Shown: positions 1 to 64,000, counted from the first letter of the stretch. The stretch is 64,000 nucleotides of DNA from Elsinoe ampelina (GCA_010093995.1 ML992501.1:1080632-1144631); one strand, 5' to 3'. Numbers and translations are program-made. Notes: generated by a model from the letters alone, not told the origin.

Positions 1-1445
1 GTCATGTACCTCGGGTCTTTCGACGTCTGTGCAGCTCCTGGCGAGAAAGTCGGCAGCGCGTTGATGTCCGGGATCATCTCTCCAGACTTTTTGCTTCCCA
101 TAAACCGTCCTTGGGGAGCCCCGTTGTAGCCATTTCCATCCTGGAGGTTCCCTTGAGACCGCTGGTTGTTCAACTTTCTCCTCTTCGCAGCAGCCTCTTT
201 CCTGTCAGAGACCTCCTTGCGTTTCTGGAAAATACCAGCTTCTCTCCTGGCGAGACCATCTAGAATGATCTGGGTTCGTGCAAGATCCACATTGCCATCC
301 TTGGTGACGTAACCGCCCATGACTGGGAAACTCTCTCTCCAGATTTGTGTCAGAAGGTCGATACCCTCATCCCTAATCTCGAGGGAAGGAAAGTGAGGAA
401 GGAAATCGTTTCCGACAAAGAAACACATGAATACCCAGTCGTCTAGAGCGCGCTCGAGATCAAAGTTGTACTGCCCCGGCACAGACATCTCGACTGCAAG
501 ATACTCACGCAAGACGTTGACATGAAGCCAAATGAAATCTTTGAGCGGAGGTGCATCTTCCTTCTCACCAAACTCACCCTTCTTCTCGGCCGGCTTGCCT
601 CGACATTCGGCAGCCATATGACCTGGTTGATTGCAAATGCGACAGTGACCAGGTTTGGTATCTTGACCAAACACGTCTTCTCGAAGAACGCGGAAGTAAG
701 GTTCATGAGTAGCAAGGCCAAGCATGATGAGATCAGCATCGAGCCCGTAGATGACATGACGAGTATTGGGATCATGTGTGGGTGAGCTTCGTTGAGAGCG
801 GACAAATTGCATGATCTTGTGTTCACCCTCACCAGGGACGGTTGCGTCGGAGATGATGACTTTCAGGTTTCTCCAGGCAGGATCGGTGTTGAGCTTGTAA
901 GAGCACCAGTATCGTAAGCTCTTTGCAAGAATGTCCATAAATGGGGTGCCGGGTGTGATGGCGTTGCTGTCCCAGGTCTTCTTCTGAGCTCCACCCTCAT
1001 CATCTTCCGGCTCCTTGCCCGAAGCTCTGAGCATTCTATAGAACTCTGCCTTGTCCTCATCCTTCTGTTTCGCTTCTTGGGCGGACCGGAATCGACGTGA
1101 TCGCTGCTGGTTCATCTTCGCACGGGGAGCGACACCATCGACCGCAATCATCAGAAGCTTTCTCGGCCGAACCATCTTCATGATCCTGTCGGTGTATTCG
1201 AAGATGGCAATCATCATCTCAGTCTCGTTGGCAGGAGGGGGCCGATCTTCTGGATGCGAGCACGGGTGAACGATACCGTTCATGTCGAGGTAGAGATTGT
1301 CGAACTCCTCGCCATTGGGGTTCGGCTTTGTGGCATCGCAAGGTATATGTGTGCCATCAACATCTTGCCCCTTATCCTCGATCACCTTGGAGATGATCTT
1401 TGGATATTTCGTCGAGAGCCAGCGGAAAAGAGCTGGAACACCCAT
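1..1445 (-). CDS. RAT1: Nuclear 5'-3' exoribonuclease Rat1/Xrn2 (Dhp1), N-terminal part; continues past the left edge
   Basis: Minus-strand translation from ATG 1445 gives [70 protein letters not shown], a CCHC knuckle ([14 protein letters not shown]) and [10 protein letters not shown]. It is missing from the ORF track because no stop lies in the window. Confidence 0.96.
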
Positions 1446-1908
1446 GCCGAGCGAGGTGCCTTCGAAAGGTCAGGCCCAAGGGTCGAGTATGGCCTCTGGA
1501 ATGCGCAACGGCTTCCGCGTCGCGAAAATACCGGTACCTCTGCTCTCGCGGAACGGAGATAGCTTGAATGATCCTACAGGCGCCGAGTCACAGGTCGAGA
1601 TGTGAGAAAGTGAGGTTGTGAGATGAGACCGGGAGCAGAACCTGCGGAGAAGCAATTGTCAGGGTTCTGCGGCTCTGCGGCTTTGCCCGTGTCTGCAGCT
1701 CGCGCGAAAGTCTATTTCGTGTTTGAGGAGATCGATGCAACAAGCTGGCATCATCCTCGAATAATTTCTTGCGCACGGTCATCTTCTCACCACGAACTCC
1801 AGGATCGTGCCAACACGCTGACATGGTCGCATCAATACCGCCGTCGATACTTTGAGGACGACTCGGCCGGATATTTTCGCATGCGTTTGATACAGCCCAA
1901 TTGCAGGC

Positions 1909-4900
1909 ATGCTCAAAGCTCCGCAATTGCAGAATGCAACTGACACGATCAATACCCTTTCGTCAAGGCTGACGTCGGCGACATTGCTCGAAGACAAGAG
2001 AGCCGCCATCCTAGGTCTTCGATCGTTCGCGAAAGGATACCCAGCATCAGTCGCGAGTGGCTCACTGCGTGATCTAATCACTTGCTTACGGGACCATGGA
2101 GCTGGACTCGGCAAAGATGGAGAGGGGGATGTGGACACAGTGCGGTCCGTATTGGAGACCCTTCTCATGCTCTTCAATCCAGATCGAGACAGCCCCGAAG
2201 CAAGCGAGGACATTGCGCTGTGGTTAGCGGACGAGTTCAGCCAGGTAGGCATACAAAGAACATATGGGAGCCATTGACTGAGCTAAGAACAGCGGCAAGA
2301 TAACATCACCATTCTACTTGACCTTCTCGAAGTCCCAGACTACTATGCGCGTATCTATTCGGTCCAGCTCTTGACATCCATATCCAGTGCGCGACCGGAG
2401 AGAACCCAGCAATGCATATTATCAGCTCCACTAGGGACTGCGAGGCTGGTCGGTGTCTTGGACGATGGGCGCGAGGCAGTACGAGACGGTGTGTCATATA
2501 TACAGGATATACGGATTTGTACTAATGTGTCCAGCCGCTTTGCTCTTACTGGTCGATCTGACGAGTGTATCTCAAACCGACCTGCAAAAGTTGATTGCCT
2601 TCGAGGATGTCTTTTTACGAATTTTCAAGCTCATGGACTCGGAAGGGGGCATCGCCGAGGGTGGCATTGTAATACAGGACTGCTTGTCGTTACTGGCAAA
2701 TCTCATACGGCATAGTTCCTCGAATCAATCACTCTTTCGAGAGACCGGCTGTCTTCCTCGTCTGCACGATGCGATCCGACAGGTAGGTATCTGGGATCAA
2801 GAAGAGAACGAGTTCAGCCGGGGAAACAGAGAGAAGAATGTTTGGGGCCTGTTGGCTGTGACCAGGCTGTTTCTGGAGCGTGGAGAGCTCGGAACGAAAA
2901 CAAACCAAGATGCCTTCTGGAAAGCTGGCATTGTACAACTGGTTCTGGACCTGGCATTCAATCTGTCGGCTACCCTCCCTGTACGCTCAAGCGCACTCAG
3001 AACATGCGCCGATATGATTACCTCAAACCCACCAATTCAAGAGTCTTTTGCCTCGCTCCTTGTAGCTACTGGTCCTTCATCTCCTCACCTGACTAATGGC
3101 GCAGCGAAGAAGAGAGAAGTGCAACGGGCATACGTCATTGAAGCGCTTCTGATACTCATGCTCGGCGCATCACCTGTCGACCAGATTGATCTGAGGTTCT
3201 CTGCATCCGTCCTCATCAAGGCATACTGCCTCGGCCACCAGCGGATACGATTGCATTTCCTTCAGCGAGCTATAGCAGGGTTTGTGGATGGCGAAGACGA
3301 GTCAACCAATATTCTCAGTACACTCATGGCCAGTCCACAAGGAGCTGCACAAACTGATCCACTTCGGGTCGTGCTGGCTGCCGATATTCTGTCCCAGCTC
3401 CTGGCCGATGATGAGGAAGCCAAGGCGACACTTCAAGCTGTATCAGAAGGAAACGCCGAGAAAGGCGAGGACGTGGTCACGGCCGTACAAACACTTTCTG
3501 GACATCTCACCTCGAGCTTACAGAACGACGCCGATCCACGGGTCTCGATCGCATATCTCACCCTTTTGACCACGGCATTCTTCGATTCACAACTCATGAT
3601 CAACGACTGTCTGGCAGAGGGTTCATCTTTGCTCGGTGTTCTTATTGATACTGCCGCCAAATGCAAAGACTCACAGGTGACTAGCGACGAGGTAAAGTCC
3701 CTTCTACCTGGTCTGTGTTCTTTCCTCTTGGGTACGATATACGAGTTCAGCACGAAAGATAGTCCAATACCAAGGAGAACACTGCAACCATTGCTTTTGA
3801 ACAAGCTAGGCCGCCAACGATACTTCGAAGCGCTGAAGCAGTTGAGGCAACACCCATTCATCCGGGACTCCGAGATTTCCGGCCAAGAAGGCGGTATGTT
3901 TGGTCAAGGACAGGTCCTCTTCGATCCCACATTTGTCGAACTGTTCAAGGAAGAATATGGTCGACTGCGACGTGCGATCGACAAGGATCCTGGGATTGAG
4001 GTGGTGAGCCGGGGAGATGGTGGTGTTGACCGAGACATTCTAGACGAGCTGCGAGGTCAAATAGCCTCGAAAGAAGAGGCTATTCAGCAACTGGAACAGG
4101 GTAGTCTCATGCTCAAGCAGGATTCGGATCAAGCTGCTGCAGATCACAGAAAGGAACTCCAAAGCTTACAGGCATCGCAACGTTCAATGGAGGCCGAACT
4201 GGATCGCATCAAGAAGGTCAACGAGACCTTGCAACGAGAACACGAAGCCGAGGTCAGCAAATTGAGAGAAGATATGAGTCATGAGGTGGAGAGACTCCAG
4301 AATCATGCAAAGTCCGCAACAGAGAATGCAAAGATCCAGCACGAGCGAGAGATGGATCGCCTCAAAGGCCAGCATGGAGCAAGCCTAGCAAGTGAAAGGT
4401 CTTTGTGGGAGGACAAAATCCGAAGAGCTTCCGATCAGGGTATGCAAGAAGCGAAGAAGAAAGTCGATGAACTCCATGGACTGTTACAGCAACGTGACGG
4501 CGAATTGGTGGTTACCAGGCAGGATCTCAAGAATGTCAAGGCCGAGCTCGACAAGATCAAAGATGCACTGGAGACACAAACCAAGAGTTCTCAGCAAGCA
4601 GACGAGGAGTTGAAAAAAATCAAAGAGATGCAGAGCAACTTGCAACAGCTGAACGTAAAGGCTATGGCAAGGGTTAAATCTCTCGAGGAGGAAAACAAGA
4701 GGGCAGAGACAAGGCACACCGACCTCTCCGAGTCACAAGATAAGATCACTGCAGAAAGAGATGATCTCCAAAGCCAACTGAAAGAGCTCAAGGACGAAAT
4801 TGACGGCCTCAAGCTTGAGCTCAAGACCGAGCGGAAAGGATACGCCGACCTCGAAGCAGAATTAGAAAAGGCGAAGAAAACAGCAGCGGCGCCCAAAGTC

Positions 4901-5155
4901 GATGACAAGAAGGTCAAGGAGCTCGAGGGCGAGATCGAGAAGCACAAAAAGGCAGTCAATGAACAGACCGAAGAGGCCAAAAAGGCTCGTAGCGAGCTCG
5001 ATGACATGTTGATGGTCATGGCCGACATTGAGGCAAAACGGGACGAATATAGGGATCGTCTGAAGCGGGCAGGGGAGCATGTGAGTGAGGACGAGGATGA
5101 AGATGAAGCCGATGATGACGAGAATGAAGAGGACGAGGAGGAGGATGTAGACTAA
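1909..5155 (+). CDS. USO1: Uso1/p115 vesicle-tethering protein (armadillo head, coiled coil, acidic tail); introns 2245-2292 and 2489-2534
   Basis: ATDTINTLSSRLTSATLLEDKRAAILGLRSF head, LQKLIAFE, long heptad region, ELDDMLMVMADIE and an acidic C-terminus. GT..CTAA..AG introns join ORFs 1909, 2371 and 2453. The exact start is uncertain. Confidence 0.93.
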
Positions 5156-5398
5156 ATGCCTGGACAATCTCATGATACCCCTGACTCCCTGTCTTTGCTA
5201 CTCGAGTAAAATACACCCAAACACTGCGTCGGAGTTTTCGCAGTCCACACCCCGACGTTTCACCGCTTGCGGCAGAATGTTTCTACCACGAAATTGGCTT
5301 CATCCCACCTTTCGTGAGTCAAGGCGGATGAGTAATTGCGTCGCAACACGAATACCCTCCTACACTCGTTTGACTCTTCTCCGAGCTCAGCAGAAGTC

Positions 5399-8300
5399 AT
5401 GAGCATAAGTTTCCCAAAGGAGGAGGAGCGCATCCTCGCGCAATGGAACGAGATCAACGCATTTCACCGCCAACTCGAACTCTCCACATCCCGCAAACCA
5501 TACACATTCTACGATGGTCCACCTTTCGCGACCGGCACGCCTCACTATGGGCACTTGCTCGCCTCAACTATTAAAGACATCATACCTCGGTACTGGTCTA
5601 TGAAAGGTCACCATGTGGAGCGGCGATTTGGCTGGGACACTCACGGCGTACCAATCGAGCAGATCATAGACAACCAATTACAGCAAGAGCTCGGAGTGCG
5701 GGGTCGAGCAGCGGTCGAGAAGGTCGGTATAGCCGAATACAACAGGCGATGTCGGGAAGTGGTACTCACATACGCGGGAGAGTGGAGGAGGGTCATCGGG
5801 CGATTGGGGAGATGGATAGACTTCGACAACGACTACAAGACTATGGACTGCACTTTCATGGAGAGCTGCTGGTGGGTGTTCAAGCAGCTTTGGGAGAAGG
5901 AGCTGGTGTACCACGGGGCCAAAGTGTTGCCATACTCGACCGCGCTGAATACCCCGCTGAGCAAGAGTGAAGCACAAGAGGACTACAGGGACGTGCAGGA
6001 TCCAGCGGTAGTGGTGGCATTCCCGCTGGTGGACGATCCGGAGACATCGTTTCTGGCCTGGACGACGACACCGTGGACTTTACCTTCAAATGTCGGACTT
6101 TGCACACATCCGGAATTCGAGTACCTCAAGATCAAGGACGAAGAGAGTGGGAAGCAATACTACCTAGTGGAGGCTGGTCTGAAAGTGCTGTACAAAGACC
6201 CGAAGAAGGCGAAATTCAAGATTCTGGAGAAGACCAAAGGAAAGGACTTGCTGGGCAAAAAATACATTCCGCCATTCGACTACTTCTACGAGGAATTCAA
6301 GGAGGTCGGATTCAGGATGCTCAACGACGAGTATGTATCCGACAGCGAAGGCGTGGGTATCGTCCACCAGTCGCCGGCGTTTGGTGAGGACGATTACAAC
6401 ATTGCTTGGAAGGCCGGAGTCATCAACGAGTCAAGAGCACCGCCAAATCCACTGGACGCTGGAGGAAATTTCGTATTACCCGTCAAAGACTTTTTGGGCG
6501 AGCATGTCAAGGCTGCTGACAAGAATATCATGAAGTACTTGGAGAAGGCAGGAAAGCTGGTCAAGAAAGGTCAGATTACTCACAGATATCCACATTGTCC
6601 ACGATCGAAAACGCCTCTCATCCAGCGCGCTGTGCCGTCCTGGTTCATCAAGGTCGAAGGGATGGTTCCGCAATTATTGAAGAATCTGGAGAAGACGCAC
6701 TGGGTGCCATCTGGAGTCAAGGACGGACGCTTCTACAATTGGCTGGAGTCGGCCAGGGACTGGAATGTATCGCGAAATCGGTACTGGGGAACACCCATCC
6801 CTCTCTGGGTCAGCGACGATTTCAAGGAAATTGTTTGCGTTGGCAGTGTGGCGGAGTTGAAAGAGCTCACCGGGTATCAAGGCGAAATTACAGATCTTCA
6901 TCGGGACAAGGTCGACGGGCTCACCATCCCCAGCAAGCAAGGCAAAGGGACGCTCCGGCGTATCGAAGAGGTCTTTGACTGCTGGTTTGAGTCTGGAAGC
7001 ATGCCATACGCCTCGCAACATTATCCCTTTGAGAACAAGGACAACTTCTTCGACAAGTACCCAGGCGACTTTATTGCAGAAGGCCTGGATCAGACTCGTG
7101 GCTGGTTTTATACAATGTCGGTGCTTGGAACTGCTCTTTTTGACACATTCCCGTACAAGAATTGTGTGGTGAACGGCATCGTCCTTGCAGAAGATGGCAA
7201 GAAGATGTCGAAATCGCTCAAGAACTACCCCGACCCCAACCTCGTCATGGACAAGTACGGATCAGATCCTCTCCGCTTGTACATGATCAATTCTCCTGTC
7301 GTCCGCGCCGAACCTCTCCGCTTCAAGGAAGATGGCGTCAAGCAGATTGTCTCCTCTGTCATCCTCCCTCTCTGGAATTCATACAACTTCTTCGACCAGC
7401 AAGTGACCCTCCTCAAAAAGACCGAGAACCAAGACTTTAAATGGGATCCCGCAGCCGAAGCCAAAAACACCAATGTTATGGACCGCTGGATCCTCGCATC
7501 ATGCCAATCCCTCCTCGCCTTTGTCAACACCGAAATGGCCGCGTACCGCCTGTACACGGTCGTCCCACGCCTCCTCAGCCTCATCGACAACACCACAAAC
7601 TGGTACATCCGCTTCAACCGACGCCGCCTCAAAGGCGAGTTCGGCACATCCGACACCCTCCACAGCCTCAACACGCTCTTCGAAGTCCTCTACACACTCG
7701 TCCGCGGTCTCGCCCCCTTCACCCCCTTCATCGCCGACAACATCTTCCTCCGCCTCGTCCCCTTCATCCCCACCTCCCACCACGAACAAGACATGCGCTC
7801 CGTCCACTTCCTCTCCTACCCCACGGTGCGCACCGAACTCGACTCCCCCGAGACCGAACGCCGCGTGGCGCGAATGCAACGCGTCATCGAACTCGGCCGG
7901 CTCGCGCGCGACCGGCGCACCATCAGTCTCAAAACGCCGCTGAAAACGCTCGTCGTGATCCACCCGTCGGGAGAATTCCTTTCCGACGTCAAGAGTCTAG
8001 AGACGTACATCTCGGACGAGCTCAACGTGCGCGACGTGGTGCTGACCTCGGACGACGCCAAATACAACGTCAAGTACACGGTGCAGGCGGACTTCAAGTC
8101 GCTCGGGCAGAAATACAAAAAGGACGCGGTGGGCATCAAGAAGGCTCTGCCTGGGCTCACGGAGGCGGAGATCAAGGGATTTGTCTCCTCCGGCAGCATC
8201 ACGGTGCAGGGCAAGGTTCTCGGGGTCGAAGACCTCCGTGTTTCCCGGGAGGTGGTCAGGTCCCCTGAGACGAGGGACTTGGAGGCCGCGACGGAGGGGG

Positions 8301-8617
8301 AGATGATGGTCCTGCTCGATTGCGGCGTGTATGAGGAGCTCCAGCGTGAGGGACTGGCGAGGGAGTTGGTGAATCGGGTGCAGCGGTTGCGGAAGAAGGT
8401 GGGGTTGGTGCCGACGGATGATGTGAGGGTTGTGTTGGGGGTGGAGAAGGGGGATGGGGGTGAGGTGGAGGGGGTGGTGCGGGAGTATGAGGGGATGTTT
8501 GGGAAAGCAGGGCGGGAGGTGGTGGTTGGAGGGGAGAAGGGGGAGGGGGAAGTGGTGGCGGAGGAGGAGGCGGAGGTGAGGGAGCTGGTTGTTAGGGTTA
8601 GACTTGTGAAGATCTAG
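5399..8617 (+). CDS. ILS1: Cytoplasmic isoleucyl-tRNA synthetase (intronless)
   Basis: FYDGPPFATGTPHYGH (HIGH), WTTTPWTLP editing domain, DWNVSRNRYWGTP, EGLDQTRGWFY, KMSKS. ATG 5399 (MSISFPKEEE) resembles known eukaryotic IleRS starts. Confidence 0.98.
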   Translation: MSISFPKEEERILAQWNEINAFHRQLELSTSRKPYTFYDGPPFATGTPHYGHLLASTIKDIIPRYWSMKGHHVERRFGWDTHGVPIEQIIDNQLQQELGVRGRAAVEKVGIAEYNRRCREVVLTYAGEWRRVIGRLGRWIDFDNDYKTMDCTFMESCWWVFKQLWEKELVYHGAKVLPYSTALNTPLSKSEAQEDYRDVQDPAVVVAFPLVDDPETSFLAWTTTPWTLPSNVGLCTHPEFEYLKIKDEESGKQYYLVEAGLKVLYKDPKKAKFKILEKTKGKDLLGKKYIPPFDYFYEEFKEVGFRMLNDEYVSDSEGVGIVHQSPAFGEDDYNIAWKAGVINESRAPPNPLDAGGNFVLPVKDFLGEHVKAADKNIMKYLEKAGKLVKKGQITHRYPHCPRSKTPLIQRAVPSWFIKVEGMVPQLLKNLEKTHWVPSGVKDGRFYNWLESARDWNVSRNRYWGTPIPLWVSDDFKEIVCVGSVAELKELTGYQGEITDLHRDKVDGLTIPSKQGKGTLRRIEEVFDCWFESGSMPYASQHYPFENKDNFFDKYPGDFIAEGLDQTRGWFYTMSVLGTALFDTFPYKNCVVNGIVLAEDGKKMSKSLKNYPDPNLVMDKYGSDPLRLYMINSPVVRAEPLRFKEDGVKQIVSSVILPLWNSYNFFDQQVTLLKKTENQDFKWDPAAEAKNTNVMDRWILASCQSLLAFVNTEMAAYRLYTVVPRLLSLIDNTTNWYIRFNRRRLKGEFGTSDTLHSLNTLFEVLYTLVRGLAPFTPFIADNIFLRLVPFIPTSHHEQDMRSVHFLSYPTVRTELDSPETERRVARMQRVIELGRLARDRRTISLKTPLKTLVVIHPSGEFLSDVKSLETYISDELNVRDVVLTSDDAKYNVKYTVQADFKSLGQKYKKDAVGIKKALPGLTEAEIKGFVSSGSITVQGKVLGVEDLRVSREVVRSPETRDLEAATEGEMMVLLDCGVYEELQREGLARELVNRVQRLRKKVGLVPTDDVRVVLGVEKGDGGEVEGVVREYEGMFGKAGREVVVGGEKGEGEVVAEEEAEVRELVVRVRLVKI

Positions 8618-9237
8618 AGGGGAGGTAGAGGCAGTGTCAAAGTCAATGCATGAATGAGCAGGTTTTCTGGTCAAAGTTCTGTGCATTCCGTTTGGTCTAT
8701 CGGTCTGATGGTACAGGTACGGTGCTCAAGATGTACTTTGCTCTAGAGCGTTAGATGAAGGTAGAGGTTGCGGAGTATAGGTTGAGGTAGATATGTCGTC
8801 ACTGTGTCTTGGTTGGGAAGTCTCCTCAGGGGACAAGCTCAAGCTTAAGCTTCAAGTCGGCTAATTGGCTTTTGCGCCACCAGTCTCCTGATTCTGATAT
8901 GTGGACGTCGAATACGGCTGATGTGACGGTATAAGAGATGGTAAGAGGTGATCAAGATTCGAGGTCGATGTAAGGATAAAGCATTTGTACTCGAGTCTCG
9001 CTCGGCAATATTCAGGGTATGGTCGAGTATATGACGGTGAAGGAAAAGGAGGAAAAGGTCATTAGGTCGTTGAAGCGAATTGTTCCCAGGGTGTAAATCG
9101 ACGAATGGCCAGCAGATCGAGGATTGATGGCGCCATGTGATGTATCGCCCACAAAAAGATGAAGCGCCGCCGCGATGCCCGCTCGTATGGTGGTGTAAAT
9201 GACAGAGATATACAAAGAGATGGTGATGAGGCGAACG

Positions 9238-10255
9238 CTATCGCTCAATGTCGAGGATGCGTCGAATGACGTCCATTTCTGCGTGCCCTCGATAATTGCG
9301 CATCCGGTGGCACCAGACGACTTGGCCTTCTTGAAAGAGAAATTCGCCGCCGATTTGGAACAGGTTGCCGCCCATGAAGCGTTTCTTGCCCTTTACATGG
9401 GCGACTTCCTTGACTTGTCCGTTCGCCCAGTCGAGCACATTGACGTCCTTCATGTATTCAGGGCGCTTGGGACCTAGCATGTTCCATGTGATTCCCATAC
9501 CTAGCGTCTTGAAGATTTGACGGTCCGGATCTGCGAAGATTGGGAAAGGACATTGGGTTGTGGCCTTGTATTGTCGGATGAGTTCTGGTTTCCCACATCC
9601 GATGACCACGATTGATGTCGGTACTGGCATGGTAAAGTATGTCTGTGCATTGATGGTGTTGATCAAAGCGCGAATGTACGCTTTACAGGCCTGGAATGTG
9701 TTTAGTAATGAAGCATGCGCTAGGGCTGTGTGACCTTACTCCGCAATAAAAGTGTCGTATGAAAATGATCAATTGCCTGTCACCGACCACGTCTCCTAAC
9801 GAGTACAGACTCTTGAATGGTCTCGAGTTGCCAGCAGCATCGTAGACGGGAATTTCTCCGGCGCTCTGCAAGGCTTCTCTTGAGGGTGGGTCGTCGGAGA
9901 TATCGAGTTGACCATCAAATTGCGCAAACCAATCGTTGGTGTCGAATTGACAAGAGTCGTCGAAGGAGGTGTTGTGAGTGATGACGCTGTCATTCCCATG
10001 GATCGAAGGAGGTGTGGGAGGCTTGCTATCCTCGTCGACAAACCAGGAAGTCTCATATGACGTTTCGAAAGAGGTGTGGGATGACCGTTGCGACGGGGGG
10101 GATATTGAAGACACCGGAGGATGTGATGTTGTGGGCGACTCGTTGGCCGATGACGAAGAGCTGGCTATTGTATTGAGATAGGGATAGGAGAATGGGTGTT
10201 CGTCGAACTGATCGAGCCTGATATGCGGTCTGGCAGTGCTGCGCGCTCCCTCCAT
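9238..10255 (-). CDS. AhpC/TSA-2 (peroxiredoxin-like 2, thioredoxin fold) protein with a Ser-rich N-terminal extension; intron 9691-9739
   Basis: Splicing GTAAGG..CTAAAC..CAG creates IIFIRHFYCG|ACKAY (CxxC). Also IVVIGCG, FPIFADPDR and QIGGEFLF..WCHRM. First ATG at 10255. Confidence 0.85.
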
Positions 10256-12092
10256 CTTTGCTCGCGTTCCGGACGGAGGAGGCGCGGGGATATCGATGCG
10301 GTCGGTCAATCAAGGCAAGACAGCCATGCGATGTCTCCAGAAGCAATTGTCGAGGACCGGAAACAGCTGGATAGGTTGATGTCAAGGACGAAGAGCCCTA
10401 GGACGGCAGAGTGGTCGGGCAGGGGTCTGGGGACTTTAGTGGAAAAGTCTATGAGGCGAGGGACGAGGATGAGACGGTACTCTCAGACTCTCAGAGAAGA
10501 CAGCAAGCCTGCAGCGCCCAATCAGCGCATCAGAGACGGACTCGCAATGATCGACGGCTGCTGCGCTCACTAAAGACTGTGACTTACAGTAATTACTCTT
10601 CAGAGCCGGGCTGCAGCTGGAAGCAAAGTCTCTCTCCCTTTCGATGCTGACACGATACAACGCGTCTGCAGCTTCAAGCAATTTATTTTTTCTGATGCTG
10701 ACGACCGTTGCACTCTTCAAGAGCCTCTTCCAAAGGTTCCTTCTGACGACGGCACAAAGGGGAGCCCTCGCAGGTGTCAGAAAAATGCCACACGGCCATA
10801 TCCGCAGCTGAACCAGGATGCAAGCCAAAATGCACAATCCACACATCATCTCACCAAAGTCTCAGGTCCCGACCGGTCCATCCTGCCACTCCTGCCTGTA
10901 ATTACCCGGTCTGTAGTCCCTCGGTCGTGTTCACTCACAGCTGGACGGGTATTCAGATCTCGTTACAGCCTCTTGATCCCGGGACGGGCAAGGCGTGGGA
11001 GAAATCGTGGATGCTGACCGGGAGCTGCACCAGCATCGCGCATTGCCCTGTGCGTCACTGCATCGCGTGGGAGCGTCAATCAACCCTGCCTCGTGCCTGA
11101 GGGTTTGCTCAGGTTCTGGAAGACCAGGGCCAAATGGCAGGAGAGTCCATGCGGCGTCCAGCGCGGTGGGATGGCTGTGCACAAGACGGCCGATCTTTCC
11201 CTCGATTATTGTGCATGCATAAATATAATGTTCAGCCCCGATATCAGTCAGCCATGCTCACAGCTGTCATGCTGCACTTTTGCAAATAATGAGCACGATA
11301 AGTTGGAGCATTTGTCCATGTTATTAACCACAAAGACATTCTCATACGCCGACAGAGCGGACAAGCATATTTTTCCGCGTGCCTGTCACCCTCGGAGCTC
11401 CCTCCACGACACCCGACCATGCCCCGGGGCCGATCCGCCTGTTCCGCGACATCTTGCCCTCCCTCGGCCCCCGTCATCTGCGCACATTTGAGACTGGCAC
11501 ACCACCATGCCCTAACCAGCAACAGCTTCAACAACAAGACAAACACGTGAACCTTCTCCCAGACTGCCCGCTCACCCAACACCACACAGACTGCCCACTG
11601 AAGCTCTCCCCTCCCAACATCCCCAACGCCACTCCCCCCATGACAGTATTCCCACAGCGTCACTGCGCCTCCCCTACCCACATCCCAAACACGAAACCAA
11701 GCTTTTCAGGCCCGCCGTCTCACAATCTCTCAGCTTCTCCCAATCGACCACTCGCAGCCAAGCAGGCCTGTCTTGGGCCGAGCTATCTTTCAGCTGAAGC
11801 TCTCTCGCGCTTTCCATTCGTCTGATTCTCGCCAAACATGGACAGCTTGACGTCTGATCGGGATCTGCTGGGCGTGAGGACTGCATGTCATGGAACGGGC
11901 ATGGTACGGACGTAGCCGTGAGGATCGTGGGAGTGCGTGATGGGGGACTTCCGTTGTTGTCTTCATCGTCGATGCTGCATCTTGTGATTGATCGTGTGTG
12001 CTGTCACGTGCGGTATACAAGCAGGCGAGCTAAGTGACTGTATTATATTTCTTGCGCCGTAACGCCTTGCTAGAACTCGAGTGTACACTGTG

Positions 12093-15000
12093 TCAGAACC
12101 CAAAACTATCCAGGATGCTGTTCGCATCGGGCTCTTTGAATGCGGTAGGTTTCTTCTCTTCGAGCACGCTCTGCTGCTCCTCTCTAGTCTTGTCGGCCGC
12201 CTTTTTCTTTTCCTGCTTTGGCGCGTCTTCAAAGGCGTCCAGCATTGATGCCGTCTTCGTCTGCTCCTTCTTGGGCTGTTCCTCAAAACCATCCAACATC
12301 GACGGCACTCTCGTCTCCTGCTTGGGCTCGTCAAAGCCATCCAGTATACATCTCACTTTCGGTGCCTCCTTCTCCTCCGCCCCAAACCCATCAAGCATAC
12401 TCGGCACCCTCCCCGTCCCTTCCCTCGTCTGGTCCAGATCATCGACCACCAAACTACTCCTCCTCCGCAATAGCTTCCTCGGATCCCTCGTACTCGTCGG
12501 ACTCCGCGGCAACTCCCTCACCTCTTCCACAGCCTCCTCCTCTTCCTCCCTCCTCCCCGTCTCCGCCCTCAAAAACTCCCAGTTCCTCACCAGATCCAGC
12601 GCCAAAACATCACACCCCATCCTCCTCAACAACCCCGCCGTCCTCGTCAAAAACCTCCACTCCTCCACCGGCTGAACCATCAACGCCCCTCTCAACGTCT
12701 GCAGACTCTTCCCCCTCAACTGCTCATACAACACCACCAACGCCGGATCATCATTCAAAAAACTCTTCGCCCTCAACCCATCCCCCACCTCCTCCTCATC
12801 CTCCTCATCCTCCCCCTCCCCCCCACCCAACTCCTCCAACCTCCCCACCAGCGCCCTCACCGCCTTCCCCTTCTCCCCCAAAAACCACAACCCCCAACTC
12901 ACCCCCCACCGATCCCCCCTCCTCACCGCCTCACCCACCACCCTCCTCCTCACCAAATCCCTCACCTCCCCCGCCTCATCCCCGCCGTAAACCCTCCCCA
13001 CCGCGACCGCCATCTCCACATCCCCGAGCTGATTCTCCAACACCCCCAACGCGGCCCTCAGATCGTCCGCCAGCAGGAAAAACGCAGCCGCGTACTCGAA
13101 CCGCCTCTTCCCCATGAGCGCAAACGCATTCTTCCTCGCCGCCGTCCGCCACCGCGCTTCGCTGAAGTCGTTGCGCAGCAGCCGCATCGTGGCGCCTTGT
13201 TCCCTCGACCACGTCGCCATTCTCCAGAGCCCGACGAGGACGGGTTTCTTGCGCAGCGCGAGGTAGTGCAGGCTGCAGTCGACGGGGTTGCGGGGGTCCG
13301 ACGAGGTGTAGGCTGATTTGGCGAGGGATTCGAATTGTTCCAGCAGAGTGGTCCGGGAGGTGAGGAAGGTGAAGAGGCGGGATTGGCGGGCTAGAGGCCA
13401 GGTGAGGGATGGGGTGGAGGAGGAGGGCGAGGGGGGGACGATGAGGGGGATGAGGAGGTCTTGGGACGTAGAGTGGTAGGCGAAGAGGACTTCGCGGTAG
13501 GGGATGGGGGAGGGGGAGAGGGTCCGGGTTTGGTGGGTCCGGAGGAGGTGGGAGCGCCAGAAGAGGAGGAAGCGGGAGGCGTTGCTGTCGATGGAGCGGG
13601 AGTGGAGGGCGACGAGGGAGATGCAATCAATGATGGAGGCGAGCGAGGCCTGTTCGGAGGAGGTGAGTTGGGGGATGGATTTGGTCGTGAGATAGTCAGT
13701 GAGGGAAGTGGCAACGCTGGTCGTGATACTTTTCGAGTCATCGTCGGTGTAGGATCGTGTGCCATTCGTGAGCGGTTTGTTCTGTCCGCTATTAGTATTC
13801 ACGCTCTACGTGATGCTCATAGTCAAAATACCTCATCCACTGCAGCAAAGTCGCTAACCTCGAAACCAAGCATCGCATCTATCTCATCACCTTCGGTGTA
13901 GAATTTCAGCACCTGCAGTAGCTTGAGCAGTACCTTCTGCACAACGTCAAGCTTATCGGCAAGCACGCACTGCATGATAAATTGAGGATGAAAGACCGGC
14001 AGAGGACCATTCATCCGCCTCACCAGCTGGTGGATGTGACTTGCTCGATTATGGGGTATGGACGACTGCAACTCGGGTGATAAATCCTTCTGCAGGTCGA
14101 CGGTGTTGCTTGTGAGATACAACTGATTCCCAGCTCCAATGGCAAGACTTCCGTCGCTCAACCAAACCGAGTCGCCGATCGGGTGGGGATTGGAAGACGG
14201 TAGCACGACCTCTTTGATTCGCGCCCAAGCTGGTCGTTCACTAACGTAGTCGTACCGCTGTTGTGAGAGGACATGCACACGCCGTGGAAAGCCAACAGCC
14301 AGTATTGACTGTCTATCTGGAGTTGCTGCCCAGTCAAGGTCTTGGATGTAGTCATCGAACCTCTGATCATGATCCAGTCTCCCAGACCGTGTGTCCCAGA
14401 TTGTCAGTCGTTGTCTGGAGTTGTCAACCAAAGCGGCTCGGCGAATCGAAGTCGCACTGCCAAGTGCAGGATCAATCAACCCAGTCTCGATGGTAGACGT
14501 GGTGAGAAAGTCTACACTTTGTTGTGTGATATTGACCCGGGCTGTATGAGTTCGGAGCATGCCCGTTGCGGAATATGACATGGCCACATCATGGGCGAAG
14601 GTGTCCAAAAAGTCAGATGCCGTGGCTTCACTACCTGCTGGATCCACCGGAAGTACGTATTTGACTCGATCCATGGCGTCGAGTTGGAATGTACAGTATC
14701 GTGACAGAAATGACTTCTCGCCGCCATCGTTCGTGGCGGAGAGAGAAGCTGGTATATTCGCGGACCAGACCCTGCCAGACATGTTCTCGTCGATAGCTGC
14801 TAGATGTACCACATCATCCTCGAGCTTCGGAAGTGTGAGCAGACAGAGCGGCTTCGTCTTGCTGTCGTACGCAGATCTTGCTATCTCTGTAGCATAGTAC
14901 GCTCTTGTATCCCACAATGTCAAGTTGTCATGGTGCAGGCAAGCCAGAAACTGTCCATCCCGGAGCAAGACCACTCTATGAATGTGCTCCTTGATGTCAA

Positions 15001-16402
15001 TCGTGCTCGCCCGGCTCAAAGACTTGCCTGGGGCATGCTTCCAGATTACACCTCGATTGTCTTCGGTCCTCGAAATGAGGGCTTTGCCACTTGCGGTCCT
15101 GATCACCTTCTTGATTGGTGAAACATGGCCGGTCCATTCCGCCACTCGCTGCAGCTTCTGATCGCCGGCCGAGGGACTCAAAAGATCTCTGACTATACCC
15201 TGATGCCAAGTGATTCGACCATCGAAGTGGTGCGCAAGGACGGCAATCTGCCCAGTGGTGGGAGACGGCAGGACTGCGACCATTCTTGTATTGGAATGCA
15301 TAGGCTGAGAATGTGCTTTGATCCCAAAATCGAGCCCTTCCGCAAAGTTGATATGGAAAGGGTTTGCCTGTATCTGAGGTCCACTGCTCCGTCGTTTGCA
15401 GCCAACACTCTCGAGGCCCCACGCGCTCATGTGTCCATACTGATCCGCCACCACGATAATATCAGGCTTGCGACTTGCAATCTCGTCAAAGTGCTCCTGG
15501 GCGTGCCTGGTCACCCCTGTCGCTGTGTCATTCCCTCCTTTTGCTGCCTTCTCCAACATCTGCGAGTTGATGACGAAAGCATATCTACGCATCGCTTGTT
15601 CTGACCGAATCGGATCTCGTGGTTGAATAGTCGCTAGCATATCTATCTCTGCGTACAGGGATAAGATCTCTGTAGCGTGCGGATTGGTTGACTTCCAGAC
15701 TCGAAACTTGCCATCCGCGCAAATGGTGAACAGCACATCGTCATCTCGCCCGTGAGAATCCTCTTCATCTTCTGCCGTCCTCCACTCCAGGTGCGTTACA
15801 ATATCCGGATGACGTAGGTAAGCATAGTCGAATTGGGGGCTCTCGAAGGATAACCTGCGCCAGATCTTGACCAAGCAGTCGTACTGTGACAAGGTCGCTA
15901 TGAGTGAGCTGCTCGGGGAGCATTGAGCAAAGGTGGAGGTCGAAGGTACGTTCCTCGTCCAAACAGGCGTGGTGATCTCCTTGTTGCGATTGGCCTTGTC
16001 AGATGCTGCATTGAATAGGATAAGAGCGGATGTAGTGGTGACGAGCAGCTCTTCGTCTGAGCCCCATGACAAAGTCTTGACTTCGCCTTGAATCTCTTCC
16101 AGACCAATGACCAGCTCCAGGACCCAGCGAAGCGTCCCCTTAATCTCCTCCCTCAAGCCGTAGATGTGTACCTTGCTTTTGCTCGCAGCCGCGATTCTGC
16201 CCGTGTGTTGGTGGTACTTGACGACGTGCAGGTCGTTCTCGAGGCTGTCGTCGGTCTCTATCGTCTGGAGAACAGATTGTGGGCCGTTGAGAAGAACTAT
16301 CGAGCTACCGGAGATATAGGTGACGACGAGCTGTCCTTCATGATAGCCATGGTCGAGGGCGTGCAGCTCTGCCTGTGGCTGCCCAGGCAGTATGGCTTGC
16401 AT
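12093..16402 (-). CDS. RAV1: Rav1, RAVE complex WD40 subunit (regulator of V-ATPase assembly); intron 13782-13831
   Basis: Starts MQAILPGQP, followed by WD40 repeats and LPVFHPQF. Rav1p_C motifs: RNPVDCSLHYLALRKK, LLRNDFSEARWRTAARKNAFALMGKRRFEYAAAFFLLAD. An in-frame intron joins the two ORFs. Confidence 0.95.
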
Positions 16403-16772
16403 TTGAAGTGAATCGCTTGTAACAGGCGACTGTCATTGTGTCATATTCAAGCGAAACTAAGCTGGTAATCGCATGCCGAAATTTGAGGTGCAAGATTAAA
16501 ACAACCAGTGAGAAGCATGTGATGAATTCTGGAGATGGAGATGGCCGTCCGAGCTGTCGTCGATCTCGAAATCTCCGCGGAGTCGGAACCAATCATCCTG
16601 GAATCGACCACTGTGAGCTCATGGAGATCATGGGGAAGCAAGGTACAGTAGCTTCTGAATACATTTTCAGAAATGTCATGATTCATTCAATTGGAGGGGT
16701 ATCTCAAAATCACATATGCTTGCTCGCTTTCAGAACGCCTCAGCCATGATGTCAGTAACACATTGCAGCCAC

Positions 16773-19700
16773 TCATGCACCCTTTGAAGGCGACCCATCA
16801 GGTCTGCTGCTCCCTATAGACTCATCATCATCTGCAGCTTCATCGAATCGGACTGTCCTCCCAGTACCCTGGAAGCGGGAGCTCGAGGCAAAAGCCGACA
16901 TGCCGGCGAGACCAATCGTCGGGGCCGTAAGAGGGGTGGTGCTGTTCTGGTAGCCACCTGCTCGCATCTTGCGTTGAAACGGAGTTACTTGTGGTGTCAA
17001 GGTCTCCATGTCCTCCAGCTGGCCGGGAGCGAGAGGCGCAGGAGTGGTGCTGCCGACCACACTGCTTCCGAAATCCATCGTCCTTGAATCTATCGTCCTC
17101 GTCTGCCTCGATCCTGGCTGCTCCTGGACAGTCCTGAATCGTGCGCGACTCCTAGCTGTCCTTCTCGATGGTGTCCGCAGGTACCCGGGGAGCGGGGTCG
17201 CTCCGAAAGACATGGCAGATTGATCAACACCGTCAAGCTGTTCCCCAAGATCGTCAAAGCGTGTCCATTGCTCAGCTCGGGACACATCATTCAGTCCGAG
17301 AATGCTGTCACCAGCTCGACCACGCGATTTAGACATCTTTGATGCGCGCATGGTTGGCGTCTTACTAGGACTATCTGGATCACCTGCGTCCCTCATTGTT
17401 CTTCTTCCATTGGCCTGCATCGCCCAGTGCCTCAACATCTCGCGCTGATGCTGTACAAACTTGCGGTCTTTCCAAGCTGAAGCAGTATCGGCGGTTCGCT
17501 GCAGCACGAACACCGTATCGCTTAGCTTCCTAAGCATCTTTGCGGCAAGACGCTCCCTGGCAAGCTGCTCAAACATGACTGCATCTGCTGTACGCTCGCC
17601 AATGGCATCCAGCTTGTCTCTAAAGGCGGCAAACACTTCTACGAGGTGGCTTCGAGTGTTGATGCGATTCGCTTCTCGCTCATCTGCACGCCACTGCGTA
17701 GTCTTGACGTGCCACCTCTCGAAGTGCTGCCTTAGGGCGTGCTCGGCCTCTTGAGTTTGAAAATGCTGTGCCTCGAATCGATGTGCTACCATAGTTGAAG
17801 CTTTCTCGTGTAGCTTGGCGAGGCAGTGACGAGCGAGACTCGCTTTGTGGCGTTTGCGGATGGTCGCATATGCTTCTCGTCGACGAACTTTCTGCTGTTC
17901 GGTGGTTGCTCTCTTCCACTTTTTGACTGCCATGGTTGTCAGGCAGTAGAATCTCGCTTGTGACGCCCATCTGCTGAGCTGTCTAGCATGTGAGCTTTGA
18001 GTCGTCCAGATCTGGAAACATCTGGGCAGGATCCGAGCGTTGCGAAATTCTATCGCCGCAAGCTCATTCTGCTCGCGCTGTCGCATGATGGCATGCATCT
18101 TGACGAGAGTCAACTGGGCCAGCCGGGTATCCTTGTTGTGATGCAAAATTTGTGTAGCTTCATCAAGCTCAAATTGTCGCGCGGCGATTCGCGTGCTGAT
18201 TCTGCGCACTGCATCTGTCTTCTGTCGATGTTCCATGACACGTCGGAAGAGGATCAATCTCTCGTCCAAGACCCACTTGTACAATGCCTGTAGTTGTACT
18301 CGTTCGTTGATCTTCAAGACAAGGGTCTTGCTTCTCAATTGATCGTTCCATGTCGTAAGCGCGTTCGCTAGCAGCCTTCTGCGGTCGACTTCTCTTGCCT
18401 GATAAGAGAGTCCAGTCGCTGTCCGCCAAGTCCGGAAAGCTTTTGCAACCAGTCTTCCGTCCTTCGCGGCCACGGCTCGAGCTTCTGAAGGCTTGAATGT
18501 AGTGTTGCGCCTCCAGAGACGGAGATGCGCAGTCTGGAGGCTCCGACGACGCAAGTTGATCGAGAGGACAACCAGATCCTGCGTCAAGGCGTTTCGAGCG
18601 CGTAGTAGAGCAAGCTTCGACTTCATCAACGATGTGTTGTGATGACCGGCGGCAGCCAACGCCATGGACTGTGCAATTTCACTTCGACTTTTCCAAGCTT
18701 GGAAATACTTGACCTCAAGTCGACCGTCTTTCCACATGGGCGCTTTCTGCTCGCAGATACGAAAGAACCATTGGCGGTAGAATCTTCTCAGTAGATGCCG
18801 CTCTCGATACAGAGTTGCAACCTCGTCATCCGTAGTGATCGTCTCTGCCCTCGAACGCCAAAGTCCAAACCACTTCCGTAGACCAAGCATTCGACATTTG
18901 AGCTCGTTCACTGTAGTGATATCTCGCCAGGCATTGAAGTACCGCGTGCGAAGGATGTGTCGTTTGGCTACATTAGTTCTCACAACCTGGTCCGAGGCAG
19001 CTTGAGCCCAGTGCGTGAAAGCCTTGGTCAGCAGGAAATAGTCGCGGACCCTTGTGATGCGCCGCTCTTGCTGCTTTCTGAATTTACTCGTAAAGGCATT
19101 GTCGCGCATAGAGCTGAAGGATTGCTTAAGCAAGGTCCGCCGATCATGGTTGGTAGCCATTTGCAGAAGATCTTGTTGCCGCCGATGGGTTTGGGTTGCG
19201 CGTGCATGCCAGAGCCACAAAAAGCGCCGGCCAACTTTGGTGAAATACATGTACTCAGCATCCGCCTCGAGTTGTTGCACATTGGCAGGTTGAGTCCAGA
19301 CATCGGGTGCTGCTAGAACATGCTGCTCTTCTACATCACGATCGATGGAGGCAGATCTGATACGAGACTTTCTGTTCGTGTGAGTCTCCCTCGTGGCGCC
19401 ATGGGAAGGCCGCGCTTCGTCCACAAGCTGATGTGGTCGGTCTCCACTGATCCAGGTTGTGTCAAGGTTGCTGTCATTGAATGATGCTCGTCTTCGCTTG
19501 TCCTGCCTTGGCGGAAGTGTGGACGGCTCAGTCCCTCCGTCATCCTGAACTTCGGACAACGCGATCTCGCTAATGCCTTCATCTCCTTCATGGCCGACCT
19601 GGATGTCTGCTAGCGCTAGCAGAGCACGATATCTTTTGAGGATACCCCGGGTCCCATCTTTTGCCAATTCCATTCGGGCATGCGACAGCCACCGGAAGCA

Positions 19701-19929
19701 CCGGTCGTCATGTTGTGTATCGGTGCCAAACTGCGGTAAGACCTGGTCGTATGCATCGTAGAGGGCTCGGATTGGCAGATTTGAGGACTGTTGTGCAAGG
19801 AAAGCGACTTCGTAGAGTAATTTGACATCTATGGATAGTCAGAATACAGTCTACCATGGCTGGTGCTAAATTGGACGTACCTTCATCACCCAAGTCCTTG
19901 AGCGACTCGATCAATGATGTGGTTGGCAT
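16773..19929 (-). CDS. SFI1: Sfi1-like spindle pole body centrin-binding protein; intron 19829-19880
   Basis: Many periodic basic repeats ending in F/L..W (LLTKAFTHW, RTRYFNAW, RKWFGLW, AKAFRTW, PRCFQIW) and a TP-rich C-terminal tail. The intron links MPTTSLIESLKDLGDE to DVKLLYEV, in frame with the 966-aa ORF. Confidence 0.82.
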
Positions 19930-20511
19930 TCGACTTTTCGTCTGGCGCGTTTCCTGTGCGGCATTCGGACGACTGTGATGTGTAATAAGACCAGATGTGG
20001 TCGCTCATGTGTCATGAATGTCGGATTGAATAGGCTTAATCATGCGACCAAGTGATGAATGCCAATTTCGCAAAGTCGTGGGAGGAATGCATAGCTTTGT
20101 GATCAGTGGATCCGCGTCGGATATAATAAACGCGATCGCGTTCCGAGAGGCCTGCAAGCTGATATAGCAGATGGTCTGTGCTCGCAACTTTACATAAAAC
20201 ACTGTTTATGCTATCGTCATTCTCAACATACATAGTATAACCTCCAAATGATGACTACTCTGCTACTGTGATTCACCAGTACTACCAAGATCAGTGGCAG
20301 ATCACCTTGACCGCCTTCCTTAATTACTCACAGTCGATAACAAGCTGTAAGCACTTTAGACGGATTAGTCGATTGAGACATGGGAGGCAGCATTTGGTAT
20401 TCCCCGCCGGAATAGAAATCAGCAATCAGAACTTTCCTGTTGACCTTGTCTAAAAACTCCTAAGCCAACCTGTATCATCCTATCCAACCTAAAAATGGCA
20501 TTCTAGTGGTT

Positions 20512-21701
20512 CTACCGTTTACTGCCCTTGTAGCTTACGTCCATTCTCGAGTAAGCATTGCAGCCACTCTTGACCATTGCGTAACCGACATAGATCAATG
20601 GCCCTCCGGTAGTCTGCGGGCAGATGTAGATGAACAAGTCCTCACGGCTGACGCTGGTCACGGTGATCCAGGGCGCGCCGTAGACGTCGCCATTGACCTT
20701 CCACGTCAATGCGGGCGCCGCGGCCGAGTCCGAGACCAGAATGTCAGCCCTCGCGGAGACCAGCGTTTTGGCGTTGAGAGAGACGACGTCAGACAACGAG
20801 GCGTTCAGTACGCCGGGATTGCTGATGAGGGTGCCGTCGCTACGGAGTCTGAATGGCCACGTCACAGCGCTGGATTTGTCCGTGTTTAGGGATAGCGCGA
20901 CCTTCGCGGTCGAGATGCTCGGAGAGTTGAGACGGGCAAATTGGATGTAGCCGCCGTTATAAGCGACTCCAGTCCCACTAGTGGCGCTCGGTACCTGTAT
21001 GTAGAAATCGGAACCATACGTGGAGATGGGCGATGGGGGACTTGTGCTCGTGGTAGTTCTCAGAAGAGAGCTTGTCCCGGGTTGACTGCTCGAACCTTGA
21101 GGGCGGCTGATGGTGGTGGTAGTGGTAGAGGTAGTGGTAGGACTAGTGGTAGTTGAGCGAGAACTTGTCAAAGACTGACTGATGCTGCGGCTGCTGGTTG
21201 CCACTAGCGGCGCTGATTGCGGGCTTGCCAGAGCAGGATTCTGGTTGATACAATTACATGCCGTGAGGGCTTGATTTGCCGTGAGTCCACTTAGAATTGA
21301 CACTGATGCGGCCGTGCTATCGAGAATGTCAGCGTTGGAGATCAGATTGACAAGTGAAGGGGCGCAGGGGCATCTCACGTGGTGAACCATGAACAGATCT
21401 TTTGTGGATCCTGGTAAGTAGCCGTGAGACGCGATATGGCCAAGTCCTTGGGCGAGCAAGTCCCGTATGGCCCAGCCAAGCATGCGCAAGCTGTGGTAAC
21501 TTGTGTCGCGGTCATGTATGGGAACGGAGAGGTGGCCCGATTGCTTGCTGACCATGCTGCGCAAAAGCTCGCAGCATCGCTGCCAGCGGCACTGTATAAG
21601 AAAGAGACTTCGAAGAAGTCTAGGCAAGCAGGCAGTGCCGCGGAAACCGCAGTAGTAGCCGCGAGGAAGACCCCAGTGTATGGGAGGATTGATGATCGCA
21701 T
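20512..21701 (-). CDS. Secreted protein: signal peptide, two small Cys modules, Ser/Thr-rich linker, C-terminal beta-rich domain; intron 21317-21378
   Basis: MRSSILPYTGVFLAATTAVSA signal; AASFCAAW..QVTTACACL and QKICSWF..QALTACNCI; TTTSPTTTSTTTTT linker. The GTGAGA..CTGAC..TAG intron joins ORF 21375-21782 to ORF 20512-21627 in frame. Confidence 0.78.
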
Positions 21702-22186
21702 CGCGCTGAGTCTAAAGTATCTGGCAAAATCAAAGATGCACGAATGCTTGATGACCAAGTGGAATCTTTGAACAATCCGCACATGATCTTATATGAGAAG
21801 ATGCCATTATGAGATCTCGCAGCAATAGGCCCGTTAATTGAGACCCGCTGTGGAAGTCTCAAGTAGGAGTAGCCGAGGGACTGGCAATGTCATTCATGTT
21901 AACGACGGGTAGACCACGAGGGCTGGGTTGTTGATCAAGGATCGGTCCATTTGAACGTTGCGGCTGTCAACATTGCTGCTTCCGGACGTTCGCGTTCGAG
22001 AAGTCTTAGAGTCAACGTCTCTAATAATGTATTATGACTAAGTGCGAAGCTGGAAGTGAATGGAAGACGTTGATTGACGGCTCCGCAACCACACGCTATA
22101 CCGCTTTAGTGCTAGCTCCAATCCACCTGCCATCCGGATCATGAAGTCATTCTCTCCTCCTCACATTCGTCAGATCCGTCGACAGT

Positions 22187-22468
22187 ATGCCGGGAAGGAC
22201 AAGTCCGCTGGAGAAATTCAGCACGTCTGTAGCAAAATGTTCAGTCGAGGTATGAGAGTTCGCACAAAGTCTGAATGGAGCTAATACTTTCAGGGTGCTG
22301 CATATGGTAAATGTGTGGTCGCCGAATATACAAATGTCAGGAAAGACATGTGCCTACAAGAGTTTTTAAGACTGAAGAACTGCTATCTCGTAAGCGAAGT
22401 GGTTTCAATCGTGTTTCAGGCGGCATTGTCTAATGCTCGGGCAGAAGGCAGCTGGACGCAAGCAATGA
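22187..22468 (+). CDS. 60-aa twin-Cx9C mitochondrial intermembrane-space protein, NDUFAF8-like; exons 22187-22249, 22294-22389, 22445-22468
   Basis: Spliced product MPGRTSPLEKFSTSVAKCSVEGAAYGKCVVAEYTNVRKDMCLQEFLRLKNCYLKAAGRKQ*. Both introns are canonical and phase 0. The C-x9-C...C-x9-C pattern with AAYGKC and KDxCxxEF resembles NDUFAF8. Confidence 0.85.
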
Positions 22469-22970
22469 GCGCACTTCCAACCTGGCGACGAAGTGCTGTT
22501 CGAAGGTGGCGATCACCCGGACCTCAAACATGCCAAACATCCGCGAGCAGATCTGCCCAAGCAGATGTCTAAATTTTGACCGCGCCGTATCAGGATCTTC
22601 CCGAATACAACGCCGTCGACGCTTCCGTCATCGGGATGTCGGATGGACGGGAGGCAATGTGATGGAAACGAACTGAAGCACCTCGTCGGAACCTTCTGCA
22701 CTTCTCGAGGTTATCACACCTATGGTTAGACTTGAAGAAGCGTTACATCTTGGGCCTTCAGAAGCGTCCCTTCGATAGATGACGAGTACCATGGATGCAT
22801 AGTAACATATAAACAAAAGCTTCACCACAGAAGTCCTCGATTCCTGCGCCCAGCAATCCCAACAGCGTCATCTCGTCATCTCGTCAGCCGCGACCAACAC
22901 CAACATGCTCCCCTCCCACTACTGACCCCTCTCTCCACCGCTTTCCTTCCGACACCGACCCACCCTCCCC

Positions 22971-23291
22971 TCAAAACCTCCCACTCCCCTGCCCGGAAAC
23001 ATCCAACTCCCCAGGAATCAACCCCACCATACCCTCCTGATCATACACCTCCCCCCTGAGCCCCCTCCTCCCATACGCCAAATCATTATAACTCCTCTGC
23101 CTCACCTCCCTCATATACCCGTCCTGCTCGGGCGTGCGCGCCTGCGGATCCCTCTGGTCGTTGGTCCCCAGGAAGCGGTGGAACGCGGCGCACATGAGGA
23201 CGAGGAAGCCGCCGCCTGCCATTACGACGAGGACGAGGAGGGTGGGTGGGATGGAGAGCATGTCTTGCTCGGAGCGGGGGTGGGGAGGCAT
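22971..23291 (-). CDS. Small single-pass membrane protein of unknown function
   Basis: Hydrophobic stretch TLLVLVVMAGGGFLVLMCAAF followed by TPEQDGYMREVRQR, a motif type I recall from small fungal hypothetical proteins. Confidence 0.6.
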   Translation of the reverse strand: MPPHPRSEQDMLSIPPTLLVLVVMAGGGFLVLMCAAFHRFLGTNDQRDPQARTPEQDGYMREVRQRSYNDLAYGRRGLRGEVYDQEGMVGLIPGELDVSGQGSGRF

Positions 23292-23627
23292 GGTGGGTGG
23301 TTGGGTCGGGATGGGTTGTGTTTGATGGTTGGGGAGGGGATGGTCGCTGCGGTGGATGTGTGTAGTGGGGCCGATAGCTGGATTGTTGGAGCTGGCATCG
23401 ATTGCACGGGTCGTGGAGGTCGGGAAGATACGTTGTGTAGGTGAAGGTGTTCGGTTTCGTGCTCGGATCCATCGCGCTTGCCTTGTGCAGGCTGATGTCT
23501 TTGCTCTTTCCAGCCCATCATGAAGACGTGCCTACCTGCGTTACGGGAACTTCATCAAAGGTGCAGGAGCTGTGTGATGTGCAGATGGAGGTTTGTATTC
23601 AATCATTGCTCGTAATACTCGTGGATC

Positions 23628-25474
23628 TCATACTTCTTTGGTAGTGTTGCCAGGCGCGATCTTCTCGTCCTCGCTCTCCCTGTCAGAGACTGCCTCGACC
23701 GTCTCTCCTTCAGTGTCTTCAATCTCTTCCGGCAACAGGAAGTTTAGTGCCATATTAATCACGGCTGCGACGGCATAGCCACTGCTCATGATCAGAGAAA
23801 TGGCATCCAAGAATGCTGAAAGTCCTCGATTGTCACCAGAGTAGGTGAAGACATTGTTGAAGTAAGTCGGAACGACAGTCGCTCCGTAGCCGAAGACGAG
23901 GCCAGCTGTCAGGATGAAGCGGTTGCGCCTGTTGAATGGAACACCCTTGGCGATGATAGCCATACCGGAGACGGCGACGGAGGTGAAAAGAAAAGTTGTC
24001 ATGCCACCGAGCACTGGGCTGGGGATTGCGATCAGGGATGCAGCAAATTTGGCGAAGATACCGGCCACGATGAGGAAGAAGCAGCAGCAGTAACCGGCTT
24101 TGCGAGAGGCGCACTTGGTCAGGGCAATGACACCGTTCTATGTTTATTAGTCAATGCTCAAAGAGAAATGCTCAAGTTGTGCTTACATTTTGCGCAAAGG
24201 TTGTGACTGGTGAGATGAAGCACAAGCTTGCCAGAATACCGTTCAGACCATCTGCCAGTACTCCACCTTGGATGCGAGACTCGAAGTTGGGTCCTTCGAC
24301 TTCGATGCGGGAGACGTCGCAGGTAGCAGTGATATCTCCAATGCACTCTGTGGCGCAGATGAGGAAGACTGCGATCAAGGGTAGAATGAGGGGCGGGTAG
24401 ATTGTGAGCTTGAAGGTATGGACCCAAGGGAACGAGGCGACTGGGGCGGCGGCGATAGAACTTCCGTCGAAATAGCCAGTTGCGGCGGCAATGATGCAGC
24501 TTGGAATGTCAGTCTTTGATCACCAATGAGTACAGATGTTTCGCTTACCCAACAAGCAGTCCCAAAACTACAGCGCACGACTTCATGATCGGTGCGCCCC
24601 ATCGCTCGGCGATGATAATAGTGATGAATACTGAAAACCCGAGACCAAGGTACTCAGCGGATCCCCAAGGTAGGGCGTGAGGGGCATTGATGTTGGGACA
24701 TTTGGCGAACAGAGGTGTTGGTGAAGCGTTGGCACACGCACCTGAGCCTCCCATCCAGTTCTTGAACCCGGATTCCACAAGGTGGATGCCGATAAGCATG
24801 ACTACCGGACCAGTGATGAGAGGCGGGAAGATCCTGAGCATGACCTTGGCTGGCAGGAAAGCGATAGCAACTACTACGAGAGCGCAGAGAGCACTAGTGC
24901 CGACCAATGCTCCGTAACCATTTGGGCAAGGAAGCTTGTTCCCTGAAGCGTCTACCGGGCAGAAGCCGTTGGCGTACATCTGGGCGAAAGCTCCCTGTGC
25001 TACTGGGATTGTCGAGAAGGAGACACCCGCCACTGAAAGAAGACCGGTTCCAATATGGTAATTTGTGCCGTAGATGTGGAAGCGGGTGATTTGGACAATA
25101 GAGGCGACCCCAGAAACGATCAAGGCAGTGGATACTAAGTACTGCTGCTGGTCCAGGGTCAAGTTGGCACCTGCTGAACCGCTGAGTAGTATGGGAGGCG
25201 TGATGATGCCCGCCAACATGGCCAGAGCGTGCTGAAATCCGAGCACGAGGGCCAAGAGAAGTGGCATGTCATTGTTGATGCCAAAGAATGGCGTGGCACG
25301 ACGTGGCCGCTTGACAAATGGTATGCTGGGTCGGAAGAGGAAGGCATAGTCGTATTCGCCCACGAGACCTTCGCGCGTGAAGAGAGCACGCTTTGCTCTT
25401 CTCACACGATCGCCAATTGTCTGGCGTGGGGCCTTTGTCGGCACAATCTGAGAGGGACCGAGATCTTCATCCAT
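23628..25474 (-). CDS. Uric acid/xanthine permease, NAT/NCS2 family (UapA/UapC-like); introns 24500-24548 and 24138-24186
   Basis: LGFQHALAMLAG (TM1 QH motif), ECIGDITAT, and the NAT signature FAQN|NGVIALTKCASR rebuilt across intron 2; also VLGGMTTFLF. Confidence 0.95.
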
Positions 25475-26031
25475 GGTAGCAGATGAGATGAGCAGTAGTT
25501 GGTGATAAAGGAAGATCAGAGATGCGTGTTGTAGGAGCAGTAAAGGAGCGACAGAGAGCTATACTTGTACCTTACCCACCGTTTCCGATATCTCGAACCG
25601 TTGCGGTTCGACTGTTGAGCTCTAAAACCGTGTGTGGTGGGGGAAGAAGGATCTGCCACGCAGATGCTGGATCCGTCGGCGCCCTCCAGACAAGCAAGGC
25701 GATGGCCGCCGATTGCAGATCATCGTGGGCTGCAGCCACATGATAAGCTTGCATGAACGATGCTTGAGGGGCCGGTGTCGCGGTGTGGAGGGAGGGATGC
25801 TCAGGCCCTCAGGGATCGTTCTTATCAGCGACCAAAACAACTCCGGCGCGTCGTGCGATTCCGGCCGAAACCGCGGCCGGCTGCGACGAGTCAGAAATAA
25901 TGGTCAGGGATATTTATACTGGACAACCTCACACGTCGGGCCTCTCATCAAACACCAGCAACATTTTGCGCCATTCTCCGAGCAATTCCGAATACACGAG
26001 CACATCTGCATCTTGTCGCTAGTCCTTCACA
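25475..26031. promoter_or_regulatory. Bidirectional promoter of permease and xanA, with a UaY/Ppr1-type CGG-N6-CCG core and GATA sites
   Basis: CGG-CCGAAA-CCG at 25862-25873; TGATAA at ~25502 and 25741; TTATCA at ~25822; perfect inverted repeat TCGAACCG-ttg-CGGTTCGA at 25593-25611. Confidence 0.6.
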
Positions 26032-27284
26032 ATGGCTGTCGTCGAACCACTGCAACATCCCGCACAATCCAACCCGCTCGGTGCAGTTGTCTCTGGGGTA
26101 GATATCGAACATCTATCAGGTATGTACTTGGCCCCGAATGTGTCTATGTGAATGATGTGATACTCTTTGGGAGACCACCCGTAAAATCGGTAACCTCCTC
26201 GGTAAGTTAAGCCAGCTAACCTTCTGCTGGACTGAGCTGACTTTTGGTAGATGCCGACTTTGATGTCATTCGTGGTGCGCTGTACAATTACCAAGTCGTC
26301 GTCTTGAAGGATCAATCCAACGCATCCCCCAAGGCTCAGTACGAGATCACGCAGCGATTTGACCCTGCAGCCACCGCCTCCTACGGTCACGGCAAGACAC
26401 TCGATGCGAAAAGGTCCATCTTGCACCCGGACTTGAAGACCATACCCCATCAGCCCCAGGTACAAGTCATTGGGAACGGCTTCGTTGAAGAGTATGAGGG
26501 ACTCAAGAACATCAAGCTCAAGCATCCGCACCACAAGACTTTCCATGCTACGGCCATTCCGGATGAAGATGATCTCGATTTCACTCGGTTCTATCGATGG
26601 CACATCGACGCAGCGCTCTATGATCTTGCACCGCCTGTCGTTACCAGCTTACTTGCTGTACGCGTACCGGGTGGTCGCAAGCAGACTCTGCGTTATGATG
26701 ACGGTTCCAACGAAGAGCTCACCGTTCCGCTTGGCACGACGGCATTCGTCTCTGGATACGCCATGTACGACGCTCTATCACCTGAAGATCAAGCTTTTGC
26801 CCGAACCACCAAAGTCGAGTACGCACCACATCCTTATGTCTGGATGAGCAGTGCCAAGTCCAGATCCGATGGTCTTGGACTGATCTCAGAAGGCAAGGAG
26901 GTACCTCTCAATGACCTCCCACCCATCGAAGAGGAGAAGATTCAGGTACTGCCAATCTGTTGGCGCAATCCAGTCACCGGGAAGCTGGCGATTCAGGTCC
27001 ACCCTTCAGCTGTTCGGAAGTTGCATCTCAAGGATGGCACAGTCATTGATAATCTAGCCGAAGTCCGCGAGATTGTGCATCGACTACAGAGGCCTGGCAT
27101 CTCTCCAGATTTGGTGTACGCACACGACTGGCAAGCTGGAGATCTCGTACTGTTTCACAACCGAGGGGTCCTGCATTCGGTGGTGGGTGCTTTTGCTGAG
27201 GAGGAAGTAAGGCTGTTCAGGCAGTGCAACATCGCTGCGAGTCACTTTCCCGAAGGTCCGTTGGAGATTGCCGGATTGGCATGA
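26032..27284 (+). CDS. xanA: Alpha-ketoglutarate/Fe(II)-dependent xanthine dioxygenase (TauD family); intron 26120-26250
   Basis: YGHGKTLDAKRSILHPDLKTIPHQPQVQVIG, FYRWHIDAALY (HxD), YAPHPYVWMS and LFHNRGVLHSVVGAF closely match my recollection of Aspergillus XanA. Exon 1 is MAVVEPLQHP...DIEHLS. Confidence 0.95.
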
Positions 27285-28039
27285 AATTGGCATGATTCTT
27301 GTAGACCAAAAGACTGATCTTATATGTATTCATTTGTCAGTTAGGCGCGACAGGTCAATAATTCAGATACTATCATGCGAATTGTGCTTCGCCTGTGCTC
27401 TGGTCAGCGAGGGATGAAGTTGTGGCGAAGTAAATATTTGTAGTCTATGCTGGTCCGATTTGCGAGCTTACTAACCTGGAGGCAATTCTTGAAAGGTGGG
27501 CCCTTGGTGGGTCAAAAGGTTCGTGGTCTCAGATCTCAAATCTCAAATCTCGATATCATTAACTTCCTCTCCCATCATTCGACCTACAGTTGCAGAGCAT
27601 GCAGAATCGTCCATAAAAGGTCATCGCAGCATTCGCCATGTCACAGGTAGCCGTCACGTGAGCTTGCAAGATCCCAAAAGATGTTAGCCGTGGCAACATG
27701 CGACGCCCGTCGCAGTCTGGTCGTCAAGAGAATGCATGCGCTGCGTGTGGCGTTTAGCGGGCCAATTATATAGCTCGCATTGCGGGCTGCGAAATGTCGA
27801 TCGAGACACGACATCCCACCCTGCTTGACTGACGCATTCGTGCCGCACTCGTGCCGCACCTGTGCTACCATACACCAGGCATGTCGAAGCCTCATGAATT
27901 TCGCCTCTCGATGACAACTTGAGACGAAACATCATCACGGCCGCTAGCTTCCAGGGACTCTGCCCTTCTGTATGCTTCGCGCTGATGAAGCAAGTTGATC
28001 AGCTATCCAAAACTCGGCCGGAACCACTTGCCACAAAGA

Positions 28040-31000
28040 ATGAATCCCGTCAATGCCGACAGGCCTCAATGGCAGCCAAGTTCCAGTCCCCAGGAACGAT
28101 ACCGGACTGTACGAAGTCATTATAGGATGGGCATCCTATGTGCTCTTCCCGTCGAAAAGACTGCAGTGGAATTCATGCTGGACACTGTCCATGAGCCAGT
28201 CCCACCGCTTGATGGTGATCCCAATGTTTATTCATATGGAGAAATACAGGGCTCCTACGTTGTCATTGGTGTTCTACCAGCAGGTCTGATGGGGAAGCTC
28301 AGCGCCTCACAAGTTGCCTCGGAAATGCGTCATAGCTTTCGAATGCTCGAATTCCTCTTGATGGTCGGCATAGCAGGGGGGGCCCCAACCGATACAGACA
28401 TCAGACTGGGCGACATTGCCATCAGTCAGCCTGCAGGTCGCTATCCAGGAGTGGTTGAATGGGATCGAGGCAAGCTGGGCGTTCACGAGCGCCAAGTAGT
28501 TGCTGCGCATAATTTGCCCTACTCCAAGTTACTCTCCATCGTCCAACAGCTGAAACGCTGGCCTGCAGAGACTCAATTAACCATTGCTGCTCATATGGAA
28601 TCAGCATTGGGTCGGCAAACCGCAGCCTGCCAAACCTTTTACGCACGCCCAGATCAGGGAAGTGACTGCTTATTTCAATCAGACTACATCCATCAAGGCG
28701 GCAGTGACTGCCATACTTGTGATCGAACGCAAGTCGTCGCTCGTCGCGAAAGGCACCATCAGCTTCCGGAGCTCTTCTATGGCAACATCGGGTGCGGGGA
28801 CAGCGTCATCAAGAACGGGACCGAACGTGATAAGATAGCTAAAGATCATGACCTGATCTGTTTCGAGATGGAGGCCGCGGGCGTCGCCAAGCACTATAGA
28901 TACCTCATCATCCGAGGCATCTGTGACTATGCAGATTCACACAAGTCGAAGCAATGGCAACCTTACGCTGCATTGGCCGCAGCCGCATATGCTAAAGAGG
29001 TTATCCGACTTGTGCAGAGACACTTCAAGCCCGATCTCACCCACCTTTCTGATTTAGGCGTCCTCGCACATCAAGCAATAGACGATGTCAATGCTTCTGG
29101 CTCATTTGTCGATGGTTCGGTGGACGGCGGGCGCACGGTATACTCGCGCACTTTTGATAGAAGCGCCACAGACTTCATGACGGCACGTACAAGTACCCAC
29201 ACGCACGGACAGCATCGACCGGTGGCATTCGGAATCACCGACAAAGGTGAGATATCTCTCTGGCCCCACGGCACCATCGACTTACTAATCGCACACCAGC
29301 TTGCCTCGAATCTCTACTGTTCCCGAGAATGAAGGATCGTGAGCATGCAATCACCGCAAATACTGACGGGACATATTCTTGGCTGCTCAGGAATCAGGTC
29401 TTCCAATCATGGTGGACGTGCGGAGGCCTTTTGTGGCTCTCGGGGAAGCCGGGTAGCGGGAAGTCTACGCTGATGAAGTACGGATTGAGTTCCATGAGAA
29501 TCTCCGCGTACTACGGATCATACAAAGCTGCAGTTCCGCAGCAAGATCTGTCAACTGGCCCCGATCTGACCACACGAGTCGTCATCTCCCACTTCTTTGA
29601 CTCTGCTCGGCCGGGAATCAATAACAGTATTGGTGGCATGCTGCAGTCGTTGTTGTATCAAATATTGGCTAAAGTTCCGGAACTACAAAATGACTTCACA
29701 GAACGTTGCAGGATTTACTGCACCGAAGCCCACTGCCCAATTGATGACTGGATCTGGCCTACCACGATCTTACAGGAGGAGCTCAAACACTGCATTCGTG
29801 ATGCCTCTCATCTTCGCAAGCTTCACATACTGGTAGACGCTCTCGACGAATGTGAGGACACCAACACTGGTCGTTTGATACAAGCAATGTTTCAAAGCGT
29901 CGCGGAAGCCAATGCAAAGGCGAAATTTCCGGTCGGTATCTGCATTGCATGTAGACCATACCCCAACATTATGACGCATCATCACAAGAAGATCGTTGTC
30001 GACGAGCACAATTCTGACGACATCACCCTATTCGTCTCGTCTTTCTTGAAGGACAGCCATGGCGATTTGATCGATCTGATCAGTAATAAATCCATGGGTG
30101 TATTCCAGTGGGCCAAACTGATGGTGCCAAGAATCCTCGATGTTCATGGTGAAGGAGGTGATACCGAACAGGAAGTTTTCAAGACCCCTCAAGAGCTCAA
30201 AGATCTCTATGCGGCACTGCTTCAAGGAGTCCGACCAGGTGATGTTCCGGAGATCCTCCCGATCTTGCAGTGGGTAGGTTTTGCAGCACGTCCGCTGACT
30301 ATTGACGACTTACGAGTGGCACTTGTCGTCGATGCTTCGCTCGACAAACAAGAGTCCCCCAAGGACGTTCATCTCGACGACTATTTGGAACTCAGTGATA
30401 TTTGTACGCCAGCATCGAAATTGGAGCGTCGTGTCCATGGTCTGTCTCGAGGGCTCCTGGAGGTGCGTAGCCAGAACGGTTCTCGTGTGGTGGATTTCGT
30501 CCACCACACCGCCCGAGAGTATACCATCTCTCGTGGTCTCCGACAGCTACTGGCCAAACAAAGCCACGAAAGCCGGTGGAATATCCATGATATCACATCT
30601 CTGGCCAGCCACCAACGTCTGATGAGATGCTGTATCTTCTACTTGGACAAGGTCGCGCGGTGGAATCTGGTTGAAGCAGAAAGCATGCGGGTAGAACTCC
30701 TCTCAAGAGCGCTGCTGGCATACGCAGTGGCATTTTGGACAACTCACGCACGTCTTGCGGACTGCGATTCTACTGCTCAACAGCTGATGCTGTACACTAG
30801 TTGGCCGTCACCTGACTTCATATCACGATGGCGCAATCTCTACCTCGGTTATATTCGTTTGCAAGAAATCGAGACGAATGTCATCAGGAAACCGAACCTC
30901 CTCTTCGTAGGCGTCAAATACAACATGAGAGCTTTGGTCAGGCACATTATGCGGAAATCAAATGCGCCAGGTATTCTAGAGTCACAAGCCGAGGATGGCT

Positions 31001-34000
31001 CGACATCACTGCACCTCGCATCCTTCCAGGGCCACACTGAGATCATGGAGCTGTTGATCTCAAATGGTGCCAGTGTAGACGCAATGACTGACCTAGGACA
31101 CAGCGTTCTCCACTACGCCGCAAAGGGGGGGAGTGTTGAGGCATTGATGCTGCTGCACAAACACAGCGCTGACGTCAACCACGAAGGCGAACATGGTGAT
31201 ACGATTCTCATGGCTGCTGCTGTCTCTGGGCAGCGACGTGCAGTTCAGTATCTGCTCGAGAAAGACGCCAACATTCATGGTGCAGATCTCAATGGTCGAA
31301 CCGCTTTGCTATTAGCGACACAGGGCGAATTCCTCGATGTTGTCAGACTCTTGCTGGATCGGGGTGCGAATGTAGAATCGAGCGACGATGACATGGAAAC
31401 GCCTCTGATGGCAGCGTCAAGCCGTGGTAATGACTCCATCGTCAGATTGCTCTTGCAACGCGGAGCTGATGTCCACGCTCGCAACTCAGATGGGTGGACA
31501 GCACTCACCAAAGCGGTTTACCACGGCAAACTCAGTACGGTCATGGCTCTTGTGAGCTACGGAGCAGAGATTGATCCGGTTGATAACGAGGGCCTACCCC
31601 CGCTCGGATTAGCAGTCATGCAGGATGACCAGGAGATAGTGTCGCTGCTTCTCCGAGAACACAATCGACTCTCTGACGAACGAAATGAACCTTTCCAACA
31701 AATCATCAGCGCCGCACGGGGCAATCGTCCAGAGTTGATCAGATTCTGGGCTTCGACTCGCCACCTAGATTCTCTCGATTCAAAGGACCAGGATGGCTTC
31801 AATCCGCTGCACCGCGCTATCAAAATTGATGACCTGGAAATGGTGAAACTATTGCTTGACCACGGTGCGGGGATAGAGATTCCAACACCTGACAAAGGGA
31901 CACCGCTGTGTTGGGCAGCATCGCTTGGGCGTCTCCAAGTTGTTAAAACTCTCATTGCCGCAGGAGCAGATATCGAAGGGGTGAGCGACGACAATGGTAC
32001 AGCGCTAGTTGCTGCTGCTTGGGAGGGTCGACTCGATGTCGTCAGTCTCCTTCTGGAGAAAGGTGCTGCTGTGCACAAGACCGATCACCGACAGGTGTCA
32101 GCTCTGGCAGCAGCCTGCTTGAGAAACAATCCTGATCTAGTTCGTCTACTCGTGTCCTGTGGCGCCGAGCCGGACCTCGCCAATGAAGCTGGTGTCTCTA
32201 CAATACATATAGCGGCTAGATTGGAAGATACTACCATCTTACGCTTCCTATTCGACCCCATACGCCACAAAGAGGTACGGACCCGAAATCTGTACACTCC
32301 TCTACATCTTGCTGCAGAAGATGGGAACCTACAAGCAGTGAAGTACTTGCTTGATCATGGTGTAAATCTCAATTCCCAGACATCTGGTGGATGGGATCCG
32401 CTGCACCTTGCCGTCGACTACGGCCATATCAAGGTTGCCAAGGAGCTGCTGGACCGAGGCACAGACCTGCATGTCCGAGGCGCCCACCAGCGGACATCGT
32501 TGATGCTCAGTGCCATGTCCGGGAAGCTGTCAGTCACCCAAATGTTGGTGGCACGAGAAGTGGCTCTCAGCAACGCCGCTCACATAGATGCCCGTGACGA
32601 GGATGGCCTCACCGCCTTGCATCATGCCAGTCTCCACGGGTATGCAGAAGTCGTAGAATGTCTACAACAAGCTGGGGCATCTTTATCTGTCAGATGCAAC
32701 GCCGAGCGAGCAGCCCTTCACTTTGCAGCACAGCGAGGCCACGTCCCAGTTGCCAGATACCTGGTTCAGACCGGAGCTGAGCTGGAAGCGTACTCCGAGT
32801 CATATGGCACACCCCTAGCTTATGCGCTGGTCAATGGTCAAGTTGAGATGTCTAAAGAGCTAATCAAATTGGGTGCTGACGCCAAGTATCGTCACGAAGG
32901 ACGGTCACTGCTTCACATCTGTACGCAAATTGGCACTGTGGAGAGTGTGCGTTACATGCTAGGGGATCTGCAATGGGATGTCAACGATGAGGTAGTCTCG
33001 ACGCAACAAACACCCATGTTTCATGCCGCCAAGTTTGGTAAGGTCGAGATCCTGGATCTTCTCCTTGATGCAGGTGGTGACATCAATGCTAGCAGCGGAG
33101 ACTTCGGACCCTTGCTAATGGTGGCTGTCGCCTTTGACGAACCCAAAATCATCGAACGTCTGGTCGCGCGAGGTGCAGACCTCGAGGTCCGTTTCGAGGA
33201 CTGCACAGCAGTACAATGGTCAGCTTACCGCAACGTACACAAATGTCTTCAGACTCTGATCGACGCTGGGGCCGACATCAACCCCCACCACAAGGACGAG
33301 TCTGAACCACCATTGATACTGGCCGCGAGGAATGATAGCATTGATGCCCTCAAATTGCTAATCCGTCGAGGTTCAGGTGCTACCGAGAGTTGGAAAGGTC
33401 TAACAGCGCTTCAATATGCTGCTCGGAAAAACAATGAAGAAGCTGTGGATGTTTTGTTCGCGAGCCTAGCGAGTTCTCACGAACTTACCGCTTCCGAAAC
33501 GCAGGGAGCTTTATGGCAGGCCGCAGATGCAGGTCACCATACTATGATCAGCTTCCTTGTGGCAAAAGGCTATGACTTGCAAGAAGATAAGGGAGAAGCA
33601 CAAGTCATCACAGCTGCTATCGAGAGTGGTCATCTAAACTGTTTGAAGACATTACTCGATCTTGGCGCAGATCCGCGCAGAGCCGGAGGGCTTCGTAACT
33701 GGCCGCCCATAGCTCTGGCAGCCGTGAAAGGCAGAGCGGATATGATCAGACTATTAGCCGAACATGGTGCATCCTTGGACTTGAGCACTAACCACGGGAG
33801 TGTTCTGGATCTGGCAATCTACTCAAGCAATCGTGATGCAGTAGAGTCCACATTAGATCTTGGAATGGAGCGAGAAATTCGAACGACGCCGCAAGGCCTT
33901 GAAGCACTGGCTATCGCTGCATGGTGTAAACATGTACATCTCCTGCGACTCCTGTTCGATAGGGGGGCCAACATCCAGACTGCCAGTGATACATGCGAAG

Positions 34001-34536
34001 TAGTAAATGAAATCATGAGGACTAACTCGATCGCGGACAACACGCTCACAAGCGAGCTTGTGCAAGTCCTTCTCGATAACGACGTCGACATCAATCCTTC
34101 CGATCCCATAGCAAAGTCGACCCTTGTGATCGCGGCCAAACATGGGAACTGCGAAGGTATCCGCCTCTTGGTCGAGCATGGCGCAAGAGTCGACGAGATG
34201 CGCGGGAAAGAAGATGCAATGTTGTCAGCAGTACTGGCGAACAATCCCGATGTTGTACGAGTTTTGATTGAGCTTCATGCAGCCTTAGACAGCTGTTGCC
34301 AGGGTTCCCTTGTTCCCCTGATTGAGGCTGCAAAGAACGATTCCCTAGAAGTGGTTGAAGCTTTAGTGGAGCTGGGGGCTAGACTCGACGCCACGCACGA
34401 TGAGAAGACGGCCATGGCCTGGGCTAGAGCTGAAGGTCACACGAGGATAGCAGAGTATCTAGGCAAGCGGATGATGACTGATAGAGCACAACAGCTATCA
34501 TCAGAGCGAGGCACGACTCGGATCAGTCAGAGATGA
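28040..34536 (+). CDS. Fungal NLR-like protein: PNP_UDP_1 (nucleoside phosphorylase) effector + NACHT NTPase + long ankyrin-repeat array, ~2147 aa; intron 29247-29299
   Basis: PNP motifs GILCALPVE, LMVGIAGG, DIRLGDIAIS, CFEMEAAG, IRGICDYADSHKSKQWQ. The intron GTGAGA..CTAAT..CAG fuses the two ORFs in frame (TDK-ACLESLLFPRMKDREHAI). Walker A GKPGSGKST, Walker B ILVDALDEC, then more than 20 G.TPLH.AA..G-type ankyrin repeats. Confidence 0.93.
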
Positions 34537-34648
34537 TCAGACTTCCAGTGGCGTTGTAGGTTCAGCAATTACATCTGCAATGACTTGAAGAAACATGGGG
34601 TCTATACTATCTTATTGATTCTCAAACAGATTGGTTGTATGCTGAGTA

Positions 34649-35657
34649 TCATGGCTCATTCTCAAATCCTGGGAGGAACTTGACACCCAGATTGTTGAAG
34701 CCGTGTTTCCGCAAGGTGGGTCGTCCGGCGTTCTGCAACATCTCAAGATCTTGCCGACAGTCAATGTAGAGGCCTCGTAAATCTTTCGCCTTGCCAGACG
34801 AAAGGTATGCTACCGTATTGCCGCATAGCTCCGAAACATCCTTGAAGAGTGGACGAAGGCCATCTTGCTCTTGCAACGACACATTGCCTAAGGTATGTTA
34901 GTAGGAAGAGGGAGGATTACGAGAGCTTAACTTACTCGTCACCATAGCACCCCAAACCGCTCCTGGATGAAGCGAGTACGTATGTACCTGCTCACCCAAT
35001 CCCTCCGCCTCCAGATCTTCTTGCAGACAGCCAGTAGCCCTTGCCACAGCAGCTTTGCTTGAGCAATAGCTCAACCCCGCTTCATGACTGATCGTAGCAG
35101 ACCTCGAAGCTAGATTAATGATGCAGCCCGACTTCCGATCCATCATAGACTGCAGCACCTCAAACACGCACAACATGGTCCCCTTGAAGTTGATCTCGAC
35201 GATGTTCCAGAAAGCGGCGAAGCCCTCCTTGTGGGCCATCTTCCCAGTCACGGCCCCGGCATTGTTGACTAGGATATCGACGGGTCCTAATTTCTCGACA
35301 AGTGCAACGAAGGCCTGGTGGACTGCTGAGGCATCACGGATATCGCAAGCGAAGGTCTCAACTTTGACGCCGTAGCTTTCGCATTTGATCTTCGTCTCCT
35401 GGAGGGTATCGAGGCTGAGGTCTAGCAGTGCGAGATTGGCGCCGGAGTTTGCTAGTGCAATTGAGATTGCTTGACCAATGCCTTAGGTGAGGTCAGCGAA
35501 TATACCTGGAGGAAACGCCGAAACTTCAACCTCTGTGAGCTCCTGTTACCACTGCGACTTTGCCTTTGTTGACGCCAGCTAGACGCTCTGGCAGTATTGG
35601 ACCATATGGCTCGTGCTTGAGAGGGATCGTTGAAACGCCAAAATCTTTGGGATCCAT
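34649..35657 (-). CDS. Short-chain dehydrogenase/reductase; introns 35482-35530 and 34888-34935
   Basis: MDPKDFG..KGKVAVVTGAHRG|IGQAI (TGxxxGIG), DILVNNAG, IINLAS, YCSSK (YxxxK), LHPGAV. The first intron donor is the weak GTTGAA. Confidence 0.88.
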
Positions 35658-35736
35658 TCTCAAGAGGCAAAGGTACGTTGTCGTCGCGATTTACCTGATT
35701 TCGAATTGACACTCTCTACCTGAAGTTGGTTCTTCA

Positions 35737-35984
35737 CTCCACTTGTGTTCATTCACATTTCTGCAAGATGTTGCCTTTGCTAAATCTGTCAGCATGCCGG
35801 TTCGCTCACCCCTCAAACCCCGCCCCCACCTTCTCCTCGGCGGCATTGAACCCTGAGATCGCGCCCCCGAACATGCGGGGTGTTTCAACGATCATGCACA
35901 TGCATCTCCCCGCCCCCACATCTCCACTTCTGTTACCTCTGCTGCTGAATACACAATTGCGGAGCATGCAAGACGTGACTCCAC
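35737..35984. promoter_or_regulatory. Cluster of CreA/Mig1-type SYGGRG sites in the SDR/P450 divergent promoter
   Basis: CYCCRS/SYGGRG at 35737, 35818, 35824, 35875, 35908, 35914, 35922 and 35979. The 12-mer CCCCGCCCCCAC occurs twice. Confidence 0.5.
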
Positions 35985-36126
35985 GGATAGTGCAATGCAG
36001 GTCGCGTTGTGCCAGGAATAGCGCGGTGTCCGTAACTCAACGGCTCTAATTCAATAATCAGATTGACATCCTCATTGCCACTACTCGAAGCCTCTCAAGG
36101 AAATACACTCAAGCTGAGATCCGAGT

Positions 36127-38064
36127 ATGAGTATGCTATCGTATTTCAGCTTCCCAGCGCTTGCCATATTCAGTATTATCGTTGCACTCATTGTGTACCT
36201 TTGGCCGCGAGTACTAGATGTAGCATTGGGTTATAAATATCCACCAGGGCCAAATGGCGTCCCAATTTTTGGCAACCTCTTCCAGCTTCCACCTGAGTAT
36301 GCCGGGACCAAGATGATTGCGCTAGCGAAGCAATATGGAGACATGTAAGATTCTGTACCCTGAACGATCCATATAAGTGAACGTGTTGACCGTGACCAGG
36401 TTCACACTCCAACTCGGAGCCAGACGATGGGTCTATGTCAATTCTCTCGACACTGCCCGGGAGCTCTTCGACAAGCGAGGCAAGATCTATATCGGTCGAC
36501 CAGAGTTTCCCATCACACAAGACATCCTTTCTGGTGGAGGCAGGATTGTCCTTATGAACAATACGCCACAGTGGAGAGATCTGAGGAAGATCATGCATTC
36601 TCTACTGATGGCCAGCAACGTATGAATCGCCTACACGGGGCTCTGTAGATTATTGACTGACTATGGCTTAGGCGAAAGCATACGAACCCTTCCAAGATAC
36701 AGAGTCAAAAGCTTTGGTGTGGCAACTGCTACACGAACCCTCAGATTTCCATAAGCATGCTGCTCGCTTCGCGAATTCAGGTAAGTCATTCACTTGGATC
36801 GTCTCTGGGATGAAATATTGACGAGAGGCAGTCATCTTCTCCGTGTGAGCTTGGCAGCATTACGGATCACCCTCAAGCTGATAGCAACAGTGTCTTCGGT
36901 CGGCGTACAAGCATGGGAGAACCGAACGTTCGGGCGCTATTCGGCACGATCGACGATTTCATGTCAATGGTTACATCACCACTGACCTCCTTGCCGGAAC
37001 AGTTCCCCTGGCTGGTGCGATGGCTTCCAGGGAACCTACAATGGTTTCGACCAAAGGCAGAGCGAGTCTTCGATAAGACTATGCAGTGAGTGTAGTCCTC
37101 TGATGGCTCGATTAGCCAGCTGACTGGTCACTGCAGCGTTTATGCTTCTTTCATGGAAGATCTTGATAAGAGGGTCGCTGCTGGGGAAGATCCGCAATGC
37201 TTTGCCCGGGATATGTTCAAACTCGCGGACCGATATCAGCTAGACCAGGTTCGGAAGTACTTCTACGGTAGGTCGAATGAGCTGGTCATGCTTCATGACC
37301 GGGCTGACGAAGGTAGCTGGATCAATGATTGAGGCCGGCAGCGATACAACCAGGAATCAGATCAACCTCATGCTCGCAGCTGCAGCAATCTACCCTGCAT
37401 GGGTAAGGACAGCTCAAGCAGAGCTTCACTCGGTCTGTGGAGCTGCAGAAAGACTGCCAACCTTCGAGGTAGATTTGATGATCCGTTCGGTCGCCCTATC
37501 TGACATCTGCCAGGACTGGGACAGGTTGCCGTATATTGTTGCTACGATCAAAGAAACGCTGAGATGGCGGCCCAACATGACCACTACCGGCACACCCCGA
37601 AGGCTCGTGGATGACGATACATTTAGAGGGTACAAGTTTGAGAAAGGAACAATCTTCCCTTTCAACAATGCTGCTATCAGCCACAACGAGAACGATTTCA
37701 AGCGTAATGGAGAGTTCTTGCCCGAGAGGTTCTTGAACATTGATCTGCAGGACATGCTCAAGGGTCACGCTGGGTTTGGCTTTGGTAAGTCACCAGTGAC
37801 CGACTGTACGCGCACGCTGATCATGTTCAAGGTCGTCGAGCTTGCCCTGGCTGGTACGTGGGGACGCGCAACATGTTCATCGCTTTCGCTAGAATTCTCT
37901 ATTGCTTCGACATCAAAGAGCGACCCGGGCACAAGATCGACCCGTTGAGGATCGACGCATTTGCTCATGAGCATGCCCCATTCGACATTTAGATCACGCC
38001 GAGATCTGACAAACACCGAGCATTGATCTTAGAGACTTGCACATCTGCAGGCGAAACCGTCTGA
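36127..38064 (+). CDS. Cytochrome P450, multi-exon (includes a 13-nt micro-exon at 36832-36844); in-frame TAG at 37990-37992 precedes the apparent ancestral stop at 38062-38064
   Basis: N-terminal TM helix plus PPGP..PIFGN, I-helix AGSDTT, ETLR (ExxR), PERF, and heme motif FGFG|RRACPG rebuilt across the last intron. All inferred introns are GT-AG and keep the frame. Confidence 0.92.
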
Positions 38065-38107
38065 TGAAGACAATATACATTACTACTCATCGCCTGTTCG
38101 CCATGTA

Positions 38108-39480
38108 TCAGATCACGTCCAGTAGCTTCTGCCCCTTGCTCACTACCTTCACCTTCTCGATGCCCGATGGTCCCTTCTGCGCGCCCTTGGACACTCCCCC
38201 CTGAGCGATAGCCACCTGTGTTGGGTTGTCACCGAAAGCCAACATGGCTCCAGAGAAGAAGGGTGCACCAAGTACGCAATCGCTGTTACCCAGTGTCATG
38301 CTCAGCCCGCATACGTTCTTATCCGCGCCCTCCATCTCATCCAGCGAACCTCTGGCATAGTTGCGAAGAGGGATTTTGACCGTCGCCACACCACCTTTGA
38401 CGGCGGGGAAGCTAAAGTCGATCGTGGCGTTGCGTGGGATGTTATCGCACGTCCCATTGTACGCAATAAACAATTGGTCGTCGATGTTATACTTGATCAG
38501 CCCCGAAGCAGACAGGAAAGCGTCCTCGTCAATCGCAAGACCATCCTCGCCTGTACCGGAGTCCACGAAGCAGCGCTTGACGGAAGCATCCGAGGATTTG
38601 ATTTTCTTTGCCGTCGATTTGGGCTTGGATACATGTGCGACAGAGACGGTAGGAGCGGAGACATAGTAGCCCAGATAGGTGTTCTCGGGCGGGTCCACTT
38701 TAATTCCCACCAGGTCTCCCGAGTACTTGCTCTTTGGCGGAAGAGCACCGAGAAGAAGTGTTCCTTGAAACGTCCCATTGGCAGCTGCAGGCGCTCGATC
38801 GAACCACATGCTGAACACAGACGAGACGGAAGTCCGAGCTGCAAGATCCGTCCGGAATGAAGGCGAGACACCAATGAGGCCTTTCTTCGGCGGTGCGAGA
38901 CCGAGGATGCTATGGTCAAAGGACGACTCGGGGATCCTGCAGTCCTGGTCGAGCTGCTTGACAAGAGTATGGTTGGCCAGACCGACTTTCTGACTGACGA
39001 TGGCAGGCCACTTGTCGTTCGTGAAGCTCATGGAGTCGACAATGGTCGCGCCACCCGAGACGATCTTGCCATTGCCACCGTAGGCGTAGGCGAGGTTGGC
39101 CGGCTTCTTGTTCTTGGCCGACGAGGAAGCAGGCCAATTGTAAAAGTTCTGGACTGATTTGTTGCATGGTCCCGGTACGAAGAGGTAGTTGCTGCCATCG
39201 TTGATGGTACTGTTTGGTCCGTAGACCCAGAAGCCTGCTGAGCCGGTGTCGACGACGGCGGAGACTGGTGTTTGGGCTGGTGTTCCCCACTTGATGTCGG
39301 CGGAGATTCTGGGATGCCATCAGCACATTTTCTCCGCTTTCAATTTTGACTTCTTTCATCTCACCTTGGATAGTTGCCATATTTGAATAGAATCGGCATC
39401 GAAACGTACTTGTCGGTCTTTTGCTGTGATGGGGCGGCGCTTGCCACGGCGGCGAAGAGGAATAGCTGGTATTGATGCAT
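38108..39480 (-). CDS. Secreted pepsin-family (A1) aspartic protease; intron 39309-39364
   Basis: Signal MHQYQLFLFAAVASA; KWGTPAQ..VVDTGSAGFWV; flap YAYGG; SILGL; FVDSGT; CVLGAPFF. Confidence 0.88.
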
Positions 39481-39999
39481 GGCGATGACTTAGTGGACCT
39501 GCTGTACTTCAGGCAGTCAGTCACTGGTGGAGCATCCTTATATCTCTACATACTCGTATTGGCATCTTGCTTGATCAACTTAAGCTTCGATACCTCAACG
39601 CCTGGTCTGGATTTTGTACGACAACGGTTGAACGGTGTTGACACTATTATTACACCACTTTCCGAGGACATGACAGTCAAGCATCTCGGCCAAGATAGCT
39701 GTATCATCTCGTCGACCTCTGTTCGATGCGAACATGACACCATTCGTGCTTCATCGCACTATATACACAGCTGACAGCTCGAGATTTGTGGGTACATCAT
39801 CCAGTCCTTTCGACATTGAATGAGAAGAGCAGTGTCCGCGTATTCGTCCCGTTTGCCGTTGATATTCACAGGTAGCTAGCTCTTCGAGACTAATAATAGA
39901 CAAAAATGACTTCCATCGTCTCGTAAACTTCAATGAGATGTGAAAAAGACATATCTCGGATTCATTCCCATCTTCCGGGCCAAAGCACAACACTCAGCC

Positions 40000-41733
40000 A
40001 TGAAGCTCGCAATACTGACAGGGCTGCTCGCTACGGCTTTGACTTCCTTTGCAGCATCGATACCTCAGCTGGTCAGACATGAATCAATCGAACTTTTACC
40101 AGATGGATGGAGAGTTCGCTCAGTGGCCAACGATGCTGATCTGCTGCATCTACAAATCGCCCTCAAACATACCCGCAACGATTACTTGGACATTGCCAAC
40201 GAAGTGAGCGATCCTGATTCTCCAAGATATGGTCAATATCTGGAAAAGTATCAACTCGAGGCTATCATACCGGACTTGGGTGACCACGCTGGCGAAATTA
40301 TGAGATGGCTTCAAACTTCTGGTGCCTCGAGAGTGAGGCATCAAGGAGATTTCATCGACTTTGAGACCACAGTGGAGAATGCTCGGGTCCTACTACATGC
40401 CAACTTCAAGTACTACCAGTACGGCACGGAGAAACCTATTCTGCGCACGCAGAGCTATAACATACCCAGCAAGTATGGAGCAATGATCGACTTCATCTAC
40501 CCTACCATCCATTTCATGAGGACAAGCCAGACGCCGCCCAAGTCCCTCGTACGGCGACAACATATCCCTACTGGACCTGTCACTTGTGCGATAAGCATCT
40601 GTCCACGCAATTTGACCTCGGAGTACAACGTCACCTACGTCCCGCAAGACAACAAGTCGGGTAGCCGGCTCGGCGTTGCAGGGTTCCTCGAGCAATGGCC
40701 ATCACAGAAGGACACTCAGAAGTTCTTGAAAGACTATGGCCTGCGTAACCGCAGCATTCCTTACAAATACAATACCGTCCTCCTTGACGGTGGACAGAAT
40801 CCCAACGACCCTTCCAAAGCCGGTGCTGAAGCCACCCTCGACATCGAGTACGCTATGGCCATGGCAGACCCATTACCGGTCACCTACTTCTCCACTGGTG
40901 GCAGGCCTCCTCTCACCCTTTCTCAGCCCGGCAACAAGGTGGTCCCGCAGAACGAGTCTGGCAACGAACCCTACCTCTCCTTCTTCCGCCACATCCTCTC
41001 CCTGCCGAACCCACCACAAGTCCTCTCCATCTCCTACGCCGACGACGAACAATCCGTCCCCCTTCCCTATGCCCGCAAAGTCTGCTCCCTCGCAGCCCAG
41101 CTCGCAGCGCGCGGCGTCTCCATCATCGTCAGCAGCGGCGACGGTGGCGCCGCCGGCAACGGGGACAAGACCTGCAAGGGACCCAACGGGAAGAAGCGTT
41201 TCGTGCCAACCTTTCCTGCTAGCTGCCCCTGGGTCACGGCCGTAGGAGCTACGAACGAGTATGGTGTTGCCCATTACAGCTCGGGAGGATTCAGCAACTA
41301 CTTTCCCCGACCGAAGTGGCAAGAGGGGCAAGTCAAGGGGTACCTCGCCAGCTTGAACGGGTCTCATACGGGATGGTACAACAAGACTGGCAGGGGTATA
41401 CCGGATGTGTCACTGTTCGGTAGCGACTACCTTACCTATGGTGGTGGGTATGCATATCAGCAGAAAGGTACATCGGCGAGCACACCGGTGTTTGCTGCGA
41501 TGATCGCGCTGCTGAATGACAAGAGGCTGAGGGAGGGGAAACCGGTGTTGGGCTTCTTGAACCCGTTGTTGTATAGGAACAAGCAGGTGTGGAGGGATGT
41601 GACGGAGGGAGAGACGGATGGATGTCAGAATGGGAAGGACTTTGAGATTGGGTGGCAGGCGGCGAAGGGGTGGGATGCGGCGTCGGGGTTGGGGGAGATG
41701 GATTTTGAGAAGATGATGCAGGTATTGAAGTGA
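40000..41733 (+). CDS. Secreted sedolisin / tripeptidyl-peptidase (S53), intronless
   Basis: Signal MKLAILTGLLATALTSFA; pro-domain VSDPDSPRYGQYL; catalytic EATLD, SSGDGG, GTSASTP; LGFLNPLLY; GWDAASGLG. Confidence 0.95.
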   Translation: MKLAILTGLLATALTSFAASIPQLVRHESIELLPDGWRVRSVANDADLLHLQIALKHTRNDYLDIANEVSDPDSPRYGQYLEKYQLEAIIPDLGDHAGEIMRWLQTSGASRVRHQGDFIDFETTVENARVLLHANFKYYQYGTEKPILRTQSYNIPSKYGAMIDFIYPTIHFMRTSQTPPKSLVRRQHIPTGPVTCAISICPRNLTSEYNVTYVPQDNKSGSRLGVAGFLEQWPSQKDTQKFLKDYGLRNRSIPYKYNTVLLDGGQNPNDPSKAGAEATLDIEYAMAMADPLPVTYFSTGGRPPLTLSQPGNKVVPQNESGNEPYLSFFRHILSLPNPPQVLSISYADDEQSVPLPYARKVCSLAAQLAARGVSIIVSSGDGGAAGNGDKTCKGPNGKKRFVPTFPASCPWVTAVGATNEYGVAHYSSGGFSNYFPRPKWQEGQVKGYLASLNGSHTGWYNKTGRGIPDVSLFGSDYLTYGGGYAYQQKGTSASTPVFAAMIALLNDKRLREGKPVLGFLNPLLYRNKQVWRDVTEGETDGCQNGKDFEIGWQAAKGWDAASGLGEMDFEKMMQVLK

Positions 41734-41922
41734 ACGTAGACCCGGTTTCCTTTGTTCCCGGATACTCATGCGAGGGAAGCGAGTCAAGTTGTATTGACAT
41801 GGGACATGACGTGTACGCATGACCGCAACCGAAACCTTCTGTCATCTGAGCTTGCTTATCGCTTTTCGCCACCTTCTTTCCTTGTCGATCGCTGATCAAT
41901 CCAAAGTGTACACAACAGCAAG

Positions 41923-42114
41923 ATGGAATCCCGCGAGTATCCCACGCACTGTCGCAAACCGACACCAGTCAAGGGAGAAGAGCTTCGAGCCCTGAAGGCG
42001 TCCATACTACGACCTCGCCGCTTCCAACTGCTCAAGCTACCCCGTGAGCTCCGCTGTCTCGTATATCGACACATTCACAGCGCTACCAACAACAAACCTC
42101 CACTCTTCCTCTGA
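41923..42114 (+). pseudogene. Probable truncated F-box-like gene fragment
   Basis: The 63-aa ORF contains FQLLKLPRELRCLVYRHI, the typical fungal F-box-like start, and stops 12 residues later. Confidence 0.4.
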
Positions 42115-42126
42115 ACTCAATCCATC

Positions 42127-43590
42127 TCACTCAGTGTTGCTTGTCACAGGCGCCGCCACTGGATATGATCTGCCGATGTAATGGATCCATACCTTGCCGC
42201 TGCCAACACGCTCGAATTCCTCTCTGGCAGAGGTAGTCCTGAACACCCATTGAAGCGCCCTGACATCTTTAAGGACATCTTCCTCCACTCGCTGTCCTTC
42301 GCGTGAGCTGACTTCCTTCGTCCATTCCCGGACAATCAGGACGTGCTGCTCGCCTACTGCCTCCCATGAATCCATAGTGATGAAAGGCACATCAGTTCCT
42401 TTGGCGATATGACCGATGAGAAGATCTGTATTGTAGAGGTATGACAGAGCTTTGGGATATGCTTCATCTGCTCTGCGACTGGACCACACAAGTTGCTTCC
42501 ACGGATCTCCATCGCGTGTATCGGAGTACATGAGGTGAGCTTTGCTGAGACCTTCGATGAATACATTTGGGACTGCGATCTGGGCGACGGCGATCTCTGC
42601 TTTCTGAACTCTATGCTTCAGCCAGACAGCATAGCGATCCGCTGTAACGAGTTGTGGAGTGAAGTATGCGACTTTGATCTGACCAGAGAAATCACCAGGA
42701 GCCATCGCCAGTGCGCGTAGGCTCACCTTACGGGTGCCAGTGTCGTAGAATCGCTCGAGTTTCTCTTTTACGCCTGCAGTCCAGAGCATAGTGTGACCTT
42801 CTAGATGAGAGGGGACTCCGAGCTCTTCGGCTTGGGTGATCGTCTCATCCACTAAGGATGCAGATTTGTTGTCTTGTTCTTTCGTGTCGCGACTAGCTTG
42901 TCCTGCAGGTGCGAGTTTCTTTGACGAAGGTGAGTTTTGTGACGGCAGCGAGGACACGGATCCTGCATGTCTTCTGCCTACAGGCCGAGCGCGCATGATC
43001 TGTGACTGACGACTCTTCAGATCCTCGTTCAGACTACACAAAGTATCGTATGCCGCTTCCACAGATTCTTGAACCCAGAATTTGCAAGAAGCTGTGAATT
43101 TCACATCGTCGAATCGGGGATCCATAATGGCGCTCTTGAGCTCATCTGCAATGCCGATACTGTCGATACAGGCCGCCCAGTCATCTGTTGGGGAATACGC
43201 ATCTTGGATCTGGGGATGGTTCACTTCCCAAATGGCGATATGAAGGAAAGAAGAAGGGAAGTCATCGCCGGGCATCTGGTCGCTGAAGAGCTTGAAGAGG
43301 TGATCTGACTTTGCCCTGGTGAAGCCGAGGAATTGATATGATTCAGCGCTGAATTTATGATCCGGGATCACAATGTCGCTGACGGGAGAGTAGAGTGTTG
43401 AGGCTGTGAAAGATGCGTTCGTGATTCGATCAGATGATCCACCCGAGGAGCCTTCAGACAATGTGCGAGGTGAAGACAATGTTGAGGCAGATAGCACTCG
43501 CTGCTTATCTTGTACTGGGCTCAGAAGTCCTTGTGCAGTGAAAAATTGGACGACATCTTGCTCGAGAAGCGGCGCTGCCATTGATTCCAT
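42127..43590 (-). CDS. Hypothetical 487-aa protein: helical N-terminal domain, low-complexity linker, C-terminal domain with an ART/DUF3990-like motif order
   Basis: Long intronless ORF with GHTMLWTAG..PGDFSG..AYFT..ADRYA..WKQLVWSSR..DLLIGHIA..QWVFRT. The confidence is for the gene; the fold assignment is inference. Confidence 0.8.
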   Translation of the reverse strand: MESMAAPLLEQDVVQFFTAQGLLSPVQDKQRVLSASTLSSPRTLSEGSSGGSSDRITNASFTASTLYSPVSDIVIPDHKFSAESYQFLGFTRAKSDHLFKLFSDQMPGDDFPSSFLHIAIWEVNHPQIQDAYSPTDDWAACIDSIGIADELKSAIMDPRFDDVKFTASCKFWVQESVEAAYDTLCSLNEDLKSRQSQIMRARPVGRRHAGSVSSLPSQNSPSSKKLAPAGQASRDTKEQDNKSASLVDETITQAEELGVPSHLEGHTMLWTAGVKEKLERFYDTGTRKVSLRALAMAPGDFSGQIKVAYFTPQLVTADRYAVWLKHRVQKAEIAVAQIAVPNVFIEGLSKAHLMYSDTRDGDPWKQLVWSSRRADEAYPKALSYLYNTDLLIGHIAKGTDVPFITMDSWEAVGEQHVLIVREWTKEVSSREGQRVEEDVLKDVRALQWVFRTTSAREEFERVGSGKVWIHYIGRSYPVAAPVTSNTE

Positions 43591-43995
43591 AGTGAAGCTG
43601 ACGTAGAGGTTGATATGACAATTGCCTCCTGATCAACTGATGAGGATGTGAGTGAGATTATCTCTCAAGTGAAGTGGCGCAGAGAGTGTGGTCAAATTAT
43701 TTCAAGAGAGGTATGGTGAGTGTTAGGCGAAGAAATAGACACAGTGAGTCAGCAAAGGTTGAGTTCATAACGACGATTGAATGTGCTTTGTTTGATGCCA
43801 AGAACAGAAAAGTCGCCTACCATTTTGGGACTGCTGCCTGCGACGCGCACAAAGCGCGCCCTCAGCAACGTCAAAATCAGTGATGCCGCACAAGGAAGGC
43901 ACGTGCACACGGTAGAGACGAAGGTGATATGGCATCCTATCTACGTCAAGCACTCCCATCACACACATTTCACATCTCTGGCGTCGGTGAACTGC

Positions 43996-46216
43996 TCAAG
44001 CCATAGAGATCTTCCCACCTCCAACCTTCTCATCAGTCTTGTACAACGGCTCCAGCTCAGCATTGCGCTTCCAAAGCACCCACTTGTTGAACCACCACGG
44101 CAAAGCCTTTGTGGTCTGGTACTTGATAAATTGGGAGCCAGGAACACCGAAGATGTAATCCAACTCTTCCAAAGTTCTCTGTTTAGTCTCGGGCACGAAG
44201 AGGAAGATCATGAAGAAGGCGATAACGTTCTGCTTCATGTTAGCCAAATGCGATTTCGGAGAGGGGAGGTCAGGCTCACCAATCCAGCATAGAAACCGAA
44301 AGCGCCGACTTCGCCAAAGGCGGTGAGAATGGCAGGAAAAGAGATGGAGAGGACAGCAGCCCAGAATAGGCAGGTGGCGACGGCCCAGCCCATACCCACT
44401 TCTCTGTGGGACAAGGGGAAGACTTCTGCGGAGTAGGTGAACGGTACGGGACCTTCTCCGGGACTGTAGAAGGCTGCGAAGATGTAGATGAACATGGCGA
44501 TCAGACCGAGACGGGCAGGGTTGCTGCCGGGTGTATCTTCTGGGATCAAGAAGCACAGACCAGCAGCGAGGAGAGACCAAGCCCTGGAATGATCGTTAGC
44601 TAGGTCAGCGTGCGGACTGTAAGAAAGGACATACATGTTAGGGAAGGTGAAGAGGAGAAGCGTCCTGCGGCCGAAAGTGTCGATGGTCCAGATAGCTGGC
44701 CATGCAAAGACGAAGTTGACAAGACCGAAACCAAACGAGGCGATCAAGGCATTACGAGTGCTTGCGCCAGCGTTGACGAAAACAGTCGATGAGTAAAACG
44801 CAATGATGTTGATACCGCACACTGAGACTTGTCAGCAGGTTTGCACTTCTGATCATTTTGCTTGCTTACTCTGCTGAGCAATCATGACCACGAAAGAGGC
44901 CAAGGTAGCACGACGCACACGGGGAATGGTGAACAGCTGGAAAAAGCGGGAGACATAGTTGGTCTTGCCGACGATAGAAGCTTCAACCTGGAGCTGGCAG
45001 TGGATGTAGTACAGGTCGCGAGCGGCCTGGATCGGGTGGTGTCGGAGACGAAGCAATGACTTGTAGGCCTTCTGATAGCGGTTCTTCTTCATGTACCATC
45101 TTGGTGCTATGTCTTATCAGACTCTGTACACTCAAATCGAGGGTCTCGGACTCACACTCTGGGCAGAAGTAGATGCCAATAGTCAAGGGTACGGCAGGGA
45201 TGAAGGCAGATCCGATCTGAAGTCTCCAAGCGATGGTTCCGGTATTGACCACGGCCAAGTTTGCGCAGAAACCAAGGAAGATGCCAAAAGCAGTCCACTG
45301 AAGCGCAAGTGTCAGTACATATTCCGAACAAGGTATGCCGCATTGCCCTACCATCTGCCAGCTCATGACAAGTGCACCTCGGATGCGAGCCGGACTATTC
45401 TCCGCCGCAAAGATGGGCACGGTGCTACCCTTGAGACCCATACCAATACCCCTGCGAGAAGTCAGCCTTGCCAAGACGGTTCCCTAGATCGGACCACCCA
45501 CATGAGCAGACGGGTGATGAAGAGTTGTTCCCAAGTCTGAGAGATCGCACCACCGATAGGGGTCAAGACACAGAAGATAGCCGAGATGAAAATAGTCCCA
45601 CGACGTCCGAAATAGAAGTTGCAAGGGTCAGATAGCCAGCAGCCAAGGAAAGCAGACCCAATGTATGGGCCAGCGTTGACCACACCGACGAGCCAGGAGT
45701 CGCGAATCTGATTGGGAGCGCCATCTGTTTCTCCCTGGCCAATGCCGAACTCGGTGGGAAAGCTCAGATTGGCTCCGTTACTGCCGGTCTGATCCCATCC
45801 TTGGACAGCAGCGCCGATGGAGCAGACGATGATGGTGATGTAGAGCTGAATGGGGTGCTTCCATCGGTGCGCTTGCTCGAAGCGGAGAGCGTCCTTCTCT
45901 TCTTCTGACAGGACGTCAAGAGTCTCGTAGAGCGAGGGGTCCTGGGCGATCAAGGCGCCGCGCTGGATGAGCTCAGTATGCTCTCTGATGCCTTTGTCGT
46001 GTGCGAACTTGGTGACATCGTCAAAGAGTTGTTCGCGGGTCAGACCAGCGAGGGGGTTCGCGACCCTGTGCTTGTCAGTTGCTTGTCGAGTGGGGGAGGC
46101 GGCAGGGGAAGCACTCACTTGCCGTCGAGGTTCTTATTCAGATTGATCTCCTCGACCACCGACATCTTGCGGGGTTCGGGGGACTCGGACTTCTCCATGG
46201 AGTTTGAGTTGGACAT
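43996..46216 (-). CDS. MFS sugar porter (inositol/polyol transporter-like), multi-intron
   Basis: [79 protein letters not shown]. Exon 1 starts MSNSNSMEK at 46216. Confidence 0.93.
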
Positions 46217-48143
46217 TGTGGACCGCAGAGATATGGGGAAAAGGTGCAAAGTGCAACCAACGTGATCTTCAAGCTCGAGACGAGAGCTCACCTATATAGT
46301 ACCTACCACTGCCAGCACGATCGGCCCTTTCTTCTCTCTGTCACAGGGGGCCCCGCATACCTAACACCGCTTGGCCCATCTTGACCACGGGCAATCTGCA
46401 ACATATTCGTTTTAGCGCTGATCTGTCGTGCGTCTGTTTGCATCTGGGGGACCGGGCGCAGACATGGTTACATCGACAGATGATAGGGCGGAGAAGAGCT
46501 TGGTCTGTGACGTGCGCAGAATCAGGCAGAGGGTTGTCGATCGAGGACATGGCGTTTGCGGCGCAAGTGATGCAGAAAAGGTTGAAGGTTTGAGCACGGA
46601 GCAGTGGCCAAGACGACCCCCGCGAAGGCAGCGGTGGAGCGGCTTCCCTTTTCGAGCATACCAAGGGCTCTACCAAGGTCTTGTCGCTGATGCTCAACCA
46701 ACACTCACCGAGACGACGGAAAAGCTGTCGGAGAGAGTCAGCCGTGCTCAGATGACCCTTTCTCACTCGCAAATTGCTGCATTATATTAATCGTTTGCGT
46801 CGGTGGCGCGACCGGTACGTTTGTCGACCAGATAAGACCCCCAACATGCACGACAAAGTCAATAACAAGGCAAACCCCATCGACGACCACAACGAAACAG
46901 AGTTCGACCAAGCTTCGCAAGACCACAAGACCGCAAGGCAAGCAGAGTGACAACCAAGACATTTCTGCATGCATCGAATGCTCACCGTGTCCGCATCTGC
47001 AAAATTTTCCTTGCTCATCTCACAGCAGTAACTACCACCGAACAATTCCGCCCTCACGCGGGACCTGTCGTCCAGACCACACGGCACGGGATCAGATCAT
47101 CTCCATCGCCGGGCTTCAGGACCTCATCGCCTTTCTCCCGCAAGCCCTCCCCGCCATCGCGCCCCGGCAGACATTGCCGCGCCCGCGATCAACCTCCAAG
47201 CCATGTCCCGCAAGCCACCACTGCCAGTGGCGCCCGCACCAACTTTAGGCCGGACATGCCGAAAGTCAACTCCATGTCTCATCGCGGTGGAGACACCTTA
47301 ACACGAGAAGGTTTTGTAATAATGCATTTCGAGCTCGCCGTGCGCCAACTTTGCCCGCAAAGTAATAACATGAGGGTGGATCTCCGCGCCGCGCAAATGT
47401 TTCTGCTTCTCCCGAGCCGCATACATCTAGACTACACCTGCCAATCCGCGTGGCACGGACAACAGTGCGGCGACAAAGCGAAAAGTAGGCAACTTACACG
47501 TAAGCCTTCCACCTCAGACATCATTGCATCTCCCTCCAAAAGATTGCTTGCACGACCCCACCCCCTTCATCAATCCCAAGTCATAATAATCCCCCCAACG
47601 ACATCATCAGGCCCTCCCCTCCATTTGCCTGAACCACCCTCGGCCATCCGATCCGAGCACAAACCCAGTTGGTATTCTCCACACCCAACACCCTCCCTCG
47701 AGTCACTCACGACGAATACGGACCATCACGCATCGCAATCAAATATCGCGCATCGGCAGTGCAACGTGAACGTACTTCTTCGCGTCTTCTAGCAGCGGCT
47801 CAGGCCAACATGTTGGGTATCCACGTCTTGCATCCACCGCTACGGCATCGAATCTCGCTCACGCCGTCTGTCACTCGACAGCGACGATCGTGGTTCCTCG
47901 CAACACTTCCCCTGTCCATCGCGCCTTCTTTGCATGTTCTAGCGCGGTCCCAACGAGACGTAGAACGTCCGTGATCGTCTCCTGCCGGTGCCCAAAGATA
48001 GCCCAGACCATTCCGACATCGCTGCCTTCAGACCTCATCCAGTATTCCAGTCCGACAGAGCCAACCCCATCCTGATCCCAACTCGAACCTCCAAACCTTC
48101 CAGGTCCAGACCAAGCCCCTTCCAATGCTCCAGACATACTCCA

Positions 48144-51100
48144 TCACTTCAACCCAAACCCCTCACTCCCCTCCACCGCCCCCCTCACCATCTCCACAAG
48201 CCGCTCCTTACTCTCCCACCCCCACAACTGAACCAAATTAAAACAAGTCCTCGCAACAGGGTACCTCTCCCTACCCTCCCTCCCCGTCCCGTCCCCTCCC
48301 ATCGCGATCCGCAACACCAACCCCGCCGCCCCCGTCGCCGGCACCCGATCACTGCTCGTGATAAACTGCAACAGCTTCCTCTGATCCCTCGGTTCCGCTT
48401 CGGAGAAATACTCCCAGAACCAGCGCACGACGGGGACTTGCTCGTCGACGTTCGTCTTGATCACCTCCTCCGGCCGGTCGGGGCGGCGGAAGTTTTCGTA
48501 CACGGCCACGGCGCGGAGGGCGTCGACGTCGATGCGCTCTTCTTCGGAGCCGCGGATGAGGAGCTCGATTTCTTCGGCGCGGAAGAGCGAGAGGGCGTTG
48601 CCTGCGCAGACGGTAAAGAAGCCCCGCTTGAAGGGCTCGAATTGGCGCGCGACGGAGATGTCGAGGAGGTAGCGGATGTAGAGGGAGACAAATTCGTGAC
48701 GGTTGGCGTTGGTGACGGCCTTGTTTTCGCCGCCGGGGATGAGGGGTTGGTCGGTGATGACGCCGTAGCGCTCGATGGGAACGGTGAAGGACCAGAGGTA
48801 AGTGTTTTCTACGTCACCTTCGTAATCGAGAAGCTGGCGGAGCCCGGCGGCGAGGGAGGGGCGGTATTCGGCAAGATCGTCCAGCGTGTAACTCATGTTG
48901 TTCTTCACGGGCGCTGATATGGTAGAAGGACTGGAAGGTGCGGAGGCCATGAGTTTGCGAAAGGCGAATGAAGGTAGAGCGACGTCGAGTATTGTTGAGT
49001 TATAGATGGCGAGGCCCAGAAGTACACCTACCATGTAGTACTGATCTGATGTCTCGAAGGAGTGAGGATTAAAGTAGCACAATTGTGAGTCAGGGTCGTA
49101 CAAGAAGAGCCCGTGGTAGGGATCGAAGATGTCGCGAACTAGCAAGAGGAACCATTCTTTCTTGAGTCCACCTGCGTCGATGCCCTCTTCGCCGGAGAAG
49201 TGTACCCGTAGACCTTTCTTGAGGTCACCCTGCAGTTGTCCCACGGCCTCTCCAATTCGCGACAGACTGTCCTCGACCACACACTCCCGCCGCACATGTA
49301 GATGAAATTGTACGTCTTGGGCCCGCCCGGAAATGACGTTGTTGAAGTATGTCTCTCGTGCCTTTGTTTCCATCTGGCGCCTGGCATCGTACTCAAGTAT
49401 CCTGATTTTTGACCCCATCGAGAGGAAGAAAGGATATTGGCAGAACGAAAACTTGCCCTTTCGTGCTTCCCATATCTTGAAGTCTCCAATGACATCTTGA
49501 TAGTCAAGCATGGTATTGTAGAAATCAGATACCGGCAGTAGCTGACCATGGAGCTTCGAGCGAGGTCGTGAGTCCAGAACAACGTCTTCAACAGGAGTAA
49601 GACTTCCATCAGGCTTCGGCCAGGAATTGTTGGCCGCAAAAAGAAGAGCCATGACTTTAGCGGCTGATCTGAGCTGCCAGTCATCGCCATAGTCAATATT
49701 CCCAGGTTCCTCCTTTTCGTTCTTCACTCCACCACTGAGACCCGCCGCAGTCTGGAGCTGCGTAGAAGTGCGCATCGCTGATCCCGACAAGTCAGGAATA
49801 AGCCCACCGTCATCCACGAAATTACCGCTTTTAGGGCGAGCTCTTCTACGTGCCAATCGGTACGAGACGAAGCTCGACACGAGATCGACGAAATCCAAAT
49901 ACCGGCCCTCTGGCATTCGACTGAACCAGCCGATCAAGTACCGATGGCACACTTCCGATGAGCCAACAAGTAATCCAAGACTCCGTTTCAGTATCCCTGC
50001 ATGCTGGCCGGGCTCTCGTGCTTGCTTCGCCGAGGTCGAAGGTCTTCTCCCGCCAGCGCCTCGTCCACGTGAGGCATAGAGCCTCCTCTCCTGGATATAC
50101 CTTGGGTATATAAGCGGATTCGACAAAATAACTATTAAGAATCTTATATCTTCAGGTTCAGCAAGTGGTCGTCCGGGTCGTCGTAAGATGTGCTCGGTAA
50201 CTTTGAATAGGGCCCGCTCTACATGTCCGCGAGCAATATTGAGATCCAGCTCTATTTCTGCGCGAAGCTTTGACTCGGCTTCGAATTGTTCCTGGTCGCC
50301 GTCCCGTAACTGCGTGATCCTCTTGGCTTTCTCGATCCACCCTCGATCTGGTGTCCTTGCTGTCTCGTACCACTTGTCAAGTCTTGACCAGTCGATGCAA
50401 GGCGATTTCGGAGTCACTCCCTTCCTTGATGGCGCAGGCCGTTCTTTGGCACGATCGGCTCGCTCCGAGAAATTTCGCTCGAGCCGTCCAGTCCACCAAT
50501 CTCCGTTCTCCATAAAGTCGCCCAGCAGGAGTGTTTTGGCGTCAATTTGAAACATTTCATCGTTGCGTGGTATTGCTTGCTGAGGCAGAGCAGGGGTCGA
50601 GCCGTCCATGGGTTCGGGCGGTGGTGTCCGCAGCGCACTCTCGCTATGTGTTCGGCCTGTCACTCTGGGTCTAAACGTGCTGAACGAAGCATTGAGTGAT
50701 TCATGCCGACCATAGTTCTGTTGAATGTGATCTTCCAGAGGTTTGAATATTCGCTTTGCGCGCTCGTAACGTTCCAGAGGTACTCTCTGATCGGGTGTCA
50801 CTGGTCCAGTATGCCTGGGCGGAGGGCGTCCTTGCGCCGGTCGTCCCGAGGGATGCCTCGTCGGCATCTGCGAAGGCGTACCTGGAAGGGGCGGTGCTTT
50901 CCGGCCTGGTACATTTGGGACCGGCTTTCGAGGGATACGTGTAGCAGGTCTTGCATTGTCCGACAGGGGTGAGGACGACAATTTGACTTCCGATGAGAAG
51001 GTGAGGTGGTCGAAGTCGGCGAAGGACCTGATAGATGCAGAAGGCGGCTCATCAGGAGTGGAAACATTGGACTCCACAACAACCTCTGGGTAATCTTCAA

Positions 51101-51852
51101 GTGACTTCCTAGGTCGAGAATCATCGGACGAGGTTCTACCTTGCGCGTTATTGCGAACAGCGATTGGACTTGAATGGCTGAAGTATGACTGATCGGTCTT
51201 CGGTGAGTCTTGAGCTTTCTCATTTAGTCTACGCTCCAAATAGGAGGTCAGACAGAAGTCAATGATAGCTCGCGTTCGCTCCACGGAAAGAGGTAGTATG
51301 GCTGTACAGCATTAGCAAAGGATAGACCGGTCGACCCTACAACGTACGACGCTGAGAAAGAGCAGGGTCTTCATCACCCGTTTGCTCTCCGTGCGTGGTT
51401 TCCGGCGGCCTGAGCGTATGTCTGAAAGGGACCAGGTCGTTGATGGTCAGGCAAGTTGTGCATCTGAACACTCTAAGGTCTCTTGGAAAGCGCACGCGCG
51501 ATTCACAACACATGCACAGCCGCGTTTGTAGAGCATCCTCGTCCAATCTCTTCTTGCCGCTGATTGCCCTCGAGGGAGAACTGGCTACCACTCCATCCAA
51601 CACCGGAACCACTGGGGTATCCCCACTATCATCTTCATCGACCTTACCCCACCCTAGTGAACCCCGCCTTTTCGAGAATATCTTCGGGAGGGGATGGCTA
51701 GAGGAGCGATTGTGCGAATGTGTCCGGTTCGGTAAAGATTCTTGAGGAGGGGCTAGCGGTCTTGTAGATCTAGGAGATGTCGCGGATAATGCTACTTCGC
51801 TGGTAGGTGTGGTCGGACCGGAGAGGAGGCGGCTAGGCCAGGTTGGAGGCAT
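48144..51852 (-). CDS. HECT E3 ubiquitin ligase, Hul4/Mug30-like; intron 51302-51347
   Basis: N-terminal CMCC..FRCTTC motif; FSFCQYPFFLS; LKKGLRVHFSGEEGIDAGGLKKEWF; catalytic YPVARTCFN..L..W; ends EGFGLK*. Confidence 0.92.
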
Positions 51853-52555
51853 CAGGCTTCATCTGCGGTCACTCTGCTTTCGCGTTGTACAAGAAGATGC
51901 TTTGTAGGTTGCTGAAGGTAGGCAGGAGGAGAAAGGACACTTGCTTGACCGGGCGCGCGTTTGCACTGTCGATCGAGGCAAGGTCGCGGAGTTCGTATTG
52001 AGGCAGTTGCGGCTCAACTTGCTTGACGGTCAGGTCGACTTAAGCTCAAGCGGCCCGTTTTCTGTCAAGCGCTTCACGGAGGTTCGCAGACGCAAAACCA
52101 TCTGACAGACAAATGACAGGCTTGATGTGTACGAGGGCGCAGTTCCGTCATGGTCAGCCCTGAAACATTTCGGACCGTCGAACACGAAAGGGCAAAGGTG
52201 ACATGGGCTGGCTGAAGTCATCTCCACAAATTCTATTCTGAGACTGAGGGATCACGAATGCCTCGCGTTTACGCAGACTGCTTTTCAGCAATGCAGTCGA
52301 TAAAAGCCATTCGGCATGGAAGTACAAGCACGAGAAACGCAATCAGCTTCGGAAAGACAGCAAGATGAGTCTGATCATCGAGGATTCGTATTCGGATGCA
52401 GCTACCCTGCGTGCCATGCTCCATTGATCTGTCGCACAAAAAAGAATCGCTTCTCGCAATGCTGTGCTTTTCCGACTTGGTCGACGACATTCCTGCAGAA
52501 GAGATCGAGGATACGTCTGAGCACTTCCAGTATACCTTCACCACTACTTCCCCGC

Positions 52556-53295
52556 TCACCTGTAGCGCCACAAAGACAAAGTGTTGTGCTTCTTCCAGAT
52601 CTTTCTGCGGCCGGACTTGGAGTGGTTGAAACCGTGACCCTTGCCAATACCTCTGTTGTGCTTGCCGGTAGCGGTAAGACCGCGCATCTCGCGGTGCTTG
52701 TGAACAGGGTTGGCGATCCAGTTGATACGGGCATCGCGGCGGATAGCCTTGTGCTGGGGGTCAACGAGGATGACCTCGAAGTACTTGTAGGTGGAGTCCT
52801 GGTTGATCCAGTAGGAGTTGAGGACACGCAAGTTGGCGCAGCGACGACCGACGCGCTCCTCGGCGGTGGAACGGAGAGATCGCTGGGACTTGAGCTGGTT
52901 CACACCCTGGTTGGTAGGCTTGCCTTGACGGGTTGTCAGAACACATGTTCACCAGATGTAACCCTTCTCTCTTACCATAAGTGGCACCCTTGGGGGCCAT
53001 TCGCTTGCGACCTCCACGGCGGACTCGGACACGGTAGATGACGAAACCCTGCTTGGCCTTGTATCCAAGACGGCGGGCCTTGTCGGGGCGGGACGGGCGA
53101 GAGGCGCGGTGGATGACATTGAGTTGACGGAGCTAATGATGTACTCTCAGCAAATGTTCAACGAGTAGCATCATTGACATCAAAGATGTCGCTCGGGGTG
53201 TCTCATACCTCCCAGCAGCGGACACGGAGAAGGAAGCGCAGCACATCAGACTGCTTCTTCTTCTGGAGCTCCTCGACGTACTTCAGGGCACCCAT
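52556..53295 (-). CDS. RPL15: 60S ribosomal protein eL15; coding introns 53133-53208 and 52924-52975; 5'UTR intron ~53296-53355
   Basis: [58 protein letters not shown]...[23 protein letters not shown]...LSLWRYR*. Confidence 0.99.
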
Positions 53296-53504
53296 CTGGA
53301 CAATTGTTAGCCTGTGTCTACAGAATTGGGATCTTTATCATTTCGCTAGACTGACTTCGAATGACTTAGGGTGGTTGTCGGTATTGTTGAATTTGTCGCT
53401 GGTGTCGCGAGTGCAGAAGTGAATTTCGCAGCTTGGGAATTTTGCGATGGTGTGGGTTCGTGGTGATCCGTGCGCAATTCTTCTTGGCAAGAATTATTAC
53501 TATG

Positions 53505-53513
53505 GTCACGTGA
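53505..53513. promoter_or_regulatory. Cbf1-type E-box upstream of RPL15
   Basis: GTCACGTGA ~150 nt upstream of the 5'UTR intron donor. Cbf1 sites are known in ribosomal protein promoters of some ascomycetes. Confidence 0.45.
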
Positions 53514-53594
53514 TAGACCAGGATCCCCAAAAATTGCGCGAATGATCCTCGTTCCAATATTTATTTCGCATAGTTGTTGTGCTATGGATTCTGT

Positions 53595-55172
53595 CTATCT
53601 TAAAAACCGCTCAAAGCGTCCCTCGTGTGGTGGCGTCTGCATCAATGCACTGGCACGACCAGGATTATCTCTCCTGCCTGCCCATCGTCTACGTTCCTCA
53701 TCCATTTGTGGGCTTAATTCCTCCTGCACGTTCTCCTGTTGTCGCATCTGAGTCCTCGGCCCTCCGAGATTGTGCCCTGACACAGATTCGAAGGTCGGAC
53801 TTCTCCGGTCATCAGCCAATGTTGGTGCAGTGACAGGTGCCGTGACCGTCGGGTACCGCGACTCACCAGGGGGGATCATAGCGGGGTGAAGGTCGCGCGA
53901 AATGGCATTCCTTCGCCTCGCCACAGCATATCTCGACCCTGGGAGACCGGTTTGTCTGGTTCGAAGCTCGGCAGGGGTCTGTGGTTGGAATGCGGCGGGC
54001 AAGCCGTCATCATAGACAGGGAGCCGTGGTGTCCTAGATGCTCGGACAGCTGCTCGCAAAGGAGTCCTCCTTGGTGTCTGTATTTGGCTCACATCTTGAA
54101 CTCGGACAGTTGGAGATTCCCGCCAATTGGACTCGACACCATGTTGGAATGGGTGAGGAGAAGGGGAGTGGGTGGATCGTCTTATTCCAGCACGTGGTGA
54201 TACAGCGTCCTGTAACTCAGAATGCATCGGATAGCTGGTCATCCTGCTTGTTGCCCGTCGACGCTCAACGTTTCGAGGCCGATCTCTGTCAGAATGTGTT
54301 TGTCGTGCTTCCCCAGGAAGTATCCATGGATCCGCTCTCAATGACATTACATGATCAACCTGGTCAGTCCTATCTGAATAGAAAGTGTGGCCATGCAATA
54401 GTGGTGTCGATACCACGAGCTCAGATTGGACGAATGGTGATCGCTCGACTTGCTCAAGTCTCGAGTCAGCCATGCGGAGCTTTGTCATGAGTTCGTCAAG
54501 AGGAGATGAGTCCAGCGGGGATAGCTTCTGGTCTTCCGACGAGCCGGAGATCAGACCGGATGCTGGAGCGTGACCTTGGATTGGCGATGGTGCGTGTATG
54601 CTCGGAGCCCGCACTCTTCCGGCTCCTCGAATGATGCAAGACTTTGATCGAACACTCGCCAGGCCGGAAGGATCGTTCTCTTTCTTGGCTTGTAATAGTG
54701 GCATTGATTGACTTGCAAGGAAGGGGGAATGATGTTCAGTATGAAGCTGCACTGGCATACTCCTGCCCACGTGGATTGCTTGCTCTCGTGAAGTGTTTGA
54801 CAGATAGTTTGATAGTGCCGAAGTATGCTGTGGAAGATTGGAGTAGTCGTCGGATCGATTCTCGTCCTCGTCCTCATAGGAATGATGCTGGATCGAGTGA
54901 CCGTGGATAGCGTGCGAGGCATTTGGATGAGACTTGACCGATGGAGTAACAATTGCGTCTGTGACGCGTCGGCTCGGACCAGATCTGACAATCACCTGGC
55001 TGGGAGGAGGAGCCGAGTGTTTTGAGTTCCTTGTTGGTGGTAGACCAGTCGGCCTCCTTGGGATCAGATAGCGGTCATTGCGAGTCTGGAGGCTGGATCG
55101 CGTGCGGCGCAAGTTGTACTCTTCCATGTCCTCCTGACTTATAATGACCAATGACGGTCGACCGCGCAACAT
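53595..55172 (-). CDS. Largely disordered 525-aa protein with a Cdc26-like N-terminal motif
   Basis: Uninterrupted ORF. ATG 55172 gives MLRGRPSLVIISQEDMEEY; Ser/Pro/Arg-rich body; VYDDGLP..QPQTP near the C-terminus. Confidence 0.7.
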   Translation of the reverse strand: MLRGRPSLVIISQEDMEEYNLRRTRSSLQTRNDRYLIPRRPTGLPPTRNSKHSAPPPSQVIVRSGPSRRVTDAIVTPSVKSHPNASHAIHGHSIQHHSYEDEDENRSDDYSNLPQHTSALSNYLSNTSREQAIHVGRSMPVQLHTEHHSPFLASQSMPLLQAKKENDPSGLASVRSKSCIIRGAGRVRAPSIHAPSPIQGHAPASGLISGSSEDQKLSPLDSSPLDELMTKLRMADSRLEQVERSPFVQSELVVSTPLLHGHTFYSDRTDQVDHVMSLRADPWILPGEARQTHSDRDRPRNVERRRATSRMTSYPMHSELQDAVSPRAGIRRSTHSPSPHPFQHGVESNWRESPTVRVQDVSQIQTPRRTPLRAAVRASRTPRLPVYDDGLPAAFQPQTPAELRTRQTGLPGSRYAVARRRNAISRDLHPAMIPPGESRYPTVTAPVTAPTLADDRRSPTFESVSGHNLGGPRTQMRQQENVQEELSPQMDEERRRWAGRRDNPGRASALMQTPPHEGRFERFLR

Positions 55173-55967
55173 CTCCGATGAGCACGATGCATGCCAGCGC
55201 CTCGGGTGATGTATGCGGCATTGTGATGACCACGACGGACTGCGGAATACACAGAAGAAATAAGGAAGGAATGTCTGGAGCGTACTTTCCAAGATCCTCT
55301 CGCGATCTTACGGTGGTAGACGACAATGGAACTCGAGCTGCAGTCCGACTCTGCCATCGGCGCATTCAGACATGTTCATGGTATTCCTCACCCTAATAGA
55401 CCAGTGGATCATTCTAATGCTTTCGGTATGGTGCAGGCTCGCTACACATTTCCGCTCTGGCACGTCAGATCGGGCTGGCAGTATCCAGGAGGTAATTTGG
55501 CAAAATATCGCGTTGGTATCTGGCCCTCGATGAAATTTCTGGTCGAGAATTCATTAGATTGTAAAGATTGGCTGGAACTTCTTGGTGATGATGCGCGGCC
55601 CAAGATGTGTCGTTGGCCCGTGCATGACTCGGGGACGACATCCAAGGATCCTCGATTCTACGCTTGAAGCCCCAAGTCTGCGAGATAATTCTCTTTGGAA
55701 ACCCGTGTTTCTTGGATTCCTCACTCACGTCAACTGATTTTGCATTGACCCTAAGCGCATAGCTGTGGTATTCCAGACGCCGCTCACACCACCAATATAC
55801 TGTCACTTACGACGAACAGCCGGACCGAGCTACTGCCGAGCCATTTCAAGCACACGAGGCCCCCAGGTCAGACAGCATATCACAATCCTACCCTTCCCCA
55901 ACGCAATCTGCATGCAACGACATAGGTGCATGTGCGTTCAAGCTGACAGACTGTCGTCCGTGGCATC

Positions 55968-58537
55968 ATGAATGGCGACCTGAGCCTTTCAGGTTCGCTT
56001 GGTGGCCTACGCATCGCGAACCCCGACGACGATGGACCTACCTCGACCGACTCTCCTTTGAGCCCAAGCACGATAGAGAAACCAATCGACAGTGATGCTT
56101 CATCCATCAGCCAGCACTCGACCAGCACAATACGAGACTTGCGCCAGGAGTCAACCACCAGCTCGGACTCGACGACATTGACCAGCCTCGAGGGGGGCAG
56201 TGCACCGCAGGTCTATGATCAAGATGTTGGAAGGCAACAACATTCGTCTGCGGGCTTCTATCAATCAAATCAACACGCCCCCTCCGAATATGAGAATCTC
56301 CGGCGAATGGTTCCTGGCAACGATGCTCGACAAAGACCAGTATCTGCAGTCTACAACCACCCCAATACATCTACAAGCTCGAACGTTTCCGCGCGAGATG
56401 GCAATCGATATGTTGGAGATCTAATGGCACAACAGCAAATTGGCATTTCGAGAAGTACTTCGCGGAGCGCGTCGCATCCCATGGGTCAAAACTATCCCTC
56501 GAGACAACCCAGCCAAAGAGACAGATACCGACAAAGTCAACAATACCCCAATGCGCAATACGCGACATCCAATGGGGTCATCCCGCCAAGGAAAGCATCA
56601 CAACGAGCACCAATGCAGCATTCCAATCCCAGTCAAGTGAATCAACTTTCGGGAGCTCCATATGCTATCGAGGGAGGACCAATTTCGAGTAGTGAAGACT
56701 GGAAAGAACGAGGAGCGGCGGTTTCGACACGTCGGGAGATCGATGCGAATGGAAATCCGGTGGAAAGGGTGGTGAAGAAAGGTGTCAACGATTTCGAGTT
56801 TGGCGAGGTTCTGGGAGAGGGTTCATACAGTACGGTTTTCAAGGCGCAAGACAGGCAAACGGGGAGGGACTATGCTATCAAGGTGTTGGATAAGAGGCAT
56901 ATTATCAAAGAGAAAAAGGTAAAGTACGTGAACATTGAGAAAGATACCCTGAATCGCTTGACCGAACACCCTGGAATTGTCCGCCTGTACTATACTTTCC
57001 AGGACGAACGATCGCTGTATTTTGTTCTGGACATTGCCGCTGGAGGGGAGCTTCTTGGAGTACTTAAAAGGACTGGAACTTTCGACGTGGACTGTACTCG
57101 GTTCTATGCTGCTCAGATTCTGGATTCCATCGCCTACATGCACTCGAAGGGGGTGATACATCGCGATTTGAAGCCGGAGAATGTCCTTCTGGACAGCAAT
57201 ATGCACACTAAGATTACAGACTTTGGGACAGCCAAGATACTCAGTGTCAAGACCGACAGTGGAGCAAGGGACGGTGCTGGTCATCCTCTGGATGGGGCGG
57301 ATAGTGATCGGGCAAAGTCATTTGTCGGTACAGCAGAGTATGTGAGCCCAGAACTGCTGACAGACAAGAATGCTTGTAAGGCGAGCGACCTCTGGGCATT
57401 TGGCTGCATAGTGTTCCAGCTTCTGTCTGGTCGACCACCTTTTAAAGCCGGCAACGAGTACCAGACCTTCCAGAAGATTGTCGCGCTCGACTATCAGTTT
57501 CCAGATGGGTTTCCTTCAGTCGCAAAAGACCTGATTCAAAGACTACTCGTCCTCGATCCCGCACGGCGATTACCGATTGATCACATCAAAACTCATGCCT
57601 TCTTCGACGGGATACAGTGGGGTAGGGGCTTGTGGCGTATGAGAGCTCCAAACCTCAAGCCGTACGTCCCGCCTCCGAAAGAACCGATCCGATTGAACGG
57701 TACGAGCACAAATGTCCCGGCCACATCTTCACGTTCGCAGGGTACAAGTCCGGCACACACAGGTGCAGCGCACATCCGACCACAGCTCCGGGCAGTGACC
57801 GAGCTTCCGCCACCGTCTCAACTCGACATTGACTGGTCACCCGTACTCACGCGACCCAATGAGAGGATCCTGAAGATGGGCAACTTGATAGTCACATCGT
57901 TGCCATTACCTCAAAGTCCCCAGCAAGGTAGTTCTGCGGACACTCCAAAGAAATTTTCACGCTTCTTCGGAGGGGGCACCACCAAGAAGAAGCAACGGCT
58001 GGTCATGATCACATCCACTGCTCGCATCATCGTGGTCGCGGCCGGTGGGGAAGAGAAGAAGGCAAAGATGCTACTGTCTCTCACAGAGCCCGGCGTAGTC
58101 TGTCGGGACTATGTGGATGTGCGCGGACTGACGGCATTCTGCGTCGAGACCGTAAGTTTCATATCCTTCTACTACGTACGAGCAGGCTGACAGCACCACA
58201 GAGAGACAAACAATTTACCTTCGAAGACCCTCGAGGCAGCACCTCCGACCCCGACGGCTCCAAATACTCAACCAAAGAATGGATGGAAAAGATTGACTGG
58301 GCGAAAGAGCTCGCCGCTTCCCAATCCGTCGCCAACTCCTTCTCTGCCGATACTGATTACAGCGAGCTGGGCTCCTCAGCCCCCAGCCCCAACAGCGCCA
58401 TGGGCTCCGACCTACATCTCGACCAGTCCGCCCACCGCAGCGTCCTCCGCCGCGACGGCGACAACGAAAGCCTCCGCAGCCGGAAGAACCGCTTCTCGAA
58501 ACGGCACTCCAAGAGCGGACTCGCGGCCGTGTTTTAG
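55968..58537 (+). CDS. PDK1-family Ser/Thr kinase (Pkh1/2, Ksg1-like) with a C-terminal PH-like domain; intron 58152-58201
   Basis: LGEGSYSTV, YAIKVLDKRHIIKEKKVKYVNIEK, HRDLKPEN, DFGTAK, RAKSFVGTAEYVSPELL. The intron joins the last exon, which ends SGLAAVF*. Confidence 0.96.
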
Positions 58538-59219
58538 GAACCACATCGCCGGACACGAATCCGCAAGACGAATTCATCCATTGCATCGTCACTCTCGTGA
58601 CGCTCTCGCTCTTTTGAAACTTCACGACTCCCACCATTGGCTTAATACTCCTCGCCGACATGACTCACGACACGACTTGGCTTTCAGGCCGACTACTCTC
58701 GGCCGACGACTTGCGCTCCATGAGAGCGAGACTGTACTCTACCTCGCATCTACCGTGCTTTTTTTTTTCTTTGTTGCAGGCTATGCCACATATATAATCA
58801 CCTCAATAAGCGCATGGTGTTTTTGGCGCTTTTGGAAGAAGGAAAGGCATTTGCTATCATCGCCCCGACTATAGGGGCCACCACAACCTGACGGTCTTTA
58901 ATTGTGTAATTCGAAGCGGGGGAATGTAAAAGGGGAGTTGACCATAGTCAGGGGCCAGGATACGGTTGCTGGACGGATGTGACCGGTTGGCTTGCATGAA
59001 GGAAAGGACCAGGGGAAGGTTGAATATACGTAGATGGAGCATGAAGGGACAAGACACCTTGATCTGCCTCTCGTAAAGACGTGTTTGACAGTGTTGATTG
59101 AGTTTTACATTTCGATTTTGGTCCTCCCAAACCGCCTGCATTTTTCCAGCGACTTGTGCAGTCTGGGTATACCTGCCTTCCTGATGATACGCCGGCCACT
59201 TTACCTGCCACTCGCCTGG

Positions 59220-60858
59220 TTACTCCATCTTGTTTTCGTCCTTTGGCTTCTCGTCCTTCTTCTCCTTCTTCTCCTTCGCCGCGCTCTCACCATACCTCTT
59301 CCGCTTCTCACTCCAATACCGCCATCCCCTACTCACTCCCGCCGTCGCCAAGCCCTTGATGCTCTGACTCGTGCTCGGCCACGCTATCGTATTCCGCACG
59401 CACGTCTCCACTTTCTGAGCAATGTCCGACTCCATGGCGATTCTGCGCTCAAAGTCGCCTGCTTCCCGCTTGCCGATGAAGCTCTGCGCGTCTTCGTCTT
59501 TGCTTTCGTCGATGATCTTGTCGAATGCGCTTCCCGGGATGGCGAACTTCTTGCGGTATTGGTAGTAGAGCTTTTGCCGGAAGAGACGGGGAAGACGGCG
59601 GACCATGTTCCCGCGACGTTGTGCGGACATGTCTTGTTGCATTTTGAAGCCGTCTGGGCCGCCGATGATCTCGGCGGGGTTGCGCGTGTCGGCGCTGCGG
59701 GCCATGACGTCTTCGCGCTCCCAGCCTGCCTCGAGAGGGATGCGAGAGTCGTTGAAGGCGACGTTGGGGAGGGTGTCGATCAGGGGAACGTAGAGCTGGC
59801 GGAAGTTGGGGAGCTGGTTGCGGACGATGTTGCGGACTTTGCTGGTGTTTTCGCTACCGAAGGACATGCGAGGATCGCCGAGATAGGAGATGGATGTGAT
59901 GGTCTCGTAGAGCTGGCGCTCGGTGAACTCTTCCGGAAGCATGAGCAGAGCTGTCCGTACCGCGGACATGAGGTTGATTTGGTTCGCGAGGCGGACCCGG
60001 GGATCGTCGCGGAGGATCTTGACAGGCTTCTGCAGGCGACCGGCAATGTACAGCGTGTCCCATTCGGAGAGGTCGCGACAGATTGTGTCGAGATTAACAA
60101 CACCATACTTAATCATAGTCCCGTTGACTGTGATGTAAGGGTTGAAGTAGACGCCAGCGCCCCAGCTGTCTTGGATCTTCGACACGGTGTAAGAACCTAG
60201 ATACTTCAATGCAGAGTAGTGCTCGGGGTATTGTTGAAGGTTGATCGACTGCCAGTGATGGGTATATGAAACACCAAATATGAAGTCGATAATCTTAGCA
60301 CCGTTCTCCTGCCATTTCTTGATCGCTTCGGGAGGATGCGGGTGTGGTGACAGCGCATCTGGGCTGGCCGGTTTGTTGGATTGGGAAAAGACACCGCTGC
60401 CATATGCAAAGGCATAACGGATTGGCGCCTTGAACTCCCATAGTATCTGCCTCAGAGCCTCCTTGAAATCCTCATTGACTCGGATGTGTTGATTTGTACC
60501 AAAGTACTTGTGCGGCAGTTCGGAGAAGGTCTTGATGCTCAAATCTGGATTGTCCTCCCATCCCTCTGGCATTGACTGATTGGAGATGTCGCTCGAAGTA
60601 GGAGAAGGTGTCGGCTCTGTCTTGACCGGCTTCTCGAAGGATGGGGTGAAATGTTTGGTGTCATCCTTCTTCTCGGTAGCATATGTCTGCGTTTGCAAGC
60701 GGAAGCATTGTGGCCGGTGCTGCCATGTAAGCTGACCAAGGATGAAGCTGTGGCCAGCTACGAGAGGCTTGAAGCCGCGGGTCGTCTATTCACAAGTCAA
60801 TGCCAGCCATGTAGCGGCTTGTGGAAGAAGAATGTACCGAAAGTCTTCGCAAAGACAT
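59220..60858 (-). CDS. TAM41: Mitochondrial phosphatidate cytidylyltransferase Tam41 (Mmp37); intron 60786-60837
   Basis: IRYAFAYGSGVFSQ, IIDFIFGV, GAGVYFNPY, LYIAGRLQKPV, ISYLGDPRM. Exon 1 MSLRRLS splices to TTRGFKPL, giving a presequence-like N-terminus. Confidence 0.95.
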
Positions 60859-61191
60859 CCCACTTTCGCCGGGAGATGTTTTGGCCCACGCAGCGGGATT
60901 GAAAATGATGAGCTGCGTTCAAGCAACAGACCCATCGTCGGAAGCGACCATATATCTCATATCAGGAACATAGGGACTAAAGAGTGACAAGAATTGACGA
61001 TCCAAAGATGCAGCGGAGGGCACCTTCAAGGTCTCGATGGTCGTAGAAAGTCGGCAATCGGAGACGTCACAAATCGCCGAGGTTTGTCCGAGCGCGAGAG
61101 ATTGGCGTGTTTTGTTTGTGCTTGTCGCGTTTCCACTCCGCAAAGCTCGACATCACTTCGTTATTCAACCACATTGGACACCACAGCAGCC

Positions 61192-63559
61192 ATGGCTGAT
61201 CCCACGACAGACATGCGCATGTACGAGAACAGACTTGCGACGTTCTCCGAGCATGATCATCCAGCAAAGAAGATTCAGACGTCGCAAGGAAGGGGTGTCG
61301 CAAAGAGCTGGCCTCACGAAACTCCAACAGCGAAAGATGTTTGTTTATTGTAGCTGCATGCTAGACTACTAGCTGACGTCGCGCAGCTAGCTTTTGCTGG
61401 TTTCTATTTCGCTCCGACATCTAACAGTGAGGACAACGTCAAATGCTTTCACTGTGAAGTCAAGCTGGACGGCTGGGAGATCGACGACAGCCCCCTCAAG
61501 GAGCACATAGCACACTCGGCAGAATGTGCATGGGCTATTACTACGTCGGTCGCACTTGACAACGAAGATCGTGACCCAATGTCAGAGAAGCTGCTTACCG
61601 CAAGACTCGAGACTTTCGGTAGCTCGTGGCCGTACGAGAAGAAGCGAGGATGGAAGCCTAAGTCGAAGAAACTGGCTGAAGCAGGATGGAGCATGGATCC
61701 TTCATTACGTGCAGAGGACGGAACTACATGTTTCTATTGCCAAATCTCGCTCGACGGATGGGAGGCGAAGGATGATCCAATGTAAGTCCCGCGACGCGCA
61801 AAAGTGTCTAGACGTTGACGTTCGCAGTGAGGAGCACCGAAAGCGACAGGATAATTGTCTCTTCTTCGATCTTCTCGACCGCTATGCATCCACCCGACCC
61901 AAGAAAGGTCGCTCTAGAAATTCGACTGCCTCAAAAGCATCCCGCCTGTCCACCCAATCCATTCAATCTACCTTCTCGGAAGCGCCATCATTTATGTCCC
62001 TCGGGGACGCCGCGCCAAGTCTGGAGCTTGAGAGCAGCATTGGGACAATCACGAGCATGACGTCCACAGCCAAAGGCAAGAAGAAAGCCCCAAGTGCGAA
62101 AAAGGGTGGTCGAACAAAGAAGAAGGCGGCAGATGAGTCTGACATGACAGGGATGGAAACGGCCATGACCACCCTGGAAGAGACACTGGCGCCGTCACAG
62201 AGTCTATTACAAGGAACACAGGAAGACACGCAAGCCGAGGTGAAGAAGGAACCAGCAAAGAAGGCGACTCGTGGAAAGGGCAAAGGTAAGAAAGCCGCAG
62301 ACAAGGTCGCAGATGAGACGGAGGATCAGAGTCAATTGCAGTCGGAGCTGATGGCAGCGGCGACAGAACCAGAGCCGAAGAAGCCGACCACAAGAGGAAA
62401 GCGTGGCAAGAAGCGGACCAGCGATGGGGAGGAGAAGCCCCAAGAAACACAAGAGGCGGTCACAGAGCCGCCAACAGAACAGGTGATGGAACCAGTCCAG
62501 GAAGTACCGGTCAAAGCGAAGAAGGGCAAGCCAACACGGGGTAAGAAGGCAAAAGCTGCTCAAGAGGAACAAATTACAGAGGCACCGCCGACCAAAGAAG
62601 TACAGCCTATGGACATTGACGAGCAAGTGCTCGAAGTCAAGGAAGAGGCAGCGAAGCCGAAACGTGGAGGAAGGAAGCCCAAAGCCACCAAGCAGGCAAA
62701 GCAAGCGACACCGGAGCCAGAACCACATGTCGAACCTGAACCCGAGCCGGAGATACAGGTCGACGACCCTATGGAAGATGAGTCTGGAAATTATGTCGTC
62801 CATCCTGCGGAAGAAGAGTCCGAGTCCAACTACGTGGTCCATGCTGGAGAAGAAGAGTCAGACGCGAACTACGTGGTCCACGACGAGTCTTCTGCGAACT
62901 TTGTCGTTCACGATCAAACACCAGAACCAGCCGAGTTCGAGCCAACACCGACACCACAGAAAGCCCCTGCAGCAAGGAAGCCGTCTCCTGAACAGCCAAC
63001 ATCAACGCACTCTTCGCCACACAGCGTCCGCAGCCAGCAGTCCTCAGACGCGGAGAACCATCCGCCTTCGTCCAGTGCTCGCACGTCAAAGCGTGTATCC
63101 GGAGCCATCAATGCCAAAGCACTGCCTCCTGCGCCTTCCCCGCCACCCCATGCCGCCGCACCAGTCTCGATCCATGCACCTCTGCTATCACCAGTCAAGA
63201 CGTCTCGCGTCCCTCTTGCAGCACAAACGCCAAACCGCTCACCATCGAAGCACTCGCCCACCAAGCTTGGCTATCTGAAAGCTCGGACCCCATGGTCGGC
63301 CATCGATATCGAGACCATCTTCCCTGCGGATGGGCAAGAGAACGAGGGCACCGGCGTGGCTAAGAAGCTCGCCGAGCTTGGAGGCCAGCTGACAAGTCCG
63401 GAGAAGAAGATGACAGTGGAGGAGTGGATCCGCTTCCAAGCGGCAAAGGGAGAAGAGAGACTCAAGGACGAGTGCGAACGACTCGTCTGGTTGTTCGAGC
63501 AAGAAGGGACAAGAGCTATGGGTGTCTTGGAAGGAGTTGAGATTAGGGGAGAGACCTAG
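61192..63559 (+). CDS. BIR1: Bir1/survivin, chromosomal passenger protein with two BIR domains; introns 61339-61386 and 61782-61827
   Basis: RLATF..WPH..LAFAGFYF..DNVKCFHCEVKLDGWE..EH..C; second BIR RLETF..WPY..CFYCQISLDGWEAKDDP|IEEH..C; C-terminal EKKMTVEEWI helix. Confidence 0.94.
62780..62917 (+). repeat. Four degenerate coding tandem repeats (ES.xNYVVH) inside BIR1
   Basis: ESGNYVVHPAEE-ESESNYVVHAGEE-ESDANYVVHD-ESSANFVVHD; the DNA AACTACGTGGTCCA is repeated exactly twice. Confidence 0.85.
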
Positions 63560-63704
63560 GAGGAGACTTTCCTGGCATGATGACCCGGGATGAATGATGG
63601 ACTGAAAGGTTATGGGCGGATGGAACATTGTTCGACATTGGATACTGCCTGACAAACATCCTGTACCCAGCTCAGGAGAAGCGTACACAGCGCTGCGAAT
63701 GCAT

Positions 63705-64000
63705 TCATCTCCCATTCCCAACCCCACACCCACTCCACCCCACAAACCCTTCCTGAGGTTTCACCCCCCTCACCGCCCTCCCACTCCCCTGATCCCCCAA
63801 CACCAGCCCCGTCCCCTCTTCAAACGTCCCCCACCCCTCCCCCCTCAACCCCTCCGGATCCCTCGCAAACTCCACCCACAAATCCTGCATCCTCCCACTC
63901 GTCTCCAGCTCAAACCTAGTCGACTTCCCCAGATTCTCCATCGTGCCGAACAACAACGGCAGCTCCGAGCTATGATACGCCCCCTGCCCTTGCGGGGAGA
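63705..64000 (-). CDS. Type-B carboxylesterase, C-terminal part (gene enters from the right edge)
   Basis: GAYHSSELPLLFGT (catalytic His motif) followed by MQDLWVEFARDP..GW. Confidence 0.8.
   Translation of the reverse strand, partial: SPQGQGAYHSSELPLLFGTMENLGKSTRFELETSGRMQDLWVEFARDPEGLRGEGWGTFEEGTGLVLGDQGSGRAVRGVKPQEGFVGWSGCGVGNGR

What the first reader, a model, noticed from the sequence alone, without database searches (positions are those of the whole stretch)
7200..64000. Recurrent C-rich to G-rich skew-switch domains every ~2-18 kb, overriding coding constraints
Seen: at about eight loci the + strand runs, left to right, from strongly C-rich/G-poor through a GC/CpG-rich centre to strongly G-rich/C-poor. 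The loci are ~7.2-8.6 kb, 11.4-12.0, 12.3-13.7, 22.9-23.45, 40.8-41.7, 48.0-48.9 and 59.2-60.0 kb, plus a C-rich half at 63.7-64.0 kb. The pattern reads the same on both strands, so it is independent of gene orientation. It usually sits in the 3' third of a gene, and neighbouring genes lack it. Inference: a site-fixed bidirectional process is acting. Candidates are stable replication origins (leading/lagging mutational asymmetry), recombination/DSB hotspots (resection plus GC-biased conversion at the centre), or selection for long C:G fold-back RNA or R-loop structure linked to termination. I know of no named element for this.
Basis: partly seen in the sequence, partly recalled or inferred. 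Interest (0 to 1): 0.8.

Follow-up and report, generated by a model that had tools for sequence, protein, structure and literature searches.

The report
C-to-G skew islands at gene ends
In this Elsinoe-type plant-pathogenic fungus, the last 0.7-2 kb of some genes switch abruptly from almost G-free, C-rich DNA to almost C-free, G-rich DNA, which looks like the mark of a strand-specific mutation process tied to transcription.

Summary
Seven complete C-rich to G-rich islands, one weaker one and a cut-off C-rich half lie at or near the stated coordinates.

In five annotated genes (IleRS, Rav1, sedolisin, HECT ligase, Tam41) the spatial order of synonymous codons beats 500 of 500 synonymous shuffles (z 4.7-12.9). 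Seven control genes do not. Pooled four-fold sites reach 69% C in the C-halves and 76% G in the G-halves, against about 25% in controls. The complementary base is avoided, and amino-acid composition shifts too.

The islands sit at the 3' ends of transcription units and run into UTRs. Independent RNA contigs carry the same sequence. The Rav1 island shows at protein level across Myriangiales. It is absent from the DNA of 28 of 31 other fungal orthologues, but weaker copies exist in distant fungi.

There is no arm complementarity beyond composition and no shared centre motif.

Best reading (confidence about 0.4): an extreme, local form of the known fungal gene skew (coding strand C-biased upstream, G-biased at the 3' end). 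The likely cause is strand-specific single-strand DNA damage and repair during transcription, of the R-loop type. A replication origin, a recombination hotspot and a selected hairpin are weaker rivals. I class it as a new variant of a known kind.

The parts
7200..7950 (.). IleRS island, C-rich half (sense strand C-rich; inside the anticodon-binding part of the CDS)
   Evidence: Four-fold sites C 0.72 and G 0.13; two-fold R sites G 12 / A 21. Skew -0.32 to -0.36.
7950..8250 (.). IleRS island centre: GC3-rich, both C and G; cumulative-skew minimum at 8079
   Evidence: Four-fold sites C 0.37, G 0.46, A+T 0.17. Minimum at 8079.
8250..9100 (.). IleRS island, G-rich half: the last 365 nt of the CDS (stop codon ends at 8617) plus about 480 nt of non-coding 3' flank shared with the convergent AhpC-like gene
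   Evidence: Four-fold sites G 0.71 and C 0.11; two-fold Y sites C 2 / T 8. Non-coding 8621-9100: C 0.16, G 0.31, T 0.28. Skew +0.38 to +0.49 out to 9100.
11380..12056 (.). Weaker island inside a lowly covered transcript (RNA contig 11188-12056): C-rich 11400-11800, G-rich 11900-12000
   Evidence: Skew -0.35 to -0.67, then +0.33. RNA contig and adapter-flanked end at 12056. No Pfam hit for its ORFs.
12250..13150 (.). Rav1 island, + strand C-rich half. This is the sense G-rich half of the minus-strand Rav1 gene, near its 3' end (stop at 12093).
   Evidence: Skew -0.63. Sense four-fold sites G 0.85 and C 0.07; two-fold Y sites C 8 / T 39.
13150..13800 (.). Rav1 island centre (switch at 13232) and + strand G-rich half (sense C-rich). 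It ends just before the intron at 13782-13831.
   Evidence: Skew +0.55. Sense four-fold sites C 0.75; two-fold R sites G 1 / A 13. Intron seen in RNA contigs of runs X3 and X6.
22800..23500 (.). Island covering a whole small minus-strand ORF (22974-23531, no Pfam family); switch at 23129
   Evidence: Skew -0.59 / +0.44. Sequence read. No family found.
40750..41800 (.). Sedolisin island (plus-strand gene, stop 41733); switch at 41127
   Evidence: C-half four-fold C 0.63; G-half four-fold G 0.62. Shuffle z 9.6.
47000..49100 (.). HECT ligase island (minus-strand gene, stop 48144). + strand C-rich 47000-48400, including about 1.1 kb downstream of the stop. Switch at 48471. + strand G-rich 48650-49100.
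   Evidence: Non-coding 47000-48143: C 0.37, G 0.19. Shuffle z 7.7.
59150..60050 (.). Tam41 island (minus-strand gene, stop 59220); switch at 59535
   Evidence: Third-position skew +0.76 in the last 42 codons and -0.43 to -0.64 over codons 251-400. Shuffle z 4.7.
62750..63650 (.). Weak island at the 3' end of the BIR-domain gene (stop 63556); switch at 63324
   Evidence: C excess 76 and G excess 64. G-rich 63401-63650. Not significant in the whole-gene shuffle (z 1.5).
63651..64000 (.). C-rich half of a further island, cut by the window end
   Evidence: Skew -0.56. Three G4 motifs on the minus strand.

Best explanation
These are transcription-unit-anchored skew islands, an extreme and local form of the fungal gene skew in which the coding strand is C-biased upstream and G-biased at the 3' end.

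**Proposed mechanism (inferred, not shown).** In each half one DNA strand is repeatedly exposed as single-stranded DNA during transcription. It is the non-template strand displaced in an R-loop, which forms where the nascent RNA is G-rich. On the exposed strand, cytosines are lost: deamination to uracil gives C->T, or C->G after abasic-site bypass. Other damaged bases are replaced through C insertion opposite abasic sites. The exposed strand therefore drifts to G-rich and C-poor.

A G-rich transcript makes R-loops more stable, so the process reinforces itself. Sense transcription drives the half next to the poly(A) site. Antisense or read-through transcription drives the other half. Where the two zones overlap, in the centre, both G and C accumulate.

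The result is a mutational by-product strong enough to change amino acids in essential proteins. It is not a selected hairpin.

**Shown:** the composition pattern, its codon-class signature, its 3'-end position, its persistence in relatives, and the lack of specific arm pairing.

**Inferred:** single-strand exposure, R-loops, antisense transcription and the repair route.
For: 1. **Codon classes, pooled over five genes.**
   - G-halves: four-fold G 0.76 and C 0.07; two-fold R sites 93% G; two-fold Y sites only 31% C (controls 55%, Fisher p 8e-7).
   - C-halves, the mirror image: four-fold C 0.69 and G 0.12; two-fold Y sites 84% C; two-fold R sites 42% G (controls 59%, p 0.0013).
   - One base is gained and its complement is lost on the same strand. 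That fits strand-specific damage. It does not fit a symmetric drive towards G and C.
2. **Not tied to translation.** Skew continues into non-coding 3' flanks, where C is depleted and G and T are raised without any rise in GC (8621-9100: C 0.16, G 0.31, T 0.28).
3. **Position.** In five annotated genes the switch lies 315-1139 nt before the stop codon, and the sense G-half reaches the 3' end. One small ORF lies wholly inside an island.
4. **Same polarity elsewhere.** The sense C->G order recurs at a kinase 3' end (L048) and across a small HODM-like gene (L064) in other fungi.
5. **Transcript ends.** Two facing, adapter-flanked RNA contig ends at 12038 and 12056 coincide with the place where two sense G-halves meet.
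6. **Sequence potential.** G-halves hold 18-45 G3+ runs per kb against a window mean of 10.5, and 12 of 13 G4 motifs lie in island halves, always on the G-rich strand. These are sequence features recalled as favouring R-loops.
7. **Precedent.** McLean & Tirosh 2011 (PMC3315797; Results part 1 and Discussion read) report C bias at 5' ends and G bias at 3' ends. The bias affects four-fold sites and amino acids, and extends into UTRs. Ginno 2013 (PMC3787257, listing only) links terminal GC skew to R-loops and termination. The abstract of PMC11230362 (listing) states that uracil in single-stranded DNA is fixed as C->T or, through abasic sites, C->G.
8. **Not an artefact.** RNA contigs of two other samples match the island DNA with 0-1 differences, which excludes assembly error and RNA editing.
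Against: - No R-loop, strand-specific RNA or antisense data were available. Only unstranded contigs could be laid.
- Only about 8 of roughly 28 genes carry an island. Several housekeeping genes (Uso1, Sfi1, the kinase) do not. The model does not explain that choice.
- Islands do not depend clearly on a convergent neighbour. By my approximate gene models, 6-7 of 16 convergent 3' ends carry one, against 2 of 8 tandem ends. An antisense source is therefore not evident for the small ORF or for HECT.
- Simple transcription-associated mutagenesis would skew the whole gene one way. The C-half needs dominant antisense R-loops inside essential genes, which is an ad hoc assumption.
- GC3 peaks at the centre (0.88). 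That profile also suits a centre-focused conversion process.
- In fungi the coding strand just downstream of start sites is reported as C-rich, so a 'divergent promoter at the centre' version conflicts with the known fungal polarity.
- No substitutions could be polarised, because no DNA of close relatives was obtainable.
Confidence: 0.4

Rival explanations
1. Evolutionarily stable meiotic recombination hotspots lie at the island centres. GC-biased repair of heteroduplex DNA raises GC3 around the break. A mismatch-specific step, for example G·T to G·C on the strand that differs on the two sides of the break, gives T->C on the left and A->G on the right.
For: - GC3 peaks at the centre (0.85-0.88) and falls outward.
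- Half-lengths of 0.35-1.1 kb resemble conversion-tract or resection lengths (recalled).
- The density of one island per about 8 kb is hotspot-like (recalled).
- Position is stable across relatives.
- Exonic hotspots are reported in another Dothideomycete (PMC5844332, passages read).
Against: - The unfavoured G/C base is actively avoided: two-fold Y sites are 31% C in G-halves and two-fold R sites 42% G in C-halves, against 55-59% in controls. Plain GC-biased conversion would push both upward.
- With 5'->3' resection from a central break, the + strand is the single strand on the left. Single-strand damage there predicts G-rich left and C-rich right, the opposite of what is seen (inference from established geometry).
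- Non-coding flanks are skewed without any rise in GC.
- No shared motif at the centres.
Confidence: 0.17
2. The islands are selected elements acting in RNA or during transcription. A G-poor, C-rich stretch is followed by a C-poor, G-rich stretch. Read in either direction this works as a pause or termination signal, or it pairs into a long imperfect fold-back at the mRNA 3' end.
For: - The islands are transcribed and lie at 3' ends.
- Predicted minimum-energy folds pair the two arms: 187 of 229, 266 of 419 and 111 of 349 pairs cross the centre.
- Position has been kept across an order of fungi.
- G4 motifs are concentrated in the islands.
Against: - Shuffling bases within 25-nt blocks, which keeps local composition, gives equally stable folds (z +0.24, -1.17, -0.38).
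- The inverted matches found are only 71-93% complementary low-complexity stretches of 14-45 nt. Nothing therefore points to specific pairing.
- The element costs amino-acid changes in conserved proteins.
- The centre lies 315-1139 nt inside the CDS, an odd place for a sense terminator.
- No Rfam family matches.
Confidence: 0.12
3. 3'-anchored gene conversion by reverse-transcribed RNA. cDNA primed at the poly(A) tail of the sense RNA, and of an antisense RNA, carries RNA-level or reverse-transcriptase base changes back into the last 1-2 kb of the gene.
For: - The islands are anchored at transcript 3' ends and reach at most about 1.7 kb upstream.
- The Rav1 island starts just downstream of the gene's only observed intron (13782-13831).
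- The G-half signature on the sense strand (C->T-like, A->G-like) is what damage or editing of a single-stranded RNA would give (inference).
Against: - Only one intron coincidence supports it.
- It needs an antisense polyadenylated RNA ending at the far edge of every island.
- The HECT island runs about 1.1 kb past the stop codon.
- RNA contigs show no differences from the DNA.
- No reverse-transcriptase source was seen in the window.
Confidence: 0.07
4. The islands are fixed bidirectional replication origins. The skew switch reflects leading/lagging mutational asymmetry, as at bacterial origins and mammalian skew jumps.
For: - The polarity (C-rich left, G-rich right on the + strand) is the one expected at an origin (established for bacteria; recalled).
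- The switch is sharp, within 30-400 nt.
- Position is stable in relatives.
Against: - Skew returns to about zero within 0.35-1.1 kb on each side rather than persisting across a replicon.
- An amplitude of 0.5-0.65 is far above any replication skew known to me.
- One island per about 8 kb, with centres always inside coding sequence near 3' ends, does not suit origins.
- No shared centre motif.
Confidence: 0.06

Closest known systems
[quoted passage not shown]
   Same: - The coding strand is C-biased upstream and G-biased at the 3' end.
- The bias affects four-fold sites and amino-acid choice.
- It extends into UTRs.
- The authors read it as transcription-linked mutational pressure.
   Different: - That report concerns a genome-averaged, modest gradient over whole genes in yeasts.
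- Here only about 8 of roughly 28 genes are affected, and only in their last 0.7-2 kb.
- The switch is sharp, third positions are near-saturated (69-85% one base) and GC3 is raised.
- The 5' parts of the same genes are unskewed.
GC-skewed R-loop-forming regions at CpG-island promoters and gene 3' ends in human (Ginno et al. 2013, PMC3787257; listing and start of abstract only)
   Same: - G-rich non-template strand.
- Association with 3' ends and termination.
- Bidirectional CpG-island promoters show the same C-to-G switch shape (recalled).
- G clusters and G4 motifs sit on the G-rich strand.
   Different: - Human terminal skew lies around and downstream of the poly(A) site (recalled) and is much weaker.
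- Here the island lies mostly inside coding sequence and remodels codons.
- R-loops were not measured here.
Strand-coordinated mutation clusters in single-stranded DNA (Chan et al. 2012, PMC3521656; abstract of PMC11230362; both from the search listing)
   Same: Loss of C from one strand, with both C->T and C->G outcomes, switching strand at a point.
   Different: - Those are single events, whereas this is an evolutionary steady state.
- At a resected break the switch has the opposite polarity (inference).
- Here there is also a strong gain of G from A and T.
Replication-origin skew switches (bacterial oriC, mammalian S-jumps)
   Same: Sign and sharpness of the switch.
   Different: The range is about 1 kb rather than a replicon, the amplitude is about ten times higher, and the centres lie inside genes near their 3' ends.

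Membership tests
Fungal 5'-C / 3'-G gene skew (McLean & Tirosh) | Coding strand C-biased upstream and G-biased at the 3' end | tested here: met
   5 of 5 annotated island genes, plus the small ORF, show it in sense orientation. The same polarity holds in L048 and L064.
Fungal 5'-C / 3'-G gene skew (McLean & Tirosh) | Seen at four-fold sites and in amino-acid usage, and extending into UTRs | tested here: met
   Four-fold sites 0.69 C / 0.76 G. Positions 1+2 reach G 0.40-0.43 or C 0.38. Non-coding flanks are skewed.
Fungal 5'-C / 3'-G gene skew (McLean & Tirosh) | A gradient over the whole gene, common to a large share of genes | tested here: not met
   The 5' parts of island genes are unskewed. 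7 of 12 tested genes show no significant step.
R-loop-forming GC-skew region | Sustained G-rich non-template strand with G clusters | tested here: met
   G-halves are 41-48% G (counts) and hold 18-45 G3+ runs per kb. 12 of 13 G4 motifs lie in island halves.
R-loop-forming GC-skew region | RNA:DNA hybrid detected on the predicted strand | not testable with these tools
   No DRIP-type data exist and only unstranded RNA contigs were available.
Replication origin skew switch | C-to-G polarity at a sharp point | tested here: met
Replication origin skew switch | Skew persists across the flanking replicons | tested here: not met
   Skew returns to about 0 within 0.35-1.1 kb.
GC-biased gene conversion island at a recombination hotspot | Local rise of GC3 | tested here: met
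   GC3 0.77-0.88 against 0.5-0.65 in controls.
GC-biased gene conversion island at a recombination hotspot | Both G and C favoured over A and T, whatever the strand | tested here: not met
   Two-fold Y sites are 31% C in G-halves and two-fold R sites 42% G in C-halves, both below controls.
Inverted repeat / hairpin RNA | Arms complementary beyond what composition gives | tested here: not met
   Block-shuffle z +0.24, -1.17 and -0.38. Only 14-45-nt low-complexity matches, 71-93% complementary.
Single-strand damage cluster at a resected double-strand break | C lost from the 3'-ended strand: + strand to the left of the break, minus strand to the right | tested here: not met
   The + strand is C-rich on the left and C-poor on the right. 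The geometry of resection is established knowledge.
Tandem repeat / low-complexity expansion | Head-to-tail repeat units | tested here: not met
   Only two weak TRF rows, both inside the Rav1 C-half; no other island has any.

The most novel reading that the evidence does not exclude
A self-reinforcing, R-loop-type mutational runaway creates heritable, site-fixed skew islands about 1-2 kb long at the 3' ends of particular transcription units. Once a transcript's 3' part is G-rich enough, hybrids expose the coding strand, which loses C and gains G, which in turn stabilises the hybrids. The same happens on the other strand for antisense transcripts. In Myriangiales this process has run for the whole history of the order. 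It is strong enough to rewrite third positions to 70-85% of one base and to push G/E/V/R or P/T/L/S residues into essential proteins such as IleRS and Rav1. It would be a new class of local, strand-switching mutation hotspot in eukaryotic genes.
Probability: 0.3. Interest if true: 0.8.

Novelty: new variant of a known kind. Interest (0 to 1): 0.6.

Why it matters
If the islands are mutational, they are among the strongest local strand-asymmetric composition effects that I know of in nuclear genes (recalled). They would be a natural long-term record of where one DNA strand is chronically exposed.

They show that a non-adaptive DNA-level process can override codon usage and change amino acids in essential, conserved proteins over long periods.

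They also give a sequence-only marker, the switch point and its edges, that can be tested against transcript ends, R-loops, origins and recombination maps in a small, tractable fungal genome.

On the practical side:
- The extreme G- or C-rich stretches break short-read RNA assemblies and cause chimeric contigs.
- They create long spurious ORFs in other frames.
- They could mislead gene prediction, codon-usage statistics and tests of selection in these genomes.

Tried and rejected
- **Whole genome.** None is held for this window, so no genome-wide scan was possible.
- **Sequencing runs.** No RNA holder was listed on record. The RNA-like runs were guesses kept as contigs.
- **Reads laid.**
  - The two presumed relatives gave almost nothing usable. 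X13 matched only a 37-44-nt G-rich stretch at several places of its own genome.
  - X12 gave short, low-depth pieces, and 162 of its differences were not shown. Substitutions could therefore not be polarised.
  - Contig depth and contig ends were not used as expression evidence.
- **Selected hairpin.** Rejected as explained by composition alone.
- **Shared motif at switch points.** None convincing; the best 7-mer occurs in 5 of 8 centres.
- **Rfam, tRNA and tandem-repeat scans.** Nothing relevant.
- **Codon-usage coding-potential track.** Tried in order to orient the unannotated stretches (10.3-12.1, 21.7-23.0 and 46.1-48.2 kb). It was too weak to decide.
- **Dependence on a convergent neighbour.** Considered and dropped: 6-7 of 16 convergent ends against 2 of 8 tandem ends, with approximate gene models.
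- **Tam41 protein-implied skew.** Uninformative, because the protein is too constrained.
- **RIP.** Rejected because GC rises rather than falls and A/T do not accumulate at four-fold sites.
- **CpG-methylation-driven decay.** Not supported: centre CpG observed/expected is 0.73-1.39 and not systematically depleted.
- **Strict restriction to Myriangiales.** Rejected after weaker islands turned up in distant fungi.
- **Literature.** Searches for a report of such islands in Elsinoe or in filamentous fungi found none. They cover only the held open-access library.

Full report
**What the window is.** It is nuclear DNA of a filamentous ascomycete of the Myriangiales.
- Pfam finds ordinary fungal genes: XRN, Uso1, isoleucyl-tRNA synthetase (IleRS, + strand, 5336-8617), an AhpC-like gene, Rav1, Sfi1, a purine permease, TauD, a large NACHT-ankyrin gene, a P450, an aspartyl protease, a sedolisin, a sugar transporter, a HECT ligase, a kinase, Tam41 and a BIR protein.
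- The IleRS protein is 87% identical to those of Elsinoe australis and Sphaceloma murrayae.
- The spliced Rav1 protein is 100% identical to the Elsinoe ampelina record in 21 of 24 sixty-residue bins. The window is therefore that species or a very close strain.
- RNA-like contigs from two other samples match the DNA with 0-1 differences over long stretches. They show two introns, at 9690-9738 and 13782-13831, both on the minus strand. The sequence is therefore neither an assembly artefact nor an effect of RNA editing.

**The observation.** It holds.
- In 400-nt windows the skew reaches -0.65 at 12401-12800 and +0.68 at 8401-8800, against a background near zero.
- Strongly skewed segments pair up as C-rich then G-rich at 7.45-9.1, 12.25-13.8, 22.8-23.5, 40.85-41.8 and 47.0-49.1 kb. 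Weaker or incomplete cases lie at 11.4-12.0, 59.15-60.0, 62.75-63.65 and 63.65-64.0 kb.
- Shuffling synonymous codons within each gene never reproduces the C->G step in IleRS, Rav1, sedolisin, HECT or Tam41 (0 of 500 each, z 4.7-12.9). Uso1, Sfi1, the NACHT gene, two unnamed ORFs, the kinase and BIR give z between -1.1 and 2.6.
- The pattern is therefore present or absent, not a general gradient. Third-position skew in the last 300 nt is +0.33 to +0.87 in the five genes, preceded by -0.5 to -0.7. It is near zero elsewhere.
- Sharp G->C steps exist too. They are island edges or the meeting of two islands, as at about 12040 and 63650.

**Anatomy.** Pooled over the five genes:

| Region | Four-fold sites | Two-fold Y sites, share C | Two-fold R sites, share G |
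|---|---|---|---|
| C-halves | C 69%, G 12% | 84% | 42% |
| G-halves | G 76%, C 7% | 31% | 93% |
| Controls | about 25% each base | 55% | 59% |

- Each half thus gains one base and avoids its complement on the same strand. Where the code forbids the favoured base, the site goes to A in C-halves or to T in G-halves.
- The centres are rich in both G and C (A+T 3-17% at four-fold sites).
- First and second positions shift as well (G 0.40-0.43 or C 0.38), and the proteins show it. The IleRS tail has G, R and V where E. australis has K, A and F.
- The skew continues past stop codons into non-coding DNA. There C is depleted and G and T are raised without any rise in GC.
- The switch lies 315-1139 nt before the stop codon in the five genes. 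One small ORF of no known family lies wholly inside an island.
- Two facing RNA contig ends that carry adapter sequence, at 12038 and 12056, mark where the Rav1 island meets the weaker 11.4-12.06 kb island. I read these as two overlapping convergent 3' ends. That reading is an inference from the adapter orientation.
- Islands carry no shared motif at the switch, no Rfam family, no tRNA and almost no tandem repeats.
- They hold 12 of the 13 G4 motifs of the window, always on the G-rich strand.

**Is it a hairpin?** Predicted folds do pair the C arm with the G arm. But sequences shuffled within 25-nt blocks fold just as well (z +0.24, -1.17, -0.38). The best inverted matches are low-complexity stretches of 14-45 nt at 71-93% complementarity. 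The pairing potential follows from composition; nothing indicates selection for specific pairs.

**Persistence and spread.** No DNA of close relatives could be fetched. I therefore scored each orthologous protein for the G-minus-C content that its amino acids impose on codon positions 1 and 2.
- For Rav1 the window gives -0.26 and -0.48, then +0.04, then +0.53 and +0.73 across the island.
- E. batatas, E. fawcettii, Myriangium duriaei and S. murrayae show the same sign pattern at the same alignment positions, with falling amplitude. Dothideomycetidae sp. 11243 is weaker.
- Five other Dothideomycetes are flat.
- The IleRS G-half is shared with E. australis and S. murrayae. Tam41 is too constrained to tell.
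- At DNA level, 31 metagenomic Rav1 orthologues give a mean step of 0.00 (sd 0.15) at the equivalent place, against 1.27 in the window.
- Two related contigs from a distant fungus (31-33% identity, L041 and L045) do show a clear third-position switch about 950 nt before the stop: -0.58 then +0.46 to +0.73.
- A scan of all 80 loci (391 kb) finds 7 C->G and 4 G->C pairs, against 4 and 1 in the 64-kb window. L066 and L067 are near-duplicates and L041 and L045 are related, so these counts are not independent.
- Two of these cases, a kinase 3' end and a small HODM-like gene, keep the sense C->G polarity.
- The phenomenon is thus not unique to this order, but it is about four times denser and much stronger here.

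**Mechanism.**
- The codon-class signature calls for a strand-specific process: on one strand C is lost and G is gained.
- Established chemistry offers one such process. Cytosine in single-stranded DNA deaminates readily. The resulting uracil is fixed as C->T or, via an abasic site, as C->G (abstract of PMC11230362). Insertion of C opposite abasic sites, which I recall for yeast Rev1, would turn other damaged bases into G on the exposed strand.
- The exposed strand must then be the + strand to the right of the switch and the minus strand to the left.
- That is the geometry of the non-template strand of transcription moving away from, or through, the centre. It is also the geometry of lagging-strand templates at an origin. 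It is the opposite of the 3' tails left by resection of a central break.
- The short range (0.35-1.1 kb per side), the anchoring at transcript 3' ends and the G-cluster content favour R-loops over replication.
- A feedback loop, in which a G-rich transcript gives a more stable hybrid, more exposure and more G, would explain the all-or-none character.
- This is an extreme local version of the skew described by McLean & Tirosh. It also resembles the terminal GC skew of human genes (Ginno 2013, listing).

**What this leaves open.**
- Why only about 8 of roughly 28 genes carry an island.
- What transcribes the C-halves in antisense.
- Whether the central GC3 peak reflects overlap of two damage zones or a conversion process.
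- A recombination hotspot remains the main rival. It needs an unknown strand- and mismatch-specific repair rule to give the observed polarity and the avoidance of one G/C base.

**Comparison and novelty.**
- The pattern meets the qualitative features of the fungal gene skew: polarity, four-fold sites, amino acids and UTRs.
- It fails the feature of a gene-wide, genome-wide gradient.
- It meets the sequence criteria of R-loop-prone DNA, but hybrids are untested.
- It fails the defining features of an origin skew, a plain GC-biased conversion island, an inverted repeat and a resected-break cluster.
- My four literature searches found no description of such kb-scale, near-saturated, sharply switching islands in Elsinoe or other filamentous fungi. 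They cover only the held open-access library, and I read no supplements.
- I rate it a new variant of a known kind.

Noticed in passing
window 8392-8770 and 12753-13043; joint 8573->13499: Short-read RNA assemblies break exactly at the most extreme G- or C-rich stretches. One contig of run X6 joins the IleRS G-half to the Rav1 G-half across 4.9 kb, which is an assembly chimera through shared low-complexity words.
   Followed up: partly
window 12038 and 12056: Two RNA contigs end 18 nt apart, facing each other. Both ends are flanked by the same sequencing-adapter side. This suggests overlapping convergent 3' ends of Rav1 and of an unannotated, lowly covered transcript at 11188-12056 that has no Pfam family.
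   Followed up: partly
window 7441-8268, 12218-13117, 47988-48917, 59034-60200 and others: The islands create long spurious ORFs in other frames and on the opposite strand, because G-free or C-free DNA is poor in stop codons. Two such ORFs (47988-48917 and 59034-60200) gave no Pfam family. The rest were not scanned but overlap the real genes.
   Followed up: partly
window 62000-62800 and 4000-5200: Strong A-over-T skew (AT skew +0.35 to +0.59) with mild G excess. These are purine-rich coding stretches in the BIR-domain gene and in the C-terminal part of Uso1. They are a different kind of asymmetry from the islands.
   Followed up: no
window 27989-34533: A large gene with a nucleoside-phosphorylase-like N-terminus, an NPHP3_N/NACHT-type NTPase and more than 15 ankyrin repeats. 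This is the architecture of a fungal NLR-like protein, and it carries no skew island.
   Followed up: no
L041 2701-3900 and L045 2701-3900: Two related metagenome contigs from a fungus only 31-33% identical in Rav1 carry an intronless Rav1 ORF of about 1318 aa. It has a weaker third-position C->G switch about 950 nt before the stop. This is independent recurrence, or deep retention, at the same gene.
   Followed up: partly
L064 4551-5550; L048 3101-4100; L080 4451-5150: Comparable islands (skew about -0.4 / +0.45) lie next to Rav1 orthologues in other fungi: one across a small HODM-like gene and one at a kinase 3' end.
   Followed up: partly
run X13, matches to window 8533-8578: A DNA run of another coded organism matches only this 37-44-nt G-rich piece, at two places of one contig and on two further contigs. 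The flanks there are also G-rich and C-poor, hinting at similar tracts in that genome.
   Followed up: no
relatives' locus tags: IleRS, Rav1 and Tam41 are close neighbours in other Dothideomycetes too. Examples are tags 079920/079900 in Dothideomycetidae sp. 11243, tags 4221/4224/4228 in sp. NU457, and 004283/004284 in Neodothiora. Gene neighbourhood around the islands is therefore old.
   Followed up: no
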